Source: a virus. Taken from it: DNA of 64,000 bases. This document shows, in pieces, positions 1 through 64,000 of this stretch (positions are counted from its first letter, which is position 1; each line of letters begins with the position of its first letter). The stretch lies in IMG/VR virus record IMGVR_UViG_3300035210_000189, positions 32,001 through 96,000 of that record. One strand, 5' to 3'. The notes under the pieces were generated by a model. It made no database searches, was not told the origin of the DNA, and worked only from the letters and a program-made list of their open reading frames with translations. The position numbers and the translations under genes are program-made.

Positions 1-1080
1 AGCATTGTCGAGTTCAAAAAATATACACCCATCGAAGAACCTGTTGTCATGACAATGGAATTGATGCGGGCTGTCATTGATAAAACAGCGACACCTGAAC
101 AACTTGAATTGGTCAACAAGTTGACAATGCAAACCATTCGTAAAGTTTCAGAAGAAGATGCAACCAATTCTCTTATTTTTAACATTGATGGATTTCGCTA
201 TCATGTTAAACAATCAGTTAAGGACTACACTGTCTATTCAAAATATAAAGCTCCCGATTTTTCTGCACTTCCAGATAAATTTAAAGAGCCTCTTATTTAT
301 GATGTTGATCTTATTCATGAGCGTTTCGTTGAATTGACTAGCCTTTATCCACAACAATCGTTTATTACCTTTACGAACAAAGATCGTTATAGTTCTAATG
401 AGTTTAGTGAGTATGGCATTGCTCGCCTAAGCACTTACTATCCAGTTGCGTATGTTTCCAAAGACCTTCTTGATCTGTGTGATAAATTTCCAGAAGCTTT
501 TAATGAAGAACAGCTTTCATTTATTGATGAGAACAAAAAAAGTAGTTTTCAGAAAGTAGAACGTTCCCAAAAAACACTGGAAGATGCTTTTAATGCATGG
601 AAAAACTTGCTTCGCAAAAAGAAGGCTACTGCTGATAAACAGTTCGCTTTTAATGATTCTGACAACTATGCGTATCTTGAAGAAACAGAAACTCACCTGC
701 TGATGTCACAGCGTAGCCAGAACACTTTGTATGCTTATGTCTTTGAGAAAGCCACTGGGCGTTATAAAGTTTGGAAAGCCGCCCGAGAAGTGAAAGCTGA
801 GCATGATGATTTCTACTATTCTGAAATGGTTGAGGATTGTACGAATTATTTGGAAATGGCTCAGTATTATATTGGTTGTTCCTATGGGCCAACCAGCTAT
901 CCAGTGATGATTGATCATAAAGGTTATGATAAGTCGGCTCTCTATTACCTTCATCACTTTGAAGATGATAATGGCTTGGTTTATGATTCATTGCGTGGTT
1001 TTAACCTGCAATCTAATGACGCTGGCAATCTTCTTAGTGATTTTGACCTGTTGCTGACTGTCATTCATCATTATAACTAA
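1..1080 (+). CDS. hypothetical protein, 5' partial (frame open from base 1)
   Basis: 343+ aa ORF; no stop between base 1 and the ATG at 49; no recognisable motif. Confidence 0.8.
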   Translation, partial: SIVEFKKYTPIEEPVVMTMELMRAVIDKTATPEQLELVNKLTMQTIRKVSEEDATNSLIFNIDGFRYHVKQSVKDYTVYSKYKAPDFSALPDKFKEPLIYDVDLIHERFVELTSLYPQQSFITFTNKDRYSSNEFSEYGIARLSTYYPVAYVSKDLLDLCDKFPEAFNEEQLSFIDENKKSSFQKVERSQKTLEDAFNAWKNLLRKKKATADKQFAFNDSDNYAYLEETETHLLMSQRSQNTLYAYVFEKATGRYKVWKAAREVKAEHDDFYYSEMVEDCTNYLEMAQYYIGCSYGPTSYPVMIDHKGYDKSALYYLHHFEDDNGLVYDSLRGFNLQSNDAGNLLSDFDLLLTVIHHYN

Positions 1081-1097
1081 TATATTTTGAAGATAAC

Positions 1098-1121
1098 AAA
1101 AAAGCCCGTGAGGGCTTTTTT
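1098..1121. terminator. bidirectional intrinsic terminator
   Basis: AAAAAAGCCC-GTGA-GGGCTTTTTT between convergent genes. Confidence 0.85.
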
Positions 1122-2628
1122 ACTTATAAGGTAAGCATATATAGGCTGAAACGTCCCATTGTGTGTATTGGAAGGCTTGTCCACTTAGGAAGCCAAAAGA
1201 TCCCGCTTCACAAGAACAATTACCCGTATAAGGGTTTGCCACTCTGCAACCACCACCAAAGGTATTTAACCAATAAGCTCCACCTACTGTTGGTGAACCA
1301 CTTGGTTTCCATTGATAACCTTGGCAAGAGAATATTTTACCCGTGCTATCGGTACCAATTAAACCTATTTTTGCACAAGAACCGTTGCTGACAACTTTCT
1401 TTGTTGAATCGAAAAATTCGTTCGTTGTAATTCTTGAGTCAACTGTCAAATCACCTACCATATGGCTTTTTCCACCCACATCTAAGCTATTTTTAACCTT
1501 AATATCAGTTGTCGTCGTCAAGCCAGCAACATCTAAATCTTTTTTAACGTTTAAGAAGTTAGTATTGATTTGTTCAGATACGACATCGGTTGCATAAATA
1601 TTTCTAATGGTTCCATTATCTGCAGTGATTCCATTGGTGAGTTGATAAATGGTATTGGTACCGTCTAATTTTACCATTCCACATGGAGCTTTTTCACCAC
1701 TGTCTACTATTTGAGCACCATTATATTTGTAAACAATACACAACTTGTCTAAGAGTATTTCTTTTTGTGTTGTATAGTCTACTGCTACGTCTACCGTCAC
1801 TGGATAGCCAGTTTCTTTATGAATACCTACACCACAATCTACTACTCTTGATTCCCATTTAGCTGCATCGTCTACTTTAACCCACTTTACACATTGTTTG
1901 TTAGCTGATGTTCTTGTGTCTTTAAAGGTGACTGCAGATCCAACCATTGAGTTTTTTCCATCAATTCTTAAAAATTCAGCTCCACCACTTCTGTAGTATT
2001 CCGCAATGATTACACAGGCTGAACCTAACGTATAACATTTTGTTGAAGTAATCTTAGTATCAGGAGCAGCAGCATCCGCAAAATAAAAATTGTTAGATCC
2101 TGTTGTGCCTTCTTTGTTATTGTGTCTGGCTGACATTAACATCTTGTTAAGGTAGGGAAAGAGTTCTTTGAAACTGGCATCATTATCAAGTTTTAACATC
2201 ATTCTGAATGAGTTAACAAATCCTTCTGAATCAGTGCCTATTACCGCTTCTGGCTTGAAGCTGTACGGTATTCTTGCCCACAATCCACAGTCGATTAATT
2301 TAGCATCTTTTTCAGTGGCTAATTGTGGAACCCACCCGGAACCCTTACCACAATTGGCTGTTCTTGATATTAACTCTTTGGTTAATAAATCTTGTATGTT
2401 TGAATTATTCCATGTTGTACCATTTTTGAAGTTTGAGACATCTAAACCATCTATGCTTAGTCTTTTATCAAAGCCTTCTACAATTGATGATAATTCTTTG
2501 CCATATTGAACTGCGAATTGGTTTCTTTGTGCTTCCATCATCCAGTAAAAGATTCCTGTCACTATGACTAGGAGTATCGAAAGAGTCATTAACGTTTCAA
2601 ACAATGAAAGTCCTTTATTTTTTCTCAT
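1120..2628 (-). CDS. PilV-like type IV pilus minor pilin/adhesin (shufflon PilV family-like)
   Basis: Class III signal peptide MRKNKG|LSLFETLMTLSILLVIV; PilV-type segment CAKIGLIGTDSTGKIFSCQGYQWK followed by a Cys-rich tip (CRVANPYTGNCSC). Start moved to ATG 2628. Confidence 0.75.
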   Translation of the reverse strand: MRKNKGLSLFETLMTLSILLVIVTGIFYWMMEAQRNQFAVQYGKELSSIVEGFDKRLSIDGLDVSNFKNGTTWNNSNIQDLLTKELISRTANCGKGSGWVPQLATEKDAKLIDCGLWARIPYSFKPEAVIGTDSEGFVNSFRMMLKLDNDASFKELFPYLNKMLMSARHNNKEGTTGSNNFYFADAAAPDTKITSTKCYTLGSACVIIAEYYRSGGAEFLRIDGKNSMVGSAVTFKDTRTSANKQCVKWVKVDDAAKWESRVVDCGVGIHKETGYPVTVDVAVDYTTQKEILLDKLCIVYKYNGAQIVDSGEKAPCGMVKLDGTNTIYQLTNGITADNGTIRNIYATDVVSEQINTNFLNVKKDLDVAGLTTTTDIKVKNSLDVGGKSHMVGDLTVDSRITTNEFFDSTKKVVSNGSCAKIGLIGTDSTGKIFSCQGYQWKPSGSPTVGGAYWLNTFGGGCRVANPYTGNCSCEAGSFGFLSGQAFQYTQWDVSAYICLPYK

Positions 2629-2858
2629 ATTAAAATCCATTATTGTTATTTTCAATATTAAAATATTGATCTTATCTTTTAAATATAACATACAATAATA
2701 GATAATAAAGATTGTATTAGATTTTTTATTTTGGTTCTTTTTAGTGGTTATATTTAGACATTTACATATGATGATATTTCGTTTTTTTATTCATTAAAAT
2801 ATAGACAATTCTTCAATAAAATGCTATCATAATCCTTTAATTTCTAGGAATTTTACAC

Positions 2859-3290
2859 ATGTCAAACGTCTATAATGGTGGCATTTATACATTCTCTTTT
2901 ACATTGAGTGGTTCATTATCAATTGAAAATATTTCAGATTCTTTTTTTAAGAAACTTCATTCAAGCGACGACTTGAAGTCATTGCTCACAGACCATCAGT
3001 ATTCAGTTTATGAAACGATTCTTCTGTTTAAAGAGCATGAGGAAGAAGGCTATAACTATAAGACGATTGACGGACTAGAACGCATTGTTGATAATGAAGA
3101 CGGCGAATTCTCCATTGGTTTTGCATGCTCCAGACGATTCACAACCGATGAATTAAAAGATCTTTATGTTCATGTTGTTATCCCTATTATGATTGCTTCT
3201 GATGTCGCCTGTACGCCTACTGGTGGGTTTTCAGAGCACCATGAAGTTATTGAACGAACGTATCAAAATCATACGATTTCATTCTCTTAA
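2859..3290 (+). CDS. hypothetical protein
   Basis: 143 aa ORF with AGGA RBS. Confidence 0.75.
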   Translation: MSNVYNGGIYTFSFTLSGSLSIENISDSFFKKLHSSDDLKSLLTDHQYSVYETILLFKEHEEEGYNYKTIDGLERIVDNEDGEFSIGFACSRRFTTDELKDLYVHVVIPIMIASDVACTPTGGFSEHHEVIERTYQNHTISFS

Positions 3291-3349
3291 ACTGTTGAAT
3301 CTCCTAAATTTTGATGGTATAATTACCCCATATTTAGGAGACATCTTTT

Positions 3350-3592
3350 TTGAAATCTTCATATCAAAATCCTAGCTTTTTATTGCTTAAAGCACCTTAT
3401 TCTCTTTTCACTAAGATATCAGGTGCTTGCTATAGTAAAAAAACACTAATTTTGGGAACTTATCGTATTGTTGATGATAAAATCACGTATACTGATATTG
3501 AAAAGGGTGTCGTACACAGGTTGTTTGGGTTTCCTGTTTTAGCCCATGCTGGAAAGCTTACTGATGAGGATTGGAAGCTTATTATCTCTTAA
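3350..3592 (+). CDS. hypothetical protein
   Basis: 80 aa ORF, TTG start after AGGAG, upstream TATAAT. Confidence 0.5.
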   Translation: MKSSYQNPSFLLLKAPYSLFTKISGACYSKKTLILGTYRIVDDKITYTDIEKGVVHRLFGFPVLAHAGKLTDEDWKLIIS

Positions 3593-3931
3593 CATTTTTA
3601 GGTATCAACCATTGGCTCATTTTATCAAAAATTATTTAATGCTCATTGAATCCCATGCTGGGATTTTTTTTATTGCCTTCTTCCTCTGTCTTGCAGTCTT
3701 TTACAATTTGCCTGAAAAAAGTGTATTGATGTTCTTCGGCGTCTTTAGTATACCGTTCGTCGTCATTCCATTTTTTTTCAAAATTCTATTGTTTTTCTTC
3801 GAAAAAAACGAGTTTAAATAGTTGATTTTTATGTTGTTTTTTAGACCTTAAAAAATATTGAAAAAAGATTAAAAAAGTTTGTAAGTTGTTGATTTATAAG
3901 GATTTAAAATCTTATTTATTTTTAGAAAAAT

Positions 3932-3960
3932 TTGCTTTTTTGTTATTTTCTTGGTATAAT
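3932..3960 (+). promoter_or_regulatory. sigma70-type promoter (representative of many in the window)
   Basis: TTGCTT-N17-TATAAT with extended TG, AT-rich upstream region. Confidence 0.75.
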
Positions 3961-3986
3961 ACTCACACACAAACAGGAGAGCAAAT

Positions 3987-4196
3987 ATGACTATCAAAAT
4001 GAATACTGTAGAATCCAGCTCAATTTTTCAAGTTGGCTATCGTCGTCGCACTCTGCAAGTTCAGTTCAATTCCGGTCGTCTTTATGAGTTCCGTAAGGTG
4101 CCGCGTGCAACGTATGACCAACTTTTGAAGTCTCCATCGAAAGGTGAATTCTTCAACCGTGAAATCAAAGGTTCTTATGTAGAAACTGAGATTTAA
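3987..4196 (+). CDS. KTSC domain protein
   Basis: VESSSIFQVGY...LQVQFNSGRLYEF..VP...Y..LL.SPSKGEFFN.EIKG matches the KTSC consensus. Confidence 0.9.
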   Translation: MTIKMNTVESSSIFQVGYRRRTLQVQFNSGRLYEFRKVPRATYDQLLKSPSKGEFFNREIKGSYVETEI

Positions 4197-4290
4197 GGAG
4201 GGTTTATCAAAGGGCACTTCGGTGCCTTTTGTTATTATTGTAAATTTTAAAAATCATGCTATAATAGCTCAAATTTCGTAGGAGACTACC

Positions 4291-4617
4291 ATGTCCAATT
4301 CCAGTCCTTGTGTTGAATGTCCGTTCAAGCAATCTATTCCCGGTGATTGCCATGTGGCATGTGGTCATCCTGTGGCTAATGGGGAGCGTCAAATGATGCT
4401 TTTAATGATGGTGATGGCAGGTCAGTTAAGCACCATTGAAAAAGCTCTTGGTCTTACAATTAATCCACATGGGGCAGCTTCTGGTTGGGCTAACTTCCCC
4501 GTCAATTACGATCCAATCTGGGTGACTGGCACTTGTTCAATGCTGGAAAACTACAAGACGGCTTTGGCACTTCATCAAGAAAAACAAGCCGCAGAGCTTA
4601 TCCATAAAGAAGTGTGA
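4291..4617 (+). CDS. Cys/His-rich hypothetical protein (possible Zn binding)
   Basis: CVECPF..IPGDCHVAC; GWANFPVNYDPIW; AGGAG RBS. Confidence 0.75.
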   Translation: MSNSSPCVECPFKQSIPGDCHVACGHPVANGERQMMLLMMVMAGQLSTIEKALGLTINPHGAASGWANFPVNYDPIWVTGTCSMLENYKTALALHQEKQAAELIHKEV

Positions 4618-4713
4618 ATGCTTATTACTACACCGTTAACAATTAAAGACTTGAGCGATCAGGTCTTTTTTGTTATAATGCGACTATCCAATTCCTATAA
4701 CGGCTTATTGACA

Positions 4714-5172
4714 ATGAATGATGGTATTACTCACAAAGAACGACTTCATATTGAGAAGGTCGTAAACTTTGCTAAACATATTGATGACAATGGTTTTCAG
4801 CACAAAGTGGCTGCAGCGATTGTTTATAAAAATAAAATCATCAGTCTTGAACACAATGTCGATAAAAGCCATACCTTTCAAAAGCGTTTTGCTAAAAACG
4901 AACATGCCATTTTCTTTCATGCCGAAACCAGTGCTATTCATAAAGCATTAAAAATCATCGGTGCGGATAAGCTCAGCAAAGCTACGCTGCTGGTGGTTAG
5001 GTTGTCTTCGGTTAAGAGTAAGTATCGTCAACGACTGTTGCACCACACCTTAGCTACTAGCAAGCCTTGTGAGGGCTGTTCGTCGTGTATTAACCATTAT
5101 GGCATCAAGAAGGTTATTCACAGTGTTATCAATGGTTTTGAAGTGTACAATAAGTTAGAAATGGTTGCTTAA
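4714..5172 (+). CDS. zinc-dependent cytidine/deoxycytidylate-deaminase-family protein
   Basis: HAE and PCEGC motifs, KVAAAIV strand; start placed downstream of the TTGAGC..TATAAT promoter. Confidence 0.8.
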   Translation: MNDGITHKERLHIEKVVNFAKHIDDNGFQHKVAAAIVYKNKIISLEHNVDKSHTFQKRFAKNEHAIFFHAETSAIHKALKIIGADKLSKATLLVVRLSSVKSKYRQRLLHHTLATSKPCEGCSSCINHYGIKKVIHSVINGFEVYNKLEMVA

Positions 5173-5224
5173 ATAAAACTATTGTGTTATTATAATGTCT
5201 CAAAAATAAACTAGGAGTTCTGCA

Positions 5225-5815
5225 ATGAAGCGAATTATGTTTACCCTCATGTTGTTCCTCAGTATGAGTTTTGCAGCTTATGGAGCACCATCTAATACGG
5301 GTTGTAATATCTCAACCGATGGTCTTTCACCCGAAGTTGTAAAACAAATGATGGATCTTTGTGTAAAAGACAAAGAGAAACAAGCATCAATCACTGGGGT
5401 AGCGTCTGAAAATATCAAGAACCTTGGCGAGTTTGCTGCTGTCTCCAAAGCGTTTGCAAGTTCTCTTGGTGTTGCAGCTAATGAACTGGGTGTGGCCGTA
5501 AATACCTTTTTGGCTTCGCCTGCAGGTATGTTAACGGCTGGTGTGATTATTTGGAAAGTGTTTGCCATGAATATTCTTGGTCTTTTATTCATTCTCGTTA
5601 CTATTGGTATTTGGATTTTCATGTTGCGTGCTGTTATGACAGAAAAATTTGAAACTAAAATGGTTGAAGGTTGGGGTAAAACACAAAAAGAAAAACGCAC
5701 TCGTGTTTACATTGATTTTGGTGACCTCTCTGGTGAACGTGTAGGATCTCTCTTTGTTGTAAACGCTGTCCCAATTATCTTAATCATTATTATTGTGGCT
5801 AACATGATGCACTAA
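5225..5815 (+). CDS. membrane protein with signal peptide
   Basis: N-terminal signal and C-terminal hydrophobic helices. Confidence 0.8.
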   Translation: MKRIMFTLMLFLSMSFAAYGAPSNTGCNISTDGLSPEVVKQMMDLCVKDKEKQASITGVASENIKNLGEFAAVSKAFASSLGVAANELGVAVNTFLASPAGMLTAGVIIWKVFAMNILGLLFILVTIGIWIFMLRAVMTEKFETKMVEGWGKTQKEKRTRVYIDFGDLSGERVGSLFVVNAVPIILIIIIVANMMH

Positions 5816-5850
5816 TGATTTAATGATGAAAAGGCACTTAGGTGCCTTTT

Positions 5851-6321
5851 TTAGTTTTGCGTTTTATTATTTTTGATTACGGTAAATCCTAATTTCACTT
5901 CTTTTTTAATACCTTGTGCCCTTTCAGCTAAAACAGCATTTACGTCAGCCAAATCATAATTAATTTCATGAATTACAATTCTTGTAGGGTTTAATTTTGC
6001 TCTTTTTTCTGCTGTATACTCAATTTTTTCAGATTCACTCATTTTAGCCATTTTGTCATATTCTTCATCAACTAATCGTTGGACAGAATTAACAACCATA
6101 TCATCAAAAGATTTTTTTGGTTGAGTTGGTTGAGCTTCTGATAAACTCATGTTTATCATGAGTGCAGTAGGAAGTGCAAGCCCAGCTATCAAGAGTTTAT
6201 GGTTAGCACAAAAACTTTTGAAACTTTGAAAAATCCCTTTTGTATTTTCAAACTTATCGGATTGATTAAGATTCTTATAAAATTCTTCTTTGAGTTCTTT
6301 TATCTCTGAGATCTTGGACAT
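5851..6321 (-). CDS. hypothetical protein, single TM
   Basis: 156 aa ORF, GGAG RBS. Confidence 0.7.
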   Translation of the reverse strand: MSKISEIKELKEEFYKNLNQSDKFENTKGIFQSFKSFCANHKLLIAGLALPTALMINMSLSEAQPTQPKKSFDDMVVNSVQRLVDEEYDKMAKMSESEKIEYTAEKRAKLNPTRIVIHEINYDLADVNAVLAERAQGIKKEVKLGFTVIKNNKTQN

Positions 6322-6482
6322 AATTTATCTCCATCATGAGTGTTATTTTTTACATTTTAACATATTAAAATAATAATTATAGAGTTCACCTTTAAAATTT
6401 GGTCGCACAAAGAATAAAAACATTGCTTGTTTATAGATTATTTGCTATAATTTAAGCCTATTAATTCAGTGAGAAAATAATT

Positions 6483-6677
6483 ATGTCTTTTTTTGAAGGT
6501 GGTGGTAAATCGCGGATTCATGATGATGTTGCTGATGTTCATAAACGTTTTGATGCGGCTGTTAAATCTGCCAAAACCGACAGTCAGAAGCGTAACCTTG
6601 AAATGGAACGTTCTGCGGCTGTAAGTGCTGTTTGTAAGCGTTATGGTCAATCTGGTCGTGGCGGTTTTCTAGAATAA
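6483..6677 (+). CDS. small hypothetical protein
   Basis: 64 aa ORF downstream of TGCTATAAT. Confidence 0.65.
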   Translation: MSFFEGGGKSRIHDDVADVHKRFDAAVKSAKTDSQKRNLEMERSAAVSAVCKRYGQSGRGGFLE

Positions 6678-6714
6678 TATATTAAATCCGTTCACTTACT
6701 ATAAGGTGCTTAAC

Positions 6715-6912
6715 ATGTCGTATACGTTTGATGAAAAAAACAATGTCTATCTCATTGAAAGTAATCTTGAAGAAAACGATCTTTATGATGTTCTTTTGTC
6801 GATAGCAAAAGAGAATGATCTTATTGAAGCTAACCAAGCATCTGATTCTTCCCATATCAGGTTTATTTTATCAAATAACAGTGTTGATGTTGAGTTTTTA
6901 CCAGAAGAATAA
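6715..6912 (+). CDS. small acidic hypothetical protein
   Basis: ORF with AAGGT RBS. Confidence 0.6.
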   Translation: MSYTFDEKNNVYLIESNLEENDLYDVLLSIAKENDLIEANQASDSSHIRFILSNNSVDVEFLPEE

Positions 6913-6924
6913 ATGGAGATTATT

Positions 6925-7500
6925 ATGCGTAAAATAATGTTTACTTTGTTGGGCTGTTTGTTATTTTCTTCTGCTTTTGGTGAAGAATTTAAAAGCATTC
7001 GAGACTTCACCTATAAAGGTATTAGTTTTTCTTCGTCTATTGATGATTTGAAGGCAAAAGGTTTTTCTTGTGTTGATAAAACTTGTATCATGGGAGATTC
7101 ATTTTTTAAATATACGTCACCGGGATTTTTTTCAACTGAACAATTTGCTCGTAATGGTAAAACAGTGACTTTCCATGAAGGACATCCGCTTAAAATTACT
7201 ATTGATCAACTGTATCCTGATACTGGTGAAGAGTGTAGTGTTATTATTAAAGATATTAAAACTAGATTTAATGATAAATACAAAGCTGATATAACGTTTA
7301 GAACTTATCCTAGTCGTTATGGTTCTGCTACTGATTATGACACGCTGTTAGGATCTGTTAAATTAGGTGAAGATGTTTTGCGAGTTAATTTTTCTTGCAA
7401 TAAGATTCAAAACCCGACAACTTCTGAACGGTTGACATTCATTCACGCTCTTTTTCACTATGAAAACTTAGCATCAAGATTACTTATTGATGATATTTAA
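6925..7500 (+). CDS. secreted/periplasmic hypothetical protein
   Basis: Sec signal MRKIMFTLLGCLLFSSAFG. Confidence 0.75.
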   Translation: MRKIMFTLLGCLLFSSAFGEEFKSIRDFTYKGISFSSSIDDLKAKGFSCVDKTCIMGDSFFKYTSPGFFSTEQFARNGKTVTFHEGHPLKITIDQLYPDTGEECSVIIKDIKTRFNDKYKADITFRTYPSRYGSATDYDTLLGSVKLGEDVLRVNFSCNKIQNPTTSERLTFIHALFHYENLASRLLIDDI

Positions 7501-7570
7501 AAAAGCCTTCGCGGGCTTTTGTTTGTTTGCGTTATACCTGTCATTTAAATTTTAATAATGGAGAATACTT

Positions 7571-7870
7571 ATGACTGTAGATGATTTAAAAAAGTTTTTT
7601 TACGAGTATGGCGAAACTGATGAACCCCATAAATTCGATAGGATTCCAGTGAAATTTAGTAAGCGTGATGATCTTCATGCCTTCATTTTGCTGGATAACA
7701 TTATGCCTGATGGTCACACTATGATTTCAGCCGCTGAACACGATGAAATTTATTTGGATGTTGATATTGAAGAACTGGCAAAAGTAATTACCCAAGAACA
7801 GATTCTGGAATTGGTTCGTTGCGGTGTGTCTTTTGACGGTCATCATGACTGTCTATATATGTTCGTTTAA
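7571..7870 (+). CDS. hypothetical protein
   Basis: 99 aa ORF, GGAG RBS. Confidence 0.75.
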   Translation: MTVDDLKKFFYEYGETDEPHKFDRIPVKFSKRDDLHAFILLDNIMPDGHTMISAAEHDEIYLDVDIEELAKVITQEQILELVRCGVSFDGHHDCLYMFV

Positions 7871-7939
7871 ATATAAGTTGATTAAAAGTGGCTCATTTGG
7901 TATAATGGGCCTTCTTAATTCACAGTAAGGTGTTTTACC

Positions 7940-8374
7940 ATGTCTCTTAAACTGATTACAACTCCTGATACTCTCAAACTTCACCCAACCAGCTATGAGC
8001 GTGGTGTTATGATTGATTGTTTTGATAAGTTGGCACCTACTGATATGGAGCGTAAACAGTACTTGTCAGACGCCGTTGTCAAAAAAATGCGAGATTTTGT
8101 TGAATCGCACTACATTGTTTTCTACTTTGTAGATTCTTACACTTATTCTGTCAAAGACTATAATGACAGTGATGGCGATTACACTCATTCTGACTCTGAA
8201 ACCAACCGTTATCCTGTTCCAATGGAAGAAATGGTTGCTCAATTGACCGAAATGGGCTATAATGATGCCACTAAAATGATAAAGGATGCGGTTATCATAG
8301 ACCACGATATTAACCTTTATTACGGTGAGCGTATCTCACTTCAATCCTATGCCATTAAAGTTGAAGGAATTTAA
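7940..8374 (+). CDS. hypothetical protein (YYG family, related to 8376, 24618, 25108)
   Basis: ORF with promoter; shares D.DG.Y.H and C-terminal YYG motifs with its neighbour. Confidence 0.75.
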   Translation: MSLKLITTPDTLKLHPTSYERGVMIDCFDKLAPTDMERKQYLSDAVVKKMRDFVESHYIVFYFVDSYTYSVKDYNDSDGDYTHSDSETNRYPVPMEEMVAQLTEMGYNDATKMIKDAVIIDHDINLYYGERISLQSYAIKVEGI

Positions 8375-8375
8375 T

Positions 8376-8888
8376 ATGTCTATCCACTACGTTGCAGGGC
8401 ACAATGCTGATCAAGGTGAAGCCTTCGTTTGGCAAATTGAAAATGGTCTTTTGCATGAAGACATCAGTTATATGCTTAAAGAAATTTTCCCTGAGCTTCG
8501 TTCTATGCTGGATTATGCACCAGAGGACGCCTACAACGCAGAAGTTCATGTGGCTAACAAGATTAAATTTCACGATAAAATTGTGGAAGACTACTTGTTG
8601 ATTTATTACCCAGTCATTGAGACGGCTCCTGTCGATTCTTATCGGGATGAAGGTGGTGGTTATTGCCATAAGTCTACCACTGACGTAGACATTGAGGTTC
8701 CACTTTACGAGATTCGTGAACTCATTCGTGAACACTATCCACAAGTAGAAAATGTTGAGGCTTTTGTTGACAACATGCTTAAAATTCATGCGAATGACAC
8801 TTATTGGCATAATGACTATTATGGCAGTAGTGTGACTTACGCTTACATTAAAATCAAAAAAGATGCTGACCTTAGTCGCTATCTTTAA
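8376..8888 (+). CDS. hypothetical protein (YYG family)
   Basis: DYYGSSVTYAYI motif; AAGGA RBS before ATG 8376. Confidence 0.75.
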   Translation: MSIHYVAGHNADQGEAFVWQIENGLLHEDISYMLKEIFPELRSMLDYAPEDAYNAEVHVANKIKFHDKIVEDYLLIYYPVIETAPVDSYRDEGGGYCHKSTTDVDIEVPLYEIRELIREHYPQVENVEAFVDNMLKIHANDTYWHNDYYGSSVTYAYIKIKKDADLSRYL

Positions 8889-8905
8889 TCTATAAGGAAA
8901 CTGTT

Positions 8906-9208
8906 ATGAGCCGTATGACTGTTCGTTTTGACCGCGTATTTAATAAGAAAGGCAACTTTAACCTTAAAGAGTTTGGAATCGAATATTTTGACCCTTATCG
9001 TAGCAGTGATAATGAAAATCATGTTGAGTTGTTTGAACTCTTGTTTGATAGCAATGGTAACGTGCTTGATGAAGTTCGTCGTGAACTTGAAAGTTACATC
9101 AAGTTGAAAAACTTTCCAGCCTTATCCGATGCAGTCAAACTGTATTATGCTGGTATCCACGGTAGCAACACCAAAGGCTCTTATCCAGCGATTTATATGT
9201 ATCGTTAA
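8906..9208 (+). CDS. hypothetical protein, paralog of 54578..54904
   Basis: Shared F..(V/I)FN..GNF, DP, LFD..GN, L.DAV.LY.A motifs. Confidence 0.75.
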   Translation: MSRMTVRFDRVFNKKGNFNLKEFGIEYFDPYRSSDNENHVELFELLFDSNGNVLDEVRRELESYIKLKNFPALSDAVKLYYAGIHGSNTKGSYPAIYMYR

Positions 9209-9315
9209 TTAAAAAAAATTTCAAAAATAAATTTAAAAATGTTAAAAAAGTAGTTGTTTTAAAATAAAAACGTTGATATAATAACCCCACACTAACTAAA
9301 TAAGGAAACACAATC

Positions 9316-9441
9316 ATGGCAACAGTAAATTCAGCAAAAAAAGAACAAGAAATCGAACAAGCCTACGCACAGGTTGCTGAAACCAAGCGTCGTCAAGAAG
9401 AAAAAATGTGGTCGCAACACGAAAAAGCACGCAAGCGTTAA
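9316..9441 (+). CDS. 41 aa small protein (not in ORF track)
   Basis: MATVNSAKKEQEIEQAYAQVAETKRRQEEKMWSQHEKARKR; TAAGGA RBS and upstream TATAAT. Confidence 0.6.
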   Translation: MATVNSAKKEQEIEQAYAQVAETKRRQEEKMWSQHEKARKR

Positions 9442-9469
9442 TTCCCTTCATTTTCCAAAAGGATTTACA

Positions 9470-9805
9470 ATGTTACGTGTTAATTCAGTAATTGAGTTCG
9501 ACAGCCTAAATGACCCACCAGAAGGGTTCTATGCTTCTGCAATGGGTTGGTATTTTCATGGTGAGCTTCAAGATATGGTAGGCTTTGATATTCCATCCGC
9601 TTCTGTTGACTTAATGGAAGTTCCCGATGGTATCTATGCTGGCTCTTACAAAGGGCTGGATTGCACCTTCTTCAACTGGTCTTATGTTGATGAAGATACC
9701 TACAGTAAGCAGCGTCGGCATCGTGGTTTTATTGTCCTTAATTCGGATAAAACAGCTTATGAATTTGCTCAGTTATCTTATGATGCAAAACGTAGATATC
9801 TTTAA
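9470..9805 (+). CDS. hypothetical protein
   Basis: AAGGA RBS before ATG 9470; terminator downstream. Confidence 0.7.
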   Translation: MLRVNSVIEFDSLNDPPEGFYASAMGWYFHGELQDMVGFDIPSASVDLMEVPDGIYAGSYKGLDCTFFNWSYVDEDTYSKQRRHRGFIVLNSDKTAYEFAQLSYDAKRRYL

Positions 9806-9906
9806 TCGTTAAATAACAATGAAAAAGGTCAAGTTCGCTTGATCTTTTTTTTGCCTTTATTTTCTTGTCATGTTATACTAAACCATTACTTATTCGGAGT
9901 GTCACC

Positions 9907-10338
9907 ATGCATAATATTGTAGCGTCCAAACTTATTAATGACCTTATACTGAACACTGATGACAGTAGCCATCTTATTCTCGATGAAATCAAAAAAAACC
10001 AAAGCCTTGTTGGTGTTCGTCAACTCTTGATTGAAATTGATACAGATGATGATTTTGCCGTTGATGGTTCATCTGATTTTTCGAAAACATTTGATTTGGG
10101 TGAACGTGATATTGTTGAAGTCTACAAAGAAGCTATTAAGAGTATCAAGTTTGGGCATGATAACGTCAAAAATTATAAGGTCGATAATTTCTTGGAATAT
10201 ATCTTGTCAGAAGACGCATTGAATGAAGTGGCTACTGGTCATCTTTCAACAGGCGGTAATCAGACAATTTATGTCACCGTTGTCGATGCTCCTAGAAATA
10301 TGTATATTGGTTCATTAGTTATTGATTTGACCCGATAA
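9907..10338 (+). CDS. hypothetical protein
   Basis: GGAG RBS before ATG 9907. Confidence 0.7.
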   Translation: MHNIVASKLINDLILNTDDSSHLILDEIKKNQSLVGVRQLLIEIDTDDDFAVDGSSDFSKTFDLGERDIVEVYKEAIKSIKFGHDNVKNYKVDNFLEYILSEDALNEVATGHLSTGGNQTIYVTVVDAPRNMYIGSLVIDLTR

Positions 10339-10395
10339 TGCTTTCATTATTCATTCAGTTGTGATAAAATAGGCCCACTTGAGGGCTTATTTTTT

Positions 10396-11043
10396 ATGAG
10401 AAAACCAATTAATGTCAATACTATTGAGGAACTGAAAGCAGTTGCATTTGATTATAATGCTCCTGTTTTCGTTGCTCCTGAGCTTTTGATGAATGAAATC
10501 ATTGAGACTGATGAAGAATGTGATAAACTCTTGGCTAACTTATCCCATTATCATAAAAGTGTCATCGCCTTCTTTTTCAGATGTGAAGGATTTAGGGTTT
10601 ATTTTTTGGTGATTGATAGCTTTGTTGTCGTAAAAAACTATGTTCTTGATAATGTAACGATTGCTAATTTGAAAAAATTTGTCATTCAATCCGTTCGCTT
10701 TGATTCAGGCAGTCACCAGTGGAATGAAAAACAATTTTATTCTTACAAACGTGGAAATAAACCTGACAGTGTGGAACGCAGTTACGGTTCTTTTATTGCT
10801 AGGTATAGCCATGTTTATGATAAAACCTATGTGAGCCAAATTAGAGTCACTGATCAATCACAATACCTTATTGACATGACCTTTAAACGCAATGGTCGGC
10901 AAATCACATTGATTGAACTGTCAGCAGACTATCCAGAAATTGCATCCGCTTTGAGAGGTAAAGTTCGGTCAATTGAAAACCTTACAAACAAAAGCAAATT
11001 GATTAAATCTTATCTACCTATTATTGATATGATTCTTATTTAA
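10396..11043 (+). CDS. hypothetical protein with C-terminal M-x-x-I tag
   Basis: ends LPIIDMILI*. Confidence 0.8.
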   Translation: MRKPINVNTIEELKAVAFDYNAPVFVAPELLMNEIIETDEECDKLLANLSHYHKSVIAFFFRCEGFRVYFLVIDSFVVVKNYVLDNVTIANLKKFVIQSVRFDSGSHQWNEKQFYSYKRGNKPDSVERSYGSFIARYSHVYDKTYVSQIRVTDQSQYLIDMTFKRNGRQITLIELSADYPEIASALRGKVRSIENLTNKSKLIKSYLPIIDMILI

Positions 11044-11052
11044 GGAATAACC

Positions 11053-11682
11053 ATGCTATTAATCAATACCATTGACCAATTAAAAGAATGTTTGTTATCA
11101 GTTGAGCAAACTGGACGATTTGTCACACCTGTTAAAGAATTCGTTAAGGCTGGTCAGATTATTAAACCCGAGAACCGAAATGAATATATTTACGTTCTGG
11201 ATGATCTTCATACTATTTATTTTCAATTGAGTGAAGATCTTATTGTCTTCAAAGGGTTTCAGATTAAGCCAGAAAAACACTATATTTTCCATAGACTAGA
11301 TAACCTTCCATGCTCTCTATTTTATCTTAAAAATGGTAATTTAAACACTACAAGTTGGTATGTGAATGGTATTGCTGTTCGTGACAATCCTATGCAACCT
11401 GTCGTCGTAGATCGTCGTGATGGTGATTTCTGGACGTTTCAGTATGCAACCTCAGATGATGGTTGCTTTGAGATGTCTCATATTATCTATGACAAGCGTA
11501 AGAAAGGTGAATGGCGTGTCATGGACATGTTGGCTAGGCGTCGTGGACAAAACATGAATTTTAAAGAGATTAAAAAACAATTTCCTTTTGTTGAAGATAT
11601 TACATTTGAGGATTGTTATGATCTTAGTAAAAACATCTTTACTGCAGATCAAGTGACATTGATGAGAATGATTGATATTTGA
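11053..11682 (+). CDS. hypothetical protein with C-terminal M-x-x-I tag
   Basis: ends VTLMRMIDI*; N-terminus INTIDQLK resembles VNTIEELK of the upstream ORF. Confidence 0.8.
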   Translation: MLLINTIDQLKECLLSVEQTGRFVTPVKEFVKAGQIIKPENRNEYIYVLDDLHTIYFQLSEDLIVFKGFQIKPEKHYIFHRLDNLPCSLFYLKNGNLNTTSWYVNGIAVRDNPMQPVVVDRRDGDFWTFQYATSDDGCFEMSHIIYDKRKKGEWRVMDMLARRRGQNMNFKEIKKQFPFVEDITFEDCYDLSKNIFTADQVTLMRMIDI

Positions 11683-11790
11683 AATCGGCAATATAATACT
11701 GCTTAATATTAAAAGATGGCACCTAATCGGCATTATATTGCAGATTTAGGTGCTTTTTTGTATTCTTTTATGCAATATAATGCAGTTTGA

Positions 11791-12603
11791 TTAAATTTCG
11801 ATCATTTCAATCAGTTTTAAGTAATCCATAAAAGCCACTTTGTTATCACCATTAAAATTATCATAAAATGACTTATTGACCACTTTAAACCAATTGTTAT
11901 CTTCCAAGTCAATATTTTTAGGATCGAAGAAGCTTGAATCTACTTCTTCTTTTACATTCATGACGTGTTTAGTAAATCTTAACAACATTAGTTCTGATGC
12001 AACATCACCATTAGAGTTGAGTGAGTAACTTGTAGCATTAGATTTAACTATATTTTTCAATTCAAATGTCTTACGGCAAATTTTATGATTTTTGTCAAAG
12101 AAATATGTCATGCTCGACATCTTTCTTAAATGCAACAAGATCACCCAGTGTTTCTGCTTGATGGCATAGGCTGAACCGTAGTAATCTTTTTGTAGATGAA
12201 ATTCTAATTCATTACCTTCTTTATTGAAATGATTTAAGTTCAGATGATTGATTAATGTTGATTCGAATGATTCACCCTTATACAGAGCACTGTAATGCGT
12301 TTGTTGACCTTTTTCATTATAATACACATAAATAGGCAACTCAAACTCACAGTTAAACAATTCAAATAAGTTAAATTTAAAGGTAATGACAATGCAATCA
12401 CTTGATTTTCCAGATACATAAAAAGAGGTTTCGTCTTTTACCAAATCAAGATGTTCTTTAATTAACTCTTTGGTTAAATTTGGATTATTGTTAATTGCTA
12501 TTAATTTTTCACACATCATGGCACGAACAATTTCAAAGTGCTTGTCTTTGAGCTTATTATTCTTAGATAACTCTTCAAAATTTGGAAAGTATAATTTCAT
12601 CAT
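11791..12603 (-). CDS. hypothetical protein with C-terminal M-x-x-I tag, paralog of 12619..13410
   Basis: ends LKLIEMIEI*. Confidence 0.8.
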   Translation of the reverse strand: MMKLYFPNFEELSKNNKLKDKHFEIVRAMMCEKLIAINNNPNLTKELIKEHLDLVKDETSFYVSGKSSDCIVITFKFNLFELFNCEFELPIYVYYNEKGQQTHYSALYKGESFESTLINHLNLNHFNKEGNELEFHLQKDYYGSAYAIKQKHWVILLHLRKMSSMTYFFDKNHKICRKTFELKNIVKSNATSYSLNSNGDVASELMLLRFTKHVMNVKEEVDSSFFDPKNIDLEDNNWFKVVNKSFYDNFNGDNKVAFMDYLKLIEMIEI

Positions 12604-12618
12604 TCACCCTGTATTTTG

Positions 12619-13410
12619 TTAAATTGCTATCATGTCTATTACATTCATATAATCCAAGAATGCAGTGCGTTTGTCACCTGTTAAGCTTCTGAAAAAGTGT
12701 TTATGAACTTCCCGCATCCATTCTGATTGGGTGAAATCTATATCTTTGTAATTAATAAATGATGAATCAACAGAATCTCTTTCATTTGTGACATGTTTTA
12801 CGAACTTTAAAAACATAAGTTCAGTTTCAAATTTCTCAAAACCTTCCATTGAATAATTAGAACTTGAATTATTAATTTTTGATTCAAAACCACGCAAATA
12901 AACCTTATGCTCAGTGTCAAAACGATATTTTAAAGTAGTCCTTATTTTTGGATATTCTGGTGTTTTTATATAATTTTCTTTGATGATTTCATATACAGTT
13001 TTATTGTTTGCATCTTCATCTAATGAAAACTCTAATTTAGACAAATCGTCATTAAAATGATTAATATTTAAAAGATTCATTAAACTTAAATCATTTTTTG
13101 ATCCCATATATGTTGAATGCCATCTATTGTATTTTCCATGTTGATTAAAATATAAATGTACAGGTATTACAATATAACAATCGAAAAAATTAACAGCAAA
13201 GTTAACTGTACAGTAATCCTTAGTATTATAAAATTTGGTAGTTGTTCCATAAATCCCAAGGTTACTTTGAATATCTTCATCTGTGATATTTGGGTTATTA
13301 TTCATTTTTACGAATTTTTCATACAATAATTCCCACACCTTACCTTCTTGGTCTTTCGCAAGGTTTGGGTTGCTTGATAATTCTTCGTAATTTGGAAATG
13401 AAAGATACAT
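12619..13410 (-). CDS. hypothetical protein with C-terminal M-x-x-I tag, paralog of 11791..12603
   Basis: ends MNVIDMIAI*; shared L.FPN.EELS.N, LN.NHFN, ELM.L.F.KHV.N. Confidence 0.8.
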   Translation of the reverse strand: MYLSFPNYEELSSNPNLAKDQEGKVWELLYEKFVKMNNNPNITDEDIQSNLGIYGTTTKFYNTKDYCTVNFAVNFFDCYIVIPVHLYFNQHGKYNRWHSTYMGSKNDLSLMNLLNINHFNDDLSKLEFSLDEDANNKTVYEIIKENYIKTPEYPKIRTTLKYRFDTEHKVYLRGFESKINNSSSNYSMEGFEKFETELMFLKFVKHVTNERDSVDSSFINYKDIDFTQSEWMREVHKHFFRSLTGDKRTAFLDYMNVIDMIAI

Positions 13411-13563
13411 TTAACATCCTCAATTTATATATCTTTTGATTATACCTTATTTTGTTGTTTTAGTCTATGATTTTGCCTATTAAATGTTCATAAAAAAGAC
13501 ATAATTTTATTGATTTTATTTTTAAAATATGTTAAAATACTTGCTCTTTAAGAGGTGATTTTT

Positions 13564-13998
13564 ATGGAGTTAGATATTAAAGTTTTGAGAGAATTAGGCC
13601 CGCATGTCGGCCAAAAAGTTTGGATTTGTGATTATCGTCAACCTGACTTGGATAAGAAAGCTATCCGCCATGTCCCGCCAACAGAAGTTATTATTGTTTC
13701 GAACGAAGAAAACAAGCCAACTAAGCCTATTCATTACTCAGATACCCATTTTAGAACTTTGACAAAAACGGGTGAAGCAGGCAGTAAAGTGATTGGTATT
13801 TTCGACAATACAGGTTATCGGTTTAATACAGGCACAGCTTTGCATGTTTTCGACAATAAGGAAGAATGTGTTGAGTTTTATAACGATCAAGCTGATAAAA
13901 TTATTTCAGCACTTGATGACAAGATCAGTTGGGTTGTGGTAGGATTGAACAATGCTAAAAAAGAAGTCCTCGATAACAAGCTGAAATCAAGGAAATAA
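13564..13998 (+). CDS. hypothetical protein
   Basis: GAGG RBS; no recognisable motif. Confidence 0.75.
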   Translation: MELDIKVLRELGPHVGQKVWICDYRQPDLDKKAIRHVPPTEVIIVSNEENKPTKPIHYSDTHFRTLTKTGEAGSKVIGIFDNTGYRFNTGTALHVFDNKEECVEFYNDQADKIISALDDKISWVVVGLNNAKKEVLDNKLKSRK

Positions 13999-14005
13999 CA
14001 ATATC

Positions 14006-14377
14006 ATGGATGGCTTCGGTCATCCTTTTCTTTCGGAGAGCCACCTGATGATTAATTTTCTGTTCAAAAAAGTGATTGTTGTGGAATATGAACATAGTAT
14101 CAGTATTTATGATACCTTTGAAAAAGTAACCAATAATGATGCCCTTTTACCCTATGTGAACAAAAATATGACGCTTAAAAATGGAGTCTCTTCCATCAAA
14201 GCTGATTTGCACACTGGTGCTGAATATCATTATCCTGTTACTATTTATGCAGCTCACCGTTTTAATTTCTTGCACCTGAGTGACGCCGCTTCTTGTGCCT
14301 ATCATCAATTTAAATCTATTTTGACACGTTCTTCGTGTGATTGGGACAGCTTTTCGGCTTACTCTTTCAAAAAATAA
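14006..14377 (+). CDS. hypothetical protein (true start may be 14048)
   Basis: ORF; GGAG before an internal ATG. Confidence 0.65.
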   Translation: MDGFGHPFLSESHLMINFLFKKVIVVEYEHSISIYDTFEKVTNNDALLPYVNKNMTLKNGVSSIKADLHTGAEYHYPVTIYAAHRFNFLHLSDAASCAYHQFKSILTRSSCDWDSFSAYSFKK

Positions 14378-14411
14378 TATATCTTTAATTTTTTAAAATG
14401 AGGTATTTGAC

Positions 14412-14855
14412 ATGCGTATTGAAAACCAGAATCCTGATACATTTGAAAGAATTCTTTTAGCAGTTATGGGGGTAGCTATGATTGCGTTGGCATTCCTTTT
14501 TTTGAGTTTGTTTATTTTTGAGGTGCCATCTTCAGAAACAACTTATAATGTTCGGAAAGACATCTTTACAATCAATCGAGCATTTGATCAAAATTCCAAC
14601 ACATGGGTGGTTGGCGTCATGGATGCTGATAATATCAAACTGGGATCATTTGTTTGTGCATCAAAACCTATGAATGCGAATCCTGAACTTTACTATAAAA
14701 TGACTAGAGAAGACATGTTCTTTGGACCTTCTAAATACGCTTTTTCTTTTAGTTATGTGGAAAACTGTACAAGTGTGAGTGGTTCATCGGCTATAACGCA
14801 AATGCCAAACGTGCAAAATAGAACGCCACGTAAAAAAGGCGAATTCATACTGTAG
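14412..14855 (+). CDS. membrane-anchored hypothetical protein
   Basis: N-terminal TM helix. Confidence 0.7.
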   Translation: MRIENQNPDTFERILLAVMGVAMIALAFLFLSLFIFEVPSSETTYNVRKDIFTINRAFDQNSNTWVVGVMDADNIKLGSFVCASKPMNANPELYYKMTREDMFFGPSKYAFSFSYVENCTSVSGSSAITQMPNVQNRTPRKKGEFIL

Positions 14856-14915
14856 TGGTTGATTTTTTCTTATTTTATGATATAATGACCTTCTTAATTT
14901 AAAGAGGTCATTATC

Positions 14916-15395
14916 ATGGGTGTTACCTTCCAAGCTCAAATCAATCACGATGATTACCCACAACAGAAGGTGTTCATGGCTGATCTTTATCCTGATTTGG
15001 ATGAAGAGTATTTCAAGCTTGAAGGTTATTGCCCATTTGATGAAGAAACTCAACGCCATTACCAGATGGAGCGTGTCATTGACTTCAAACAAAGTCGTGA
15101 TTTCAGCTACGCTAATTTCTACTTGTTATTGGATCTGGTAGATCGTAATATCCGTATTGCCACACAAGCTGATGGTGGCTACTATGCTATCAATCATGCT
15201 GATATTCAAGTGTTCCGTAAGAAAGTCTTCATGGCCTTGAATAAGGTCAACGAAGGCCATGCTGTTGAGCCATCACAAAATGGAAACTTCTATGATTGTG
15301 GTGCATCTATGGATTATATTCATGGTGCTCTCAGTGATATGCTTGAAATCATTGATCAGGCATATAAGAAAAACTTAAATATTTTTTGGGCTTAA
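14916..15395 (+). CDS. hypothetical protein
   Basis: own promoter, GAGG RBS. Confidence 0.75.
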   Translation: MGVTFQAQINHDDYPQQKVFMADLYPDLDEEYFKLEGYCPFDEETQRHYQMERVIDFKQSRDFSYANFYLLLDLVDRNIRIATQADGGYYAINHADIQVFRKKVFMALNKVNEGHAVEPSQNGNFYDCGASMDYIHGALSDMLEIIDQAYKKNLNIFWA

Positions 15396-15397
15396 TT

Positions 15398-15745
15398 ATG
15401 ATCAATTCAAAACAAGTCTTTAAAGCAGGATTATGCAGTGTCTTCGGAGCTGCGACATTCTCACTCTTCTTCTGGAATAGTTACATGCTTTCCACAGGTC
15501 GGTTTATGGTCTGGAAAGCTTTTGAAGGGGATTCTCATTTCCTCATGTTCGCTTTATTCCTTATGCCATTACTGATTGGTTTTACAGCCGGATTTGGTAT
15601 GATTTTTTACTCGTTTCGTCTAGAAAGTAAAGAAGCTGACAAAAGAATGCAAGATCGAATCGCGGACAGAGACAAGCAATTAGAAGATACCACATTAACC
15701 AGTCTAGAAAGAATTGATATAATTCTAGGCAACCACCGAACTTAA
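15398..15745 (+). CDS. two-TM membrane protein
   Basis: two hydrophobic segments. Confidence 0.7.
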   Translation: MINSKQVFKAGLCSVFGAATFSLFFWNSYMLSTGRFMVWKAFEGDSHFLMFALFLMPLLIGFTAGFGMIFYSFRLESKEADKRMQDRIADRDKQLEDTTLTSLERIDIILGNHRT

Positions 15746-15766
15746 CCAGCCTATGGGAGTCCTCAT

Positions 15767-16150
15767 ATGACAATAGCTCAGAAAGACAATGAAAGTTTTG
15801 TTAACGCTATACGTTCAATGACTGAAAAGTTTATTGCTCTGGTTGAATCCCATTCAGTATCCAAAGATTTTTCTTGGTTTACATTTCGTGATGATACCCT
15901 TTTGACCGCAATTCAGCATTCTTTTGGTGAATTGACCCAAGAAGAACTGCAAGACTATCATCTTGTATTTAATCAAGTTATGGTTGAGCATGGCTATAGC
16001 ATCACTTCCGTAAATCATCTTGACGATAAAGTCGAATTATGGCATAATACACCTTCATTAAATATGGAACTTCACGAATATCTTGGCATTGCTTGGGGTG
16101 ATTATCATCATTTTATGTTTGGTCGTGATGTTTATTTGAAAAATAACTGA
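15767..16150 (+). CDS. hypothetical protein
   Basis: 127 aa ORF, GGAG RBS. Confidence 0.7.
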   Translation: MTIAQKDNESFVNAIRSMTEKFIALVESHSVSKDFSWFTFRDDTLLTAIQHSFGELTQEELQDYHLVFNQVMVEHGYSITSVNHLDDKVELWHNTPSLNMELHEYLGIAWGDYHHFMFGRDVYLKNN

Positions 16151-16210
16151 ACTAGCTGTTTCGCTGGGTCAGGGGTTTTATAATTTCAACTCTTAGTTAC
16201 GGATCAAGAT

Positions 16211-16834
16211 ATGAATGTCAATTCGGCTGAAACAGATAGCTTTAAAGAACTGTTTACTGTGTTCGCTAAGGAACACGATATAATGGTGGGGCGTTATTGT
16301 GCCGTAAAACTTCTCAGTTTCTACAATCATAATTTTGATCCTGTTATGCTCTTCCAGCTTGATGCTGATGTCGTTGCACCCTTGGTTTTAAAACCTTTTA
16401 AACATTTTCATGTAAAAAAGTTGGTCACACGATTAACCGATTTTTTGAGTGAAGTCGTTGAAGATAGTTTAGAGGGGTTTCTTGCTGCCAACTTCTTTGA
16501 TCAATTCACCCTTCACAATATTCAAAATATTGTCTTGAAAGAAGGTTATACCAGTGTTCATGATGTGGCTTATTATCAATTAGAATTGCTCAGCACATCC
16601 ACCCGACTTATGGTGAATTTTCATACTGAACCTGTTCAGCCTAGATTTTACAGAAATACAGAAATGAAGGGAACTATTAAATATCTCAATCTGGATGTTT
16701 ATTATCGAGATTTTGAATCACTCAGAGAACCCATGTTGGAACATTATGCTGATGAAATTGGTAAATTTCTCAATATTCCAGTGAATGAAATTGATGATAA
16801 TGTTTTAAAACTTGTTGAAATGGTTAAAATCTAG
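16211..16834 (+). CDS. hypothetical protein with C-terminal M-x-x-I tag
   Basis: ends VLKLVEMVKI*. Confidence 0.75.
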   Translation: MNVNSAETDSFKELFTVFAKEHDIMVGRYCAVKLLSFYNHNFDPVMLFQLDADVVAPLVLKPFKHFHVKKLVTRLTDFLSEVVEDSLEGFLAANFFDQFTLHNIQNIVLKEGYTSVHDVAYYQLELLSTSTRLMVNFHTEPVQPRFYRNTEMKGTIKYLNLDVYYRDFESLREPMLEHYADEIGKFLNIPVNEIDDNVLKLVEMVKI

Positions 16835-16914
16835 CACGTTTCTCGTTTTTTCTTGACGTGGAGTGATTTCTTTAGTATAATTACGAGATTGAAAATAAAA
16901 GAGGATTACACAAA

Positions 16915-18000
16915 ATGTCTACGTTTAAAGCGACAGTTCTTCCAGTCATTGTTGAGCCACATCCTAACGCTGATGCGATTGAACTGGCTCGCGTCGGGGA
17001 TTTCTTCTCGATCATTCAAAAAGGATACCTGAAAACAGGTGACTTGGCTGTTTATATTCCAGAAGGTGCCCTTGTTCCTGATTTCATTCAAGAAGAAGTG
17101 GGTTGCCTTGGTAAATTGGCAGGTTCCAAGAAAAACCGTTTGAAGCCTTCCATGCTTCGTGGTGTTCTTAGTCAAGGTCTTTGCTTTAAAGCCCGTGATG
17201 GCTGGGCTATCGGTGACGATAAAGCCGAAGAATTGGGTATCATCAAGTATGAAGCTCCTATTCCAGCCTCCATGAATGGTGAGATTTCTAACGTGGGCAT
17301 TGAAAACACTTTCCACTTTGACATTGAAAACGTCAAGCGTTACCCTGATGTATTGGTTGATGGTGAGCTTGTATCCATGACTGAAAAACTTCATGGCACG
17401 TTCACTATTGCTGGTAGCGTTTATGGTAAAGACCCTATTCCACATGTGGTTGATGGTCGCTCATTCGTGAGTAGCAAAGGTTTCTTTAACAAAGGCTTGG
17501 TGCTTCGTGACAACGAACAAAATGCTCATAACATTTACATTCGTGTTGCTAAAAAGTTCAATCTTTATGAGATTACAGCCATCCTTGCAGATCGCTACAA
17601 AACCAATGCTTATATTTCGGGCGAAACATTTGGTGCTGTTCAAGATTTGACTTACGGCTTGGATGCTGGCGTATTTGATTTCCGTGTCTTCAACTTGTTC
17701 CTTGGTTCGCGTAGTGATGCAAAAGGCGTGTTCCCAGTGGATGATGATGTGCTTGAAGCCTTGCTCACTGAGTTCAACTTGAAACGTGTTCCTGTGCTTT
17801 ACAAAGGCCCATACAGCAAAGAAGTCATGTTGAAATACACTGATGGGTTGGAAACTTACTCTGGCAAAGAAACACACATTCGTGAGGGTCTTGTTGTGGA
17901 ACCGCTTGTTCAGCGTCGAGATCCAGCCATTGGCCGTGTTGTCTTAAAAAGCGTTTCAACTGCTTACCTTTCTCGCAAAGGCGGCACAGAACTAAACTGA
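16915..18000 (+). CDS. RNA ligase, DRB0094/Rnl2-like family with N-terminal OB-like domain
   Basis: N-terminal HPNADAIELARV; nucleotidyltransferase motifs TEKLHGT (I), GETFG (III), FRVFN (IIIa), REGLVV (IV), LKSVS (V). Confidence 0.88.
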   Translation: MSTFKATVLPVIVEPHPNADAIELARVGDFFSIIQKGYLKTGDLAVYIPEGALVPDFIQEEVGCLGKLAGSKKNRLKPSMLRGVLSQGLCFKARDGWAIGDDKAEELGIIKYEAPIPASMNGEISNVGIENTFHFDIENVKRYPDVLVDGELVSMTEKLHGTFTIAGSVYGKDPIPHVVDGRSFVSSKGFFNKGLVLRDNEQNAHNIYIRVAKKFNLYEITAILADRYKTNAYISGETFGAVQDLTYGLDAGVFDFRVFNLFLGSRSDAKGVFPVDDDVLEALLTEFNLKRVPVLYKGPYSKEVMLKYTDGLETYSGKETHIREGLVVEPLVQRRDPAIGRVVLKSVSTAYLSRKGGTELN

Positions 18001-18037
18001 TAGGAACCTTCGGGTTCCTCTTTTTTTGAGGTATATC

Positions 18038-18376
18038 ATGAGTAAACTAACCTGTACACAAATTAAAGCGGCTGTTGGCTTAGTCGCATTGAAACATAAT
18101 TTGCAAGTGGATTGGAGTTCAGAAGACTCCTTTACATGGATTACCATGTGGCGTGATGGTGTTAAATTTAAAGCCGAAGAAGCTGCATTGATTTCTCAGG
18201 AAATTGCGAACGCCAGTGGTTTTGACTTCTACCTGAATAAAATCATTGCTGATGGTTTTGAAGGTGCGTTGGATGCGTATATTCGCAAAGTAACTCCCGA
18301 TGAAGTTCCACAGCGTTATGTTGAACATGGAAATACCAAAATTGATGACTACGGTGAGCAGTTCGTTGCTCAATAA
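18038..18376 (+). CDS. hypothetical protein
   Basis: GAGG RBS; flanked by terminator hairpins. Confidence 0.7.
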   Translation: MSKLTCTQIKAAVGLVALKHNLQVDWSSEDSFTWITMWRDGVKFKAEEAALISQEIANASGFDFYLNKIIADGFEGALDAYIRKVTPDEVPQRYVEHGNTKIDDYGEQFVAQ

Positions 18377-18460
18377 TGCAGACAGAAGGAGCCGAAAGGT
18401 TCCTTTTTTCATTCTACTATGGTATAATGCCTTATCAAAAAATCAAAGGTGTTATTACTC

Positions 18461-19060
18461 ATGAACGAAAAAATTGTTAAGCTTCTCAACTCCTTTTACA
18501 ATATTGGTTTTGATGGCGTTGATTATTTCTCCGTATTCCCAACGGTTCCTAATGACCAAATTTCAGAATTCGCTATCTGTATTGCTCATGACTGCGATAT
18601 TCATGTGATGCCTTGCATTAATCCAGATGTTCAAACACTTCGTGATGCCGATGGTAATATGAATGATATTTATCAAGACATGTTCTTTTCCTTTGAACAA
18701 TATCCTACACTGACTGGCTTCTTGAAAATCGCCGCTCGGGGTATTGGCATGGACAACATGTTGGGGCGTATTTCCAGTGGTGTGGATTTGAAAAATCCAA
18801 TTGAACTCATCAATGCCATTGTTAAAGAACAAGACTACCCAGAAGTGCTGGATGGTTTTGTTTACTCTCGCCTACAAGATGATAATGATGGTGAAGACAC
18901 GTCTACACTGGATATCAGCTTTGACAGTGTGGGTGCCTATGTGAAGGTTCGTTCGCTGGACAGTCTTCGGTATCGCACCAGTTATGGTGGTGGTAAAAGT
19001 GACCGTCTTCGTAATTCTTTGCTGTTGATTTGCTATATTATTCATCATAACCTTGTTTAA
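18461..19060 (+). CDS. hypothetical protein
   Basis: ORF with promoter; LRYRTSYGGGKS motif. Confidence 0.75.
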   Translation: MNEKIVKLLNSFYNIGFDGVDYFSVFPTVPNDQISEFAICIAHDCDIHVMPCINPDVQTLRDADGNMNDIYQDMFFSFEQYPTLTGFLKIAARGIGMDNMLGRISSGVDLKNPIELINAIVKEQDYPEVLDGFVYSRLQDDNDGEDTSTLDISFDSVGAYVKVRSLDSLRYRTSYGGGKSDRLRNSLLLICYIIHHNLV

Positions 19061-19110
19061 AACGCTCTAAACTGCTATAATAGACCATACTTTTTCATCG
19101 GAGATACATT

Positions 19111-19539
19111 ATGACTACTTTGCACAAAGGCTTCAATAAAATCATGGAACAAGAAAGTATCCAGAGTGGTAATGCTTTTACCAGTGTGCAGACTTCCATG
19201 TATGTTCGTGGCATTAATACGCTTGAATGTAACAATCATGATTTTAAAAAAGGTGAGCTTCATCAGCGAGACATGAACATTTTTACAGATTGGATGCAAC
19301 GAAATGTTCAGGCTGATTATTTGACTCGTGATGACTTCTACAAAAAAGTTTCTGATTTGGCGTTTACTGGTGATCTGTGCCTTTATATTTTTCATAGTTC
19401 GCCAAAATCGGCTGCCATTGCCATTGCGATTGCTGATAAGAGTGGTCTGCAATATTTTTACGAACTCAAAGGTGATATTAAAAACCGTAGCATCGTTAAT
19501 TACATTAAAGATGAACTCAATCGGAGAGGTTGGTATTAA
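19111..19539 (+). CDS. hypothetical protein
   Basis: GGAG RBS, promoter. Confidence 0.75.
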   Translation: MTTLHKGFNKIMEQESIQSGNAFTSVQTSMYVRGINTLECNNHDFKKGELHQRDMNIFTDWMQRNVQADYLTRDDFYKKVSDLAFTGDLCLYIFHSSPKSAAIAIAIADKSGLQYFYELKGDIKNRSIVNYIKDELNRRGWY

Positions 19540-19635
19540 TTAACCTTTCATCATACTCTTAGTTGTTAATTTTGACTTTCAGTCAGATTATAGTATACTG
19601 AACCGAAGTTAAAAGAAAAACAACTAGGAGTTTAT

Positions 19636-20136
19636 ATGTTAAAGAAAACCTTATTAGCGTGTCTTTTGATCAGTAGTTCCTTAGCTGTTCATGCAGCAGA
19701 TTTTGCACCCTTTGGAATCAAAATTGGAGAGCAAAGTTCGTTTTATCCAAAAAATCTCCAACCCACTGTTCTTGAACCTGTTAAGGTTCAGCCACCACAA
19801 CCTGTTGACGATTTCTTCAATGAATACAATGTCTATTTTAATGATGATCAACTTGTTCGCAAAGTAGAAGCCACTGGTGATTTAACCTCGGGTAAATACA
19901 GTTGTGTCGATATTGCTAATTCATTAAATGACACTTTTTTGAAGACCTATACCAATGCTCAGCCTAGTGTGCAAAATGGTGCCATGTATGCGTATACAGT
20001 TGAAGAAGGTACTGATAGTTATTCAGCCTATATTGCTTGTGATGAAACTTCAATTCATTATGTCATGTTTAATCCTGCACTTGAAAAGATAAGAGATAAT
20101 GTTGAAAGTACAAAGAAAGTAGACGTTCAATTATAA
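19636..20136 (+). CDS. secreted/periplasmic hypothetical protein
   Basis: Sec signal MLKKTLLACLLISSSLAVHA. Confidence 0.8.
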   Translation: MLKKTLLACLLISSSLAVHAADFAPFGIKIGEQSSFYPKNLQPTVLEPVKVQPPQPVDDFFNEYNVYFNDDQLVRKVEATGDLTSGKYSCVDIANSLNDTFLKTYTNAQPSVQNGAMYAYTVEEGTDSYSAYIACDETSIHYVMFNPALEKIRDNVESTKKVDVQL

Positions 20137-20220
20137 TTCTTTAAATTTGTGAAATCAGCCAGCACTTGTGTTGGCTTTTTTATTTTTTCTGCTATATTAA
20201 ATCTTTTAAGGAGAATTAAA

Positions 20221-20613
20221 ATGGCTGGAATACCTAAACTATCAGTTAGATTATCGGACAGTTACAAAGCAGCACTATCAGAAATAACCACCACTATTGA
20301 AAATTTTAGAGCACTCGATGAATTGTATGATGCATACTCAGTTGAAATGACAATCAGAACAGCATGCATGGTTGATGATGAAGACATTTTTCCAGAAGAT
20401 TACGAGTTTGATTTAGATCCAGAATCACTTTATCTTAACATTTCTGACCTTCACAGTTTACAATCATGTAAGCCATCCGTTCTTAGTTTGTTGGAGTATG
20501 CGTTTAAAGATTCAGATTTAAAATTATGGCTTTATATTACCGATGATGACAAAACGTTTGTTTTTGTTCAAGCACCGTTGTCCCATCTCGCAGAGAATGC
20601 AAGGCACTATTGA
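20221..20613 (+). CDS. hypothetical protein
   Basis: AAGGAG RBS before ATG 20221. Confidence 0.7.
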   Translation: MAGIPKLSVRLSDSYKAALSEITTTIENFRALDELYDAYSVEMTIRTACMVDDEDIFPEDYEFDLDPESLYLNISDLHSLQSCKPSVLSLLEYAFKDSDLKLWLYITDDDKTFVFVQAPLSHLAENARHY

Positions 20614-21035
20614 TGACTGATATTGTTCCTTTGCTTCCACAGCTAACACATACACCGGAGATCGTTAAGGCCATTGATACCATCACTGGCTTGATTAAAA
20701 AAGTGAAAACAGCTCATGACCTTTTTTCAAAAAGAGACATGATAGAGCGAGCCACAGAGCTTGACTATCGTCTTCATTATGAAAAAAAGTTGCCTAATGA
20801 TATGTTGTTCATTCCAATACCTTATCAGGTGCTTAATCTATCCAGTGCTGAACTTGAAGTGATAAAACGCCACTTTGAGATTAGATCTGGCATCGTTTAT
20901 TCAATCAAGAATTTAAAAATCAAACACGAATATAATCATTGTATTGGTTTTAAACTTGATGTCTTATATCCTGCACCTGTTGAAGTTGCACCCGTAAAAG
21001 AAGATGTTAAGCCACCTGTTAAAAAAGCCAAATAA
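20610..21035 (+). CDS. hypothetical protein
   Basis: 141 aa ORF overlapping the upstream stop. Confidence 0.7.
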   Translation: MMTDIVPLLPQLTHTPEIVKAIDTITGLIKKVKTAHDLFSKRDMIERATELDYRLHYEKKLPNDMLFIPIPYQVLNLSSAELEVIKRHFEIRSGIVYSIKNLKIKHEYNHCIGFKLDVLYPAPVEVAPVKEDVKPPVKKAK

Positions 21036-21338
21036 AAAACCCCGCTCTTTCGAGCAGGGCTTGGTAATAGGTAAGAGCGGCGATGAATTGCCGGATAAAG
21101 AACCCCTATTGATCCCGTGTTATAATTGCCCTTGGTGGCTACTATATCACTGGTTATTTTCACAACTCCCTCCCAGATCAACCACACCCAGTTAGAATGT
21201 CAGATTTTCTATTATCTACTGTTAACGAGGAAAAAATCTTCGAGACGAAAAAAACCTTTCAACAGTGAGTTTTTTTTTACAACAAAAAGTATACGGCATG
21301 AAACTACTCAATAAAAAAATCCGATATACCCTACCAAG
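21035..21338 (-). ncRNA. candidate ~300 nt structured ncRNA
   Basis: Own TTGACA-N17-TACTAT promoter; 5' CTTGGTA-GGGTA pairs with 3' TACCT-AT-TACCAAG; internal long hairpins; terminator CCCTGCTC-GAAA-GAGCGGGG-T6. Confidence 0.55.
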
Positions 21339-21342
21339 ATCT

Positions 21343-21373
21343 AAATAGTATTACATTTAATACTATTTGTCAA
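21343..21373 (-). promoter_or_regulatory. sigma70 promoter with overlapping 11-bp inverted repeat (operator-like)
   Basis: -35 TTGACA at 21373-21368, -10 TACTAT at 21350-21345; palindrome AAATAGTATTA-CATT-TAATACTATTT at 21343-21368. Confidence 0.7.
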
Positions 21374-21374
21374 G

Positions 21375-22010
21375 TTAGCTATAACCTAATATAACATTTG
21401 TTGGTGCATACTTTGTTTTATTCAATGATGGTAAATGAGCAATAACCTCATCAGGTACCGAAACTTGAATCAAATAGCATGATTCGTTTTCAGTCATCAT
21501 AAAATTTTGAAGCAAATTTATGAACTCATCATTGTCAAATAAGTTGTTGGGAACAAAGACAGCCTTACTTTCCAGTTTTCTGAAAGCGGGTTTATTGATT
21601 TTTTCATTTTCAATCAACGTCAAATAGGTTTCATGGCTTCGTTTTTCATGAAGGCAGACACCCATGTTTTTACAAGCAGCCCAGTATGCATCTTGAATAA
21701 CGCTGATTTCTTCAATTTCGGCTGGCAGTTTAAAGACAAATGTTTTCTCACTCTCACCTTGGCCTAATGAAACAGTAAAGTGTTCGTCATATTCTTCGTT
21801 GATTAGTGCTTTTATAGAGCAATAGTTCATCGCTTTATCAATCACGTTGTTGGGCGTTTCACCTGTCAGTACATGATGTTTTGATTCACACCAGAACCGA
21901 ATCCAAAAATCATGTTTAGAACCTTTATTGACGGCTCTTTCGTCACATTCAATGGTCGGTTTTTTCGCCACTGTCCAAGCGAGACGTTCAGCATCGGTGT
22001 AGGTTTTCAT
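21375..22010 (-). CDS. hypothetical protein
   Basis: 211 aa ORF, AAGGT RBS, upstream promoter. Confidence 0.75.
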   Translation of the reverse strand: MKTYTDAERLAWTVAKKPTIECDERAVNKGSKHDFWIRFWCESKHHVLTGETPNNVIDKAMNYCSIKALINEEYDEHFTVSLGQGESEKTFVFKLPAEIEEISVIQDAYWAACKNMGVCLHEKRSHETYLTLIENEKINKPAFRKLESKAVFVPNNLFDNDEFINLLQNFMMTENESCYLIQVSVPDEVIAHLPSLNKTKYAPTNVILGYS

Positions 22011-22156
22011 TGTGTTTACCTTATTTTGGATATTGAGTGATTATACCTAAATATGGTCTAGATGGCAACCAATATTGTTTAAATTCAAATTAGCAATTTG
22101 CTTTTATTTTTTTTGTGATTATGTTATAATTAGACATTCTTTTAGAGAGCGTAATT

Positions 22157-22744
22157 ATGTTCGACATTAAGTATACGGAAATTCACGACAACCGCAAAAT
22201 GGCTAATCTCATCAAGCGTCATAAGCTTTTCGAGAAAGAACACCGCTCTAGCCGTTTTGAGAACAACGCTTTCTATATTTTGGAAGGGGATGAAGTTCGC
22301 CCTATGGGTGATGTTACCTTTATCAAAGTTAGTCATTTTTCTACAGTGGTTTGTCGTGTTGACAAGAAACCCGTGGGACTGCTTGTTCTGGAACACTACA
22401 TTGTTAATGATACCATTGATCCAAAGTTTACGTTGAACAACAAAAAACGTCGTTATACGATGATTGGTTTGGTCGGCACTTATGTTAAACCAGAGTTTCG
22501 TAAGAAAGGTATTGGACATGCTATGATGAGCGTGTTAAACGAGCAGCTTCAAGATCTTTATGTCAGTGATGATACGCATGTTCACATGTTAGCCGCTACT
22601 GGGAAAACGTTTGACCTTGTTCAAGCTGAAATGCCATCGTTCTGCCCTGTTGTGGCACCTTATAATTCTAACAAGTGGAAAGATACCGCAAAAAGCTGGT
22701 ATACTTACAGTCGTCATCATGAAGGTATGGTGGAATTCGTTTGA
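22157..22744 (+). CDS. GNAT-family acetyltransferase
   Basis: motif A YVKPEFRKKGIGHAMM. Confidence 0.75.
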   Translation: MFDIKYTEIHDNRKMANLIKRHKLFEKEHRSSRFENNAFYILEGDEVRPMGDVTFIKVSHFSTVVCRVDKKPVGLLVLEHYIVNDTIDPKFTLNNKKRRYTMIGLVGTYVKPEFRKKGIGHAMMSVLNEQLQDLYVSDDTHVHMLAATGKTFDLVQAEMPSFCPVVAPYNSNKWKDTAKSWYTYSRHHEGMVEFV

Positions 22745-22778
22745 TTGTGGTATAATACTCTACACACATTTGAGGATA

Positions 22779-23063
22779 ATGACGATGATGAGCAAAATTC
22801 TGTTTGGCCTTGGTGCTGCATGGACTTGGTTCTGGTATAACACCGTTACTCGCCTGTTTGTTGTTCTTATTCCTACCTACATGGTCTTTGTTATCCCCTT
22901 TTTCAAGTATGTTCTGAAAGTTCCAGACTCTGACATGGCAAACTCTCTTTCAGCACTCTATATCCTCATTTTTATGATTGCTGTCTATGACAATGATTTT
23001 TCCAAGCGTAAAAAATATGGCATTCCCGACCGTTTGTTTTTCAAGAAAAAAAGTAAATCTTGA
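22779..23063 (+). CDS. small membrane protein
   Basis: GAGG RBS; hydrophobic helices. Confidence 0.65.
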   Translation: MTMMSKILFGLGAAWTWFWYNTVTRLFVVLIPTYMVFVIPFFKYVLKVPDSDMANSLSALYILIFMIAVYDNDFSKRKKYGIPDRLFFKKKSKS

Positions 23064-23117
23064 TCTAAACAGTATTTTTGTGTATAATACACGAACTTAA
23101 TTGATTCGGAGTCTGTC

Positions 23118-23882
23118 ATGTCCACTGTAAAAGCCCTTGTTATGAGCGACCTTCACCTTGAATACAGGAACAATATTAATATTCCTGTGATTGATGGTGT
23201 GAAGTTTTTGATCTTGGCTGGGGATATTGGTAGTAACCAGTCTCACCTTGAATTTATCAAAGACTGTGCCAGTAAATACACGGTCATTTATATCTTGGGT
23301 AACCATGAATTCTATGGCTTCACCTTGAAAGAAGTCCGTGACTTTTGGAACTCTGTCAAGATTGATAACTTTCACTTTTTGGATAACTCATCTGTGGTTA
23401 TTGACGACATTGAGTTTATTGGTTCTACTTTGTGGGTCGATTTTAATCGCCAAGATTTTCACACCATGTATAATGCGGCTATTGAGATCAAAGACTTTCA
23501 AAAAATCTTGAATGCTAATAATGATGAATATATCACTGCACAAGAAATTTATGAAGAGTTTGAAAAGTCATATGATTATTTGAAAAATGCTTTGTATGAT
23601 GACAATGGTTATGTGAAAGTTCTGGTGACTCATTATGGTTTTTCTCACCAAAGTGTTCACACAAGCTACCGTGACCATCCAGCAGATTTAAAGATGAACC
23701 ATTACTTTACCAATCATTTGGACAACTTTATTGGAAATTCGTTGGCTAAGGTTGCTATTCATGGTCATATGCATACTTCGGCTGATTACATGTTGGGCGA
23801 TGTTCATGTGGTGTGTGAGCCTGTGGGATATCCAGACAGTGTTAACCCAGAATTTCACTTTAAATTGGTTGACTTGAAGTAA
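23118..23882 (+). CDS. calcineurin-like metallophosphoesterase
   Basis: SDLH, AGDI, GNHE, VTH, HGHMH motifs. Confidence 0.9.
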   Translation: MSTVKALVMSDLHLEYRNNINIPVIDGVKFLILAGDIGSNQSHLEFIKDCASKYTVIYILGNHEFYGFTLKEVRDFWNSVKIDNFHFLDNSSVVIDDIEFIGSTLWVDFNRQDFHTMYNAAIEIKDFQKILNANNDEYITAQEIYEEFEKSYDYLKNALYDDNGYVKVLVTHYGFSHQSVHTSYRDHPADLKMNHYFTNHLDNFIGNSLAKVAIHGHMHTSADYMLGDVHVVCEPVGYPDSVNPEFHFKLVDLK

Positions 23883-23915
23883 CCCCTTATTACCTTAATT
23901 TTTGGAGTATATACA

Positions 23916-24176
23916 ATGATTTCAGAACCGTTGAACTATTATGATGAACAAGTCATTGCATTGGACTTGACACGCCTTTACAGAAAAGAACAAGAACTAT
24001 TGGCCGCTATGATTAAGAATCAAGCTTCTGCTACGTCGATGGCTGAGCAAAAACAGGTTATGAAAGAATATCAAGAGCATGAAGATGTGGTCAAATTTTC
24101 AGAAAGAAAAGCTGAAATCATGCGTCGTCAACAGGTGTGTCAAGACCGAAAAGAAGAAGCAAAACTCAAAGCTTAA
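23916..24176 (+). CDS. coiled-coil hypothetical protein
   Basis: 86 aa ORF, GGAG RBS. Confidence 0.7.
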   Translation: MISEPLNYYDEQVIALDLTRLYRKEQELLAAMIKNQASATSMAEQKQVMKEYQEHEDVVKFSERKAEIMRRQQVCQDRKEEAKLKA

Positions 24177-24240
24177 CAGTTGCTTTAATTTTCGATTTTT
24201 GCTATAATTAGGCACATTCAAAAAGAACGAGATATTAATC

Positions 24241-24615
24241 ATGAAAATTGCACACGTAGTTATTCAAGAAGCTGTCACTCATTTTCTGGCTAACCAGCCT
24301 ATTAATAAGTTGATCAATCAACTGTTTCGTGGTGGTAAACAAGTTCAAGATGACTTTGAACCCATTAAACAAGTTTCGTGTCTTATGTTTAAAGATGGGG
24401 TAGGCACCATGCGTTTGCATTGGAATGATGTTGTTCCGCGTGCTTTGCAAGATATTGAAAAAACAGAAGACCTTGATACAATCTTTACGATTTCTGTAAA
24501 AGGTCTGGAAGCAGAAATTTTTGTAAGCTATGATAAGTCTTCGATGTGGTTTAATATCACTTCGAAAACATTTGATAACCTTTTTGCATTGGCCGTGGAG
24601 AGGTCAAAGGAGTAA
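24241..24615 (+). CDS. hypothetical protein
   Basis: ORF with promoter. Confidence 0.7.
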   Translation: MKIAHVVIQEAVTHFLANQPINKLINQLFRGGKQVQDDFEPIKQVSCLMFKDGVGTMRLHWNDVVPRALQDIEKTEDLDTIFTISVKGLEAEIFVSYDKSSMWFNITSKTFDNLFALAVERSKE

Positions 24616-24617
24616 GT

Positions 24618-25046
24618 ATGGAATTTAGAGAATTTGTTGAAAAAGCTTTCGAAGCTGTTACTTTATATCAAGATACTCAGGCTGTATATGGTACAGTTTC
24701 TAGAAAAGAACTGCCTTCACTGAGCGATAGTGAATTGGAATCGCTTTTCTTTGAGCGTACTTGGGTTTCTGGTGGTCATACAGGTAAAAGCTGCTGGGGT
24801 GGTGAAGGTTATTCACGTAGTGGTGATACGCCAGAAGATATCACGCCTGATGTGGCTAAGGTTCTGAAAGCCGTTGGCCGGTCTGATATTAGTTTTGTTG
24901 ATTATATGGCAACTGTTCAGCCATTGGTTAAATCGACTGACCTGAGTGATTCAAGTGATTATTATGGTAACTATACCAACTATGCACGGCTTTATGTAAA
25001 TTTGAAAGAGTTGTATGATGTGGTGTATTGCGACAATGATGAGTAA
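24618..25046 (+). CDS. hypothetical protein, paralog of 25108..25527
   Basis: shared EF.EFV.KA, WVSGG..G..C, DYY.NY..Y...YVNLK.LYD. Confidence 0.8.
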   Translation: MEFREFVEKAFEAVTLYQDTQAVYGTVSRKELPSLSDSELESLFFERTWVSGGHTGKSCWGGEGYSRSGDTPEDITPDVAKVLKAVGRSDISFVDYMATVQPLVKSTDLSDSSDYYGNYTNYARLYVNLKELYDVVYCDNDE

Positions 25047-25107
25047 GCAATAACAATTAATAATTATATCCTATGAATCTAGTGACGATTATATAAGGAG
25101 AAAAATT

Positions 25108-25527
25108 ATGATTGAGTTTACAGAGTTTGTAAAAAAAGCAGTAGTGTTTGCAAATGTGTCCGTGGATGTTTTAACTTCGCGTGATTACTCGTTAACCGAA
25201 CAGTGTATTGAAGCGTTAGATGACAAAGTGCTGGAAACTGCTGTGATCGAAAAAGTTTGGGTTTCTGGTGGTGTCTCAGGCAACGATTGCTATGAGTATT
25301 TGAATAGAACCGTAGACAGTGAAGGTGAACAAGAGATTATTCCAGAAGTTTTGGGATTGTTGAGAAGTCTAGGTCGTGATGACGTTGACAGTTCAGTAAT
25401 AGAATCAATGGTTCAAAGGCATTCATTTGATGAAGAACCAGATTACTATTTTAACTACTACGAGTATTCAAAAGTGTATGTGAACCTGAAAGCGTTGTAT
25501 GATAAATTTTTGGTGAAAGCTGAATAA
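25108..25527 (+). CDS. hypothetical protein, paralog of 24618..25046
   Basis: same motifs as 24618..25046. Confidence 0.8.
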   Translation: MIEFTEFVKKAVVFANVSVDVLTSRDYSLTEQCIEALDDKVLETAVIEKVWVSGGVSGNDCYEYLNRTVDSEGEQEIIPEVLGLLRSLGRDDVDSSVIESMVQRHSFDEEPDYYFNYYEYSKVYVNLKALYDKFLVKAE

Positions 25528-25651
25528 TTTAATCTTAGCATTATGTTATAAAAAAACCTCACTTCGGTGGGGTTTTTTATTGTTTAATTATTATGGTTCT
25601 GTTATAATGAGGCTAATGACTTGCATTGCTTTGAGGCAAAGGAGATAACAC

Positions 25652-25885
25652 ATGAGTCGCGGCGAATCCACTGAAATGATTTCAACTACCTTCTATATTG
25701 GATGGTATTACTTACGGACTGTTCGTCAATACTTGGATGATATTATTGAAAATAAGGGCTGGCCTATTCAATATCAAGAGTCCATGTGGATTTTCGAAAA
25801 CAAGTTTGTTTTGTATGGCCCACAAGGTGATATTATGTATGTTAAAACAAAAATCGAAAAATATTTGAGTGAGTTGCAATTTTAA
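25652..25885 (+). CDS. small hypothetical protein
   Basis: AAGGAG RBS, promoter. Confidence 0.65.
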   Translation: MSRGESTEMISTTFYIGWYYLRTVRQYLDDIIENKGWPIQYQESMWIFENKFVLYGPQGDIMYVKTKIEKYLSELQF

Positions 25886-26925
25886 ATTAAAAAAGGATTT
25901 TCAAGTTCTTTCACATTTTCAACTGTCTTAATGAATAGATAAATAATGGATTGTTTCTTGTCTTTTTTCATCTTTTCAATTTCGTTCATTGCAACCGCCA
26001 ACCCTTTATTTTTATAGACATCAAGCAAATGTAAATCGTTGTCTTTATGTTGAAGTAGACGATTGTATCTACCTACTTTTGTCCCTTCATAATACTTACC
26101 CAACTTTTCTTTTAAATATTCATTATTTATTGTTTCATATTTTGCATAAAAAGTTTCGACTATCTTAAAAATTTCATCATTAGATGGTTTGTTAGTTCTT
26201 ACATATATGAACAGCCCCATAAAATCTTTATAATCATTAGATGATCTTTCCACTGACATCAATCCATCATTATAGAACTCAACATTTAATAGGTTGACTT
26301 TTGCTTTAATGACAGGTGTGCCTGCGGTTGTGTATTTACTGATTGCCTCAATTACTCTGTTATACATGTTTACTCTTAAAATATTTACATGTAAATTCAT
26401 GATCAGTGTTAACAACATAAAAGACACTGAAATTGTTGCTATCATTTTTATGTTTTTGAGGTCTTTCCTGTATACGAATAACACACTCAAAATAGAAATA
26501 ATGATGTAGTAATATTCAAAACTCATTGACTTTGTATCTGTGATTAATTCTTCGCTATACTGTGTTAAAAAATTAGACGTTGTAAGAAATTTAATCAATA
26601 TCAGTAAAACAATTTGAACCTTTAATGCTGTTGCTACTTTTTGACTAGTTTCACCTGACCCAGTATACAGAATAATGGTGATAATATTTAGTATTGGAAG
26701 CATAATATAAGTTACACTGAAATAATAACTTAATGTCACTCTCCAATATTCAGTTGGAGTTCCTGTTAACATTTCGTCTTGATACAATACTTTATTTATA
26801 TAGCCTGTTGTATCTAACCAGCCAAAATATCCAATAATAATGTATATGATATTAATAGCTAATATGTTGAGCATTACTTTCGTTGTTATTATTTTCATTT
26901 TTTTTCTCTCTATCACAATGATCAT
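25882..26925 (-). CDS. multi-pass membrane protein, paralog 3 of tandem triplet
   Basis: about 5 TM helices plus soluble C-domain; shared TGT..EY, G.P..K.K..L, DG.....R, YLK.K.G motifs. Confidence 0.8.
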   Translation of the reverse strand: MIIVIERKKMKIITTKVMLNILAINIIYIIIGYFGWLDTTGYINKVLYQDEMLTGTPTEYWRVTLSYYFSVTYIMLPILNIITIILYTGSGETSQKVATALKVQIVLLILIKFLTTSNFLTQYSEELITDTKSMSFEYYYIIISILSVLFVYRKDLKNIKMIATISVSFMLLTLIMNLHVNILRVNMYNRVIEAISKYTTAGTPVIKAKVNLLNVEFYNDGLMSVERSSNDYKDFMGLFIYVRTNKPSNDEIFKIVETFYAKYETINNEYLKEKLGKYYEGTKVGRYNRLLQHKDNDLHLLDVYKNKGLAVAMNEIEKMKKDKKQSIIYLFIKTVENVKELENPFLI

Positions 26926-26962
26926 AAACCAATCAGGCAGATTGGTTTATTTTTTATTCTTA

Positions 26963-27979
26963 TTAATTATTGACAATTTCTTTCTTTTCTTCAACTTTCT
27001 TTGGTTCCTGTTTCTCGGCACTAATAAGTAATCTTAATATCGAACCTTTCTTTGATATTTCTATTTCTTTTAGTGCGGCTTCTAAACCTTGTGTTTTATA
27101 AATATCAATAATTTTCATGTCATTTTCTTTATACAAATGCATTTTGTTATTAAGAGCTAACCTCGTTTGTTTGGCATCATCACCCATTTTTTCTTTTAAA
27201 TAGGTTTCATCATAATGAACGTGATTAGCATAAAAGTTTTCTACCATTTTAAATAGTTCTTCATTACTTGGCTTATTTATTCCAGCATAAACCAAGAGAT
27301 CAAGGTAATTAGTTTGGTTCTCCGTCAATCTATCTAAGGTAGATACACCGTCTTCATAACTTTCAGCCCCGAATAAAGTGACCTTATGTTTCATAAGTGG
27401 TGAGCCAACAGGTTTTAGTTTACTCATAACAATTGCTGATTTGTTTGCCAAATCAACTCTTAAAATATTATTTTCTATATTCAAAATAAATGAAACCAGT
27501 AAACATGCTGAGGTTACAGCAACTAGACCTACTTTGTTTTTGAAATTAAAGTTATAGACTAATATGGCACTAGCAATTGCTACAATGACATAATAAATAC
27601 CAAATGTAGAAGGTTCAAATGCTTCAATTGGCGTTTTATTATAGCCGTCAATAATAAACACTGTGATTATACTGATCACGGTGGTGATAAACAATTGTAG
27701 GATTAAAGCGGCTGACACCTTTCGCATGATTTCGCCTTGTCCTCTATAAAAAAGGATTACTAGGTAGTTAATCACAAAAAAAGCTATAAAAACGATACTA
27801 AAATAATAATCTTTTTTTGCTGTCCAATACTCTTCTGGTGTGCCTGTTGTTAAATCGGCTGTTGCTATCAGACCATTTAAAAATCCTGCAGAGTTCATTA
27901 CTCCAAAATATCCAATTGTAATCAATGCCATATTTATGAGCAAAAACGCTAATGCTACTTTATTACCTATTATTTTCAT
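26963..27979 (-). CDS. multi-pass membrane protein, paralog 2 of tandem triplet
   Basis: same motifs as 25882..26925. Confidence 0.8.
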   Translation of the reverse strand: MKIIGNKVALAFLLINMALITIGYFGVMNSAGFLNGLIATADLTTGTPEEYWTAKKDYYFSIVFIAFFVINYLVILFYRGQGEIMRKVSAALILQLFITTVISIITVFIIDGYNKTPIEAFEPSTFGIYYVIVAIASAILVYNFNFKNKVGLVAVTSACLLVSFILNIENNILRVDLANKSAIVMSKLKPVGSPLMKHKVTLFGAESYEDGVSTLDRLTENQTNYLDLLVYAGINKPSNEELFKMVENFYANHVHYDETYLKEKMGDDAKQTRLALNNKMHLYKENDMKIIDIYKTQGLEAALKEIEISKKGSILRLLISAEKQEPKKVEEKKEIVNN

Positions 27980-28994
27980 TTTTTTCCCCTAAGTTAATAT
28001 TTTCTTTATTTTTCTTTATTTTTATTAAAGCTGACAATAATGTTTTATTCTTTGTTTCATTTAGTGCTTGCATTGCAGCCTTAACACCATCTTTTTTGTA
28101 TATATTAATTAACCTTATGTCTTCATCTTTATATTTCATTAAATTATTATATTGATGTATTTTTGTTGCTTTTATTTCATAACCAATTTTACTTTTCAAA
28201 TACGCTTCATCTTTTGGTATAAAATTATCATGAAACTTTTCCATTATCTCAAAGATGTCTTCATTACTGAATTCATTATATGTAAGATAATGAAATAATT
28301 TAACATAATCAGTATAGTTTTCTGTTGCTCTTTCTATGGTGACTACACCATCTGGTAGGCTCTCTCCACTTAGCAACGTAGCCTTGTGTTTATAAAGTGG
28401 TGTTCCTTCTTTGTTAAATGCCATACTATGTTCAGTGATTATATTTGTGATACTAGCACTTAAAATATTTCCTTGAAAGTTAATTAAAATTGCTACGCTT
28501 AGACAAGCAATAGCTGTTAGACTCATCATTCTGACATTCTTTAAGTTATTAATATTTGAGAGATAGACAGCAATCGCTGCTATTATTAAACAATAAATAT
28601 TAAAAGATGTTGGATTGTATTCAGTTAAAACTCTTATTTTATTTTCTGATAATGATTGTATGGCACCATAAAAAATAAATATAATGCTGTAAATCAATAT
28701 TTGAACTTTTAAAGCAAATGCTATTATTCTTGTTGTTGCTGTTTTTCCAAAATATAATAATATTAACAAATAGCTTACGATATAAAATAATATGTAGACT
28801 ATACTGAATACTAAATTCGTGTTTAGTTTTATATATTCTGATTCTGTTCCAGTTATATATTTGTAAGGACCAGCAGTACTGTATAAAAAACCAGCCGCTT
28901 CTGTTATTCCCATGTAACTTAATGCAATTAGTATTACGTTTATTAATGCTATTGCGATCACAAGTTTACCGCTTATTATGTTTTCAATTTTCAT
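27963..28994 (-). CDS. multi-pass membrane protein, paralog 1 of tandem triplet
   Basis: same motifs; start overlaps the DUF1643 stop. Confidence 0.8.
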   Translation of the reverse strand: MKIENIISGKLVIAIALINVILIALSYMGITEAAGFLYSTAGPYKYITGTESEYIKLNTNLVFSIVYILFYIVSYLLILLYFGKTATTRIIAFALKVQILIYSIIFIFYGAIQSLSENKIRVLTEYNPTSFNIYCLIIAAIAVYLSNINNLKNVRMMSLTAIACLSVAILINFQGNILSASITNIITEHSMAFNKEGTPLYKHKATLLSGESLPDGVVTIERATENYTDYVKLFHYLTYNEFSNEDIFEIMEKFHDNFIPKDEAYLKSKIGYEIKATKIHQYNNLMKYKDEDIRLINIYKKDGVKAAMQALNETKNKTLLSALIKIKKNKENINLGEKNENNR

Positions 28995-29479
28995 TTTTCT
29001 TCACTTAATTTAAATTCTATGAATGTCTGATCGCCTTTTATGTACAATGGGTGTTTTGGCATACCGGCTTTGGTAGTCCCTAAACAATACATTTCAACGC
29101 CTAACTCACTCAGCATGTTGTAGACTTCAATCACTCTATTCATCTTGGCATTTCCACCCCAAGCACAAATGATTTTTTTATTACTGGTAAATAAGTTCTT
29201 CAAATATTCATCATTTTCACAACCCACCGGATCTTCGGTTAACCAGAGACTTTTTGGTGTGGGTGAACGATACGCATAAAGATTGACTACTTTGAGTGAA
29301 TCGTATCCATTATCTTTCGCAAATTGAATACATCGTCTAATCGTGGGATCATCAAGCATGGCATCTGCAGTGCTTGGATTTAGCATACAAAATATGGCGG
29401 GATTATTGGCGTTTTCTACGAAGTCTCTACCTAGTTCATAACGGTATTTTTGACACTGACTAATGATGGCTGTTTTCAT
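28991..29479 (-). CDS. DUF1643 domain protein
   Basis: AIIS.C.KYRY.L.R, MLNPSTAD...DDPTIRRC, VVNLYAYR, AWG, PKHPLY are characteristic of DUF1643. Confidence 0.88.
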   Translation of the reverse strand: MKTAIISQCQKYRYELGRDFVENANNPAIFCMLNPSTADAMLDDPTIRRCIQFAKDNGYDSLKVVNLYAYRSPTPKSLWLTEDPVGCENDEYLKNLFTSNKKIICAWGGNAKMNRVIEVYNMLSELGVEMYCLGTTKAGMPKHPLYIKGDQTFIEFKLSEEK

Positions 29480-29666
29480 ATTTAAATTCTCCTTATCGCA
29501 TAATATAACAAAGAAAACTTAAGTCAAAAAATCAGGTTATATTTTATTAAATAATGTTGATTTATAAGTAATACACAATGTATTAGCATTATAGTGTATA
29601 TATACAAAGTATGATTGCTTTATTTATTTTAATACTATACACTGTCTTGCAAAATAGGAGCACCTT

Positions 29667-30176
29667 ATGAAATATTTTCTAATCCTGATTATTGTGCTTT
29701 TGAGTGGTATGTTGGTCAATGCTAACGATCCTGACATCGTATCCCCTAACTATGACATAACGGTCACTGATAAAAATAAAACGGTTAATCTTGTTATTCC
29801 ATCCAGTCTTGGACAAATATCCTATGCATCTATCGGAGAAGGAAAAGAAGATACCTTAATAGACTGTCTGATCAGTTTAGGTGAAATTGATGATTTAAAT
29901 GTCAAAACATCTGTTTATAACATTAAACGAATTGGTGCTGACATCTCTATTTACACATTATCTAAGAATAATGATCAATTTAAAGTAATGGTGGTCTACA
30001 CCAAACCAGAAATCAGATTAGACGATAATTTAACCAATAACGATCAGCGGTGTGATTTCTTAAACAGTGTTTCACCTACTATTAAATGGCTTGGTAACCT
30101 TAATATTGGACAAACTACAATTATTGTGACTCCTGATGGTAACGAGTTATATTTACAGATAACTAAATCTAAATAG
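29667..30176 (+). CDS. secreted protein, paralog 1 of tandem triplet
   Basis: signal peptide; shared two Cys and C-terminal W.G.(L/I).(I/V)G...N.L. Confidence 0.75.
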   Translation: MKYFLILIIVLLSGMLVNANDPDIVSPNYDITVTDKNKTVNLVIPSSLGQISYASIGEGKEDTLIDCLISLGEIDDLNVKTSVYNIKRIGADISIYTLSKNNDQFKVMVVYTKPEIRLDDNLTNNDQRCDFLNSVSPTIKWLGNLNIGQTTIIVTPDGNELYLQITKSK

Positions 30177-30236
30177 AAGTCCATTGTATATTTAAGTTAA
30201 GAGAGTATAATACTTGTAAACTTCGGAGACTTCATT

Positions 30237-30758
30237 ATGTTTAAATCATTATTGGCTATTGGTGTATTGTTGGCGTCAGGATTAATACATGCAGCAGAAA
30301 TAGACGATGCTGTCTATACTGTTAACTTTACTGACAAACATAACAAAATTATAGGATTTGAAGAGCTTGAGGTAGGTAATATGTCCTATGGTGGTATTGG
30401 TTCAATGAAAGATAAGAATAAGATTTCTAATTGTGTTATTGACGTTGATGATCCTTTGGCTCCACCTATACCTATTGAAATTTATTCAGCAACCGACTCA
30501 GATACGTTCGTTTCTGTTTTTACGATTTCAAAAATTAGAGATACATTTCATATGATTATATCACTTAAATATGAAGAAGATTTTTCAACCGAAAACTCTA
30601 TTAAAATTAATGACAAATGTACAATTGCTAATAATGTAGCCACTTTAATTGATGTTAACTGGGCTGGTGATATTAATGTTGGTGAAAAGAAAACTATAAA
30701 ACTTCCTAACAATAATGAACTTTATATGGAAGTTATTGAAGGTTATCCAGAACCATAA
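30237..30758 (+). CDS. secreted protein, paralog 2 of tandem triplet
   Basis: same motifs as 29667..30176. Confidence 0.75.
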   Translation: MFKSLLAIGVLLASGLIHAAEIDDAVYTVNFTDKHNKIIGFEELEVGNMSYGGIGSMKDKNKISNCVIDVDDPLAPPIPIEIYSATDSDTFVSVFTISKIRDTFHMIISLKYEEDFSTENSIKINDKCTIANNVATLIDVNWAGDINVGEKKTIKLPNNNELYMEVIEGYPEP

Positions 30759-30828
30759 AATCCATATTTTAATATGATTGCAATTCTCTTTTTAAAAGAT
30801 ATAATTTATACTTTATAGGAGAATTACA

Positions 30829-31362
30829 ATGTTAAAACAAATTTTTATTGCAGGATCTTTATTGATCGCTTCGATATCCGCTTATGCTGTTGATGAAATA
30901 CCAAAATTATATAACTTTGATTTTAAAGATGACAAGGGAACCATTTCTTTTTCGTTAACGACACCCATTGGTAAAATGATCCCTATTCAAATCGCACAAG
31001 AAGATAAAGATAAAAGTTCTACATGCTTTCTTACATTAAATGATGAATTTGAAACTTCAACGCTTGAAGCTAAACAAAAAGTTAATCTTGGTATAACTGC
31101 GACTATTTATCCTTCCACTATCAAAGATGATGATATTAAATTGATGTTAGTTCTTAACAAACAAGAATACATTGCTTCAGAATCTCCACATGACCCTGTT
31201 AAACTTGGTGATACTTGCGATTTTTCTAACAGTCTTTCTGTAGTAGAAAATACTAACCTGCAGTGGATTGGCAATATTAAAGTGGGCAAAAAAGTAAAAG
31301 TTAAGTTATCTAACGATAATACTCTCTTTATTACAGCGACAGAAGTTAAACCAGACGCTTAA
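30829..31362 (+). CDS. secreted protein, paralog 3 of tandem triplet
   Basis: same motifs as 29667..30176. Confidence 0.75.
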   Translation: MLKQIFIAGSLLIASISAYAVDEIPKLYNFDFKDDKGTISFSLTTPIGKMIPIQIAQEDKDKSSTCFLTLNDEFETSTLEAKQKVNLGITATIYPSTIKDDDIKLMLVLNKQEYIASESPHDPVKLGDTCDFSNSLSVVENTNLQWIGNIKVGKKVKVKLSNDNTLFITATEVKPDA

Positions 31363-31367
31363 TTATT

Positions 31368-32027
31368 ATGAACGAACATGTTTGTAAAATTAAACAAACA
31401 CTGCGTCAATTAGGCTTTTCACTATCAATTGTGGAGAGTCTAACTGATTCACACTTCCATTATTCAACTGAAAACGAACATTTCAAACACTCAAAATATA
31501 TTATTTCAGATTCTTCTAATATAAAAATTTTTGAATTAGAACTCTATGAATATAATGACTATAATACAATTAGTTTAAAGTTTGAACAGCAGCAAGAGAT
31601 TCTTAAAAGAATTAATCTTACAACTTATGATAAAAAAAATCTTTATCGTTACTGCACTCTTCATTTCGATAAAAAGTATGACTTCTTACACCTCAGCATC
31701 AGTGATGGCTTGGACATTATTACTGATAAATTAAAATATTCGTTTGACATTTTTATATGGTTTGACTTTGACATTAATTTAGATTTACAACGAATTAAAG
31801 TTTCTGGATACACTCATTCTGGAACTGAACTTTTATTTGATATTAGTAAGAATAAAGAAAATATACTTCCTATTGATGATGAACTCTTGTTGATTGAATT
31901 TCTTCAATATCAATATAATGATGATATTATTGGTTACGTTCCTGAGTTCTATATACCAGCCGCCTATGATTTCAATTCAGATGAATTTAACATCCGTATT
32001 TCATTAGCTAAAATGATGATTATTTAA
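31368..32027 (+). CDS. hypothetical protein with C-terminal M-x-x-I tag
   Basis: ends RISLAKMMII*. Confidence 0.75.
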   Translation: MNEHVCKIKQTLRQLGFSLSIVESLTDSHFHYSTENEHFKHSKYIISDSSNIKIFELELYEYNDYNTISLKFEQQQEILKRINLTTYDKKNLYRYCTLHFDKKYDFLHLSISDGLDIITDKLKYSFDIFIWFDFDINLDLQRIKVSGYTHSGTELLFDISKNKENILPIDDELLLIEFLQYQYNDDIIGYVPEFYIPAAYDFNSDEFNIRISLAKMMII

Positions 32028-32138
32028 AGGATATTATTTTCTTGAAATATGATAATTTGGATTTCTTAAAAAATAGGTTGCTTTAAAATCCTCATTTTGG
32101 TATACTAGCTCAATTGAAAAAAACGGAGATACACGAAC

Positions 32139-33293
32139 ATGAACCTTTTTCCAAAAATCGAACACATCAACGATATTTTGCCAGCTTTGGCAGGTAAAAC
32201 CTATATCGGTGTGAACAAGCAATCTAACGGTGCAACCGTTCTTTGCTACAACATCAGCAACGGTGAATCTTTTGCTACGCCTTTTGAAAAAGAATGCCGT
32301 GGTATCACCTTTGACCGTGATGGTAAAATTGTAAACCGTCCTTTGCACAAGTTTTTCAACTTGGCAGAGCGTGAAGAAGTATTGCCACACAACATTAACT
32401 GGGATGATGTGGTTGCTGTCTTCGATAAGATGGATGGTTCTATGATTACTGCTGGTGTGTTTCATGGCGACGTATTTGTAAAATCCAAAAAGTCTTTTGA
32501 ATCAGATGTGGCTGTGTCGGCTTTGGCTTATGTTAAAGCAAACCATAAATACGAAGATTTCATTAAGCATTGTGCATCCTTGGATTTGACACCAATCTTT
32601 GAATACACTTCGCCAAACAACCGTATCGTGTTGCGTTACGATGAAGAAAAAATGACGTTGTTGCATGTGCGTCATACTATCAATGGTAATTATTTCATGC
32701 CAGATGAAGTGGCTGCATTGGCTAAGTCGTTTGATATTCCAGTGAACGCTCCATTGTTTGGTAAAGGTTTTGACTTGAAAGCATTGTTGCATTCATTGGA
32801 CACTGTTGAAGGGATTGAAGGTTACGTTATTCAGTTCTCAAATGGTAACATGGTTAAGGTAAAAACAACTTGGTATGTTAACTTACACCACGCAGTAACA
32901 TTCGTGCGTATTCGTGACATTGCTCGCTTGGTTTTATCCGAGAAAATTGACGACTACATTGCATTTGTTGCATTACATGCAAAAGACGCTGATTTGACTC
33001 AAATCCATTACATCAATGACACGATTAAAGCAGAAATTGAAGGAATCAAGAAAGACGTTGCTGATATTTTGGCTCAACATGAAGGTGTTGATTTCAAAAC
33101 CTTGGCAACCACCTACTTGGGTCATCCATATTTCTCTTTCATCATGACTACCGCTCGCGGTAAAGAAGTTGATTACTTGGATTACTACGAACGTAATCGT
33201 TTGAAAGAAGTCTGGTCTTTGGAGCAAGTTGACTTGGGCAACTTCACAGGGACTGATGATTCTGATGATGAAGTTCCAGTAGATGAAGATTAA
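32139..33293 (+). CDS. RNA ligase 1 (T4 Rnl1/RnlA family)
   Basis: ECRG, RPLHKFFN, KMDGS (motif I), FEYTSPNNRIVLRY, IEGYVI, VKVKT.WY. Confidence 0.9.
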   Translation: MNLFPKIEHINDILPALAGKTYIGVNKQSNGATVLCYNISNGESFATPFEKECRGITFDRDGKIVNRPLHKFFNLAEREEVLPHNINWDDVVAVFDKMDGSMITAGVFHGDVFVKSKKSFESDVAVSALAYVKANHKYEDFIKHCASLDLTPIFEYTSPNNRIVLRYDEEKMTLLHVRHTINGNYFMPDEVAALAKSFDIPVNAPLFGKGFDLKALLHSLDTVEGIEGYVIQFSNGNMVKVKTTWYVNLHHAVTFVRIRDIARLVLSEKIDDYIAFVALHAKDADLTQIHYINDTIKAEIEGIKKDVADILAQHEGVDFKTLATTYLGHPYFSFIMTTARGKEVDYLDYYERNRLKEVWSLEQVDLGNFTGTDDSDDEVPVDED

Positions 33294-33368
33294 TCACTAT
33301 CCTCTGATAAGACGTTCTCACGAACGTCTTTTTTAATCAATTTGTTTATATGATTGGAGATACACATT

Positions 33369-33890
33369 ATGGAAAAAGTTAATGATAGTTTTAGTTCTAT
33401 TATGTTATCATGCACAAAAAATGTATTGTTAACCATCGCAGGTATTTGCTTGGTTTATTTTTCGTTCGTTTTGGTGACTAATAATTGGACTTCGATAACT
33501 AACAACATCATGTCTTTTTTGATTATTTTCAACCCTATTAAAACGTTCCTATTTGAACACTTGGGTAAAATATTTATAGGATGGCTCATTCTTTCAGTTT
33601 GGAGTGGTTGTATTTTTTACAAAATCGAGACATCCGATTTTATAATTCAGACTCCGACTGCTTTAAATGCTCTATTATTTATGCTCATACCGACTGGCAG
33701 CTTAATCTTTTTCTTGTTAGCTAATGTTTTTGAGGTATGGCTTGTCAGTGCAATATGTGTCATTATTGCTCTCATAATGCTATTTACATTTCTGTGTATA
33801 ACTTGTTGCATTTTGTTTCCGGGGACAGTAATACACCCAGTAGATAGTAATCAAGAACAGTTAGATTTATTCAATAACACGCCACAATAG
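33369..33890 (+). CDS. four-TM membrane protein, paralog 1 (C-terminal QLDLF)
   Basis: shared M.KV....S..M.S.T.N..L...G, F..LGK.F.GW. Confidence 0.75.
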   Translation: MEKVNDSFSSIMLSCTKNVLLTIAGICLVYFSFVLVTNNWTSITNNIMSFLIIFNPIKTFLFEHLGKIFIGWLILSVWSGCIFYKIETSDFIIQTPTALNALLFMLIPTGSLIFFLLANVFEVWLVSAICVIIALIMLFTFLCITCCILFPGTVIHPVDSNQEQLDLFNNTPQ

Positions 33891-33926
33891 TTCTTAATTC
33901 ATTATTATACATTGGAGATCTACATT

Positions 33927-34448
33927 ATGAAAAAAGTTAATGATAAGGTTAATTCTGCTGTTATGTCATCGACAAAGAATGTATTGCTAGCCGTTGTAGG
34001 TATTTACTTACTTTATTTATTAGGTTCTTTTATTTCAAACAACGGATTTTCATTTGAAACTGTATTTCCACAAATTAAAGAATTTGCCTTTGAAAATTTG
34101 GGTAAGTTTTTTGTAGGATGGCTAATCATCTTCGCTTGGACTATTTGTACTATGGTTAAATTAGATAAAACCAATACTGGTATACCAAAAGTGTTTTCTA
34201 TTCTATTTTTTGCTACAACACTTATTGGAAGTATTATTTTATTCATGGTAACTAGTGCTTCAACACATGAAGGTATCACAATATTTTCTTTTGTTTTGGG
34301 CTGTTTACTTCTTATTGTATGTTTTGGTCTTTGTATTGTTCACTCTATGCCGGATACATTTGGTGAATATGTGCCACCACCTAACCCGTTTTTTGAACAA
34401 AAACGTGAAGTCTCATATAGAGTTAGATTTAGAATCACTATAAAATAA
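33927..34448 (+). CDS. four-TM membrane protein, paralog 2
   Basis: same motifs as 33369..33890. Confidence 0.75.
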   Translation: MKKVNDKVNSAVMSSTKNVLLAVVGIYLLYLLGSFISNNGFSFETVFPQIKEFAFENLGKFFVGWLIIFAWTICTMVKLDKTNTGIPKVFSILFFATTLIGSIILFMVTSASTHEGITIFSFVLGCLLLIVCFGLCIVHSMPDTFGEYVPPPNPFFEQKREVSYRVRFRITIK

Positions 34449-34608
34449 ATCTATACGTGTATGTTTACTTGATAATCAGTTACAATAATTTATATAGGGC
34501 GTTCTTCGGAACGTCTTTTTTATTGTTAAAATAAATATTAGTTTTCAACTTGTTGACTTTTTTTTAATAAATAATATTATATATTCAACTTATTGGAGTA
34601 GTAATGTT

Positions 34609-35142
34609 ATGGATAAAGTTAAAAAAAGTTTAGTTTCTATTATGTTCTCATGTACACGCAATATAGTACTTGCTGTCGCAGGTCTTTATTTACTGTTTTT
34701 ATTATTATGCGTTGTTCAGGACAATTGGGCATCTATTAATGCCAGTATAATTTCTTTTATTAACAGTTTTAAACCACTTAAAGATTTCTTGTTTGCACAT
34801 CTTGGAAAAATATTTATTGGTTGGGTAATTATATCTCTTTGGTTAGTTTGTGTTTTCATAAAAATGGAAGAAAATGAAATCAAAGATTCAACTTTACTTA
34901 ATTTTATAAGTTTCTTATTATTTCCTATTGGCTCAATTATGTTCTTCATGGTTCCTTTTCAGCTTGGGATGGAATGGCTTCCTATTAATATTATATCTTG
35001 TTTGGTTTCATTTGCCTTATTCGTATTTTCCATTGGGTTGGTTGCTGTTTTTTTTAGTGAAGATATTGTTAAAAAATTAGAAATTGAAACTCCATTAGAT
35101 ATTGAAGCTCCAGAACAATTAGAATTATTTGAGAAAAAATAA
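34609..35142 (+). CDS. four-TM membrane protein, paralog 3 (C-terminal QLELF)
   Basis: same motifs as 33369..33890. Confidence 0.75.
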   Translation: MDKVKKSLVSIMFSCTRNIVLAVAGLYLLFLLLCVVQDNWASINASIISFINSFKPLKDFLFAHLGKIFIGWVIISLWLVCVFIKMEENEIKDSTLLNFISFLLFPIGSIMFFMVPFQLGMEWLPINIISCLVSFALFVFSIGLVAVFFSEDIVKKLEIETPLDIEAPEQLELFEKK

Positions 35143-35233
35143 ATCAATAGTCCCATAAAAAGACGTTTTCACAGCGTCTTTTTTTTGCTTTATTGATTTT
35201 AACATGCTATTATAGCGACAATCAAAAAATATT

Positions 35234-35863
35234 ATGAGGTCTTCAATAGTGATTAATTTAGTTACCGACAAACAAACCATTAAAACCATTAAATCAGGTT
35301 TAAGTTTAGATGATATTCAACATCCTGCTATTCGAATTGACCACTGGGTGTATAACGCTCAGATATTCAGAGATTTGCAGATGGATAATAATGGGTTCAA
35401 ACCCCCTGCTGACATTCTTAACTATCTTTATTGTGCGTCTTACAATGACTTTTTAAAAGCCTATAACATTACCAAGAGTAGTTTTGTGTTTGACACCTTC
35501 AGACGTTACAAGCATTACGCCTTGAAATACCAAAAAGGAGCAGACACCTATTACTTTACCGTTAGTTATAATTCTGAGCGTGGTATGGATATTATCTTTT
35601 ATCCGCACATGATACCTTCTGGTTTTGATGCTAGGGCTTGGAACGAGTTTGAGGGCGAATTGTATTTGGAATATGCCAACCTTATGTATGAGTTCTTGAC
35701 AGAGTTTTATGCCTCCATTTTGAATCATTTGTTTGATACTTATGATGTTAATTCAATTATTGATAACTTCTCAAAATCATACCGCAATTCAGCCGGTGCT
35801 GTTGCTATTTTAACTGAATATGAACAAACTCGTGACATTACATTGATTATGCCAGCACTGTAA
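35234..35863 (+). CDS. hypothetical protein (weak C-terminal tag variant ITLIMPAL*)
   Basis: 209 aa ORF with promoter. Confidence 0.7.
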   Translation: MRSSIVINLVTDKQTIKTIKSGLSLDDIQHPAIRIDHWVYNAQIFRDLQMDNNGFKPPADILNYLYCASYNDFLKAYNITKSSFVFDTFRRYKHYALKYQKGADTYYFTVSYNSERGMDIIFYPHMIPSGFDARAWNEFEGELYLEYANLMYEFLTEFYASILNHLFDTYDVNSIIDNFSKSYRNSAGAVAILTEYEQTRDITLIMPAL

Positions 35864-35967
35864 TGTATCTGTAGACAGATTTTTTCAAATATGTTACTAT
35901 TGTAGTTCAGTTGCCTTCTTTTTAGCATTGTGGTATAATCAGCCATCATTTTACAGAGATTATCCAT

Positions 35968-36345
35968 ATGCAACCAAAAGCAGGCTGGACGGAATCGCAA
36001 GTGAATGCGAACATTGCCCTTCGTAGCAGACTATATGTCTCAGGCTTTCTGTTGTCTGGTGTGCTTAAGGATATTCGAGCAGGCATCTTGGAAGCACGGG
36101 TTAACCTTCATTATGAAGATGATATTCCAGTTGGTGTGGTTGTTCTTATCACTGATGGCGTTCCTACTAACTATTTGTCCTCTTATTATGATTTGATGAT
36201 ATTTGTCCGCACCAGTTATCGTAATCGTGGCATAGGTAAAAAACTCATTGATGAGATGAAAGTATCCACTAGCTTGAAAGTGGGTCGTGGATCTCGTTAT
36301 AGCTGTAATTTCTGGCACTCGCAGGGATTTTATCCATATGAATAA
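35968..36345 (+). CDS. GNAT-family acetyltransferase
   Basis: FVRTSYRNRGIGKKLI motif A; FW...GF. Confidence 0.75.
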   Translation: MQPKAGWTESQVNANIALRSRLYVSGFLLSGVLKDIRAGILEARVNLHYEDDIPVGVVVLITDGVPTNYLSSYYDLMIFVRTSYRNRGIGKKLIDEMKVSTSLKVGRGSRYSCNFWHSQGFYPYE

Positions 36346-36886
36346 CACCAATCAGATTATCAATATTATTATTAGCAGTTTTGTGACTTCTTTTAAGAAT
36401 AATCGACTCAATGGTTTAGAATTTAACTTTGATTTTGAACCCATGAAAGAAGTGTGTGCCTATTTTGACGCCAAACCTGTTGGTGCTTATGGCTGCTTTA
36501 CTTTTGAACTCGATGGAAAGACTATTTTCGTTTACAGCACCTACGGCGATTCTGATGCTGCAGAACACGATGAGGAAGAAAACGAAGATGGCATGGTCTT
36601 TGGCATTATCAGTATGGGTTTTTGTTTTTACCTCGATAAGTTCATTTATTGTTTCGATTTAGACGAATGTGGCACTATTATTCGTTTTTTCAAAACAGTT
36701 CAACCATTCAATGGCACTCCTGATATGTTTAGCGGTAAACGTCCATTCTATCATTATCGGGATAAACAGTCTTTGTCTATGCAGGGGTTTGATAAGGATC
36801 TTAATCTTGATGAGCATGAAGAAGCCCGTAAGTGGACAAGTGGCCCAAGAACTCAATTTAATCTTGAAGAATTTTCCATTTTGTGA
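36338..36886 (+). CDS. hypothetical protein
   Basis: ORF overlapping the GNAT stop. Confidence 0.7.
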   Translation: MNNTNQIINIIISSFVTSFKNNRLNGLEFNFDFEPMKEVCAYFDAKPVGAYGCFTFELDGKTIFVYSTYGDSDAAEHDEEENEDGMVFGIISMGFCFYLDKFIYCFDLDECGTIIRFFKTVQPFNGTPDMFSGKRPFYHYRDKQSLSMQGFDKDLNLDEHEEARKWTSGPRTQFNLEEFSIL

Positions 36887-36917
36887 TATTATTAGTTAAA
36901 TAATTTGAGGACACCAA

Positions 36918-37223
36918 ATGAAAACTCATTATCTTTCTATTTTTAACCGTGACACCACTACACTTAATCGCACTTGTGTGACTGACCCTACAACCAGCCT
37001 GCTTAAAGTCAGTGGCGAATTGTCTGATGTCGTCTATGCCGCAGCTAAATTCATTGTAACGGATGGTGTGTTGGTGAAAATCAATGAGGGCGGTCGCTAT
37101 CCTAAGTGCAACATCAACGAAGCACTGTCACCAGAACAGCTTGAAATCATGGAATCTAACTACTCAAAGACAACCACTAAGCATTTGGATACGTCAGATA
37201 AAATTGAGGCTATTTTGGCATGA
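36918..37223 (+). CDS. hypothetical protein
   Basis: GAGG RBS. Confidence 0.7.
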   Translation: MKTHYLSIFNRDTTTLNRTCVTDPTTSLLKVSGELSDVVYAAAKFIVTDGVLVKINEGGRYPKCNINEALSPEQLEIMESNYSKTTTKHLDTSDKIEAILA

Positions 37224-37651
37224 ATACCAAGCTCAAAAAAGAAGAAGTGCAACTCTACAAACCGAAGTTTCGGAATAGAACCCATGCACGAATGGAATTT
37301 TCTGATTGGCAGAAAGAACTCAATCGAAAAATTAGACAACAAATGCCGCCTGAACTTTGTTTTCGTGTGGCTATTCGTGATCACTTTCTTGATCGCTTGA
37401 TGGATCGAGAAGCAGATCCTCGGCATATCAAAAAACTCATTGAAGACACCATTCAGAAAAAAATGTGTGAAATTCTTTTTTTTGGTGCTTTGAATAAAGA
37501 TTTTCCACGCATGGTTTTTACAGATACAATTCACCATGTGATGACAACATGGTCAGATCATGACCGAACTATTATTTTACGTTCTTATGTTCTTAATAAT
37601 GAAAGGCATATGGGGCTTAATCCAGAGTTTACTTTGAACCCCCATATTTAA
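37220..37651 (+). CDS. hypothetical protein
   Basis: ATGA overlap; contains an HFLDRL..R motif. Confidence 0.7.
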   Translation: MNTKLKKEEVQLYKPKFRNRTHARMEFSDWQKELNRKIRQQMPPELCFRVAIRDHFLDRLMDREADPRHIKKLIEDTIQKKMCEILFFGALNKDFPRMVFTDTIHHVMTTWSDHDRTIILRSYVLNNERHMGLNPEFTLNPHI

Positions 37652-37718
37652 AGATTTTTATTGCATAAACCATTTTTTACTGGTATACTCTTGCAATCAT
37701 ACTATTGGAGATTTAACA

Positions 37719-38111
37719 ATGTTTAAAGAAATGTCTCAACAAACTCAAGATCTTATTGTGGAATCACTTAACAGTGTTGTCACTAAACTCACTTGTTTCA
37801 ATGGTGAAATTGCTGTTCTGATGCAAGACCGTGCTGAACCCTACCAAAATATCAATGATGCTGTGACTGACAAACTTGAAAGCGTTGTTGAATTGTTTAC
37901 CGAAGACGGCCATGTGATTGATGAAGTCGATGCCTATGCCAAAATGGTTGTTCTGAAAGCCCTTAATGACCGTATCAAAGAACTCGAAACCTCGATGACT
38001 TACTTTGCTCAGTTTGGTGAAGTCTTGCCAGTTGAAGAAGTTATTTATGTTTATGAAGGCAAAATCAAAGCTCTTTTTGGTGCTCAGATGGAGTTTTTGA
38101 CTGCGACCTAA
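37719..38111 (+). CDS. hypothetical protein
   Basis: promoter, GGAG RBS, terminator. Confidence 0.75.
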   Translation: MFKEMSQQTQDLIVESLNSVVTKLTCFNGEIAVLMQDRAEPYQNINDAVTDKLESVVELFTEDGHVIDEVDAYAKMVVLKALNDRIKELETSMTYFAQFGEVLPVEEVIYVYEGKIKALFGAQMEFLTAT

Positions 38112-38223
38112 TAGAAAGCGATCCTTTTTACCAAAAAGACCATCTTCGGATGGTTTTTTTATTGTTATTTTTCATGAAACGTATTATAATACAAGCCTAA
38201 ATCACAACCATGAGTAAACTGAC

Positions 38224-38655
38224 ATGCCTAATTTCAATTTAAATGACGTTGTTGCTGATCTGACTAATATGCATCAGTGGCGGAATCCTGAGCAGTTTAA
38301 ATCCGAGTTGTTTGTATACGATTTTAACAAGCGTGTTTTCATGACCAATGAAAATAGTTTTATCATCAAGTCTTCTCATCAAAATCAAAATTCTGATCTC
38401 TTTATGTCTGATAGTGCTATTTTTTCGAATGTCAGTGGTTTGAGTGAAGATAATTCCCGTGTCTTGTTTAACCTAACACCGCACCTTCATGGCATTGGAA
38501 TTATTTTGAAAGAACAATTGAAAGAGCAAGAGCTGGTAAATCTTCGGGCCAGTATTGCTGATGGAGCTGAGGATGATATGGTTCAATACATCACAGCATT
38601 GAAAGATGCCTTCTTGACCTATTTTGATCGACTACATGAAGAAATTGCAGCATAG
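38224..38655 (+). CDS. hypothetical protein, paralog of 38708..39136
   Basis: clearly similar tandem pair, both ending ALKDAFLTYFDRL.EEIAA. Confidence 0.8.
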   Translation: MPNFNLNDVVADLTNMHQWRNPEQFKSELFVYDFNKRVFMTNENSFIIKSSHQNQNSDLFMSDSAIFSNVSGLSEDNSRVLFNLTPHLHGIGIILKEQLKEQELVNLRASIADGAEDDMVQYITALKDAFLTYFDRLHEEIAA

Positions 38656-38707
38656 TTTATCGAAAATTCTACTTATTATTCTTAATTCCGTTGAATGAGG
38701 TAAATCT

Positions 38708-39136
38708 ATGAAAAATTTTAATGTGAATGATGTTGTTGCTGATATTACCAATATCCATGAGTGGCGAGACACTACAAAATTCAAGTCAGAAGTCTTTATT
38801 CATGAATTCTTCAAGCGTGTATTGGTGACGGATGAAAAGCATTTTCTTATTAAATCTGTCCACAATGTCCCTGATTGGAATATGTTCATGCCTGACGATG
38901 TTATTTTCTCTCAGTCTACGGGTTTGGATGAGTCAAAAACTCGAGTGTTGTTTAATCTCACTCCACATATGGCTGGGATTGGTTTGATCCTTAAAGCTAG
39001 TTTGAAGGAAAAAGGCATTACCCCTATTCGCTCTGAACTCGCTGACAACGTTCCATATGTTATTCGATATGACAGGGCATTGAAAGACGCCTTCTTGACC
39101 TACTTTGACCGTTTGTATGAAGAAATTGCTGCATAA
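38708..39136 (+). CDS. hypothetical protein, paralog of 38224..38655
   Basis: same motifs as 38224..38655. Confidence 0.8.
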   Translation: MKNFNVNDVVADITNIHEWRDTTKFKSEVFIHEFFKRVLVTDEKHFLIKSVHNVPDWNMFMPDDVIFSQSTGLDESKTRVLFNLTPHMAGIGLILKASLKEKGITPIRSELADNVPYVIRYDRALKDAFLTYFDRLYEEIAA

Positions 39137-39206
39137 TTTTGTTGACTACTATTGTTAAATTTGATAATATTGACACGTAAACAACCAATCAATAAAGGTG
39201 AATAAA

Positions 39207-39344
39207 ATGCAAGGTTCATTTGGTGATGCAACAGAACGTTTTCGGGGTGGTAAGAAAAAAGACACCGAGAAGGCTAAACATAATCGTCAAGATCAAAGCT
39301 TTCGCAACAAACGCCGTAAACGCCACGCTTCGCTTGAGGATTAA
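39207..39344 (+). CDS. 45 aa basic small protein (not in ORF track)
   Basis: MQGSFGDATERFRGGKKKDTEKAKHNRQDQSFRNKRRKRHASLED; AAGGTG RBS; TTGACT promoter. Confidence 0.6.
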   Translation: MQGSFGDATERFRGGKKKDTEKAKHNRQDQSFRNKRRKRHASLED

Positions 39345-39347
39345 ACA

Positions 39348-39620
39348 ATGACTAACCGTGTAATTACTATTAAAAAAGTTGGCAATGCCAATAATGTCAT
39401 GTATCGGGATGTCCTTGTTGGGTGTTTTGAAGATGGTGACACAGAATCTCTGGCTGCCATTATTGATCGGGCGATTGATGTTTATATTGAACGAAGCACT
39501 CCAAAGACTGCTGACATTCGTGATGCCTGTATTAAACTGGCTGAACTTAGTTATGATCTTGGTCGTAAAGGTGGTTCTAAAAGTTCATTAACTTCCCTTA
39601 TTAATATTGCTTGTCGATAA
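39348..39620 (+). CDS. hypothetical protein, paralog of 39648..39911
   Basis: V.Y.D...G..EDGD motif shared. Confidence 0.7.
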   Translation: MTNRVITIKKVGNANNVMYRDVLVGCFEDGDTESLAAIIDRAIDVYIERSTPKTADIRDACIKLAELSYDLGRKGGSKSSLTSLINIACR

Positions 39621-39647
39621 CTATTTATTTCTTCATCGAGGCTAACC

Positions 39648-39911
39648 ATGAACCTTATCAAAATCACACATTTGCCTATGCAACACGTCAGCAGTGTTTA
39701 TTACAAAGATTCGTTTATTGGTATTGCCGAAGATGGTGATTCTACTGCCATGCAGCGACTAATGAATCAAGCATTGGAACTTCATGATAAAAAAGAGAAA
39801 GAAAAAGAAACGGATGCTCTTTTAAAAGTAGCTCGTGCTGTTTATCGTCTTGATCAAGATGAAGTATCCGAGGCCAAAATGCTTGAAATCGTCAAGGAAT
39901 CTTTTGCATGA
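39648..39911 (+). CDS. hypothetical protein, paralog of 39348..39620
   Basis: V.Y.D...G..EDGD motif shared. Confidence 0.7.
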   Translation: MNLIKITHLPMQHVSSVYYKDSFIGIAEDGDSTAMQRLMNQALELHDKKEKEKETDALLKVARAVYRLDQDEVSEAKMLEIVKESFA

Positions 39912-40381
39912 AGTATATTTCTCTGTCTAACAATGCACCAGCCGTGGCTAGTGCATTGGGCATTCAAAGTTATAAAATCAAAGACACCATTCTTGACGTT
40001 TTCAAAACGATGGAAATAAAATACCCTAATTTTGACGACTGGTTTGGTAAAATCTTCGTTGAAGTTTTAATGGAAGACGTTCGTCGTGACATTATTCTGG
40101 CAATGGATGGAACTAAGATTGCTGGTATCCTGATTTTGAAAGATATGGATGGCGAAAAGAAAATTTGTAACATTGTTGTGCTGCCTGCATATCGTAAACA
40201 AGGGGTGGCTACTGAATTGTTTGAGTTGGCTTTTGAATACCTTGGCACTCGAAAACCGATGATTTCGATGTCCCAAGATCTTGTTCCAAGTTTTGCAGCA
40301 TTGATTCGAAAATACAAGTTTAAATTGACCAACATTGATTATACTTACAATAAAAATAAGATAGAATTTTACTACAATTAA
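39908..40381 (+). CDS. GNAT-family acetyltransferase
   Basis: YPNFDDWF, EKKICNIVVLPAYRKQGVATELF. Confidence 0.8.
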   Translation: MKYISLSNNAPAVASALGIQSYKIKDTILDVFKTMEIKYPNFDDWFGKIFVEVLMEDVRRDIILAMDGTKIAGILILKDMDGEKKICNIVVLPAYRKQGVATELFELAFEYLGTRKPMISMSQDLVPSFAALIRKYKFKLTNIDYTYNKNKIEFYYN

Positions 40382-40429
40382 AATAAAATAGTTGACTTTG
40401 TGTTGGTATTACACTATAATTATCAAATC

Positions 40430-40513
40430 GCGGAAATGGTGGAATGGTAGACACGCTGGTCTTAGAAGCCAGTGCCGAGAGGCGTGTGGGTTCGAGTCCC
40501 ACTTTCCGCACCA
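40430..40513 (+). tRNA. tRNA-Leu (anticodon TAG)
   Basis: acceptor GCGGAAA/TTTCCGC-A-CCA, anticodon arm CTGGT-CTTAGAA-GCCAG, long variable arm, TTCGAGT T-loop; own TTGACT..TATAAT promoter and terminator. Confidence 0.95.
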
Positions 40514-40591
40514 GTTTATATAAGGCTCACAGTTGTGGGTCTTTTTTTTAACTATTTGTTGATGTATTCAATACTTTAAGAGGTTGTTATT

Positions 40592-40801
40592 GTGCCTAAA
40601 ACCATTCCACTGCCCAGAAAGAAATCCAATCAATTACTTTTTGTAACTGTTTTTTCTTTTGTTGGCATTTTTATTGGTATGATGATTTTTGGTATTAGTA
40701 TTCATCATTTTAATGGTCAAAAATCAAGGTATAATAACGATTCTGTTAAATCGCAGGACTTAATTAAATCTTTCTTTTCACAAAAAGGCAGTGGTAAATG
40801 A
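40592..40801 (+). CDS. small single-TM protein
   Basis: GTG start after GAGG; hydrophobic helix. Confidence 0.55.
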   Translation: MPKTIPLPRKKSNQLLFVTVFSFVGIFIGMMIFGISIHHFNGQKSRYNNDSVKSQDLIKSFFSQKGSGK

Positions 40802-41301
40802 ATCTTCCTATCTATCATGATTTTGTCGAAAAATACACACCTGAAAAACCATTTGAAAGAGATACCTATGGTGCCAGTGCTTGGATGACTGAAAATAGCT
40901 ATTATGCTATTCATAAAAAATCACGTTTCATTGATATTCATGAAATGTTAAACAGTTTATATGAAGATAAATTAGTCAGTTATGTCAGAACGAATACTCG
41001 CTTAATGTCTGTTGAACAATTTGAGGATCGATTTTCTATTTTTGATTCCATTGCTAATGTCTGTTTCAAGGACAGAGCGACTATGCAATTGTTAATGAAA
41101 ATGGATGTTAACTTAATGAAGCCTGATTGCTGGGTTGAAAATTTAAATGCCCCTCATTATGCATTAACTCCGGTTGCCTGTCCTAATGATATAATCATGG
41201 ATATGTATTTTAATACCAGTAGACGATCTTATGAGGCAGTCCGTAAGAATATTTACCTCGATATTTGTAAAGCCTACATCCATCTCTTCATCCCCGATTG
41301 A
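40798..41301 (+). CDS. hypothetical protein
   Basis: 167 aa ORF, ATGA overlap. Confidence 0.7.
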   Translation: MNLPIYHDFVEKYTPEKPFERDTYGASAWMTENSYYAIHKKSRFIDIHEMLNSLYEDKLVSYVRTNTRLMSVEQFEDRFSIFDSIANVCFKDRATMQLLMKMDVNLMKPDCWVENLNAPHYALTPVACPNDIIMDMYFNTSRRSYEAVRKNIYLDICKAYIHLFIPD

Positions 41302-41350
41302 GTCTTTTCTTCGTTTGTGTTATAATCAACGAAATCTTAGAGGAACTACC

Positions 41351-41929
41351 ATGACCAGTCTTGATCTCATTTTGAAAAATATGATCCTTTCTGCACCCTA
41401 TCTTTATCCAACGACTTGGCAGTGTTATGCCTCTATTTTTCTTGATGTGAACTCCGGTTTTACTTTTACTAATTCCGAAATTCAATGCCCCTTTGAAGTC
41501 AAAGAAAATCCTGTTATCAATGAGCGATATCTTGAACTCTACAAAACATTGGCTGTCACTGAAATAGGTGAGCTGGATTATGGCATGAAGTTGTTTATGA
41601 ATGATTTCATCAAAGAAAATATTGATGTGATTGTGAGCACAAAATGTGTTTATGTTGAATACCTTAAACCTTCGATTGATGACTTAGCTTTATGCGTGGA
41701 TGACTCACCTGTCTGGTTGATTGATGATTCTTATCCCAATGATGTCTTTAAAGCGGCTATTGATGTCTTGGAGAAGGTGAAACATTTGCTTTGGTATCAT
41801 TATGGCCTACATCATTGCCTTACACGGCCTATTGAGTGTGCTTCGTGGCAAGAAGTGTGTTATCATACGGCCTATGTTAAAGTCTCTGAACGACTTGAAA
41901 CCCTTAAACCACAAAGGATTCCAGCCTAA
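41351..41929 (+). CDS. hypothetical protein (family with 41929, 60776, 61366)
   Basis: N-terminal K.MILS.P......W.C...IF.D pattern; GAGGA RBS. Confidence 0.75.
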   Translation: MTSLDLILKNMILSAPYLYPTTWQCYASIFLDVNSGFTFTNSEIQCPFEVKENPVINERYLELYKTLAVTEIGELDYGMKLFMNDFIKENIDVIVSTKCVYVEYLKPSIDDLALCVDDSPVWLIDDSYPNDVFKAAIDVLEKVKHLLWYHYGLHHCLTRPIECASWQEVCYHTAYVKVSERLETLKPQRIPA

Positions 41930-42513
41930 TGAAAGCTATTACTGTCATTAACTCTATCATTGCTAAATACAACTTGTCCTTTTCCACTCGTTGGAGAGTG
42001 TTGGAACACCTTTTTCTGGTCAATGGCAATGGCTGTTATTGGACAACTTATGGGTGTTTGGATGGTAATCCTGAACATTATCAAGAAAGTGAACTTGGTG
42101 AAAATAGCACTATTCAGTCATTGCTTCAAACGTTGGAACTTCTAAAAGATTATGATATGCCAAAGATGACAGATGCCTATCATTTGCAAATTAAGTTTGA
42201 AGAAGGTCTTGATAAATTCAAGCAAGCCAACATGAAAAAAATTGCGGCTAATCAATTCTTTTTCTTTGACAGTCAGATACCTACATTCCAAGATCTGTCC
42301 CGTGCTTCGTTTAACCATCTGTTTTATGAAGTCCCTGATAACGTTCAACCTGACTGGAAAGCACTGATTGTTGAAACGGCTTGTATTGTCCAGAAAGGTA
42401 TTAAGAGCAGTTACTTTGTATCTGGCCCTTTGACTGCACCAGAATCGTGGAGCAACCCAGAAGCATTTGCCGTTTACATGGCCGCAGAAAACCAGCTAAA
42501 ATCTCTAAAATGA
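41929..42513 (+). CDS. hypothetical protein (family with 61366)
   Basis: YN..F.TRW.VL.H.F...G.G..W and DW..ALVE-like motifs shared with 61366..62004. Confidence 0.75.
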   Translation: MKAITVINSIIAKYNLSFSTRWRVLEHLFLVNGNGCYWTTYGCLDGNPEHYQESELGENSTIQSLLQTLELLKDYDMPKMTDAYHLQIKFEEGLDKFKQANMKKIAANQFFFFDSQIPTFQDLSRASFNHLFYEVPDNVQPDWKALIVETACIVQKGIKSSYFVSGPLTAPESWSNPEAFAVYMAAENQLKSLK

Positions 42514-42582
42514 CTTCTTAGTCTATTGATTTTTCGTCCTACTGTGTTATAATGGCCTTCTTAATTAGGGAGGTCATTTATC

Positions 42583-43074
42583 ATGTCAAACAATCATGAA
42601 ATCGAAAATCTTGAAGATAAAATTTTCACGACCTTACGCCGTCACGGGAACTATTCGATCCCTAAAAATGCGGTAAACATTTATGCACCTATCCTTACTT
42701 TGCTGACTAAAATGAGTGAAGATGGCTTGGTTGTGCAAAGTGAAAACCCTAATAAGATCATTTTCACTACTACCGAAAAAATGGCACAGACTGTCATTAT
42801 TCGTGGGGTGACTGCAGATAAAGTCCGCACAGGATTTCACCTTTGTCGTCAAAAGAATGATGAAGTTGTCGCACAGGTTAATGCTCGTAACCGTGAAGTT
42901 TATATCAAGGATATTGACTTTCTTGGTGTTGTTCAATCTGTGGAAACAAAAGAAGTGCCTGCTAATATTTGGGAAAAGCTGACTTTTAGAAAAAACAGCT
43001 TGAAAACAGTGATTAAATTCAAATACAAAACACTGGTGGTGTCTCCTGAAACTGAATTGATGAAAGTTCGTTAA
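42583..43074 (+). CDS. hypothetical protein
   Basis: GGAGG RBS, promoter. Confidence 0.75.
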   Translation: MSNNHEIENLEDKIFTTLRRHGNYSIPKNAVNIYAPILTLLTKMSEDGLVVQSENPNKIIFTTTEKMAQTVIIRGVTADKVRTGFHLCRQKNDEVVAQVNARNREVYIKDIDFLGVVQSVETKEVPANIWEKLTFRKNSLKTVIKFKYKTLVVSPETELMKVR

Positions 43075-43207
43075 TTCTTATGATATCGTCATAATATCAC
43101 CACAATTAAAATATGAAAATTTGATGGCAATTCATCTAGAACAAGCATTTCGGTGCTTGTTTTTTTTTAAATGAATAGTTATACTATTTTAATTATGGAG
43201 ATTTACA

Positions 43208-43528
43208 TTGTTTAAAATTATTAGTTTATTTGGCGTTATAGCCTTCTTATCTGGGTGTGGTGGTGATACTGTCATCAGTGAAGCCCCTCGTGAGTTTATT
43301 GTTTTGGAATACGATGAGCCTTATGGTTTTAGTGTAACCCTTGAAGACTTGATTACGCATGAAATTTATAAAGATGTTTCAGTTTCCAGAACCTGTGATG
43401 ATTACGCAAAGCTAAAAATTGATTCTATTTGGTCATTCCCTGTGACTACTTATGTCGATAATTCTGGTAAATCCTATTCGGTGGTTGACGCTACTGATTT
43501 ATGTGACAGACTCGAGAAAATGCTGTAA
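43208..43528 (+). CDS. putative lipoprotein
   Basis: lipobox FLSGC. Confidence 0.7.
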   Translation: MFKIISLFGVIAFLSGCGGDTVISEAPREFIVLEYDEPYGFSVTLEDLITHEIYKDVSVSRTCDDYAKLKIDSIWSFPVTTYVDNSGKSYSVVDATDLCDRLEKML

Positions 43529-43582
43529 AACTTTTTATATTTATGATATAATTATGCATTCTTTATAATATAGGATGCCGTT

Positions 43583-44260
43583 ATGAACGCAGCTACCCAA
43601 CATTTCAGTGGTGTTTTTACTAAAATTAAGACACTCATCAGCCAATATAAACTTTCAGAGTTTATTAATTCTTCTTTGCTGTTTTCTTCGCTCTGTTCGT
43701 TGGCTATGCTGTATGCCTTCTCTTATGGATTGCAGACAGAAAGCCGTGAATTGATTGTCTTTACCCCGCTTAATGCTATTAGTTCATTCCTTTTATTTTG
43801 TTTTGGCTTATGGATGACAAAAAGCTCTAAATTACCAGATCGCTATTATAGCTGGTCCTCGGCCATTAACTATCTCGGGGTGCTGTTACTTATTCCTTAC
43901 CTTGTCTTTATTGACAATCGGTCAATGGTAGCATTGGCAATGTCGTTTTTCTTTATCAATATTTTTAACTTGTGTATCCTGTTACACCTATTAAATTTCC
44001 GTTCTAATTACCACCATGACTGGAATGCCTTGCGTAAACTGACATCATTGAAATCTGGTTTCAATTTCAAACTGTCGATGGGAGTAAAATTACATGTGTT
44101 GATGCCTGTGGGTTTAGTGACAATCTATTTTGATAAAATTTGTGTGAATGGTGTTGATTATGATTTGTATGATCTAACCAAATACTTTGAAACCCATGAT
44201 TTAGATTTAAATACCGCCACTGATGATGATTTTAAACTGTTTGAAATGATCAGATATTAA
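43583..44260 (+). CDS. four-TM protein with soluble C-domain ending in the M-x-x-Y tag
   Basis: ends ATDDDFKLFEMIRY*; shares YYS, LRKL motifs with the next two ORFs. Confidence 0.78.
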   Translation: MNAATQHFSGVFTKIKTLISQYKLSEFINSSLLFSSLCSLAMLYAFSYGLQTESRELIVFTPLNAISSFLLFCFGLWMTKSSKLPDRYYSWSSAINYLGVLLLIPYLVFIDNRSMVALAMSFFFINIFNLCILLHLLNFRSNYHHDWNALRKLTSLKSGFNFKLSMGVKLHVLMPVGLVTIYFDKICVNGVDYDLYDLTKYFETHDLDLNTATDDDFKLFEMIRY

Positions 44261-44283
44261 TTACGTTAGATAAGGATTGATTT

Positions 44284-44946
44284 ATGAATAAAATTATATT
44301 TTTTTGTCAACGTTTGTTTGTCTCCTATTCTGTGTCTTTGATGGCTATTATTTTTTCTGTTTTTTTTGGAATAGCTAACTCAGGTATTGTGGAATCAGAT
44401 ATTATTGGCATTGTAGTAACAGGTTGTTTAGCCTTGGTTATGCTTGTTATGTGTGCGGATGGCCGTGCAGAAATTAAAAATATTACTTACTATTCAAAAG
44501 TGGCAAGTTTAAACTATCTATTCAGCTTTTTATTGATTGTTTATACTATTTTAATGAAAGGATTTGATATACATTTCATGTTGGCACCTGCTCTATTGTT
44601 AAGTCTTTTTAATATATATCTGTGTTTTAAAATGCAATCAAATCTTTCTAATCTGGTCGTGGTTCCTGAACTTCAAAAACTTCGTAAATTGCTACCTGAT
44701 GTCAAACACTTCAAGATTGATTATGATTACACTTTTTTGAAACCTACTGATGCTCCGAGGTATGAGCCAAGATCTTACAAAATTATCACGACACTTGGAA
44801 ATCTATCTTTTGATGGAAGATTCTTTTATCTTAATGGACATACTTATGAGATAGCTAACTTTATTTCGGGTTATAGATCGTGTAATATTAACATTGACAC
44901 ATCAACACCAGAAGATGCTACCGTTATGCAAATGTTTTGTATATAA
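44284..44946 (+). CDS. four-TM protein with soluble C-domain ending in the M-x-x-I tag
   Basis: ends STPEDATVMQMFCI*. Confidence 0.78.
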   Translation: MNKIIFFCQRLFVSYSVSLMAIIFSVFFGIANSGIVESDIIGIVVTGCLALVMLVMCADGRAEIKNITYYSKVASLNYLFSFLLIVYTILMKGFDIHFMLAPALLLSLFNIYLCFKMQSNLSNLVVVPELQKLRKLLPDVKHFKIDYDYTFLKPTDAPRYEPRSYKIITTLGNLSFDGRFFYLNGHTYEIANFISGYRSCNINIDTSTPEDATVMQMFCI

Positions 44947-45035
44947 AAGCAATGGTATAAGCCATTCTGATCTATCATGTTTACTCGGAATAGTGTATAA
45001 TCAGCTTCTAATTTAAATAATGCCATGAGGTATTT

Positions 45036-45698
45036 ATGAAATCATTAAACATGTTACGTCAGTTAAATTTAGCATCCTTCATCATGTTGGCGTGTGCTAT
45101 TTATTGTGCTGTTGCTTCATTTCATTACGTGACAGTAAATGGAAATAAGTTTTTCTTTGCTGTCGGTGGTGTTACTTCGGTGATGTTGGGTTTTGCGGTT
45201 GTCTTGAATGTATTGAATATTTTCATGATGCCGCGAGATAAATTCTATTCCAATGGGGCATGGACATTCCATTTACTCAGTGTACTGCTGTTGGTTACAT
45301 CGTTTACAGCCCCCGAAGAATATTTGATCAACTTTATCAGTATCGCTGTGCTTTCCATTTTCAATATTGTTGTTTTTTTAAGCACGATGTCATTTCGTTC
45401 TCGTGAATCGACGTTGATCAATCAACTTCGAAAACTATTTCCTGATGAAAAGTTCTTTAATTTCGATATTGATTTCAAATTTAAGAAAGACTTCATTGAA
45501 GACGCTGTTGATACTTACATTTCTGGCATTCGTCTCTTGACGCCCTTTGGCAAAGTAGTGTTTGTCGGTGATGGTTTTTATTTCGATGATCGTTTTCATG
45601 AAGCTAAACGCTTTGTGACTAGCCTAAAAGATTGTGGTTTTAAGTTTAATAAAGCAACACCTGACGAAATGAAAGTTGTTGAAATGCACGTTTATTAA
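45036..45698 (+). CDS. four-TM protein with soluble C-domain ending in the M-x-x-Y tag
   Basis: ends ATPDEMKVVEMHVY*. Confidence 0.78.
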   Translation: MKSLNMLRQLNLASFIMLACAIYCAVASFHYVTVNGNKFFFAVGGVTSVMLGFAVVLNVLNIFMMPRDKFYSNGAWTFHLLSVLLLVTSFTAPEEYLINFISIAVLSIFNIVVFLSTMSFRSRESTLINQLRKLFPDEKFFNFDIDFKFKKDFIEDAVDTYISGIRLLTPFGKVVFVGDGFYFDDRFHEAKRFVTSLKDCGFKFNKATPDEMKVVEMHVY

Positions 45699-45732
45699 AT
45701 TTTTTAATAATTATTTAACATTAGGAGTTCGT

Positions 45733-45921
45733 ATGACCACTATTACACAACGTTCAAAAGATGATTTGCTACACGACATTATTTGTTTCTGTCGGGATGA
45801 CTACGATGAGCTAGCCAGCATTATCAGAAATGGTATGAAAGGCATGAACGACATGGATGAAGCGGAGTTGCTGGCTTTGTTTAAAGAATATGGCGTTGAG
45901 CCTGCTTTTGAGGTGGAATAA
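45733..45921 (+). CDS. small hypothetical protein
   Basis: AGGAG RBS before ATG 45733. Confidence 0.65.
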   Translation: MTTITQRSKDDLLHDIICFCRDDYDELASIIRNGMKGMNDMDEAELLALFKEYGVEPAFEVE

Positions 45922-46193
45922 TGGCTAAGTTGAGTTCGTTACTCAGTTGGATTAAAAAGCCTCGGGATAACCTGAATGAGCTTCGTAGTGAGGCTCAATC
46001 ACTTATTAGTCAGATTGAATCTCGCTTGTATGCACAAGAAACTCGGGAAGGTTATCTTAACTCCATGAGGACGCTAAGATCGAGTCGAGAACTCTTACAA
46101 ATGCTAGAAGGAACCAGTGAGGCTAATCAAATTATATTCTTGAAAAAAATGATTAAGCGATTAAAGCCTATTAGCAAAATGAAATATTGTTAA
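45921..46193 (+). CDS. hypothetical protein
   Basis: coupled TAATG start, GAGG RBS. Confidence 0.65.
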   Translation: MAKLSSLLSWIKKPRDNLNELRSEAQSLISQIESRLYAQETREGYLNSMRTLRSSRELLQMLEGTSEANQIIFLKKMIKRLKPISKMKYC

Positions 46194-46276
46194 ATAATCA
46201 TAGAATATTGTTGTTATATAGTACCCGTTATGTTATTATTAACATCTTGCTTTCAAATATTAGTCAGGAGCCGTTC

Positions 46277-46807
46277 ATGAAATCTAAAGAACTAACAAAA
46301 TTAAATATTCTCGTTGCTGTCCTTAAAAACAACTACAGTGATTATTATGAAAAGCATATTGGACATGACTTTCTTGATGATCTTGATGTCCACAAAAACT
46401 CAGATAGCATTTCTTATTTGATGGAACATGTTCGTAAGCTGAAACCAACTGACAAAGAATATCCTGACTATTTGAAGCATTGTTATGCTATCTTCCTTGA
46501 ATTGCAACACCTTGTTAAAGTAGAACTTGAAGAAGCTGAACAAAACCACATTCATCTCATTAAACGCAGTTTTACTACAAAGTCCGTTGATCGTTTAATG
46601 TTGCTTGACTTGGCTGTGAACGACCCGTTTTCAATGGATAAATTTTGTGAAGATGTCAAAAAAGATAAAAAAGAGTTTTTATCCAGCGTAATTATCAATT
46701 TGGTAGAAAGCTATAAGTTATTCAAGAAAGAAAAAACTCGAAAATTAGATAGAATCAACTATTTCACTAATTATTTTGCAAAATGTTTTAATGATTTAAC
46801 GAATTGA
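46277..46807 (+). CDS. hypothetical protein
   Basis: AGGAG RBS before ATG 46277. Confidence 0.7.
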   Translation: MKSKELTKLNILVAVLKNNYSDYYEKHIGHDFLDDLDVHKNSDSISYLMEHVRKLKPTDKEYPDYLKHCYAIFLELQHLVKVELEEAEQNHIHLIKRSFTTKSVDRLMLLDLAVNDPFSMDKFCEDVKKDKKEFLSSVIINLVESYKLFKKEKTRKLDRINYFTNYFAKCFNDLTN

Positions 46808-46811
46808 GCAA

Positions 46812-46965
46812 CTATGGCCCGTATCCCTGTATTGGTTAAGACCTAGTAGCAATAGTCCGGTGGATACCTCGCCAGTAATGGTAATTAGACGACTGAATGT
46901 GTGTCGGCAAATCCGGTGTAATGGTGGAAGTCCGTTAACAAAGAAGACCTTCGGGTCTTTTTTTG
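46812..46965 (+). ncRNA. candidate structured RNA in a GC-elevated intergenic region
   Basis: long interrupted hairpin TGGC..GTATCC..TATTG/CAATA..GGATAC..GCCA, T-loop-like hairpin TAATGG-TGGAAGT-CCGTTA, then terminator AAGACC-TTCG-GGTCTT-Tn. Confidence 0.4.
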
Positions 46966-47137
46966 TTTATATTTTATTATTATTGAAATATCAAAACAAG
47001 AAGGATTGGTTAATGTTAAAAAACGAGATGATTATTGGAAGAGTATTACTGCCATTAAGAAATAATTAGTTTACATATTCTAAATTGATAAATATTTTAA
47101 TACAGGTATAATAATAAAAAATAATAAGAATAAAGAT

Positions 47138-47983
47138 ATGCACAACTATTTAAAAATGGCATTGGCTGTTTCAATGTCAGTTACCCCATTACTATCGCTT
47201 GCTGATTATAAAGTTAATTACTTTCTTGATAAAAATAATATATCCTTTAAAAATAAACCCCTTGCTCAATGGCTGGCGTCAACACCAACTTATAGTGAAT
47301 GGGCATATGTAGGTGATTATTTTAACTGTCAATCAGCTTTACCTACGGCTGATTCACAACCAGATGGTGTTTCTTTCACTCAAACATTATCAGAATGCAC
47401 TAAAATTCGTTCTCGTACAGTTCAAGAAAGAGAACAGAATAATCAGACACACGAATACCGAAATGTGGGTATCCCTGTAGAAGAAACTGAAAATGAAGAA
47501 CATTTAACATACACCAAACAATTAACTGGCACGAAAGTGTCATTCTCGTTTACTTTCTCGGCAGGTAAATCATCAGCAGTGGGTGGAGATACCATTGTTG
47601 GTCTTTATGCTAGAACAAATGCTGGCATTTCTCTTGGGTCAACCGTTTTAAATGAAAATGGTGCTCGTATATTGTTGTATTATTATTCACATGCATATTA
47701 CAATGCAATGACAGTCTGTTCCATAAGATTTGCAATGACCGCCAAAACGGGTTGGACTCCGGGGGGAGTAACACCTCCTACTGCTATGAACGACTTGAAG
47801 AAATATAATTATATTGATTTATATAAATCTAGCACCTTAGTTAAACGTTATTCTGTAGCCGCCGCCCCTGTATTAACTTCTGATGCGGGATACTTTAAAG
47901 AAATCTCAGTTCCTTGTAGTGAGATGTCTGCTTTTTATGCAAATACAACGTTGTTTAATAAAGTCGAATTAAATAAAGACTAA
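47138..47983 (+). CDS. secreted modular hypothetical protein
   Basis: signal peptide; Trp/Cys N-module (W..STP.YSEW...G...NC...P....G..FTQ...C...RSRTVQEREQ) plus beta-rich C-terminal part. Confidence 0.75.
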   Translation: MHNYLKMALAVSMSVTPLLSLADYKVNYFLDKNNISFKNKPLAQWLASTPTYSEWAYVGDYFNCQSALPTADSQPDGVSFTQTLSECTKIRSRTVQEREQNNQTHEYRNVGIPVEETENEEHLTYTKQLTGTKVSFSFTFSAGKSSAVGGDTIVGLYARTNAGISLGSTVLNENGARILLYYYSHAYYNAMTVCSIRFAMTAKTGWTPGGVTPPTAMNDLKKYNYIDLYKSSTLVKRYSVAAAPVLTSDAGYFKEISVPCSEMSAFYANTTLFNKVELNKD

Positions 47984-48036
47984 AATTAAATAATAAAAAA
48001 AGACCTTCGAAAAGGTCTTTTTTGTTTGTTAGTTAT

Positions 48037-48618
48037 TTACTGTTTTTGGAACTTAGCCCACTCTTCTTTGATGGTTTCTGAATCGACAAAGACAGCAATA
48101 TTTTCATAGACTACATCGTTAATCTTGATATCATGATCTCGACCGACTGACATACCAAGGATGGCTGATTTGTCTGCAGAGTAGACTGGCCCACCTGACA
48201 TGCCACCAATCGTTTTGGAATCACTAATGGCATAGCGACCATCTTTAAACTCAACTTCATCTCTGATGAACTTCCCACGTAGTTCAACCGATAAACCATT
48301 TGGCTTCGGGCCTACATGAATAACTTCTTCATCATCTTTTGGTGTTCTCCATTCAATGTTTGGATTGAATTTATCATTCGGTTTGTTTTTGAAGAACACA
48401 AGATCAACCGTTTCACTCACGTAATCAGGCGATTCTGGGTATTTGTTGTGCTTGGCTGTTACGGCATATTCTTCATTCCACTGAATAAAGCTGGCCGTCA
48501 CTACTTCGGGGTTTTTGTTTCCAATAATGGTATCATAATTACTATTGGGAGCATGACTTGAACAACCAACAACTGCAGCAGCCAGAACCAATGCACACAT
48601 CATTTTAACGATTTTCAA
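48037..48618 (-). CDS. trypsin-like serine protease lipoprotein (intact triad)
   Basis: lipobox VVGC; VTAKH (His), VDLVF (Asp), GMSGGPV (Ser); TTG start 48618 after AGGAG. Confidence 0.82.
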   Translation of the reverse strand: MKIVKMMCALVLAAAVVGCSSHAPNSNYDTIIGNKNPEVVTASFIQWNEEYAVTAKHNKYPESPDYVSETVDLVFFKNKPNDKFNPNIEWRTPKDDEEVIHVGPKPNGLSVELRGKFIRDEVEFKDGRYAISDSKTIGGMSGGPVYSADKSAILGMSVGRDHDIKINDVVYENIAVFVDSETIKEEWAKFQKQ

Positions 48619-48765
48619 TGTTAATACTCCTATTAAAGTTGCAACGATTATACGCTTAAATATTAATATTAGCAATTGTTTTTTTGTTCTTTATAACCTT
48701 TTTGGATTACTGTTTGACGAAAAACCAATTTGAGGTATACTTTTTCCATTGGTAGGAGATGTAAA

Positions 48766-49338
48766 ATGATTAAAAAATTAAAATATATGGCGTTATTGGG
48801 TTTATTCTCTGGCGTTTGCTTTGCTCAACAACCCAACAAGATTGAGCAGCAAGACATTAAAGCGATTGGTGATTTTCTACGAGGACAATCAGGATTACGA
48901 ATAGGATCGATTATTAATACCAGCACGTATGAACCGCTTAACAAGCTAGGTTATTTCACACTCAAACCAGCAAAAGAAATATATCCTTTTACTCGCTATG
49001 AAATAGGTGTTACACCAATTAGCCAACAGCTCTACACCTTTTATCTGGAAGGTCAATCGCCTAATTGCCAGAAAGACAACATAACCTTCAGAACCTTTAT
49101 TGATAAACGTTTTGGTCACCCTGTTCAAACGCATTTCAATCCAGCCGATGAATCAAATATGGTTTTTATGTTGCAAGAACCCACAGCCGGTACCAATAAT
49201 TTACTCATGTATTCCTGTGATACAGTGACTAATAAGACGTTCATCTATTATTATCGAGAACACTTAACCAATGTATTTAACAATGAAGTCACTGCTTGGT
49301 ATGCTAAGCAATTGGATGACACAACAGCTTCTAAATAA
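48766..49338 (+). CDS. secreted/periplasmic hypothetical protein
   Basis: signal peptide MIKKLKYMALLGLFSGVCFA. Confidence 0.75.
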   Translation: MIKKLKYMALLGLFSGVCFAQQPNKIEQQDIKAIGDFLRGQSGLRIGSIINTSTYEPLNKLGYFTLKPAKEIYPFTRYEIGVTPISQQLYTFYLEGQSPNCQKDNITFRTFIDKRFGHPVQTHFNPADESNMVFMLQEPTAGTNNLLMYSCDTVTNKTFIYYYREHLTNVFNNEVTAWYAKQLDDTTASK

Positions 49339-49375
49339 TTGTTGACTTTCAATGGCTCTTTTGTTAATATGGAAC

Positions 49376-49471
49376 CACTAGGTAGAGATGACGATGCAAT
49401 CGCCTCACAGCAAGGTTAGATCATCTTTAGGTTCAGCGGCGATTGGCGGGGTTCGAAGCCCCGATCTAGTG
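49376..49471 (+). ncRNA. tRNA-like (acceptor stem plus T-arm) stand-alone ncRNA
   Basis: CACTAGGT/ATCTAGTG closing stem, T-arm CGGGG-TTCGAAG-CCCCG, central stem CAATCGCC/GGCGATTG; TTGACT-N17-TAATAT promoter; terminator AGGCTTAC-GATTAT-GTAAGCCT-Tn. Confidence 0.65.
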
Positions 49472-49513
49472 TGAGGCTTACGATTATGTAAGCCTTTTTT
49501 TTTGGAGAAAATT

Positions 49514-50140
49514 ATGGAACAAGCGAACACTCATTATTTTAAAGCGATGATTATCGTTCTATTGCTTGCTCTTATTTCTTTTTGTATCAATGCGGCTGTT
49601 ATCAATCCTTTTGAAACATTGCCTTTCTTCTTTTTAATCCTTTTGGCTGTTGCTGCTGGATTGTCTGTTCTGGTGTTGTTTAAGTCCCGTCAATATTTAA
49701 TCATTACTGATGGTGTTAGCCTTCTTAAAATGGGTGTTTCATTAGTTCTAGCCATCGTATTCTTCTCTTCTATCATGTCTATCTTTAATCCACAGATTAA
49801 AAGTTTGCTTGTGGCTAAAAAATATGATGACTATTATGTTCAGATTGCTGAACAAGACCGTTATCAGCCTGCTTACTATTACTTTGCCGTTGGACGACAA
49901 AAGAATAATGAAAAATACTTAGTCAATTTTGAAAAAAATAATGTGATGCGGAACTTTACCTACCTTTCGGATGAAGCATTGGCCCAATTAACAACCTATA
50001 TTAAAACATCCAGAGATAAGAACCTTATCAAACTGTATGAAGATCTGAATAAAGATAATCGCCTTAACTTGATGGAAGTTGCTCAAATCATGGATTTTAT
50101 TAATAAATTTGGAGTTCATAATGAAAAACCGCCTTTCTAA
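49514..50140 (+). CDS. three-TM membrane protein
   Basis: hydrophobic N-terminal half, GGAG RBS. Confidence 0.75.
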   Translation: MEQANTHYFKAMIIVLLLALISFCINAAVINPFETLPFFFLILLAVAAGLSVLVLFKSRQYLIITDGVSLLKMGVSLVLAIVFFSSIMSIFNPQIKSLLVAKKYDDYYVQIAEQDRYQPAYYYFAVGRQKNNEKYLVNFEKNNVMRNFTYLSDEALAQLTTYIKTSRDKNLIKLYEDLNKDNRLNLMEVAQIMDFINKFGVHNEKPPF

Positions 50141-50396
50141 ACGTATCAAGACGCTTTATAAAAAAATTGAACATGTCTTTCCAACTGATGAAGAAAAAGA
50201 GCCTTGTCCACAATGTGGTGGCTGTATGAGACATCGTATCAGTCAAGACAGTGGCATGTCAGCCGAAGCTAAATTTGGTTGCATTAAATGTCATTACACT
50301 GAATTTCGTGGGGGGACTGGCAGTGAAATCTGGTTGGAAAAGATTTATCACGCTCGACAAAAAAGTCCTTTTTTAAGAAGATTGTATTTCAGTTAA
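50121..50396 (+). CDS. zinc-ribbon protein
   Basis: CPQC...CIKC. Confidence 0.65.
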   Translation: MKNRLSKRIKTLYKKIEHVFPTDEEKEPCPQCGGCMRHRISQDSGMSAEAKFGCIKCHYTEFRGGTGSEIWLEKIYHARQKSPFLRRLYFS

Positions 50397-50448
50397 CAAA
50401 AAAATAGCGTATACTACAACTCACACCTTACATTCATGGAGATTTACT

Positions 50449-50793
50449 ATGGGAAATAAAAATAAACCACAACGTTTTGAAGGCTTCTGGTGGTCCGAGC
50501 GTGAACCACACTTTCCAAAACCAGTCAGTTCCGATGTCGCTTTTGAAGGTAAAGAAGCTGTAATCGTGGCTCTTGAAAAACTTGAAAAAGATATTTACCT
50601 GCATAAAGACCGGGCAGGTACTTGTGTCTACTTTAAAGGATTTTCTATTTGCCGCTGCTGTGGTGCTGAAAACGGAGATATGGAGTTTTCCTACAAGAAC
50701 TGGAAGTGGCCGGTTGGTTTGTCTCACTATGTTAAAGTCCACAACATCAAGCCATCTGATGACTTCTTGAAAGATGTTCTTCACATTGGTTAA
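50449..50793 (+). CDS. hypothetical protein with Cys/His motif
   Basis: G.SICRCCG..NG..E....WKWP.GL.HYV..HNIKP. Confidence 0.75.
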   Translation: MGNKNKPQRFEGFWWSEREPHFPKPVSSDVAFEGKEAVIVALEKLEKDIYLHKDRAGTCVYFKGFSICRCCGAENGDMEFSYKNWKWPVGLSHYVKVHNIKPSDDFLKDVLHIG

Positions 50794-50882
50794 ACTTTGA
50801 CCAGATTTAGACTTTAACTTAAAAAAACTTGAATTGCTGTCCTCAGAATGGTATAATAACTTATCATTTTGAGGGCAAACAC

Positions 50883-51686
50883 ATGACCACTAAAACTTAT
50901 GAAATTGTTGTACAAACCAACCAAGACCTTAGTGAAATTTATGAGGCTATCGGTGGTTACATTACGGGTCATGCTAAACGAAAAGAGTCTTGTGAAGGCG
51001 ATTATCCGTATGGCACAGATGATGTGATGGCAAACTATGCGGCTAAAACAAAAGATACAAACATCTATTACAATTGGTGGTGTAAAAATGCTTGCTTTAA
51101 AGGTGCATACAACGACACACCTTTTGATCTGATTACGGGTGTTCAGGCATTCCATGACAGTAATTTTCCACGTATCATTTTTTCTGATCATGAATCCGAT
51201 TCAGAAGTTCGAGCTAAAATCAAGGATCAATTTTTCAAAAAATTTAATGTGATTGTTGATACAATCGACAATTCCACTTTGATTGATGAAGTAAAAGTTC
51301 GTATTGATTCTGATGCCTTTACTGAACAATATTCTCGCAAATATTGCTATGAATTGTTGAAAGAATATGAAATGCATGAAAAGATGTTCTCAGGTTATGT
51401 TATCAACAAGGTTAATGTAGATACCAATGTAGGCGTGAAGAGTGCAATTACTTTCTATGTAAATTCAGCCCCCAAGAATACAGAAGAATTCCTTGATAAT
51501 TTAATGAGTCGTATTGAGGATTTGGTTAAAGACTATAACCAAATGATGGTTTTGTCAGAAATGGAGAAATACTGTTTCTATACAGAGACAATTGAAGACG
51601 TTCTTGAATTCCCTAAGAACTTTCAAATTGTGGGTGTTGATTTGATTGAACATGTTACCGAGTCGAGAACCATTCAACTGACTTAA
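50883..51686 (+). CDS. hypothetical protein
   Basis: GAGG RBS before ATG 50883, promoter. Confidence 0.75.
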   Translation: MTTKTYEIVVQTNQDLSEIYEAIGGYITGHAKRKESCEGDYPYGTDDVMANYAAKTKDTNIYYNWWCKNACFKGAYNDTPFDLITGVQAFHDSNFPRIIFSDHESDSEVRAKIKDQFFKKFNVIVDTIDNSTLIDEVKVRIDSDAFTEQYSRKYCYELLKEYEMHEKMFSGYVINKVNVDTNVGVKSAITFYVNSAPKNTEEFLDNLMSRIEDLVKDYNQMMVLSEMEKYCFYTETIEDVLEFPKNFQIVGVDLIEHVTESRTIQLT

Positions 51687-51781
51687 ATTTATTGTAATAA
51701 AAGAAACCCAACCAAGTGTTGGGTTTTTTATTGAACATTCATTTGTACGATGGTATACTGGATGACATTTTGGAGAATTAC

Positions 51782-52480
51782 ATGTATTACATTAATGAAT
51801 ATTTTGGACCTACCTTTGTTGTAAAGCAATTGCCAACACGTATGAAAATTACGGTGACTGAAAAAGTTCATGAAACTTGTGGCAATAAATTGTGTACAGC
51901 TTATGGTGATAGAGGCTTCTTTGATTCATTTTGTCCGCATTGTGGTTCTCGTTGCAGCACCTTTAACATTGAGAAAAAGCGTAATGTATTTGTGAGTGAT
52001 GTTAGTAAAGAAATGGATGATATTCTTATTTACCCTTTTAATGATATTCCAGAAGGGGATTTAATTTTTATTCCAAAGTTTTCGAATGAAGGCTGGTTGA
52101 CACCGCTCACTAAACAACATATTATTTTCAAGTATCTTGTTAGAAAATGTCAGAATCAAGATTGTAATAATTTAGATTATGATATTAACTTCGACCATGT
52201 TTACTGTTCTGGGTGTGGTGTTAAGGCTGAATGTCAGGTAGATGAAAAATACGATTCGAATTTTACTAAAGACACTGCCAAACTATTAAACACATACTCA
52301 GATAAGCATGCATTTAAATCATTTGAACGTCCATTTGATGTTAATAAGGAAGTAGATGAAAATTTGACAGCCTTTAAACAGTTAAAAGAAGCCCAAGAGA
52401 TTGTTGAGCTGCTTGACTCTATTTATGGTGACGGTGCAACAAGTATTCAGAATAGACAAGTTAACTTTTTTGACAATTAA
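51782..52480 (+). CDS. double zinc-ribbon hypothetical protein
   Basis: CGNKLC..CPHCG and CQNQDC..CSGCG. Confidence 0.72.
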   Translation: MYYINEYFGPTFVVKQLPTRMKITVTEKVHETCGNKLCTAYGDRGFFDSFCPHCGSRCSTFNIEKKRNVFVSDVSKEMDDILIYPFNDIPEGDLIFIPKFSNEGWLTPLTKQHIIFKYLVRKCQNQDCNNLDYDINFDHVYCSGCGVKAECQVDEKYDSNFTKDTAKLLNTYSDKHAFKSFERPFDVNKEVDENLTAFKQLKEAQEIVELLDSIYGDGATSIQNRQVNFFDN

Positions 52481-52497
52481 ACCAATAGGCACACACA

Positions 52498-53508
52498 ATG
52501 ACTTCGGAACGCGATCTTGACCAATTTTATACCAACAATGATATAGCTCTTAAATGCTATGACTTGTTGCAAGGTATTCTTACCCAACACAATATCAAAC
52601 CTACCATCTGGCTAGAACCCTCAGCGGGATCAGGTGCGTTCTTTTCTATTGTGTCTGGTAGTAAATTGGGCATTGATATTGATCCGAAGATTGACAAAGT
52701 GGTGAAAGCTGACTTTTTAGAATACCCATTACAAGATGAAGGCTATATCACTATCGGAAACCCACCATTTGGGAAGAATTCTAGTTTAGCCATTAAGTTC
52801 TTCAACAAATGTGCAGAAGTGTCCAAAGTGGTTGCTTTCATTGTTCCGAAGACATTCAAGAAAGACAGTGTGCAAAAGAAGCTGCATAAAAATATGCACC
52901 TTGTTTTTGAATGGGATGTGCCGAGTAATTCATTTAATATCAAAAAAGAAGTCGTTGACGTTCCTTGTGTGTTTCAAGTATGGATTAAACAAGATGAGTT
53001 ACGTCATGACACTAATAAAAGCTCTCTGGCGGAAGATTTTATCTTTACTAATAGAAAGACTGCAGATATTGCCTTTCAACGAGTCGGAGTAAAAGCAGGA
53101 ACGATTAAAGGGTGTGCGGCCTTTCCAGACATTGCTGATGCATCTCACTTATTTATTACGACAACAAAACCTGATGTTGCAAAGATCTTGAAAGTCATTG
53201 ACTGGTCAGCTATCAAATTTAACACGGCGGGCAATCCCAGCATTTCAAAACGAGAGCTGATTAACGAATACGCTCGTTATAAGTCTAGCCTTATTCATAT
53301 TATTGATGATTATTTGTTGTTTGATTTTGATGGTGTTATTTCAATTGTGTTTGTCGTGAATGGGAATGTGTTCAACATTAAAATTGAAAACAACAATATT
53401 GTGTTCCATGATTCTATTTTTAAAGTTCAAATTGGCAATGTTGACTTCAACTTGTCAAAAGGTGTCTATCTTGATTTGAAAAACACATTGAATGGAAAAA
53501 TTTCTTAA
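52498..53508 (+). CDS. N6-adenine DNA methyltransferase (gamma-type motif order), orphan
   Basis: DQFYT (motif X), LEPSAGSGAF (I), GIDIDP (II), IGNPPFG (IV), AFIVP. Confidence 0.82.
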   Translation: MTSERDLDQFYTNNDIALKCYDLLQGILTQHNIKPTIWLEPSAGSGAFFSIVSGSKLGIDIDPKIDKVVKADFLEYPLQDEGYITIGNPPFGKNSSLAIKFFNKCAEVSKVVAFIVPKTFKKDSVQKKLHKNMHLVFEWDVPSNSFNIKKEVVDVPCVFQVWIKQDELRHDTNKSSLAEDFIFTNRKTADIAFQRVGVKAGTIKGCAAFPDIADASHLFITTTKPDVAKILKVIDWSAIKFNTAGNPSISKRELINEYARYKSSLIHIIDDYLLFDFDGVISIVFVVNGNVFNIKIENNNIVFHDSIFKVQIGNVDFNLSKGVYLDLKNTLNGKIS

Positions 53509-53601
53509 AAATGTTTAAAAAAAAGGTTGCCTTATGGAAAAAGGTTTGATAGAATATCTACATTGAAACAGCAAAGCGACACGCTCTCAATGATGTAATA
53601 T

Positions 53602-53675
53602 GGCTTCTTGGCAGAATGGTCATGCACCGGATTGCAAATCCGAGTACGGGGATTCGATTTCCTCAGAAGCCTCCA
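53602..53675 (+). tRNA. tRNA-Cys (anticodon GCA)
   Basis: acceptor GGCTTCT/AGAAGCC-T-CCA, anticodon loop TTGCAAA, T-arm GGGGA-TTCGATT-TCCTC. Confidence 0.92.
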
Positions 53676-53724
53676 ATTTAAATAAAAGACATCTTATGAT
53701 GTCTTTTTTATTGCCTTTAATTTT

Positions 53725-54252
53725 TCACTTGTTTTCAATTTCTTCTGTTTTTTCTAATACCATTGTTACCTTCTCATCACTACTTTTAAGATTAACCGTC
53801 TGTACTGCATATTCTGGCTTATTCATTTCTTCATAAAGATAGTAAGCAATCCCACCACTCAAACCACCTTTCCTTGCCATATCAGATTCAATGAGGTGTT
53901 TAGCTTTCACAATGGCTGGATGATTAATGTCATCAAACAAGTCAGAAAGCTTTCCTTTGTAAATCATGTTATCAAATGTAATGGCTTTCATATTTTTAAA
54001 ATCATAAATGACCATAATTATTAAAATTAATGGGATGGAGACTGCAGCATATATGCCCATTAAATAAATATACCAATGTGGAATTAAAAATAATGGGAGA
54101 ACCAACGCGGTCAACATGACAATCATTGGAGCGATTAAAAACATCGTCACCTTGAAGTATTTTGAATTTCTTTTTTTATCATATTCTTCTGGATTTCTTT
54201 TAAAATATTCGAAATTTTTTATAAATTCTTTTTTTGCTAATTTGTCTTTCAT
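53725..54252 (-). CDS. two-TM membrane protein
   Basis: hydrophobic hairpin, AAGGTG RBS. Confidence 0.72.
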   Translation of the reverse strand: MKDKLAKKEFIKNFEYFKRNPEEYDKKRNSKYFKVTMFLIAPMIVMLTALVLPLFLIPHWYIYLMGIYAAVSIPLILIIMVIYDFKNMKAITFDNMIYKGKLSDLFDDINHPAIVKAKHLIESDMARKGGLSGGIAYYLYEEMNKPEYAVQTVNLKSSDEKVTMVLEKTEEIENK

Positions 54253-54415
54253 AGTATTTCACCTTCCTTTTAATTATCCTATTATTTTATGGTTAAAATG
54301 TCAATCGACTATCCATTTGCATATAGTTTTGAATATGAAAAAACATAAAATTTGTTGTCATTGATTCTTATATGTGTTAGAATAAGGCATCAATTAAGCT
54401 TCATAGGTGAATATA

Positions 54416-54565
54416 ATGCCCAAAATTTCTATCGAGCAGATTAGATCTGCCAACCAAAAACTCATCGCAGGTAAGCCTTATGATGTTAAACCATATTCAG
54501 ATAAGCTTTCCAAACAAGACATCAATGAGATGTTAAAGAAAGCTTTCTATTCAATCTCTCACTAA
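54416..54565 (+). CDS. 49 aa small protein (not in ORF track)
   Basis: MPKISIEQIRSANQKLIAGKPYDVKPYSDKLSKQDINEMLKKAFYSISH; AGGTG RBS, upstream TAGAAT. Confidence 0.55.
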   Translation: MPKISIEQIRSANQKLIAGKPYDVKPYSDKLSKQDINEMLKKAFYSISH

Positions 54566-54577
54566 GTGGAGGTCACT

Positions 54578-54904
54578 ATGACCAAGCAAAAAGTTTTCGA
54601 ATCTATTTTTAATGCTGAAGGTAATTTCGTGGTGCTTGGTTATGACCCACATTATTGCCAAGCAGACAATCCATCTCACATGGCATTGCATCATATTCTT
54701 TTTGATGCCGATGGAAATCTCAATGAAGAATTGGATGGTAATCTGACTGATGACATTCAAGATCTTGGTGAATACATTGAAGAACAGTCCAAAAACAACC
54801 CTTCATTTGGCCCGCTGTGTGATGCTGTTCATCTTTACTTTGCTGAAATGGCTTCCAGTGCTACCAACCAACAATATTCTGTAGCGAGTCTCTTTAAGCG
54901 TTAA
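54578..54904 (+). CDS. hypothetical protein, paralog of 8906..9208
   Basis: GGAGG RBS; shared motifs. Confidence 0.75.
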   Translation: MTKQKVFESIFNAEGNFVVLGYDPHYCQADNPSHMALHHILFDADGNLNEELDGNLTDDIQDLGEYIEEQSKNNPSFGPLCDAVHLYFAEMASSATNQQYSVASLFKR

Positions 54905-54982
54905 GTCTTATAGAAATATTTATTTTCTAGGCGTCTTTTGATGTCTTGATTAGTCATTATAATTAAACATTGTGAGGATACA

Positions 54983-55921
54983 TTGATGAAAGAAGCCTAT
55001 TTCGAACAATTCGGTAAAATATTCTGTAATGATCATGAAAATTTTATTCAACATTTGAAGGATACTAAGTTTTATAAAGAAATTAAAAACAAAAAATATA
55101 ATAATGACGATTTGAAATCTTATATTTCTAATAAAGAATATAATGGTGTCTCCTATATTATTCAATTGAGAAATACACCGTTCTCCAAACCATTGACTAT
55201 TTATTCAGGTAAATCTGATTATTTTACGTCTAAGAGTGAATATGTATCTAGTCTTAGTCGATTATTTTCGATTGACATGCGAGTCATTGAGATTTCCAAA
55301 AATTTTGCGGTTAAAGATGCATTTAAAAAATTAGGGATTGAAGAATCACATGAAGTCCCCAATGTGCTTTCCGTCAGTGATATGGATGGTATGAAACAAT
55401 TTTTTATTGATGCTAACTATGAATTAGGTGTCAATAATTTTGATAAACTCATTGAAGATTACAGTGAATATGATGACGAATTTCTGAGTAAGCTCAGTTT
55501 TATTTGTGATATGCATAGCCATAAAAAGTTTAGTAAAAAAATGATGTTAAATGACAGCTATCATTATATTAAATGTGATGTTGCAGATAAGGAAGTGTTT
55601 TCGTATTCCAATGATGCTTCGGATGACTACTTCTTTATTTTTGAACGAGACATTCATACAAAAAATATTCGTGTCTTCTTTGACTTCATGAGCAATGTCG
55701 ATAAAACAAAATTTAAGTTTTCAACCTGTGTGGTTGGTAATCATCCAAAAATTGTTCATGATTACTTGGAAAATAAAACACCTTGCTTTATTTCCTCAGA
55801 AGGTAATACAAAAGTGATTAAAAACACTCAAACCTACCTGCTTGATGATATGGAATATATTGCTGCTAACTTAGCTGAACGCTTAAAAGTGACATTACCC
55901 TCTGAGTTCTCGATATTTTGA
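54983..55921 (+). CDS. hypothetical protein
   Basis: 312 aa ORF, GAGG RBS. Confidence 0.75.
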   Translation: MMKEAYFEQFGKIFCNDHENFIQHLKDTKFYKEIKNKKYNNDDLKSYISNKEYNGVSYIIQLRNTPFSKPLTIYSGKSDYFTSKSEYVSSLSRLFSIDMRVIEISKNFAVKDAFKKLGIEESHEVPNVLSVSDMDGMKQFFIDANYELGVNNFDKLIEDYSEYDDEFLSKLSFICDMHSHKKFSKKMMLNDSYHYIKCDVADKEVFSYSNDASDDYFFIFERDIHTKNIRVFFDFMSNVDKTKFKFSTCVVGNHPKIVHDYLENKTPCFISSEGNTKVIKNTQTYLLDDMEYIAANLAERLKVTLPSEFSIF

Positions 55922-56092
55922 CAATGGATTCAAGTGCTATCCGTTAGCCGTATTTGAAGGCTAGTTTAAGTGTTAATTAGGTAGAGCAATCTAGCATTAA
56001 TTTAAAGACATCTTCTGGTGTCTTTTCTTTTTTTTATTATTGATTATTCGATTATCTAATATACAATATATTAATAATAATGAGGCTATAAT

Positions 56093-56491
56093 ATGAAAAT
56101 AAATGAAGAATGGATTACTGAAGTTACTCGAATTAATGGTCTATACCAAGAATTTAAAGGCAGTGTATTATTGTTTCAAAATACCCGTGTTGTAAAAGCA
56201 TTTCTTAAACGACCATCTTTCATATTTCATAAGCTGTATCGTAGCTCGCCTGCCATGTTCGAAAAAGAGATTGAACAATTTAAAAAATTAGATACAAGCC
56301 ACTATACATTGACGACCGCCGAGTTGTCTCGTTTTAGTGAGTTGTGTGCAAAAGGTTACTCACCTTTAAATGCAGTTATCTACAAAAATAAAGGCAGCAA
56401 GAGCTATTTAACAACGATTAAAACAAAAAGAAAACGTATGCATTTAGGGTTGGCTATTGTCCTCACCCCTTTTTTTGGATACCTACGTTAA
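56093..56491 (+). CDS. hypothetical protein
   Basis: 132 aa ORF, GAGG RBS. Confidence 0.7.
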   Translation: MKINEEWITEVTRINGLYQEFKGSVLLFQNTRVVKAFLKRPSFIFHKLYRSSPAMFEKEIEQFKKLDTSHYTLTTAELSRFSELCAKGYSPLNAVIYKNKGSKSYLTTIKTKRKRMHLGLAIVLTPFFGYLR

Positions 56492-56586
56492 AAAAATTAA
56501 AAAAAGGTCTTGAATACGGTTGAAAGGTTTGCTAGAATGGCTACATTGAATGAGACGACAGCTTCAATGTCACTCAGAATTGTAAC

Positions 56587-56708
56587 GCGGGTGTGTGAGT
56601 GTAATAGGAGAGTTGGCCTTCCGTCCTTGAATAAAGGTTGCTCTACCGTTAAGGCGTGCGTGCCTTGCAACATCGGTAACGTAGGTTCAAATCCTGCCAT
56701 CTGCACCA
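56587..56708 (+). ncRNA. 122 nt CCA-ended tRNA-like RNA with expanded interior
   Basis: acceptor GCGGGTG/CATCTGC-A-CCA; T-arm GTAGG-TTCAAAT-CCTGC; two long internal hairpins in place of the D and anticodon arms. Confidence 0.7.
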
Positions 56709-56839
56709 AATTGTTGTTGTGTTGAAACTTGTTTTATGCTACAATGATTTAAGTTGAGAATTAACCGAAATGCTGGATCATTTCTGTTAAAAGTAGGTGA
56801 TTCAGGTAGACCTAGCTTCTTCTCTTACTCTGAACCAAT

Positions 56840-56913
56840 CGGTGAAACGCTCAAATGGTGAGCAAATGGTGTTGTAACCATACTCGTGGGTTCAAGTCCT
56901 ACTTCACCGGCCA
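56840..56913 (+). tRNA. atypical tRNA / tRNA mimic (Thr-TGT-like, non-7-nt anticodon loop)
   Basis: acceptor CGGTGAA/TTCACCG-G-CCA; D-arm GCTC-AAATGGT-GAGC; ATGGT-GTTGTA-ACCAT; T-arm GTGGG-TTCAAGT-CCTAC. Confidence 0.6.
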
Positions 56914-56954
56914 AATTACTTGATTGTTGTGATGACTTGTGGTATAATCATCCC

Positions 56955-57202
56955 ATCAAACGAATTCGGAGCCTTCGCCATAGAGGGTTGGACAGCAGCG
57001 GTGTCGCGGGCAAGCTGTCACGAAAGGTGAGAATCAACTCCCTTTCATAGTAATGAAGTGCATCAGAGATGAGTTTTTCTCTTGATTAAAACGCTTGGGT
57101 GAAGCGGCCTTTGTTACGAACTTGATTGTCAATTAGCGAAGGAATTATAGTCCTAGTGGCTATGATTAAAACGGTTAGGTGGACTGGCCTTCGTTAAGAC
57201 CA
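56955..57202 (+). ncRNA. structured ncRNA, paralog 1 (5' module plus two GAUUAAAAC three-way junctions)
   Basis: TTGATT-N17-TATAAT promoter (56920-56948); motifs and covarying stems shared with 57250..57455. Confidence 0.65.
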
Positions 57203-57249
57203 AATTAAAAGGTTGTTATTTACAGGTGGTTGATGTATAATAGCGGTCA

Positions 57250-57455
57250 GTTAAACGAATACGGAGAACCACTTAAATGGTTCTGAATGGTAGCGGTGGT
57301 CGGGCGAGCCATTGTAAGAAGGAGAGGTGATTTCTTAGTCCCTCTCTTAGCAACAAGGGCATTGTGGGTGCTGTTTTCCTCGATTAAAACGGTTGGGCGA
57401 ACCGGCTCTTGTTGCAAACCCTATTCCAAAGAGTTGTCGATGACAGCTTTTTTTC
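57250..57455 (+). ncRNA. structured ncRNA, paralog 2 (5' module plus one GAUUAAAAC junction)
   Basis: TTGTTA-N17-TATAAT promoter (57213-57241); ends in terminator AGTTGTC-GAT-GACAGCT-Tn. Confidence 0.65.
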
Positions 57456-57479
57456 TTTTTAACAGTGATGGAGATTGTC

Positions 57480-57692
57480 ATGATTGAGAATAACGAATTT
57501 GCAACTGAGTATGCTGGTCAGCTTGTTTCTTACCTGACGGCTGAGCAACGACAAGCTGTCTTTGCTCATATTGAAACGTTGTTTGATAAAGATGCCATTG
57601 CTTGTATGAAGGCTGATGCTCAGCAGATTGTTGAAATGCGTGCGGATATGGATCGTCGTCTTGCTGCAATGGACGCAAAAACAGCAGTATAA
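57480..57692 (+). CDS. small hypothetical protein
   Basis: GGAG RBS before ATG 57480. Confidence 0.65.
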   Translation: MIENNEFATEYAGQLVSYLTAEQRQAVFAHIETLFDKDAIACMKADAQQIVEMRADMDRRLAAMDAKTAV

Positions 57693-57707
57693 GCTACACC
57701 TTTTTAT

Positions 57708-57782
57708 TGCCGAATAATCATAGGGGAAGCAGGTAACTGTGTAATCTATGATGTCGTAGGCTAGTCCCTACTTCGGCGGCCA
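57708..57782 (+). ncRNA. 75 nt CCA-ended tRNA mimic lacking a D-arm
   Basis: TGCCGAA/TTCGGCG-G-CCA; GTAGG-CTAGTC-CCTAC; one long hairpin ATCATAG..GCAG-GTAA-CTGT..CTATGAT. Confidence 0.5.
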
Positions 57783-57785
57783 GAT

Positions 57786-57898
57786 TTGCTGTAGGCTCTT
57801 GTAGCCTGTCCGACCGGGTTGTGACCGGGCAGAACCAGACGGTTCCCACCTTTGGGTGGAGTCGATAAGGCATAGGTAATCGGTTCCTATTACAGTGA
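57786..57898 (+). ncRNA. GC-rich multibranch RNA, possible Y-RNA-like fold
   Basis: outer stem TTGCTGTA/TACAGTGA; GCCTGT(C)CGAC/GTCGAT(A)AGGC bulged helix enclosing three short hairpins. Confidence 0.45.
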
Positions 57899-57920
57899 TG
57901 AATTTTAGAAAGAAGAAGTT

Positions 57921-57948
57921 AAAAAGACGAAGATAAAAAGATGAAGAT
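57921..57948 (+). repeat. 14-bp tandem direct repeat (1 mismatch)
   Basis: AAAAAGACGAAGAT followed by AAAAAGATGAAGAT. Confidence 0.5.
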
Positions 57949-58102
57949 GTAATTGCAAGCGGCTTGAACCGTGCGAAGAAAGAGGAAAGGCTTACGTTCC
58001 TACTTGCAACTTTTAATTAAACTTAAAGAGAGATATAGATTATGCCTACATACGAGAGAATCTGGACACGATTATAAAATGTTAACCCTAGGAGGGTCAA
58101 TT

Positions 58103-58273
58103 ATGTCCAGAAGTGTAAAAGGTAGTAAAGGTTGTGGTTATGAGTATTGGTCGAAACGTCCAATGTGCTATTCTTCTCCCGGTCGTTGGGCCAAGCAGAA
58201 ATGCCATCGGATTGAAAGACAGCAAGACAAAGATTTGATTAGAGCTGAACTTAAAGATTGTCACGATCTTTAA
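58103..58273 (+). CDS. 56 aa small basic protein
   Basis: MSRSVKGSKGCGYEYWSKRP...; AGGAGG RBS before ATG 58103. Confidence 0.7.
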   Translation: MSRSVKGSKGCGYEYWSKRPMCYSSPGRWAKQKCHRIERQQDKDLIRAELKDCHDL

Positions 58274-58432
58274 TCGTTCACACAGAGCAAGACCTGCATT
58301 AAGCTAAGACTGGCAGCTTGATACGGGAATTATACCGGCCCAGCGGTTTAGCAGAGCGATAGGAGCAATCCTTGACCGTAGAAGCAGTGATAATCGGTGA
58401 CTTGGTGGTGGAAATAGCAACCACATAGTACA

Positions 58433-58461
58433 AAAAAAAGACTTCTTCGGAAGTCTTTTTT
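58433..58461. terminator. bidirectional intrinsic terminator
   Basis: An-GACTTC-TTCG-GAAGTC-Tn between convergent units. Confidence 0.85.
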
Positions 58462-58467
58462 GTTTGT

Positions 58468-59100
58468 TTACATTTTAAATTTTCTTTTGTTTTCACTTTT
58501 TGGCTTTGGTGTTTCTCTGTTGGCTAACAAATTAATCCACTGCGTGTCTTCACGGCCTTGTTTGTCAGCACCATGATACAATTTCACATCACCAAACAAT
58601 TTCGAATCTTCAAGTATTTTTGATAATTCTGGTATGGTGTAGTAGCTGAAAAACCTTCCTTTTGGATCGCTAGATTCACCTTCACCACTTTTGAAGCTTG
58701 CATAGATCTTTCCGCCTTCTTTCATGCTGTCAGCAATTTTCAATAAAGTGGTTTTCAATTCTTCTTTGTTCAAGTGCAACAATGACGCCATACACCACAC
58801 ACCATCAAACTCACATTTCCAGTTTATTTCTGAGAAGTCTTTGTGTTCAACTTGTACACCAGAATTGCTTTTTGCTATTTCAACTAGTTCTTTGGAAGCA
58901 TCCATGCCTTGCACATTGAAGCCAAGATTTTTGAAAGCGATTAAATCACGTCCTGAACCACAGCCAGCGTCTAAGATCTTTGCCCCAGCAGGCATGTTCT
59001 TGGTAAATTCCTTGTGGAGATCGGATATGTCCAAGTTGATAGTGCTTTGAGCATATTCATCAGCATTCTTATTGTAGTAATCTATTGTCTCTTTATTCAT
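58468..59100 (-). CDS. class I SAM-dependent methyltransferase (Methyltransf_11/25-like)
   Basis: TIDYYN, ILDAGCGSGRD, GMDAS, FDGVWCMASLLHL. Confidence 0.88.
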   Translation of the reverse strand: MNKETIDYYNKNADEYAQSTINLDISDLHKEFTKNMPAGAKILDAGCGSGRDLIAFKNLGFNVQGMDASKELVEIAKSNSGVQVEHKDFSEINWKCEFDGVWCMASLLHLNKEELKTTLLKIADSMKEGGKIYASFKSGEGESSDPKGRFFSYYTIPELSKILEDSKLFGDVKLYHGADKQGREDTQWINLLANRETPKPKSENKRKFKM

Positions 59101-59206
59101 AATTATCTTTATTGTTGATTATTTACATTGTACCACATTTTTTTGTTGTTTAAAGGTTTGGAAAGTGCTATAATCTACGCATACAAACACACAAAGGTGC
59201 TTTACC

Positions 59207-59473
59207 ATGATCAGTGAACGAGTTTCGGTTGATAACTATGTAGTTCGTTTCTACACCAAAGTAGAAGATGCCCGTGATGCTGCAAAATACGAACACATGC
59301 AAGTATGCCAGTATGGTCATGATAACCGTTTTGTTATCACTCCTGACAAAGATGCTGAACATCCAGAATTGATTGATACCACGGGCGTCATTTTCAGCCA
59401 GCGTTCGCAAGAAAATGATGGTCAGGTAAAGCTTTGGATGACTGAGTTTGTTGCTGAACTCACCGTTGTCTAA
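59207..59473 (+). CDS. hypothetical protein
   Basis: promoter, AAGGTG RBS. Confidence 0.7.
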   Translation: MISERVSVDNYVVRFYTKVEDARDAAKYEHMQVCQYGHDNRFVITPDKDAEHPELIDTTGVIFSQRSQENDGQVKLWMTEFVAELTVV

Positions 59474-59631
59474 GTAGGAACTGCTGGGGAGCAGGTAAGA
59501 CCATTAGGAGCCGTTGTAAAAACCTCGCACATGTGAATGTCCGGGGTTTTTTGTTGTCTATAAATAAGTAATGACATTTAAAAACACCTTTGGTATACTG
59601 CACCCATACTAATTAATTCGGAGTAACGACA

Positions 59632-59853
59632 ATGACCAGTAAACTTAACAAAAAAATTGATGAAGAAATGGCAACCTTTATGGCTAAGATGGAAGCTGGA
59701 TTTACACCTGACGCTGCTTTTAAAGCTGTTCTTCGACGTATCCTTAAAGAACAAGACCGCGATACTCGCCATGCGTGTGCAGAGGCTGTTATGCAGACTT
59801 ATAGCACGGGTGAAGCTCATGATGCTTGTATAAATTGCAATACGTTTGATTGA
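59632..59853 (+). CDS. hypothetical protein
   Basis: EQDRDTRHACAEAV motif; GGAG RBS. Confidence 0.7.
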   Translation: MTSKLNKKIDEEMATFMAKMEAGFTPDAAFKAVLRRILKEQDRDTRHACAEAVMQTYSTGEAHDACINCNTFD

Positions 59854-59970
59854 TATAAGCACACAAGATAATGTCTATATTAAAAGAGCCGACGAAAGGC
59901 TCTTTTTTTCGTTTAGCCCTTTTATTTGTTAGTATTTGATATATAATAGTTGCAAACTAAGGAGTGTATT

Positions 59971-60654
59971 ATGTTTAAATTAATGGCGGTTCTTTTCTCG
60001 GGATTATTCCTTACTGGTTGTGCCGTTCATGACATCGGTAAAACATTGGACAGAAAGAAAGATAATTATTCCATTCTTGAAACTGTTCATGAGCCACAAA
60101 ACAATTTGAACTATGTCCGGTTTGAAAGTCGTAAAACAGATGGAGCAGACACTTACTTTACTGTTTCCAGTGGTGTTCAATGGAACGATGACTATGTGGT
60201 CGCTTTAAAAACCACTGAAAGTGAGAATGATAAGTTTGCCTGTCTTGATGCATGTGGGGTTGTCTTTATCAAGAAACATAAAACAGCACCCGTGCCTGAA
60301 TGGCGTCACCGTGTCAGTAACGAGCCTGTTATTTTGTTAGGGGCTTCTGATGAAGTTGACGAAACGTTTGTTTTTAAATCAATGGACATTGATGTTTCTG
60401 CTATCAGTGCTGACATTACACCTTATCCAGTTTATGCAGTTCCTACAACGATTGTTGAGAATAATGCAGAAGGTGGCCCTGTTTATGGGAATGACGGTAA
60501 AGTGATTGGTATCATTTCTGGCTTCGTCAACACAGTGGATGATACAGGTGAACGATTAACCTATCTGGATGGTTTTGATTCTGGTTATTTTGCTTTGTAT
60601 ATTCCATACAGTGAATTGATTAGAGCATGGGATTTAGTCAAACCTGTTAAATGA
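59971..60654 (+). CDS. trypsin-like lipoprotein, catalytically degenerate
   Basis: lipobox LTGC; VQWNDDYVVALKT (His lost), NNAEGGPV (Ser lost). Confidence 0.72.
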   Translation: MFKLMAVLFSGLFLTGCAVHDIGKTLDRKKDNYSILETVHEPQNNLNYVRFESRKTDGADTYFTVSSGVQWNDDYVVALKTTESENDKFACLDACGVVFIKKHKTAPVPEWRHRVSNEPVILLGASDEVDETFVFKSMDIDVSAISADITPYPVYAVPTTIVENNAEGGPVYGNDGKVIGIISGFVNTVDDTGERLTYLDGFDSGYFALYIPYSELIRAWDLVKPVK

Positions 60655-60775
60655 TTAGTGGATATTTAGAAAAGGACTGCAGAGTCCTTTTTTATTGCTT
60701 AAATTTTGGTTTTTATTTACTTATAGCGTGCTTTATGTTATGATAAGCCATCTAAATCAATAGGTAATCGAGCAA

Positions 60776-61360
60776 ATGAACCCAATTCCATCCGATATCT
60801 ACAAATCCATGATTCTTAGCAATCCTTCCATTCATAAGTGGCGTATGGATTGTTTGTTTACTATTTTCTTTGATGCGAAATCACACTTTTCGTTTTCGAC
60901 AGATGGTCATATCGTGCCCGCTTTTGATTTAAAACCGAATCAATCAATGAACCACGATCCTAAGCCTTATGCGAAAACCTTGAAAGGATCTAAGCTTTCT
61001 AAAAAAGAGATTGCATTTCGTAAAGAATATGAACAAAAACTTTATCTTTTTATTGAAGCCAACATTGATGAGATTTCCAAATCTCCGGCTCATTTCAATG
61101 AACGTCATCGAAGCTATGATAACAACTATCCAGCAAGCGTTATTACAAAAGAATCACTGTTTTTCAATTTGCCTAAAAAGGTTGCTCCGGTTTGGATTGA
61201 AGAACTAAAATTCATTGCCCAAAATGGATCTTCGGCTTTGTGGAGAGAGTTTTGTGGTGAATATGGTTCGACTGATGATAACACGATTTGGAAAAGTCAA
61301 GAAGCTCATGAGCTGCACCGGAAAATTTGGTCAATTGTTAAACAACTTGAGAAGGCATAA
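60776..61360 (+). CDS. hypothetical protein (family with 41351)
   Basis: K.MILS.P...W..C...IF.D..S.F.F. Confidence 0.75.
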   Translation: MNPIPSDIYKSMILSNPSIHKWRMDCLFTIFFDAKSHFSFSTDGHIVPAFDLKPNQSMNHDPKPYAKTLKGSKLSKKEIAFRKEYEQKLYLFIEANIDEISKSPAHFNERHRSYDNNYPASVITKESLFFNLPKKVAPVWIEELKFIAQNGSSALWREFCGEYGSTDDNTIWKSQEAHELHRKIWSIVKQLEKA

Positions 61361-61365
61361 TTAAT

Positions 61366-62004
61366 ATGACAACTGTACATGATTGTGTTAAAGATGCTAT
61401 GATTAACTATAATTCAATTTTTGCCACTCGTTGGCATGTGCTTAAGCATGTATTCTTTTGCAAGGGGACAGGCTATCAATGGTCTGGCGACAGTATTTAT
61501 TGCACAGCTCAAAGCTCTGATCGACGTTGGAAGGTAAGTCGCAAAGCACCACTTTCTGTTCGTGATTTCATGGTTTTTTTTGATGAACAAGAAAGTAAAC
61601 GGAAAAATAATACAAATTATCCATTTCAAAAAGATGATGCTGTGGTTGCTTTGAATCGTAAATTTCTGGCGTTCCATGCTAGTTTCTTGGTTGAACATAT
61701 AGATGAATTGGTTGATAGCCAGATTGCTATTACTGATGATGATTTGCCTAAAAAAATTCACATTGATGGTGGCAATAGTTTGTTTTGGCATCCACCAGAA
61801 CAAATGGCAAAAGATTGGCGAGACGCTTTGGTCGAGGTCGGTACCATTATGTTGGAACTTATCAAAAATCATTATGCTAATGGTGATGACAGTGATACGG
61901 CTATTTGGTCTTGCAACGTGACCAAGAAAACTTACTTTCAAATGAAAGAACACGTTGAGTTGGTCAAAACAAAACAATATAAAGCCAAAAAGAAAAAAGC
62001 TTAA
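61366..62004 (+). CDS. hypothetical protein (family with 41929)
   Basis: YN..F.TRW.VL.H.F...G.G..W. Confidence 0.75.
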   Translation: MTTVHDCVKDAMINYNSIFATRWHVLKHVFFCKGTGYQWSGDSIYCTAQSSDRRWKVSRKAPLSVRDFMVFFDEQESKRKNNTNYPFQKDDAVVALNRKFLAFHASFLVEHIDELVDSQIAITDDDLPKKIHIDGGNSLFWHPPEQMAKDWRDALVEVGTIMLELIKNHYANGDDSDTAIWSCNVTKKTYFQMKEHVELVKTKQYKAKKKKA

Positions 62005-62101
62005 TCATTAACTATTAAAGGACTGAATAGTCCTTTTTTGTTGCTTATCTTTTAGTTTTTTGATATAATAACGACCTCATAAACCAACATAGAGAGTAAT
62101 C

Positions 62102-62827
62102 ATGTTCAGACATATCGTTATTGCTACGATTACCAGCTTGATTGTTGGTTGTTCGTTTAATCCCTTCAATTCAGAAGCTGAACGAGCAAAACAGCCCATT
62201 GATGGACTTAAAAACTATAATGTTGTGCAAGACGCCAGTGTTAATATGGGCGGTAGAGAACTGAGCTTTATCACTTTTGAGAAAACTGTTGAAGTTGTGG
62301 TTAATCAAAATGGAAAGATGATTAAAGACTCTCAATCACAATATGCCAGTGGTGTTCAATGGAATGAAGATTATGTGGTGACGACCAAAAATGTCGATTT
62401 TGCAGACGGGTCTGTTCAGCCATGTATCAAAGATTGTGAGATTCAATTTATCAAACGAAAAGCAACCGCTCCGGTTCCTGATTGGCGTTCTCATGTTGTT
62501 AATGAGCGAATCACCTTTGTAGGGATTGAAAGTGAAGCTCGTTTTCGTGCTGAATTTGGCATGGATTTGAACGTTAAAACCTATACTGAAACCAATACCG
62601 GCACGTTGCTCAATGTAGCCGATAATCAAATTGTTAACGGCATGTCAGGTGGTCCAGCTTATGGTCTGGATGGTAAAGTCGTTGGTATTTTGACGGGTTC
62701 GACTGAAACGATAAATCTTCGTAATTCAACCAATCGTAATTTGAGTGGACGTGGTGAACACTTGTCAGTCTATCTTTCTTATGAAGATGTTCAGAAAGAA
62801 TGGGAAAAATTTCAACAATCACATTAA
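62102..62827 (+). CDS. trypsin-like lipoprotein, catalytic His replaced
   Basis: lipobox IVGC; VQWNEDYVVTTKN (His replaced by Asn), GMSGGPA (Ser retained). Confidence 0.75.
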   Translation: MFRHIVIATITSLIVGCSFNPFNSEAERAKQPIDGLKNYNVVQDASVNMGGRELSFITFEKTVEVVVNQNGKMIKDSQSQYASGVQWNEDYVVTTKNVDFADGSVQPCIKDCEIQFIKRKATAPVPDWRSHVVNERITFVGIESEARFRAEFGMDLNVKTYTETNTGTLLNVADNQIVNGMSGGPAYGLDGKVVGILTGSTETINLRNSTNRNLSGRGEHLSVYLSYEDVQKEWEKFQQSH

Positions 62828-62851
62828 TTATTTTAATATTAGGAGAATACA

Positions 62852-63061
62852 ATGGAAGCTAAACTTAAAGAATATCAAGCGATGACTGAACGTTTTCGTG
62901 TGTTGGAAACCGAAATCCTGACATCCATTCAAGCCGTGGGAAAAGCCAAAGGCTTTAATTGGTCGATTCACTCTATTTCTAATTTGTTTGTTGGTGCTGA
63001 CTACGTTTCTTTTAAAGTCAATGGTCTGCCCAAACGTCTTGAAATGCATGAGGTTGTTTAA
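62852..63061 (+). CDS. small hypothetical protein
   Basis: AGGAG RBS. Confidence 0.65.
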   Translation: MEAKLKEYQAMTERFRVLETEILTSIQAVGKAKGFNWSIHSISNLFVGADYVSFKVNGLPKRLEMHEVV

Positions 63062-63091
63062 TATCCATCATTTTAATTAAAGGTTTTCTCC

Positions 63092-63874
63092 ATGAAAAAT
63101 ATTATCAAAAACCATTTAAAAAAATTATTTGAAGAGACTTTTAAACTTCCAGTTCATAAGATCCTTTTCTCTAAAAATAAGTATAATTCTCAAATTTTTG
63201 CCGGTAATGTTTATTATGGCGACAATAAAAAATTAAAATATAAATTTACGACAACTCCTATCAATGAAGACTCATTTACAACTAAGTTAGTTATTCCAAC
63301 TGATGATGATTTGTATCAATCTGATTATTTTTCTGGTTTGATTGAAAATCATGTCATTTATCAAAAAGTCAGAAGTTGTTATAATTTAAACCATAAGTAC
63401 AAACAGTTTCGCCTTGATGAATATGAATCTCCTATTGTCATCAAGCAGACTGTCAAAAACAACAAAGTCGAAGTTACTCATGATTTTCAATTACATATTT
63501 TCTCTGTGAATGGTTTGAATTCAAAGTCTGTTTTAGAAGGTCAGTTGGACACTAATATTTTTCTTGAATGGACAGATAATAACCTCATTAATGTTCGTGA
63601 TCCTTATTTGAAACAAAATATTCATTATCCTAACAAGCGACGTATCATTGCTTTTCAGGGGCATGGTGATCAAAATATGGAGCAAAATGAAGATACTTAC
63701 AATTTTATTTTAGATATTATCCATCAAAACTTTATTCACTTTATCGCTTATCATCAACGTGGCACTGTACCTATTGATGAAATGACAATTGAAGAAGTTT
63801 ACAAGACAAATCATACGGAATTAAATTATAGATTCATTTCTGAAAATCTTGTTCGGGATATGGTTTTGATTTAA
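63092..63874 (+). CDS. hypothetical protein with C-terminal M-x-x-I tag
   Basis: ends SENLVRDMVLI*. Confidence 0.75.
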   Translation: MKNIIKNHLKKLFEETFKLPVHKILFSKNKYNSQIFAGNVYYGDNKKLKYKFTTTPINEDSFTTKLVIPTDDDLYQSDYFSGLIENHVIYQKVRSCYNLNHKYKQFRLDEYESPIVIKQTVKNNKVEVTHDFQLHIFSVNGLNSKSVLEGQLDTNIFLEWTDNNLINVRDPYLKQNIHYPNKRRIIAFQGHGDQNMEQNEDTYNFILDIIHQNFIHFIAYHQRGTVPIDEMTIEEVYKTNHTELNYRFISENLVRDMVLI

Positions 63875-63947
63875 TACTGTATTTCGTTGCTTAAATCCAA
63901 AAAATACGGTATAATCAGGCTATTAAATTAACTAAGGTCATCATATC

Positions 63948-64000
63948 ATGAAAACTAGTCTTCGCCTTCTTCTCTCTGTTTTGGCTATTACATCGACAAT
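63948..64000 (+). CDS. 3' partial ORF with signal-peptide-like start
   Basis: MKTSLRLLLSVLAITST..., promoter and AAGG RBS upstream. Confidence 0.55.
   Translation, partial: MKTSLRLLLSVLAITST

Follow-up and report, generated by a model that had tools for sequence, protein, structure and literature searches.

A C-terminal tail with methionine four residues from the end is shared by many proteins of a giant phage-like element

The DNA analyzed here, referred to as the window, is a 64,000-nucleotide stretch comprising bases 32001-96000 of the 152,440-bp record of an uncultivated giant phage-like element from peat, and we read it as part of the element's accessory arm. A sequence-only reading had listed ten ORFs in the window as ending in a common tag, and all ten are present with their C-terminal peptides exactly as written. 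The first carrier (10396..11043, plus strand, 215 aa, a singleton cluster) has the tail ...LPIIDMILI (codons 11008-11043), in which a Pro at -8 marks the start of the helix. It found no match in Pfam and PHROG searches, and shows a weak reciprocal profile link to the neighboring carrier (11053..11682, plus strand, 209 aa, tail ...TADQVTLMRMIDI at 11647-11682), whose ortholog in L033, a relative of 53% identity, retains the tail. Two paralogs of family F lie on the minus strand at 11791..12603 (270 aa, tail ...DYLKLIEMIEI at 11791-11826) and 12619..13410 (263 aa, tail ...DYMNVIDMIAI at 12619-12654). The AlphaFold model of the former runs through three helices, nine strands and three further helices, the last predicted to span residues 255-269, and the latter has a sigma70-like promoter, TAGACT-17-TATAAT, at 13467-13439. 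A singleton of 207 aa (16211..16834, plus strand, stop codon TAG) carries the tail ...IDDNVLKLVEMVKI at 16799-16834. The carrier at 31368..32027 (plus strand, 219 aa, tail ...IRISLAKMMII at 31992-32027) belongs to family B, a remote relative of family A with 15 members in two genomes. Only weak profile hints toward family B were obtained for a weak or degenerate carrier at 35234..35863 (plus strand, 209 aa), which ends in ...DITLIMPAL, with Met at -4, Pro at -3 and Leu at -1. Finally, a singleton of 260 aa at 63092..63874 (plus strand, tail ...ISENLVRDMVLI at 63839-63874) gave no match in a Pfam search.

The remaining three carriers form family D, a trio at 43583-45698 on the plus strand: 43583..44260 (225 aa, tail ...TATDDDFKLFEMIRY), 44284..44946 (220 aa, tail ...STPEDATVMQMFCI) and 45036..45698 (220 aa, tail ...ATPDEMKVVEMHVY). 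Their four-transmembrane architecture is clearly different from that of the soluble carriers. In the first of them, four predicted transmembrane helices are followed by a domain of ~85 aa, ending in the tail, for which the positive-inside rule predicts a cytoplasmic location; this C-terminal domain is homologous to the ORF at 1-612 of a related fragment, G001. G001 encodes further carriers that have a hydrophobic N-terminus. Thus, the tail occurs on more than one body architecture.

The shared tag is real, and far more common than the ten cases first listed. Across the whole record, M-x-x-[ILVY] ends 36 of 247 non-overlapping ORFs of at least 50 aa, and a strict nine-residue pattern, h-x-h-h-x-M-x-x-[ILVY]-stop, is found at 31 ORF ends. 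The same strict pattern occurs inside proteins at 21 of 45,427 positions, from which 0.11 matches are expected at the ends, and 1000 per-protein shuffles averaged 0.18, none exceeding 3. The 31 observed ends thus stand against 0.1-0.2 expected. Since many carriers are tandem paralogs they are not independent, but the signal holds when counted by BLAST cluster (about 12 tagged clusters in this record, and about 26 of 289 when G001 is added). Four fragments, each 50-59% complete, were available. In a syntenic relative 56 of 307 ORFs are tagged, and the tail is also present in two further relatives and in the relative of 53% identity. Carrier genes, arranged as tandem arrays of variable copy number, account for about 15-18% of gene content here, or about one protein in six, and encode cytoplasmic proteins of roughly 205-270 aa, besides a few membrane proteins; over all carriers the length range is narrow (170-401 aa, median about 250). 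The motif is locked to the chain end, as almost none of 97 proteins in 26 families extends past -1. The most distant family A relatives among 1.84 billion representatives still keep the tail. A family A paralog without the tail persists in several relatives, so the body may not need it, or this copy may be decaying.

A family-weighted logo was built from the same 26 families and 97 proteins. It has Met at -4 (97%) and Ile (73%) or Tyr (16%) at -1, preceded by Asp at -11 (47%), hydrophobic residues at -9 (75%), -7 (82%) and -6 (72%), and Asp (32%), Glu (32%) or Lys (10%) at -5; position -3 is hydrophobic in 81%. The consensus, D-x-h-x-h-h-[DE]-M-h-x-[I/Y]-COOH, corresponds to a C-terminal helix that is N-capped and 8-12 residues long. 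Ahead of the tail, most families have a capping box (S/T/D-x-x-E/D) or else Pro at -8, indicating a discrete short terminal helix, and what had been described as an acidic turn just upstream appears from the sequences to be its N-cap, at about -11/-12. In our reading the helix would be hydrophobic round most of its circumference, without clean amphipathicity. At the other hydrophobic positions L, V, I and F replace one another without restriction, whereas the Met is not exchanged, and a fixed Met amid drifting positions is unusual for simple core packing. The argument from synonymous codon use also held: all information in the DNA logo sits in the first two positions of each codon, the third ones vary, and beyond the stop there is no conservation. 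By this measure, selection on the tail acts on the protein and not on the DNA. Between orthologs, tagged proteins are 91.5% identical in the tail and 79.7% in the body, compared with 84.0% and 87.2% for untagged proteins; between paralogs, tail identity is 1.2-2.8 times body identity. As judged from these alignments, no part of these fast-evolving carriers is under tighter constraint than the tail.

The bodies had been taken to be largely unrelated. This stands for the four-transmembrane family, which is distinct, but not for several soluble families, which are linked by profiles and AlphaFold models. Profile comparisons were run with the tails trimmed off and scored against an empirical null with a maximum of 23.5. 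They tie family A to family C (31.3 over 145 columns) and to family B (25.6), link F to a G001 family, and join several other pairs; F-T15 scores 55.9 and E-T9 34.6. Scores between tagged families exceed the null overall (Mann-Whitney p = 0.01), with 33 pairs against 16 expected above its 95th percentile; the excess is small, which leaves the majority of families unconnected. No clear sequence link joins families A and F, but their last 70 or so residues align end to end in hhalign, and AlphaFold predicts the same order of elements in both: three N-terminal helices, 8-9 strands, and C-terminal helices that end in the tail. They also have 13 of their top 50 structural neighbors in common. The tail ends a helix modeled at residues 226-258 in family A (pLDDT of the last blocks 97 and 87) and at 255-269 in family F (88 and 76). 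From the profile links and the common order of elements in A and F, most carriers, the soluble ones in particular, are probably one huge, fast-diverging, lineage-specific and undescribed superfamily. Its predicted fold consists of three N-terminal helices, an antiparallel sheet of 8-9 strands and a C-terminal helical part. The outcome that the sequence-only reading had named as counting against itself, a single homologous family with a terminal helix, is therefore found in part, among soluble carriers only. Searches with the carrier bodies pointed to no described fold, with Foldseek E-values above 1e-3 against PDB and BFVD, best Z of 6.2 and 5.0 in VIA, and TM-scores in ESM Atlas of 0.37 or lower depending on the query. 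No nucleic-acid-related or other known domain was detected by Pfam and PHROG in the 30 carriers scanned.

We interpret the carriers as proteins with a variable body and a constant C-terminal docking helix, a reading to which we give an even chance of being right. We favor it because of the end-lock, the constraint on the tail, the invariant Met, the independence from body architecture, the discrete helix and a precedent in phages T4 and RB69. Each variable body would supply specificity, and we infer that the constant tail, together with the free chain end, would be recognized by one shared cytoplasmic partner, which could be encoded by the host or by the phage. Counting against this reading, a search of the incomplete fragments brought up no receptor, the helix is not cleanly amphipathic, and family A includes the persistent tail-less paralog.

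The most serious alternative, which we consider possible but doubtful, is that the tail is simply the last turns of a core-packing helix in one ancient, explosively diverged soluble family and has no external reader. The links between trimmed profiles, the end-to-end match and common element order of A and F with their overlapping structural neighbors, and the narrow lengths of the carriers are all as expected from such a family, and the high pLDDT of the modeled tail helix fits packing on the carrier's own body. This explanation does not readily account for a Met that is 97% invariant while adjacent hydrophobic positions drift, or for the exact fixing of the motif at the chain end in about 100 proteins, the bodies of which BLAST can no longer relate. 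The tail is also carried by the four-transmembrane family and other membrane proteins, and the small excess of profile scores leaves most families unlinked.

Several other readers of a free C-terminus may be considered. ClpX, ClpA and FtsH recognize free hydrophobic C-termini, as in the ssrA tag, the ...RRKKAI end of MuA and the XB tail of SspB. The carrier tail could in the same way be a degron or an adaptor tether to a cytoplasmic AAA+ protease such as ClpXP, FtsH or Lon, giving early carriers a limited lifetime or making them degradation adaptors for the targets they bind. FtsH takes both soluble and membrane substrates and would accommodate family D, and the near-consensus sigma70-type promoters found upstream of some carrier arrays suggest early expression. 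We nevertheless regard this as unlikely. The tail ends in hydrophobic residues as those signals do and, like them, would depend on a free C-terminus, but beyond hydrophobicity there is no resemblance: the known degrons, to which it has no sequence match, lack Met at -4, an acidic -5 and the N-cap, and an acidic -5 with a frequently polar -2 is unlike LAA-type tags. ClpP and AAA families were absent from fragments G000 and G001, each 55-59% complete. Recognition as a PDZ or tail-specific protease ligand, as had been suggested, is also unlikely, because the carriers have no signal peptides, the tail of family D is predicted to be cytoplasmic, and the S41 peptidase family (PF03572) is absent from G000 and G001; of the trypsin-like proteases, all three are lipoproteins, and none has a PDZ domain. 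The proposed link to type IV secretion found no support. A Pfam search of 160 non-carrier ORFs gave no type IV secretion family among the 25 of 29 matched families listed, which is not final as the fragments are incomplete, and the supposed PilV-like pilin (window 1120-2691, minus strand) is a 46-residue match to Shufflon_N at 22.9 bits, below the cut-off of 27.5.

The closest known analogue of the carrier tails is the set of clamp-binding tails of T4 and RB69. The unrelated T4 proteins gp43, gp55 and gp33 have interchangeable hydrophobic-acidic C-termini that serve as clamp-binding epitopes for one receptor (PMC2988020). As in the carriers, a short hydrophobic-acidic motif lies at the extreme C-terminus of otherwise unrelated phage proteins, and the RB69 polymerase, which ends L-F-D-M-F-x-x, has L(-7), F(-6), D(-5), M(-4) and F(-3) in the same register as the carrier logo. 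T4 gp43 ends ...SLDFLFG and gp55 ends ...SLDFLYEAND; T4's own tails have Phe at -4 where the carriers have Met. That the carriers are themselves clients of a sliding clamp, of the phage or the host, or of another replisome hub is nevertheless quite improbable. T4 has three such clients with known functions in replication or transcription, whereas the carriers are orphan proteins and number more than 50; so many clients, integral membrane proteins among them, would be implausible for a DNA clamp. None of the 30 carriers tested, all without a nucleic-acid-related or other known domain, was identified by Pfam as a polymerase, late sigma factor or co-activator. In these incomplete fragments, no gp45-type clamp was found in G000 or G001 (families PF09116 and PF02916, no match above cut-off and a single sub-threshold match of 18 bits inside a family A ORF), and PolB was absent from all four. 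Finally, the T4 tails follow flexible linkers, whereas the carrier tail is modeled as continuous with a helix.

Very improbable, too, is an address for packaging, in which the tail would direct the loading of carriers, either to the procapsid, for co-injection, or to another phage-built shell. Loading of shells commonly works by short terminal helices on unrelated cargo, and the fast-evolving, copy-variable arrays resemble the polymorphic internal-protein loci of T4. Encapsulin and microcompartment peptides are likewise short terminal helices of about 10-18 residues on diverse proteins, but they usually have a flexible linker and adjacent shell genes, in place of the continuous helix modeled here. 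No shell family is among the Pfam and PHROG matches in these incomplete records, where most neighboring genes are unannotated; genes for capsid, scaffold or shell proteins are absent from the vicinity of the arrays, and the structural module is outside the available fragments. Four-transmembrane proteins are unlikely capsid cargo, and the sigma70-type promoters fit, weakly, early and non-virion proteins and not late expression. The capsid-targeting sequence of T4 is also N-terminal and cleaved by the prohead protease at L/I-x-E, unlike the C-terminal, helical carrier motif, in which no more than 64% of families have an acidic -5, with Asp as frequent as Glu. The expanded poxvirus ankyrin proteins with their C-terminal PRANC/F-box-like motif, and the T4 internal proteins with their N-terminal capsid-targeting sequence, are known cases of tandem, fast-evolving genes with a constant docking terminus; the carrier bodies differ from the ankyrin proteins in not being repeat proteins and in having no match to a known fold.

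A signal in the nucleic acid, a conserved ATG...ATH-stop for translation coupling, a promoter or recombination, is extremely improbable and largely refuted by the codon-position logo: the family A tail codons ATG CAG GCN ATH TAA do place AGG 8-10 nt before the ATG of the next paralog, which may explain Gln-Ala at -3/-2 in that family, but the third codon positions and the sequence past the stop carry no information, the amino-acid pattern reaches back to -11, and many carriers end a gene run or precede long spacers.

Returning to the docking helix, its broadest form is a proteome-wide address code, which we put forward tentatively, at somewhat less than an even chance. In such a code a helix of 11 residues, carrying a fixed Met at -4 and ending in a free Ile or Tyr carboxyl group, would route dozens of early proteins, soluble and membrane-bound fast-evolving ones alike, to one hub, and about one in six viral proteins would have its localization, activity or lifetime set by a single receptor. 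Should the tail prove to be a docking handle, dozens of dark-matter genes in giant phages would become accessible by a single experimental route: the hub could be pulled out with one peptide, and the variable bodies would each lead to a target of their own. If it is only structural, it marks a very large, undescribed, lineage-specific superfamily without a recognizable fold match that accounts for 15-18% of the fragments' genes. Met at -4 from the end is a simple sequence marker for this clade in metagenomes, and motifs at the C-terminal end can join families that lie beyond the reach of BLAST and profile methods.

The ten ORFs singled out by the sequence-only reading, together with their C-terminal peptides, are present in the window precisely as described. 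We counted such ends across the parent record (G000, IMGVR_UViG_3300035210_000189; 152,440 bp, classed as a provirus, estimated to be 55% complete, with the window at its bases 32001-96000), using 247 non-overlapping ORFs of at least 50 aa. The tail, M-x-x-[ILVY]-stop, closes 36 of these 247 ORFs, and the strict pattern h-x-h-h-x-M-x-x-[ILVY]-stop closes 31. Inside the proteins, the strict pattern occurs 21 times in 45,427 positions, which predicts 0.11 matches at the ends, and 1000 per-protein shuffles gave a mean of 0.18 terminal matches and a maximum of 3. Enrichment over shuffled C-termini is thus borne out, and the tail motif is real, specific to protein ends and much commoner than the sequence-only reading could see. 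A search of the literature found no description of a Met(-4) tail motif.

A family-weighted logo (26 families, 97 proteins) contains Asp at -11 (47%), hydrophobic residues at -9, -7 and -6 (75%, 82% and 72%, respectively), Asp (32%), Glu (32%) or Lys (10%) at -5, Met at -4 (97%), a hydrophobic residue at -3 (81%) and Ile (73%) or Tyr (16%) at -1. Upstream of the tail, most families have a capping box (S/T/D-x-x-D/E) or Pro at -8, indicating that the tail forms a separate terminal helix, 8-12 residues long. Since the logo is acidic and not cationic, a MinD/FtsA-type amphipathic helix for membrane targeting was rejected. Rare variants include Met replaced by Ile (one paralog of carrier family A), a one-residue extension, and Phe or Thr at -1. 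Two off-register tails lie outside the window, at G000 149976-151016 (-) and at 37641-38573 (-) of the syntenic relative G001; one variant ends ...ELLVVEAMFI, with Met at -3, and the other ...DFLDMAMFK, with two extra residues, while other members of its family end canonically. Also outside the window, a family A paralog (G000 145119-145829, +) is without its last ~30 residues and hence its tail. L014 has the same shortened protein, which is also found as P0056, while the copies in G001 and L015 are full-length and tailed.

Selection acts on the tail at the protein level, as had been proposed from its synonymous codon usage. When the DNA flanking the stop codons was aligned, each family counting once, information was limited to codon positions 1 and 2 (ATG at -4, A-T at -1 and G-A at -5); third positions were variable and nothing was conserved 3' of the stop. 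A four-codon minigene (Met-x-x-Ile-stop, as in the lambda bar minigenes) was rejected because the ATG has no Shine-Dalgarno sequence and the amino-acid pattern reaches further upstream. Across 198 ortholog pairs between G000 and G001, carriers change more quickly than other proteins do (79.7% versus 87.2% identity over the body), whereas their tails, taken as the last 11 residues, are 91.5% identical, above their own bodies and compared with 84.0% for the ends of untagged proteins. In the family A array (G000 137950-143360, outside the window), successive paralogs overlap or sit 0-1 nt apart, and the next paralog's start codon is preceded, at 8-10 nt, by an AGG-containing stretch that belongs to the tail codons ATG-CAG-GCN-ATH-stop. 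Judged from this spacing, the family A tail codons would themselves provide the ribosome-binding site for the following gene. The AGG stretch may lie behind the Gln-Ala at -3/-2 of family A; it leaves the general motif unexplained.

Tails are widespread among relatives. G001 (IMGVR_UViG_3300034157_000065; 192,830 bp, ~88% nucleotide identity) carries the tail on 56 of its 307 ORFs, with about eight further carrier families in its extra 47 kb. In two more IMG/VR relatives the DNA pattern for [DE]-M-x-x-I-stop has 24 matches each, versus 3-4 for a reversed control, and tails are also kept in a 53%-identity relative. In Logan contigs, orthologous arrays of family A differ in copy number but retain their tails. 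Searching 1.84 billion proteins with the family A profile yielded no more than 67 representatives; of the full-length ones, nearly all have the tail, the most distant included. Eight peat metagenome runs contain the DNA, and no RNA runs containing it were listed. No match to 50,697 GenBank phages was found by tblastn with family F and B proteins, megablast with 20 kb of the window gave none either, and a search of bacterial genomes with the RRF protein found no relative that would point to a host. The 53%-identity relative (L033; that figure is protein identity, with synteny to window 8-25 kb) is ENA ERZ27281807 contig k141_282264, bases 899209-920042 of a 1,071,457-bp metagenome contig; for the identical protein, the cluster table additionally names a contig of 834,842 bp. 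The four IMG/VR relatives, by comparison, are all 150-190 kb segments cut out as 'provirus'. The element may exceed every described phage in size by a wide margin, it may be part of a small host genome, or contig assembly may have produced chimeras.

The record encodes T4-type RNA ligases 1 and 2, RegB, several HNH endonucleases, TnpB (G000 100352-101488), RRF, a class I tRNA synthetase, dCMP deaminase and GNAT acetyltransferases. The ligases lie on the plus strand at window 16915-18000 (Rnl2-like, with a PHA02142 OB domain) and 32139-33293 (Rnl1/gp63-like), and the RegB-like endoribonuclease is elsewhere in the record. By its RNA ligase 1, the record comes closest among named phages to Ralstonia phage RsoM2USA, although the identity is only 44%. 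A 272-aa SIR2-family protein (G000 143442-144260, +, outside the window) sits mid-array among family A genes, a position shared by every relative examined (L014-L018). Near-consensus sigma70-type promoters precede some arrays (e.g. TTGACA-17-TAAAAT before G000 146612), which weakly suggests that these would be expressed early. Three trypsin-like serine protease paralogs (phrog_9683; window 48037-48675 (-), 59950-60654 (+) and 62102-62827 (+)) score below threshold for Trypsin_2, carry a GGMSGGP-type serine motif and each have a lipobox Cys in a lipoprotein signal peptide. Together with the record's own Lgt and type I signal peptidase, they resemble a set of genes carried by the phage for exporting and processing lipoproteins, with further loci at G000 97036-97914 (-) and 28441-29022 (+).

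We compared the carrier bodies, which the sequence-only reading had taken to be largely unrelated. Carriers occupy about 26 of the 289 BLAST clusters in G000 and G001; none of 30 scanned has a Pfam domain, and the ten window carriers have no significant PHROG match. After removal of the last 14 residues, HMM searches gave reciprocal weak links, among others A-B, E-23478, F-G001 33206/35261 and 42396-43053, and the best non-self match was another carrier in 14 of 26 families, against about one third expected. Trimmed hhalign scores exceeded the maximum (23.5) of an empirical null of 207 tagged-versus-untagged pairs for A-C (31.3, over 145 co-linear columns), A-B (25.6), F-T15 (55.9), E-T9 (34.6), T13-T19 (47.2) and D-G001 ORF 1 (33.5); the overall shift was modest (p = 0.01), and all-against-all hhalign with G000 paralogs only gave no pair with probability >20. 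Trimmed profiles found no link between families A and F (the latter including window 11791-12603 and 12619-13410, both (-)). Their AlphaFold models (pLDDT 92.5 and pTM 0.88 for A; 84.8 and 0.82 for F) are alike, with a short, a long and a short helix, 8-9 strands and C-terminal helices ending in the tail; they have 13 of their top-50 structural neighbours in common, and in hhalign of A with F the last ~70 residues align end to end (E 0.05). There was no convincing known fold in Foldseek searches of PDB and BFVD (E above 1e-3), by VIA (best Z 6.2 and 5.0) or by ESM Atlas TM-scores (at most 0.37), and nothing usable came from a feature search of the ESM Atlas. Most soluble carriers are therefore probably one explosively diverged, new superfamily. 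The claim of unrelated bodies holds for family D (window 43583-45698), whose four TM helices and small domain, predicted to be cytoplasmic by the positive-inside rule, form a different architecture, but probably fails for many others, going by the trimmed profiles and the A and F models. Hydrophobic N-termini also occur in a few other G001 carriers.

We consider it an even call that the tail is a shared docking handle. The alternative that it is simply a structural terminal helix, with no further function of the chain end, is less likely but credible. In its favour, the AlphaFold models confidently make the tail the last part of a helix, carrier lengths span a narrow range and some carriers are linked by remote homology; simple core packing is argued against by the exact position lock, the invariance of Met while its hydrophobic neighbours drift, the raised conservation of the tail in otherwise fast-evolving proteins and its presence on a different architecture. 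A degron or adaptor-tethering element, or a packaging address, is possible. Complex prediction with two copies of family A scored 0.25 (mark 0.42), a value that speaks neither for nor against the pairing. The single receptor envisaged earlier was not identified in this analysis, nor was a link to secretion shown; the supposed PilV-like protein (window 1120-2691 (-), 523 aa) matches Shufflon_N over only 46 residues at 22.9 bits, below the Pfam cut-off of 27.5, so that a receptor-binding or fibre protein with a small common module is likelier than a pilin. The trypsin-like proteases were set aside as tail readers, their lipoprotein signal peptides being at odds with cytoplasmic tails.

Among docking models, the closest precedent is the clamp tails of T4 and RB69. 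T4 clamp tails are common, interchangeable hydrophobic-acidic C-termini on unrelated proteins (PMC2988020); the T4 tails read ...SLDFLFG and ...SLDFLYEAND, and RB69 has L-F-D-M-F at -7 to -3 (from PDB sequences). A DNA clamp is itself an unlikely reader, given >50 orphan clients that include membrane proteins. In these records, each 50-59% complete, PolB is absent from all four IMG/VR fragments, and neither G000 nor G001 has a gp45-type clamp, S41, ClpP or AAA family. A DNA_PPF (gp45 N-domain) match inside one family A ORF (E 3.4e-4, 18 bits) was judged spurious, no clamp having come up in either structure search. The tail itself is a real C-terminal element, under selection and present throughout the lineage.

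Follow-up and report, generated by a model that had tools for sequence, protein, structure and literature searches.

A candidate new family of modular structured RNAs built on a three-way junction in the tRNA islands of giant phages

Several RNAs encoded in the tRNA clusters of phages have remained without an assigned function. Among them are rnaC and rnaD (species 1 and 2) of T4, which the T4 record annotates merely as small stable RNAs with no function given and which are presumably co-processed with the tRNAs. GOLLD and ROOL, likewise without a known function, have complex folds and are in many cases encoded beside the tRNA genes of phages or prophages; at ~600–800 nt they are much larger than the RNAs described here. 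Classes of complex-folded RNA that combine an invariant junction with covarying stems have repeatedly proved to be riboswitches, ribozymes, or the cores of ribonucleoproteins. Here we describe two tandem units in a viral metagenomic record that, we are highly confident, are genes of a real, new, and modular family of structured non-coding RNAs that is absent from Rfam.

The window analyzed, a stretch of 64,000 nt, corresponds to positions 32,001–96,000 of IMGVR_UViG_3300035210_000189 (G000), a 152-kb IMG/VR virus record labeled as "provirus," ~55% complete and with a GC content of ~35%. The record contains tRNAs, genes whose products match virion structural proteins, and mostly small ORFan genes. 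The window has genes for two RNA ligases, one of Rnl2 type and one of Rnl1 type (Table 1), a pairing which suggests that the phage has a capacity for RNA or tRNA repair; the closest protein to the Rnl1-type ligase is that of the 344-kb Ralstonia jumbo phage RsoM2USA (44% identity). Based on the virion structural protein matches, the RNA ligases, and the IMG/VR classification we consider the record to be of phage origin, and we interpret it as a giant-phage fragment. The same RNA family is present in a related phage genome of 437 kb, which is 98% complete. The Terminase_6C domain was not found in any of the five records scanned. The window also encodes a metallophosphoesterase, and outside the window (G000:C1:134700-146600) there are at least 14 paralogous ORFs of ~240–280 aa arranged in tandem, a homolog of which is present on a contig (G005:C124, positions 16248–17060) that carries a junction-only copy of the RNA.

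Each of the two RNA genes (Table 1) consists of a head of three helical elements, P1–P3, followed by a three-way junction (3WJ) in which stem P4 is combined with the strand GAUUAAAAC and with two hairpins, P4a and P4b, the latter having a GGGYG loop. An earlier note on this sequence had proposed two sigma70 promoters with 17-bp spacers, and both are present where it had placed them, each with a TATAAT hexamer; they rank second and third among the 14 promoter-like sites between 56000 and 58500. The P1 hairpin, the P2 stem enclosing AGCGGTG..CGGGCRA, and the P3 hairpin that it had listed were likewise all found in place. Its view that the two units have a common architecture holds for the shared P1–P3 and 3WJ, but that architecture is modular rather than fixed, as unit 1 has two junction modules. 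The 5′ motif AAACGAAT(T/A)CGGAG occurs at 56958 and 57253 and at no other site in the 152-kb record, and the junction motif GATTAAAACGSTTRGG occurs three times (0.15 expected by chance). When aligned, the two units have 74–79% identity, and their single-sequence folding energies correspond to z-values of −3.1 and −3.8. The GATTAAAAC three-way junction was recovered by RNAalifold from the two window copies. A conserved helix closing the 5′ and 3′ ends was not found, though single-sequence folds propose one, and no further copy of the family was found in the 152-kb record besides the two units. Gene 1 has no terminator of its own, and transcripts from promoter 1 therefore probably read through unit 2 to the terminator of gene 2.

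Table 1. Positions of the RNA genes, their elements, and other features of the window (numbered from its first nucleotide).
Feature	Position	Strand	Details
Rnl2-type RNA ligase	16915-18000
Metallophosphoesterase	23118-23882
Rnl1-type RNA ligase	32139-33293
Promoter and ~122-nt tRNA-like RNA	56510-56712		promoter at 56510-56538
Third promoter and weak tRNA	56722-56912		TTGAAA-17-TACAAT
Promoter of RNA gene 1	56920-56948	+	TTGATT-17-TATAAT, TG-extended; counterpart upstream of the orthologue in L124, L114, and L162
RNA gene 1 (unit 1), entire	56955-57205	+	head and two 3WJ modules
Gene 1 head (P1–P3) and first 3WJ module	56955-57126	+	covariance model R1, 195 bits
Gene 1 P1 hairpin	56970-56989	+	AGCCTTC/GAGGGTT
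Gene 1 P2 stem	56991-57019	+	GACAGC/GCTGTC; near-invariant apical loop AGCGGYG..CGGGCRA
Gene 1 P3 hairpin (optional element)	57022-57046	+	GAAAGG/CCTTTC; missing in two L121 copies
Gene 1 3WJ module 1	57050-57117	+	P4, P4a, GAUUAAAAC, P4b with GGGUG loop; model R2, 72 bits
Gene 1 3WJ module 2 (extra copy at 3′ end)	57133-57197	+	followed by GACCAAAUU; model R2, 76.8 bits
Promoter of RNA gene 2	57213-57241	+	TTGTTA-17-TATAAT
RNA gene 2 (unit 2), entire	57250-57424	+	head and one 3WJ; R1 196.3 bits, R2 81.4 bits
Gene 2 P1	57265-57284	+	AGAACCA/TGGTTCT
Gene 2 P2	57286-57313	+	AATGGT/GCCATT
Gene 2 P3	57322-57346	+	GAGAGG/CCTCTC
Gene 2 3WJ module	57350-57415	+	R2, 81.4 bits
Intrinsic terminator of gene 2	57428-57452	+	conserved in L124 and L114
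70-aa ORF	57480-57692
Untranslated, apparently structured stretch	57708-57898
Untranslated, apparently structured stretch	58280-58461
26-nt terminator	58436-58461
Class I methyltransferase	58468-59100	-

The earlier note had also claimed that the stems differ between the two copies while their pairing is kept. In the RNAalifold consensus of the window copies there are 47 pairs, 14 of which are altered on both sides and none of which is broken. Across 12 homologs 97.4% of cells are paired and 31 of the 47 pairs are altered on both sides, a result that none of 500 shuffles reached, while controls with slid alignments gave only 40–48% pairing; in P1 all seven pairs are altered on both sides and pairing is complete (100%). 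A similar outcome was obtained for 19 junction modules (92.3% of cells paired, 17 of 24 pairs altered on both sides, 0/500 shuffles), although these cell counts overstate the number of independent events because they derive from ~7 lineages, several of which are close. Paired changes are evident even in L096, which is 97% identical to the window (e.g., GACAGC/GCUGUC to GAUAGC/GCUAUC). The transcribed strand was assigned as plus because of the many G-U pairs. All helices covary, while the junction strand and the GGGYG pentaloop stay constant. The invariant positions of the 3WJ are the closing A-U and U-A pairs of P4a, GAUUAAAAC, the basal C-G pair of P4b, and the G-G of the P4b loop, and those of the head are the GGAG before P1 and the AGCGGYG..CGGGCRA atop P2; GGYG is found in the loops of P2 and P4b alike. 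With the few lineages available, an exhaustive search of all pairs of columns supported no tertiary pairs or pseudoknots. Clearly, the shape of the RNA is under selection. We assign a negligible probability to the stretch being instead a diverged repeat in the DNA, a short gene for a protein, or a similarity due to chance: ORFs of 54–66 aa do overlap the units, but all four are interrupted by stops or frameshifts in relatives, the stem substitutions are compensatory, and the motifs occur far above chance. The stretch is not protein-coding. In comparison of the window with L124, identity is 88.6% over the RNA stretch vs. 73.6% over the adjacent ORF region.

Family members were identified by scanning sequence collections with the junction motif and then filtering by the covariance model R1. 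Two copies each were found on a 193-kb contig (L096), a 162-kb contig (L124), a 179-kb IMG/VR record (L114, the same as L165), and a 113-kb contig (L162), four copies on the 437-kb contig (L121 and L126), one on a 177-kb contig (L164), and a junction-only copy on a tRNA-rich contig of 46.5 kb binned with a Flavobacteriaceae MAG (L152). The carriers are ~7 giant-phage contigs (113–437 kb) or pieces of such contigs, and all members of the family belong to a small clade of giant freshwater phages. The L152 contig is considered a phage fragment because it shares ~8 protein families with G000, and it is probably a piece of a related giant phage. This contig (G005:C124, L213–L215) has a GC content of 31.7% and encodes 12 tRNAs including a suppressor tRNA(CUA); its phage possibly recodes TAG. 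The L114/L165 pair of RNAs, with identical model scores, is also present on the metagenome contig Ga0308158_10000001, which is presumably the parent of the 179-kb "provirus." Its listed length of 1,859,102 bp far exceeds that of any phage known to us, and the contig may be a chimeric assembly, a host that carries an integrated element, or neither of these.

The 3WJ is present in every member and represents the core of the family, with three copies in the window phage and four in the 437-kb relative. The head is more variable: two L121 copies have no P3, and the head of L126 is of another kind that lacks the P2 motif. Gene 1 of the window and its orthologs have two junctions each, and L152 has the 3WJ alone. 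The conserved core is therefore the 3WJ rather than the whole ~170 nt, and the description in the earlier note is refined in this respect, as well as by the separable modules and the phage tRNA-island habitat. Beyond these members the searches were negative. A blastn search in sensitive "distant" mode with a 581-nt query had no matches in 50,697 phage records, and a corrected head pattern and a relaxed junction pattern identified no further lineage in IMG/VR. The motif was not found in a folded context in isolate bacterial genomes, and all matches in the genome collections but L152 were coincidences within coding sequences; a first, too loose collection pattern had produced at least 119 matches, of which L096 was the sole real one. 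The junction module (model R2) was also absent from the Ralstonia phage RsoM2USA.

The members have shared expression signals. A TTGNNN-N16-18-TANNNT sequence lies upstream of the first model-matched position in 14 of the 14 members examined (at 3–32 nt, and within 8 nt in 13 of them), and in nine of the 14 a TG precedes the −10 hexamer. Terminators are located 3′ of window gene 2 and of L126. The gene orders place the RNAs beside tRNAs: L121 reads RNA-RNA-tRNA-Cys-terminator, its tRNA being ~13 nt from the last helix; L164 reads RNA-tRNA-Met, with a gap of 8 nt; and in L152 tRNA-Asn and a suppressor tRNA lie ~75 nt beyond the 3WJ. The window units are flanked by promoter-driven tRNA-like RNAs, and a tRNA-Cys lies 3.3 kb upstream.

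Several features of the island merit description in their own right. In the ~122-nt tRNA-like RNA upstream of gene 1 the acceptor stem is of 7 bp, the T arm (GTAGGTTCAAATCCTGC) is canonical, and ACCA is encoded, but a long insert replaces the normal D and anticodon arms; in L124 and L114 this RNA directly adjoins the promoter of RNA gene 1. Between the two in the window is a third promoter, followed after ~80 nt by a weak tRNA (Rfam 34 bits, no ARAGORN call) whose position 8 is A, whose anticodon loop is odd, and whose CCA is encoded. Both L124 and L114 lack the segment 56725–56885. Downstream of the terminator of gene 2 is a 70-aa ORF, preceded by a Shine-Dalgarno sequence and without a family match, and beyond it are two further untranslated and apparently structured stretches, the second of which ends in a 26-nt terminator identical to one after tRNA-Cys in the 437-kb phage (L121 847–872). 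A class I methyltransferase gene on the minus strand adjoins the island. An all-against-all comparison of neighboring ORFs identified no consistently adjacent protein family, only scattered shared ORFans, and comparison of the neighboring ORFs with PHROGs and Pfam gave no identification.

The proposal in the earlier note that the units represent an undescribed class of structured RNA is well supported by the covariation in the homologs of other phage contigs and by the results with Rfam 15. No model, whether for tRNA, tmRNA, SRP, 6S, RNase P, riboswitches, ribozymes, pRNA, GOLLD/ROOL, CRISPR repeats, or any other family, matched the region 56949–57455 at gathering score, nor at E ≤ 10 with lax filters, and Rfam finds only tRNAs within the window. 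For the P3-less copies and the junction-only copy there was also nothing at E ≤ 10 other than chance matches of snoRNA or frameshift type (E > 0.3). ARAGORN did not call the units. A full-text literature search for GAUUAAAAC and GATTAAAAC returned nothing relevant, in a comparison that excludes the 8,495 unnamed candidates of the IMG/VR structured-RNA survey PMC10690425.

Individual known families were also considered and rejected. When R1 was run with filters off on the T4 tRNA cluster, the best match had 5.1 bits (E 0.46) and lay outside rnaC and rnaD. A bacterial Y RNA (YrlA) was rejected on the basis that there is no Ro60 (TROVE) domain in G000–G004 and no YrlA match on the units, and an RNA of a retron, DGR, or DRT on the basis that no reverse transcriptase (PF00078) is encoded in any of the five records, the 98% complete genome of 437 kb among them. 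A ToxI-like RNA of a type III toxin-antitoxin system was discarded since the modules differ and covary and the downstream 70-aa ORF has no family match. The likeness to the 530 loop of 16S rRNA falls in the covarying P2 stem and has no Rfam model support, and there is likewise no such support for likenesses to the 16S 3′ end/anti-SD, the SRP Alu loops, RNase P J11/12, or the 8-nt CRISPR tag AUUGAAAC.

As to what the RNAs do, we consider it on balance probable that they are a new family of stable, trans-acting RNAs that are matured together with the neighboring tRNAs. In L121 and L164 the 3′ end of the RNA would be generated when RNase P cuts the following tRNA at its 5′ end, and for the RNAs of window gene 2 and L126 it would be set by the terminator. 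The RNAs would then accumulate as stable products and act in trans, the repeated 3WJ offering a surface of invariant junction and loop. This surface could bind a partner and titrate or scaffold it, most likely a protein of tRNA or RNA metabolism or a host defense factor. We propose such a binding platform or decoy only tentatively as the mechanism, reasoning from the sequences, and favor it because conservation of nucleotides is concentrated in the junction and loops, with the stems showing only covariation, and because each genome has three to four copies of the module. This distribution of conservation is characteristic of a specific binding surface; however, the high proportion of conserved nucleotides in the junction would suit a ligand aptamer or a ribozyme equally well.

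One alternative is that each 3WJ is a tRNA-derived mimic, that is, an armless tRNA-like RNA released by RNase P or RNase Z to serve as a decoy or as a substrate for enzymes that read the elbow or acceptor. P4 would then correspond to an acceptor-like stem, P4a to the anticodon arm, UAAAA to the variable loop, and P4b to a 5-bp T-arm analog. The topology and size (~65–75 nt) do fit a tRNA without a D arm, the P4b stem has 5 bp, the modules occur in tandem as tRNA genes do and among tRNAs and aberrant tRNA-like RNAs, the GACCAAAUU after module 2 provides the same CCAAAUU context as found in the two upstream tRNA-like RNAs, and the phage encodes Rnl1- and Rnl2-type ligases. Nevertheless, both the Rfam tRNA model (even at E ≤ 10) and ARAGORN miss the modules, the P4b loop is a 5-nt GGGYG rather than a 7-nt T-loop, P4 has 9–11 bp and not 7, the P4a loop varies in both length and sequence so that no anticodon loop is mimicked, and most tails are RAAC(Y)U, not NCCA. 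Identity as a tRNA or tRNA-like RNA was rejected on the same loops, tails, and tRNA-model result, and we regard the mimic as unlikely. Less probable again is a cis-acting leader or riboswitch, in which the fold would act as a sensor for a ligand or factor and regulate read-through to the tRNA or 70-aa ORF that lies downstream. The order at window gene 2 (promoter, structured domain, terminator, Shine-Dalgarno sequence, ORF) is in keeping with this, and aptamers typically combine conserved nucleotides at the junction with stems that covary. What lies downstream varies by member, from a further promoter or a tRNA to a plain terminator or unrelated ORFs, with no constant gene set, and membership of a riboswitch or cis leader family was rejected on this ground; moreover, no alternative antiterminator pairing with the terminator was seen on inspection, neither module 2 of gene 1 nor the module of L152 has any expression platform, and the 70-aa ORF is unlinked to the RNA in L121, L126, L152, and L164.

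A compact multi-helix fold with an invariant junction, located in transcripts that need to be cut into pieces, could also belong to a ribozyme, with the 3WJ alone or the head plus 3WJ being self-cleaving or otherwise catalytic and punctuating polycistronic RNA/tRNA transcripts. Phage tRNA regions are known to harbor self-cleaving ribozymes, such as the HDV-like theta ribozymes beside phage tRNAs. Here no Rfam ribozyme model matched, the core motifs of the hammerhead, twister, pistol, hatchet, and HDV ribozymes were absent by inspection, no pseudoknot was supported, and RNase P already explains the tRNA-proximal cut, making catalysis as improbable as control in cis. The aptamer-like conservation would also fit a sponge, a repeated and highly expressed 3WJ that sequesters a metabolite or an immune signaling nucleotide in trans, and the several copies, each with a strong promoter and without an expression platform, are in keeping with this. 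Yet the idea is pure inference, the gene context suggests no ligand, and we know of no precedent for RNA sponges of this small-molecule kind, and so we judge it very improbable. A broader reading, which we rate as unlikely, is that the ~70-nt 3WJ is a self-contained RNA of a new biochemical class, either a trans-acting aptamer or a new ribozyme that processes the island transcripts; in the aptamer version, giant phages would use it to soak up a small molecule or host factor, for instance an immune signal or a tRNA-directed defense enzyme.

Whether as the binding platform that we favor or otherwise, the family adds a giant-phage-specific, complex-folded RNA with a physical link to tRNA islands. 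It is rare (~7 contigs, no cultured phage), and no described family has its defining features. The small, repeated, and separable ~70-nt 3WJ is unusually tractable for probing, structure determination, and pull-downs, and could reveal what the tRNA-associated RNAs of phages do.

In comparison to known systems, the family resembles tRNAs, armless mitochondrial tRNAs, YrlA, and the tRNA-like domain of tmRNA in having a tRNA-sized junction of three helices, one hairpin of which resembles a T arm of 5 bp, and in occurring in tRNA arrays, but it has no T-loop, 7-nt anticodon loop, 7-bp acceptor stem, or NCCA end, and the Rfam models for tRNA, YrlA, and tmRNA had no match on the units. The likeness to sponge RNAs of the CsrB/RsmZ type is in the repetition of a loop motif on several hairpins or modules of a promoter-driven, terminator-ended RNA. 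It relates to the proposed mode of action only, as those RNAs present GGA in simple hairpins whereas GGYG is in a structured junction here. The Rfam models of GOLLD and ROOL were unmatched, and no sequence motif is common to them and the present family. The closest known system is T4 rnaC/rnaD, by context only, in that these are small non-coding RNAs that lie inside the tRNA cluster of a large phage and abut a tRNA. T4 rnaC ends in a canonical T-arm and an acceptor-like stem, both of which are absent from the present family, and there is no homology in sequence or structure; in contrast to the T4 RNAs, those described here have their own promoters and a repeated 3WJ module.

Follow-up and report, generated by a model that had tools for sequence, protein, structure and literature searches.

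A repeated three-way-junction RNA module with an invariant junction in tRNA clusters of giant phage-like genomes

A three-way-junction module whose fold is under selection

Three stretches of DNA within a 64-kb piece of a viral genome (the whole stretch analysed, hereafter the window; it belongs to a 152-kb IMG/VR record) are copies of an autonomously folding three-way-junction RNA module, and the fold of this module is under selection. The copies are 63–68 nt long. Each begins with the 5′ strand of a closing stem, P1 (8–11 bp), followed by a hairpin, P2, whose base is always formed by A-U, U-A and Y-G pairs. An unpaired UAAAA linker leads from P2 to P3, which has exactly 5 bp, is closed by C-G and carries an RGGYG pentaloop; an invariant G and then the 3′ strand of P1 complete the module. 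The description of P2 as variable in the first-pass annotation of the window holds for both the length and the sequence of its loop. P3 had been described as followed by GC; the G is indeed invariant, while the next base is C or U and not always C. This C or U (often together with the preceding G) pairs with the G and the C or A just 5′ of P2, and P1 therefore extends into the junction, leaving J1/2 and J3/1 with only 0–1 nt.

The presence of three copies was borne out by a pattern search. The core pattern GATTAAAACG-NNT-RGGYG-NNNN-GG has exactly three matches in the 64-kb window, all on the + strand (57084, 57164 and 57382), and none in 100 dinucleotide-preserving shuffles. Pattern and model searches revealed no further copies in the 152-kb record. 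Copy 2 is separated from the upstream copy 1 by 15 nt and is directly followed by GACCAAAUU. The P1-P2-UAAAA-P3 arrangement proposed at first reading is the minimum free energy structure of each copy folded alone (−21.7, −23.7 and −27.5 kcal/mol for copies 1, 2 and 3, with z-scores of −3.3, −4.0 and −3.7), and its stems covary.

To describe the family, a covariance model (R1) was built from 14 copies and applied as a filter to pattern scans of viral, metagenome and genome collections. The filtered scans returned 26 module matches, 23 of them distinct; those outside the window comprise 22 matches at 44–87 bits and one degenerate copy at 27 bits. With the degenerate copy excluded, the 22 distinct copies share a mean identity of 61% (range 44–97%) and 16 invariant positions, namely the U of the second P2 pair, GAU-UAA-A-CG, one U in P3, the three Gs of the RGGYG loop, and the Gs closing and following P3. 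The model search, which had been named as a check on the module, thus found relatives in which pairing is kept with compensatory changes. Sequence conserved without pairing is not what we observe, as the pairs covary at this mean identity.

Standard pairs occupy 95.6% of the 474 pair cells of the R1 alignment, against only 28–49% in a control in which the 3′ partners were slid by 1–3 columns. Changes on both sides of a pair were seen in all 9 pairs of P1, in 4 of the 7 pairs of P2 and in 3 of the 5 pairs of P3, and the observed covariation score was reached by none of 500 shuffles. Additionally, an independent MAFFT/RNAalifold run gave the same three helices. We place the RNA on the + strand because of its frequent G-U pairs (present, for example, in P3 of copy 2), the poor R1 score of the reverse strand (11 bits versus 79 bits) and the direction of the predicted promoters and terminator.

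Two further structural readings were considered and dropped. In the core clade, 3–4 pairs are possible between the RGGYG loop and the ACC or ACU tail after P1; this pseudoknot has no compensatory pattern, and the tail is missing in L016, L196, L210 and L238. A boxA/boxB-like reading of P3 and the 3′ strand of P1 was rejected because P1 covaries freely.

One weak module-like match was observed at 56750–56827 on the + strand (R1 10.4 bits, E 0.5, with UUAAAAG). It sits in a leader, 12 nt upstream of the tRNA-like gene at 56840. Since its minimum-energy fold is not a junction (z −0.7), we do not count it as a module, and it may be a decayed copy or a chance match.

Two predicted small RNA genes with a reusable head and module

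The features listed in Table 1 point to two adjacent paralogous non-coding small RNA genes, with the module as the 3′ part of each. RNA 1 would consist of a head, a connector and two modules, and RNA 2 of a head, a connector, one module and a terminator.

Table 1. Coordinates of the module copies, of the predicted RNA genes and of associated features. Positions refer to the window unless another record or contig is named.
Feature	Position	Strand	Details
Promoter (predicted, sigma-70-type), RNA gene 1	56920..56948	+	TTGATT-17-TATAAT with TG
Head domain, RNA 1	56958..57019	+	leader AAACGAAUUCGGAG; Pa, UGG, Pb with conserved loop AGCGGUGUCGCGGGCAA
Head hairpins, RNA 1	Pa 56970-56976/56983-56989; Pb 56991-56996/57014-57019	+	
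Connector hairpin Pc, RNA 1	57022..57046	+	optional; missing in short forms of L013
Module copy 1, three-way junction	57050..57117	+	R1 72 bits
Module copy 2, three-way junction	57133..57197	+	R1 72 bits
Promoter (predicted, sigma-70-type), RNA gene 2	57213..57241	+	TTGTTA-17-TATAAT
Head domain, RNA 2	57253..57313	+	loop AGCGGUGGUCGGGCGA
Head hairpins, RNA 2	Pa 57265-57271/57278-57284; Pb 57286-57291/57308-57313	+	
Connector hairpin Pc, RNA 2	57321..57347	+	
Module copy 3, three-way junction	57350..57415	+	R1 79 bits; loop GGGCG
Intrinsic terminator (predicted), end of RNA 2	57428..57452	+	
254-aa zinc-ribbon protein	window 51716-52480; L238 2050-2805; G003 377792-378520	+ (window)	
Largest ORFs outside the window	G000 3870-10464 and 115985-117538		
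Unusual tRNAs of related contigs	L238 3096-3171; L013 7866-7941		

Equivalent promoters stand in front of the homologous RNAs in L213, L196, L216 and L238. The head has a constant layout, with a leader ending in GGAG, hairpin Pa, UGG and hairpin Pb, the loop of which reads AGCGGYG...GGGCRA, and compensatory changes were found in 11 of its 15 predicted pairs. A coding role for the head was rejected: its short ORFs lose frame between the paralogues, which are a 1-nt indel apart. Contigs from the RNA libraries of two studies cover the region; at the contig level, this is a weak hint that the RNAs are expressed.

A model of the head (R2) detected 2, 2, 2, 3 and 2 heads in the five IMG/VR records G000–G004, where strong module matches (53–87 bits) number 3, 3, 3, 4 and 3, respectively. 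Every head in these records is followed by a module, and a head was never seen without one. The module also occurs without the head. Solo copies were found at three loci: the one in L016 has a promoter and a terminator to itself, the one in L210 is flanked by a small ORF and a terminator, and the one in L238 opens a promoter-driven transcript. We conclude that head and module are separable building blocks. In line with the modularity claimed at first reading, the number of modules per predicted transcript varies (two, one, or a module alone).

The constant order of head and module might speak for a passive role, in which the module would be a structural 3′ cap that shields a functional head domain from exonucleases. 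As expected of such a cap, the module always comes after the head, and often no other structure separates it from the 3′ end. It also occurs paired, however, and on its own with its own promoter and terminator (L016, L238), and a cap has no need of an invariant single-stranded UAAAA or of the RGGYG loop. We therefore regard a cap as very improbable.

Distribution of the family and neighbouring protein genes

Only about ten giant phage-like contigs were found to carry the family. They include the record of the window and four other IMG/VR records, one of which is 437 kb long and estimated to be 98% complete, as well as several metagenome contigs and a phage-like contig binned into a Flavobacteriaceae MAG. 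The designation "phage" follows the IMG/VR and CheckV labels. The stretch is present in public sequencing runs from peat, groundwater, freshwater, wastewater and ice. One metagenome contig of 1.86 Mb, Ga0308158_10000001 (L199, L218), has four module copies and contains the 179-kb G002, which IMG/VR labels a "provirus"; this may reflect integration of the element into a much larger genome or a mis-join with one.

Other searches added little to this list. Relaxed pattern scans of viral contigs gave mostly chance matches in coding DNA, with only five related records passing the stem check or R1, and widening the A-run by 0–3 bases brought in no added family member. A 15-mer from the head loop had 92 matches, among which the confirmed relatives were only L011, L012, L013 and L015, all known already. 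A blastn search with the region found no match among 50,697 phage records and 72,556 plasmids, and a protein-based search for syntenic loci returned the closest relative only.

Searches of all five records did not detect Terminase_6N, and Pfam gave no match for the three largest ORFs of G000 outside the window (964, 794 and 518 aa); we conclude that the element is largely composed of unknown genes. No member of the CCA-adding enzyme family was detected in G000–G004.

Within the window there are two RNA ligase genes on the + strand (16915–18000 and 32139–33293). They belong to different families, one being Rnl2-like with a PHA02142 OB domain and the other T4 Rnl1-like. A SAM-dependent methyltransferase gene (58468–59100, − strand) lies just downstream of the RNA island and weakly matches the PHROG "tRNA methyltransferase" family; a methyltransferase with 50% identity has the same arrangement in L213 (1–282).

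In distant members of the family, a single protein was found near the module (Table 1). It has 254 aa, matches no Pfam family and contains two zinc-ribbon-like motifs of the form CxxC...CxxC. Its gene is directly upstream of the module in L238 and 3–5 kb upstream in G000 and G003. As a partner of the module this protein was rejected, as it is cut to terminal remnants in G002 and G004, which retain modules.

A constant setting of tRNAs and tRNA-like RNAs

In every lineage found, tRNA or tRNA-like genes surround the RNAs of the family. The two RNA genes of the window are flanked by an RNA at 56587–56708, a divergent tRNA at 56840–56910 and a CCA-ending RNA at 57708–57786. The first of these (+ strand) is promoter-driven and has a tRNA-type acceptor stem, a canonical T arm and a 3′ ACCA, with about 87 nt in between; its sub-threshold Rfam tmRNA match (17.7 bits) involves the ends only. 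The divergent tRNA (+ strand; Rfam 34.2 bits) has a UGU-type loop and an encoded GCCA, is not called by ARAGORN, and is preceded by an 80-nt leader with its own promoter. In related contigs we observed two unusual tRNAs (Table 1), an amber-reading tRNA with a CUA anticodon and a tRNA with an 8-nt anticodon loop (agaa), which hint at recoding or frameshift suppression.

The third neighbour, on the + strand, is itself a CCA-ending three-way junction (z −2.5). It is composed of a 7-bp acceptor stem, one hairpin, a 3-nt linker, a 5-bp T-like arm, the 3′ strand of the acceptor and GCCA, and this order of parts is that of the module. The base of its hairpin (AUCAUAG/CUAUGAU) is close to that of P2 in module copy 2 (AUUAUAG/CUAUGAU). 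Comparison of G000/G001 with G002/G004 reveals double compensatory changes in its acceptor stem, while G002 and G004 carry a different central hairpin, an indication that exchange of parts takes place in the island. Additionally, the tRNA-likes have after their CCA a CCAAAUU-type trailer that also stands after P1 of copy 2, and RA-ACY-UAAUUU is found downstream of most modules. These trailers read like a shared A/U-rich processing site.

Such a position raises the possibility that the module is only a cis-acting element of tRNA-type transcripts, i.e. a structured leader or spacer that does not itself act in trans. Its role would be to guide or block processing by RNase P, RNase E or exonucleases, or to sustain elongation by RNA polymerase through long untranslated operons of tRNAs and small RNAs. 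In L013 and L196, 10 nt separate the 3′ end of the module from a downstream tRNA (tRNA-Cys and tRNA-Met, respectively), and in L238, which has an array of 7 tRNAs, a module at promoter position +1 is found 80 nt before tRNA-Asn. The A/U-rich, RNase E-like sites after P1 fit processing in cis as well, and antitermination would fit the order promoter, module, terminator and ORF at 57213–57692, where the ORF has no predicted promoter. The weak module-like leader before the tRNA-like gene at 56840 would be a further case by its position, but it does not fold into a junction. Moreover, copy 3 and the copies in L216, L016 and L210 are followed only by a terminator or another module and by no tRNA; a simple processing or stability signal does not need 16 invariant junction and loop positions; and the boxA-like look of the 3′ strand of P1 is unconserved. 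On balance, we consider a purely cis-acting element unlikely.

A tRNA-patterned handle or decoy as a proposed function

Among the readings that we compared, we rank first the one in which the module is a tRNA-patterned, non-decoding handle or decoy that is recognised by a protein. We give it a probability of about 0.35, so it should be taken as a tentative working model. According to this model, the module would be patterned on, and probably descended from, the adjacent non-decoding tRNA-like RNAs. P1 would correspond to the acceptor stem, P2 to a single hairpin replacing the D and anticodon arms, UAAAA to a 5-nt variable loop and P3 to a 5-bp T stem. Release of the module from tRNA-type transcripts would take place by a cut at the A/U-rich site after P1 or, ahead of a tRNA, by RNase P; once free, it would serve as a stable handle or decoy in trans. 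A protein that normally handles tRNA or another stable RNA, be it a host defence or processing factor or a phage enzyme, could hold on to it at the invariant junction and the RGGYG loop, and the head or the variable P2 hairpin may contribute specificity.

This proposal is consistent with the constancy of the tRNA-cluster setting across lineages, with a tRNA-like architecture (5-bp P3, 5-nt linker) that is matched by a neighbour with the same order of parts, with the trailers in common with the tRNA-likes and with the two RNA ligase genes of the window. Several observations weigh on the other side. The only nearby protein in distant members, the zinc-ribbon protein, is dispensable. The module lacks defining tRNA features and is not matched by the Rfam tRNA model. 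Ligand pockets and ribozyme cores just as typically combine free stems with an invariant junction. The argument for descent from a tRNA-like RNA draws on the architecture and on one hairpin in common, and this hairpin may be a recent swap, because the hairpin of the tRNA-like differs in G002 and G004.

Since the elements carry non-decoding tRNA look-alikes together with two RNA ligases, the RNAs are candidate players in a conflict between phages and tRNA-targeting defence. Whichever function is true, the family offers a clean case for study, with a compact module, 16 invariant positions, heavy covariation, a reusable head and module, and standalone copies. The module is short enough for direct biochemistry, and the sigma-70-type promoters should work in laboratory bacteria.

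Comparison with known RNA classes

We compared the window and nine related loci with Rfam 15 at gathering and permissive thresholds (E limits of 10 for the window region, 5 for L195, L196, L213, L216 and L011, and 1 for L238, L210, L016 and L218), and only tRNAs and the sub-threshold tmRNA-like match were returned. Thus, the module matches neither the hammerhead nor any other Rfam family. A literature search on the core strings gave chance matches only, e.g. the lariat-capping ribozyme.

The tRNA itself is the first class to be set beside the module. Neither cmscan (RF00005, E up to 10) nor ARAGORN calls a tRNA at any of the three modules; the tRNAs or tRNA-likes that they report are at 56840, 40430 and 53602. 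P3 has the length of a T stem and UAAAA that of a variable loop. Unlike a tRNA, the module has no D arm and no anticodon-type loop, its P3 is capped by the 5-nt RGGYG loop instead of a 7-nt T loop, its P1 has 8–11 bp where the acceptor has 7 bp, and most copies lack an encoded CCA. The resemblance is closer to D-arm-less tRNA-likes such as the one at 57708–57786, in which a closing stem, a hairpin, a short linker, a 5-bp stem-loop and the return of the closing stem follow one another, and with which the module has the trailer sequence and the genomic island in common.

Ribozymes are reported in phage tRNA arrays, and the module resembles three-way-junction ribozymes in size, topology, an invariant core with covarying stems and the proximity of phage tRNAs. 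It might then represent a new class of small self-cleaving ribozymes that would cut polycistronic small-RNA and tRNA transcripts into units. Its length of about 65 nt, its free stems and the invariant core of its three-way junction are what one typically sees in a small ribozyme, and the tandem copies within a tRNA array recall those already described. The first-pass annotation had remarked on the absence of the hammerhead core, and this is confirmed: there is no CUGANGA in 56900–57450 and no Rfam hammerhead match. The module has neither the core motif nor a model match of the hammerhead or HDV-like ribozymes, and the twister, twister-sister, pistol, hatchet, hairpin and HDV-like classes were dismissed in the same way, with no Rfam match at the E limits used. 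For the window region, raising the E limit to 10 yields no match to a self-cleaving model, outside the junction we saw no conserved dinucleotide that could be the cleavage site, and copies directly before terminators have no product to release. A self-cleaving module therefore appears quite improbable.

We are equally sceptical of a ligand-binding aptamer, which would serve as a sensor or as a multi-copy RNA sponge for a small molecule; that such a sponge would take up a nucleotide signal of a host defence system, to give one example, we likewise hold to be improbable. The module shares with purine-type three-way-junction riboswitch aptamers a conserved junction, variable stems, a length of about 65–70 nt and occasional tandems, and some aptamer classes are known to occur in tandem. 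Conservation is focused on the junction (AU/GAU, UAAAA, CG/CG-G), as in those aptamers, and the copies belong to non-coding genes with strong promoters. In contrast to riboswitch aptamers, the module is found outside 5′ UTRs and has no expression platform; its copies are in non-coding genes, before tRNAs or terminators, and no Rfam riboswitch or aptamer class matches. When we read the sequences by eye, no alternative, mutually exclusive pairing with downstream terminators recurred between copies. Furthermore, the invariance of the RGGYG loop is more suggestive of a tertiary contact, or of one with a macromolecule, than of a pocket.

Taken as one broader possibility, that the module represents a new class of RNAs with catalytic or ligand-binding activity, either a ribozyme that processes tRNAs and small RNAs or a multi-copy sponge aptamer, these readings are still doubtful. 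The sponge could be directed at a host defence signal or at tRNA 3′ ends. By analogy with GG-containing loops, which are known to bind CCA ends, base pairing between the GGY of the RGGYG loop and the RCC at a tRNA 3′ end is conceivable.

Y RNAs of the YrlA type are similarly modular, tRNA-mimicking and non-coding, and can occupy phage tRNA clusters. We rejected membership in this class: the module has no Rfam match to it and lacks a T-loop/D-loop pair, and no TROVE/Ro60 domain was found in G000–G004 by a search that gave matches in control genomes.

By context, the closest known RNAs are rnaC and rnaD of phage T4 (species 1 and 2), which are likewise small non-coding RNAs among phage tRNA genes and part of tRNA-type transcripts; rnaC, moreover, has parts that resemble a tRNA (a T arm). 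What is shared is the genomic context, without homology in sequence or structure. With filters off, the best R1 match in the T4 tRNA cluster scores 9.4 bits and falls in segB, with none in rnaC or rnaD. These RNAs do not have the UAAAA junction, the RGGYG loop or a repeated module. Small stable RNAs of phage tRNA clusters have been recognised since the work on T4 in the 1970s, and we know of none with an assigned role. The module described here thus defines an uncatalogued RNA family of this long-known, unexplained kind.
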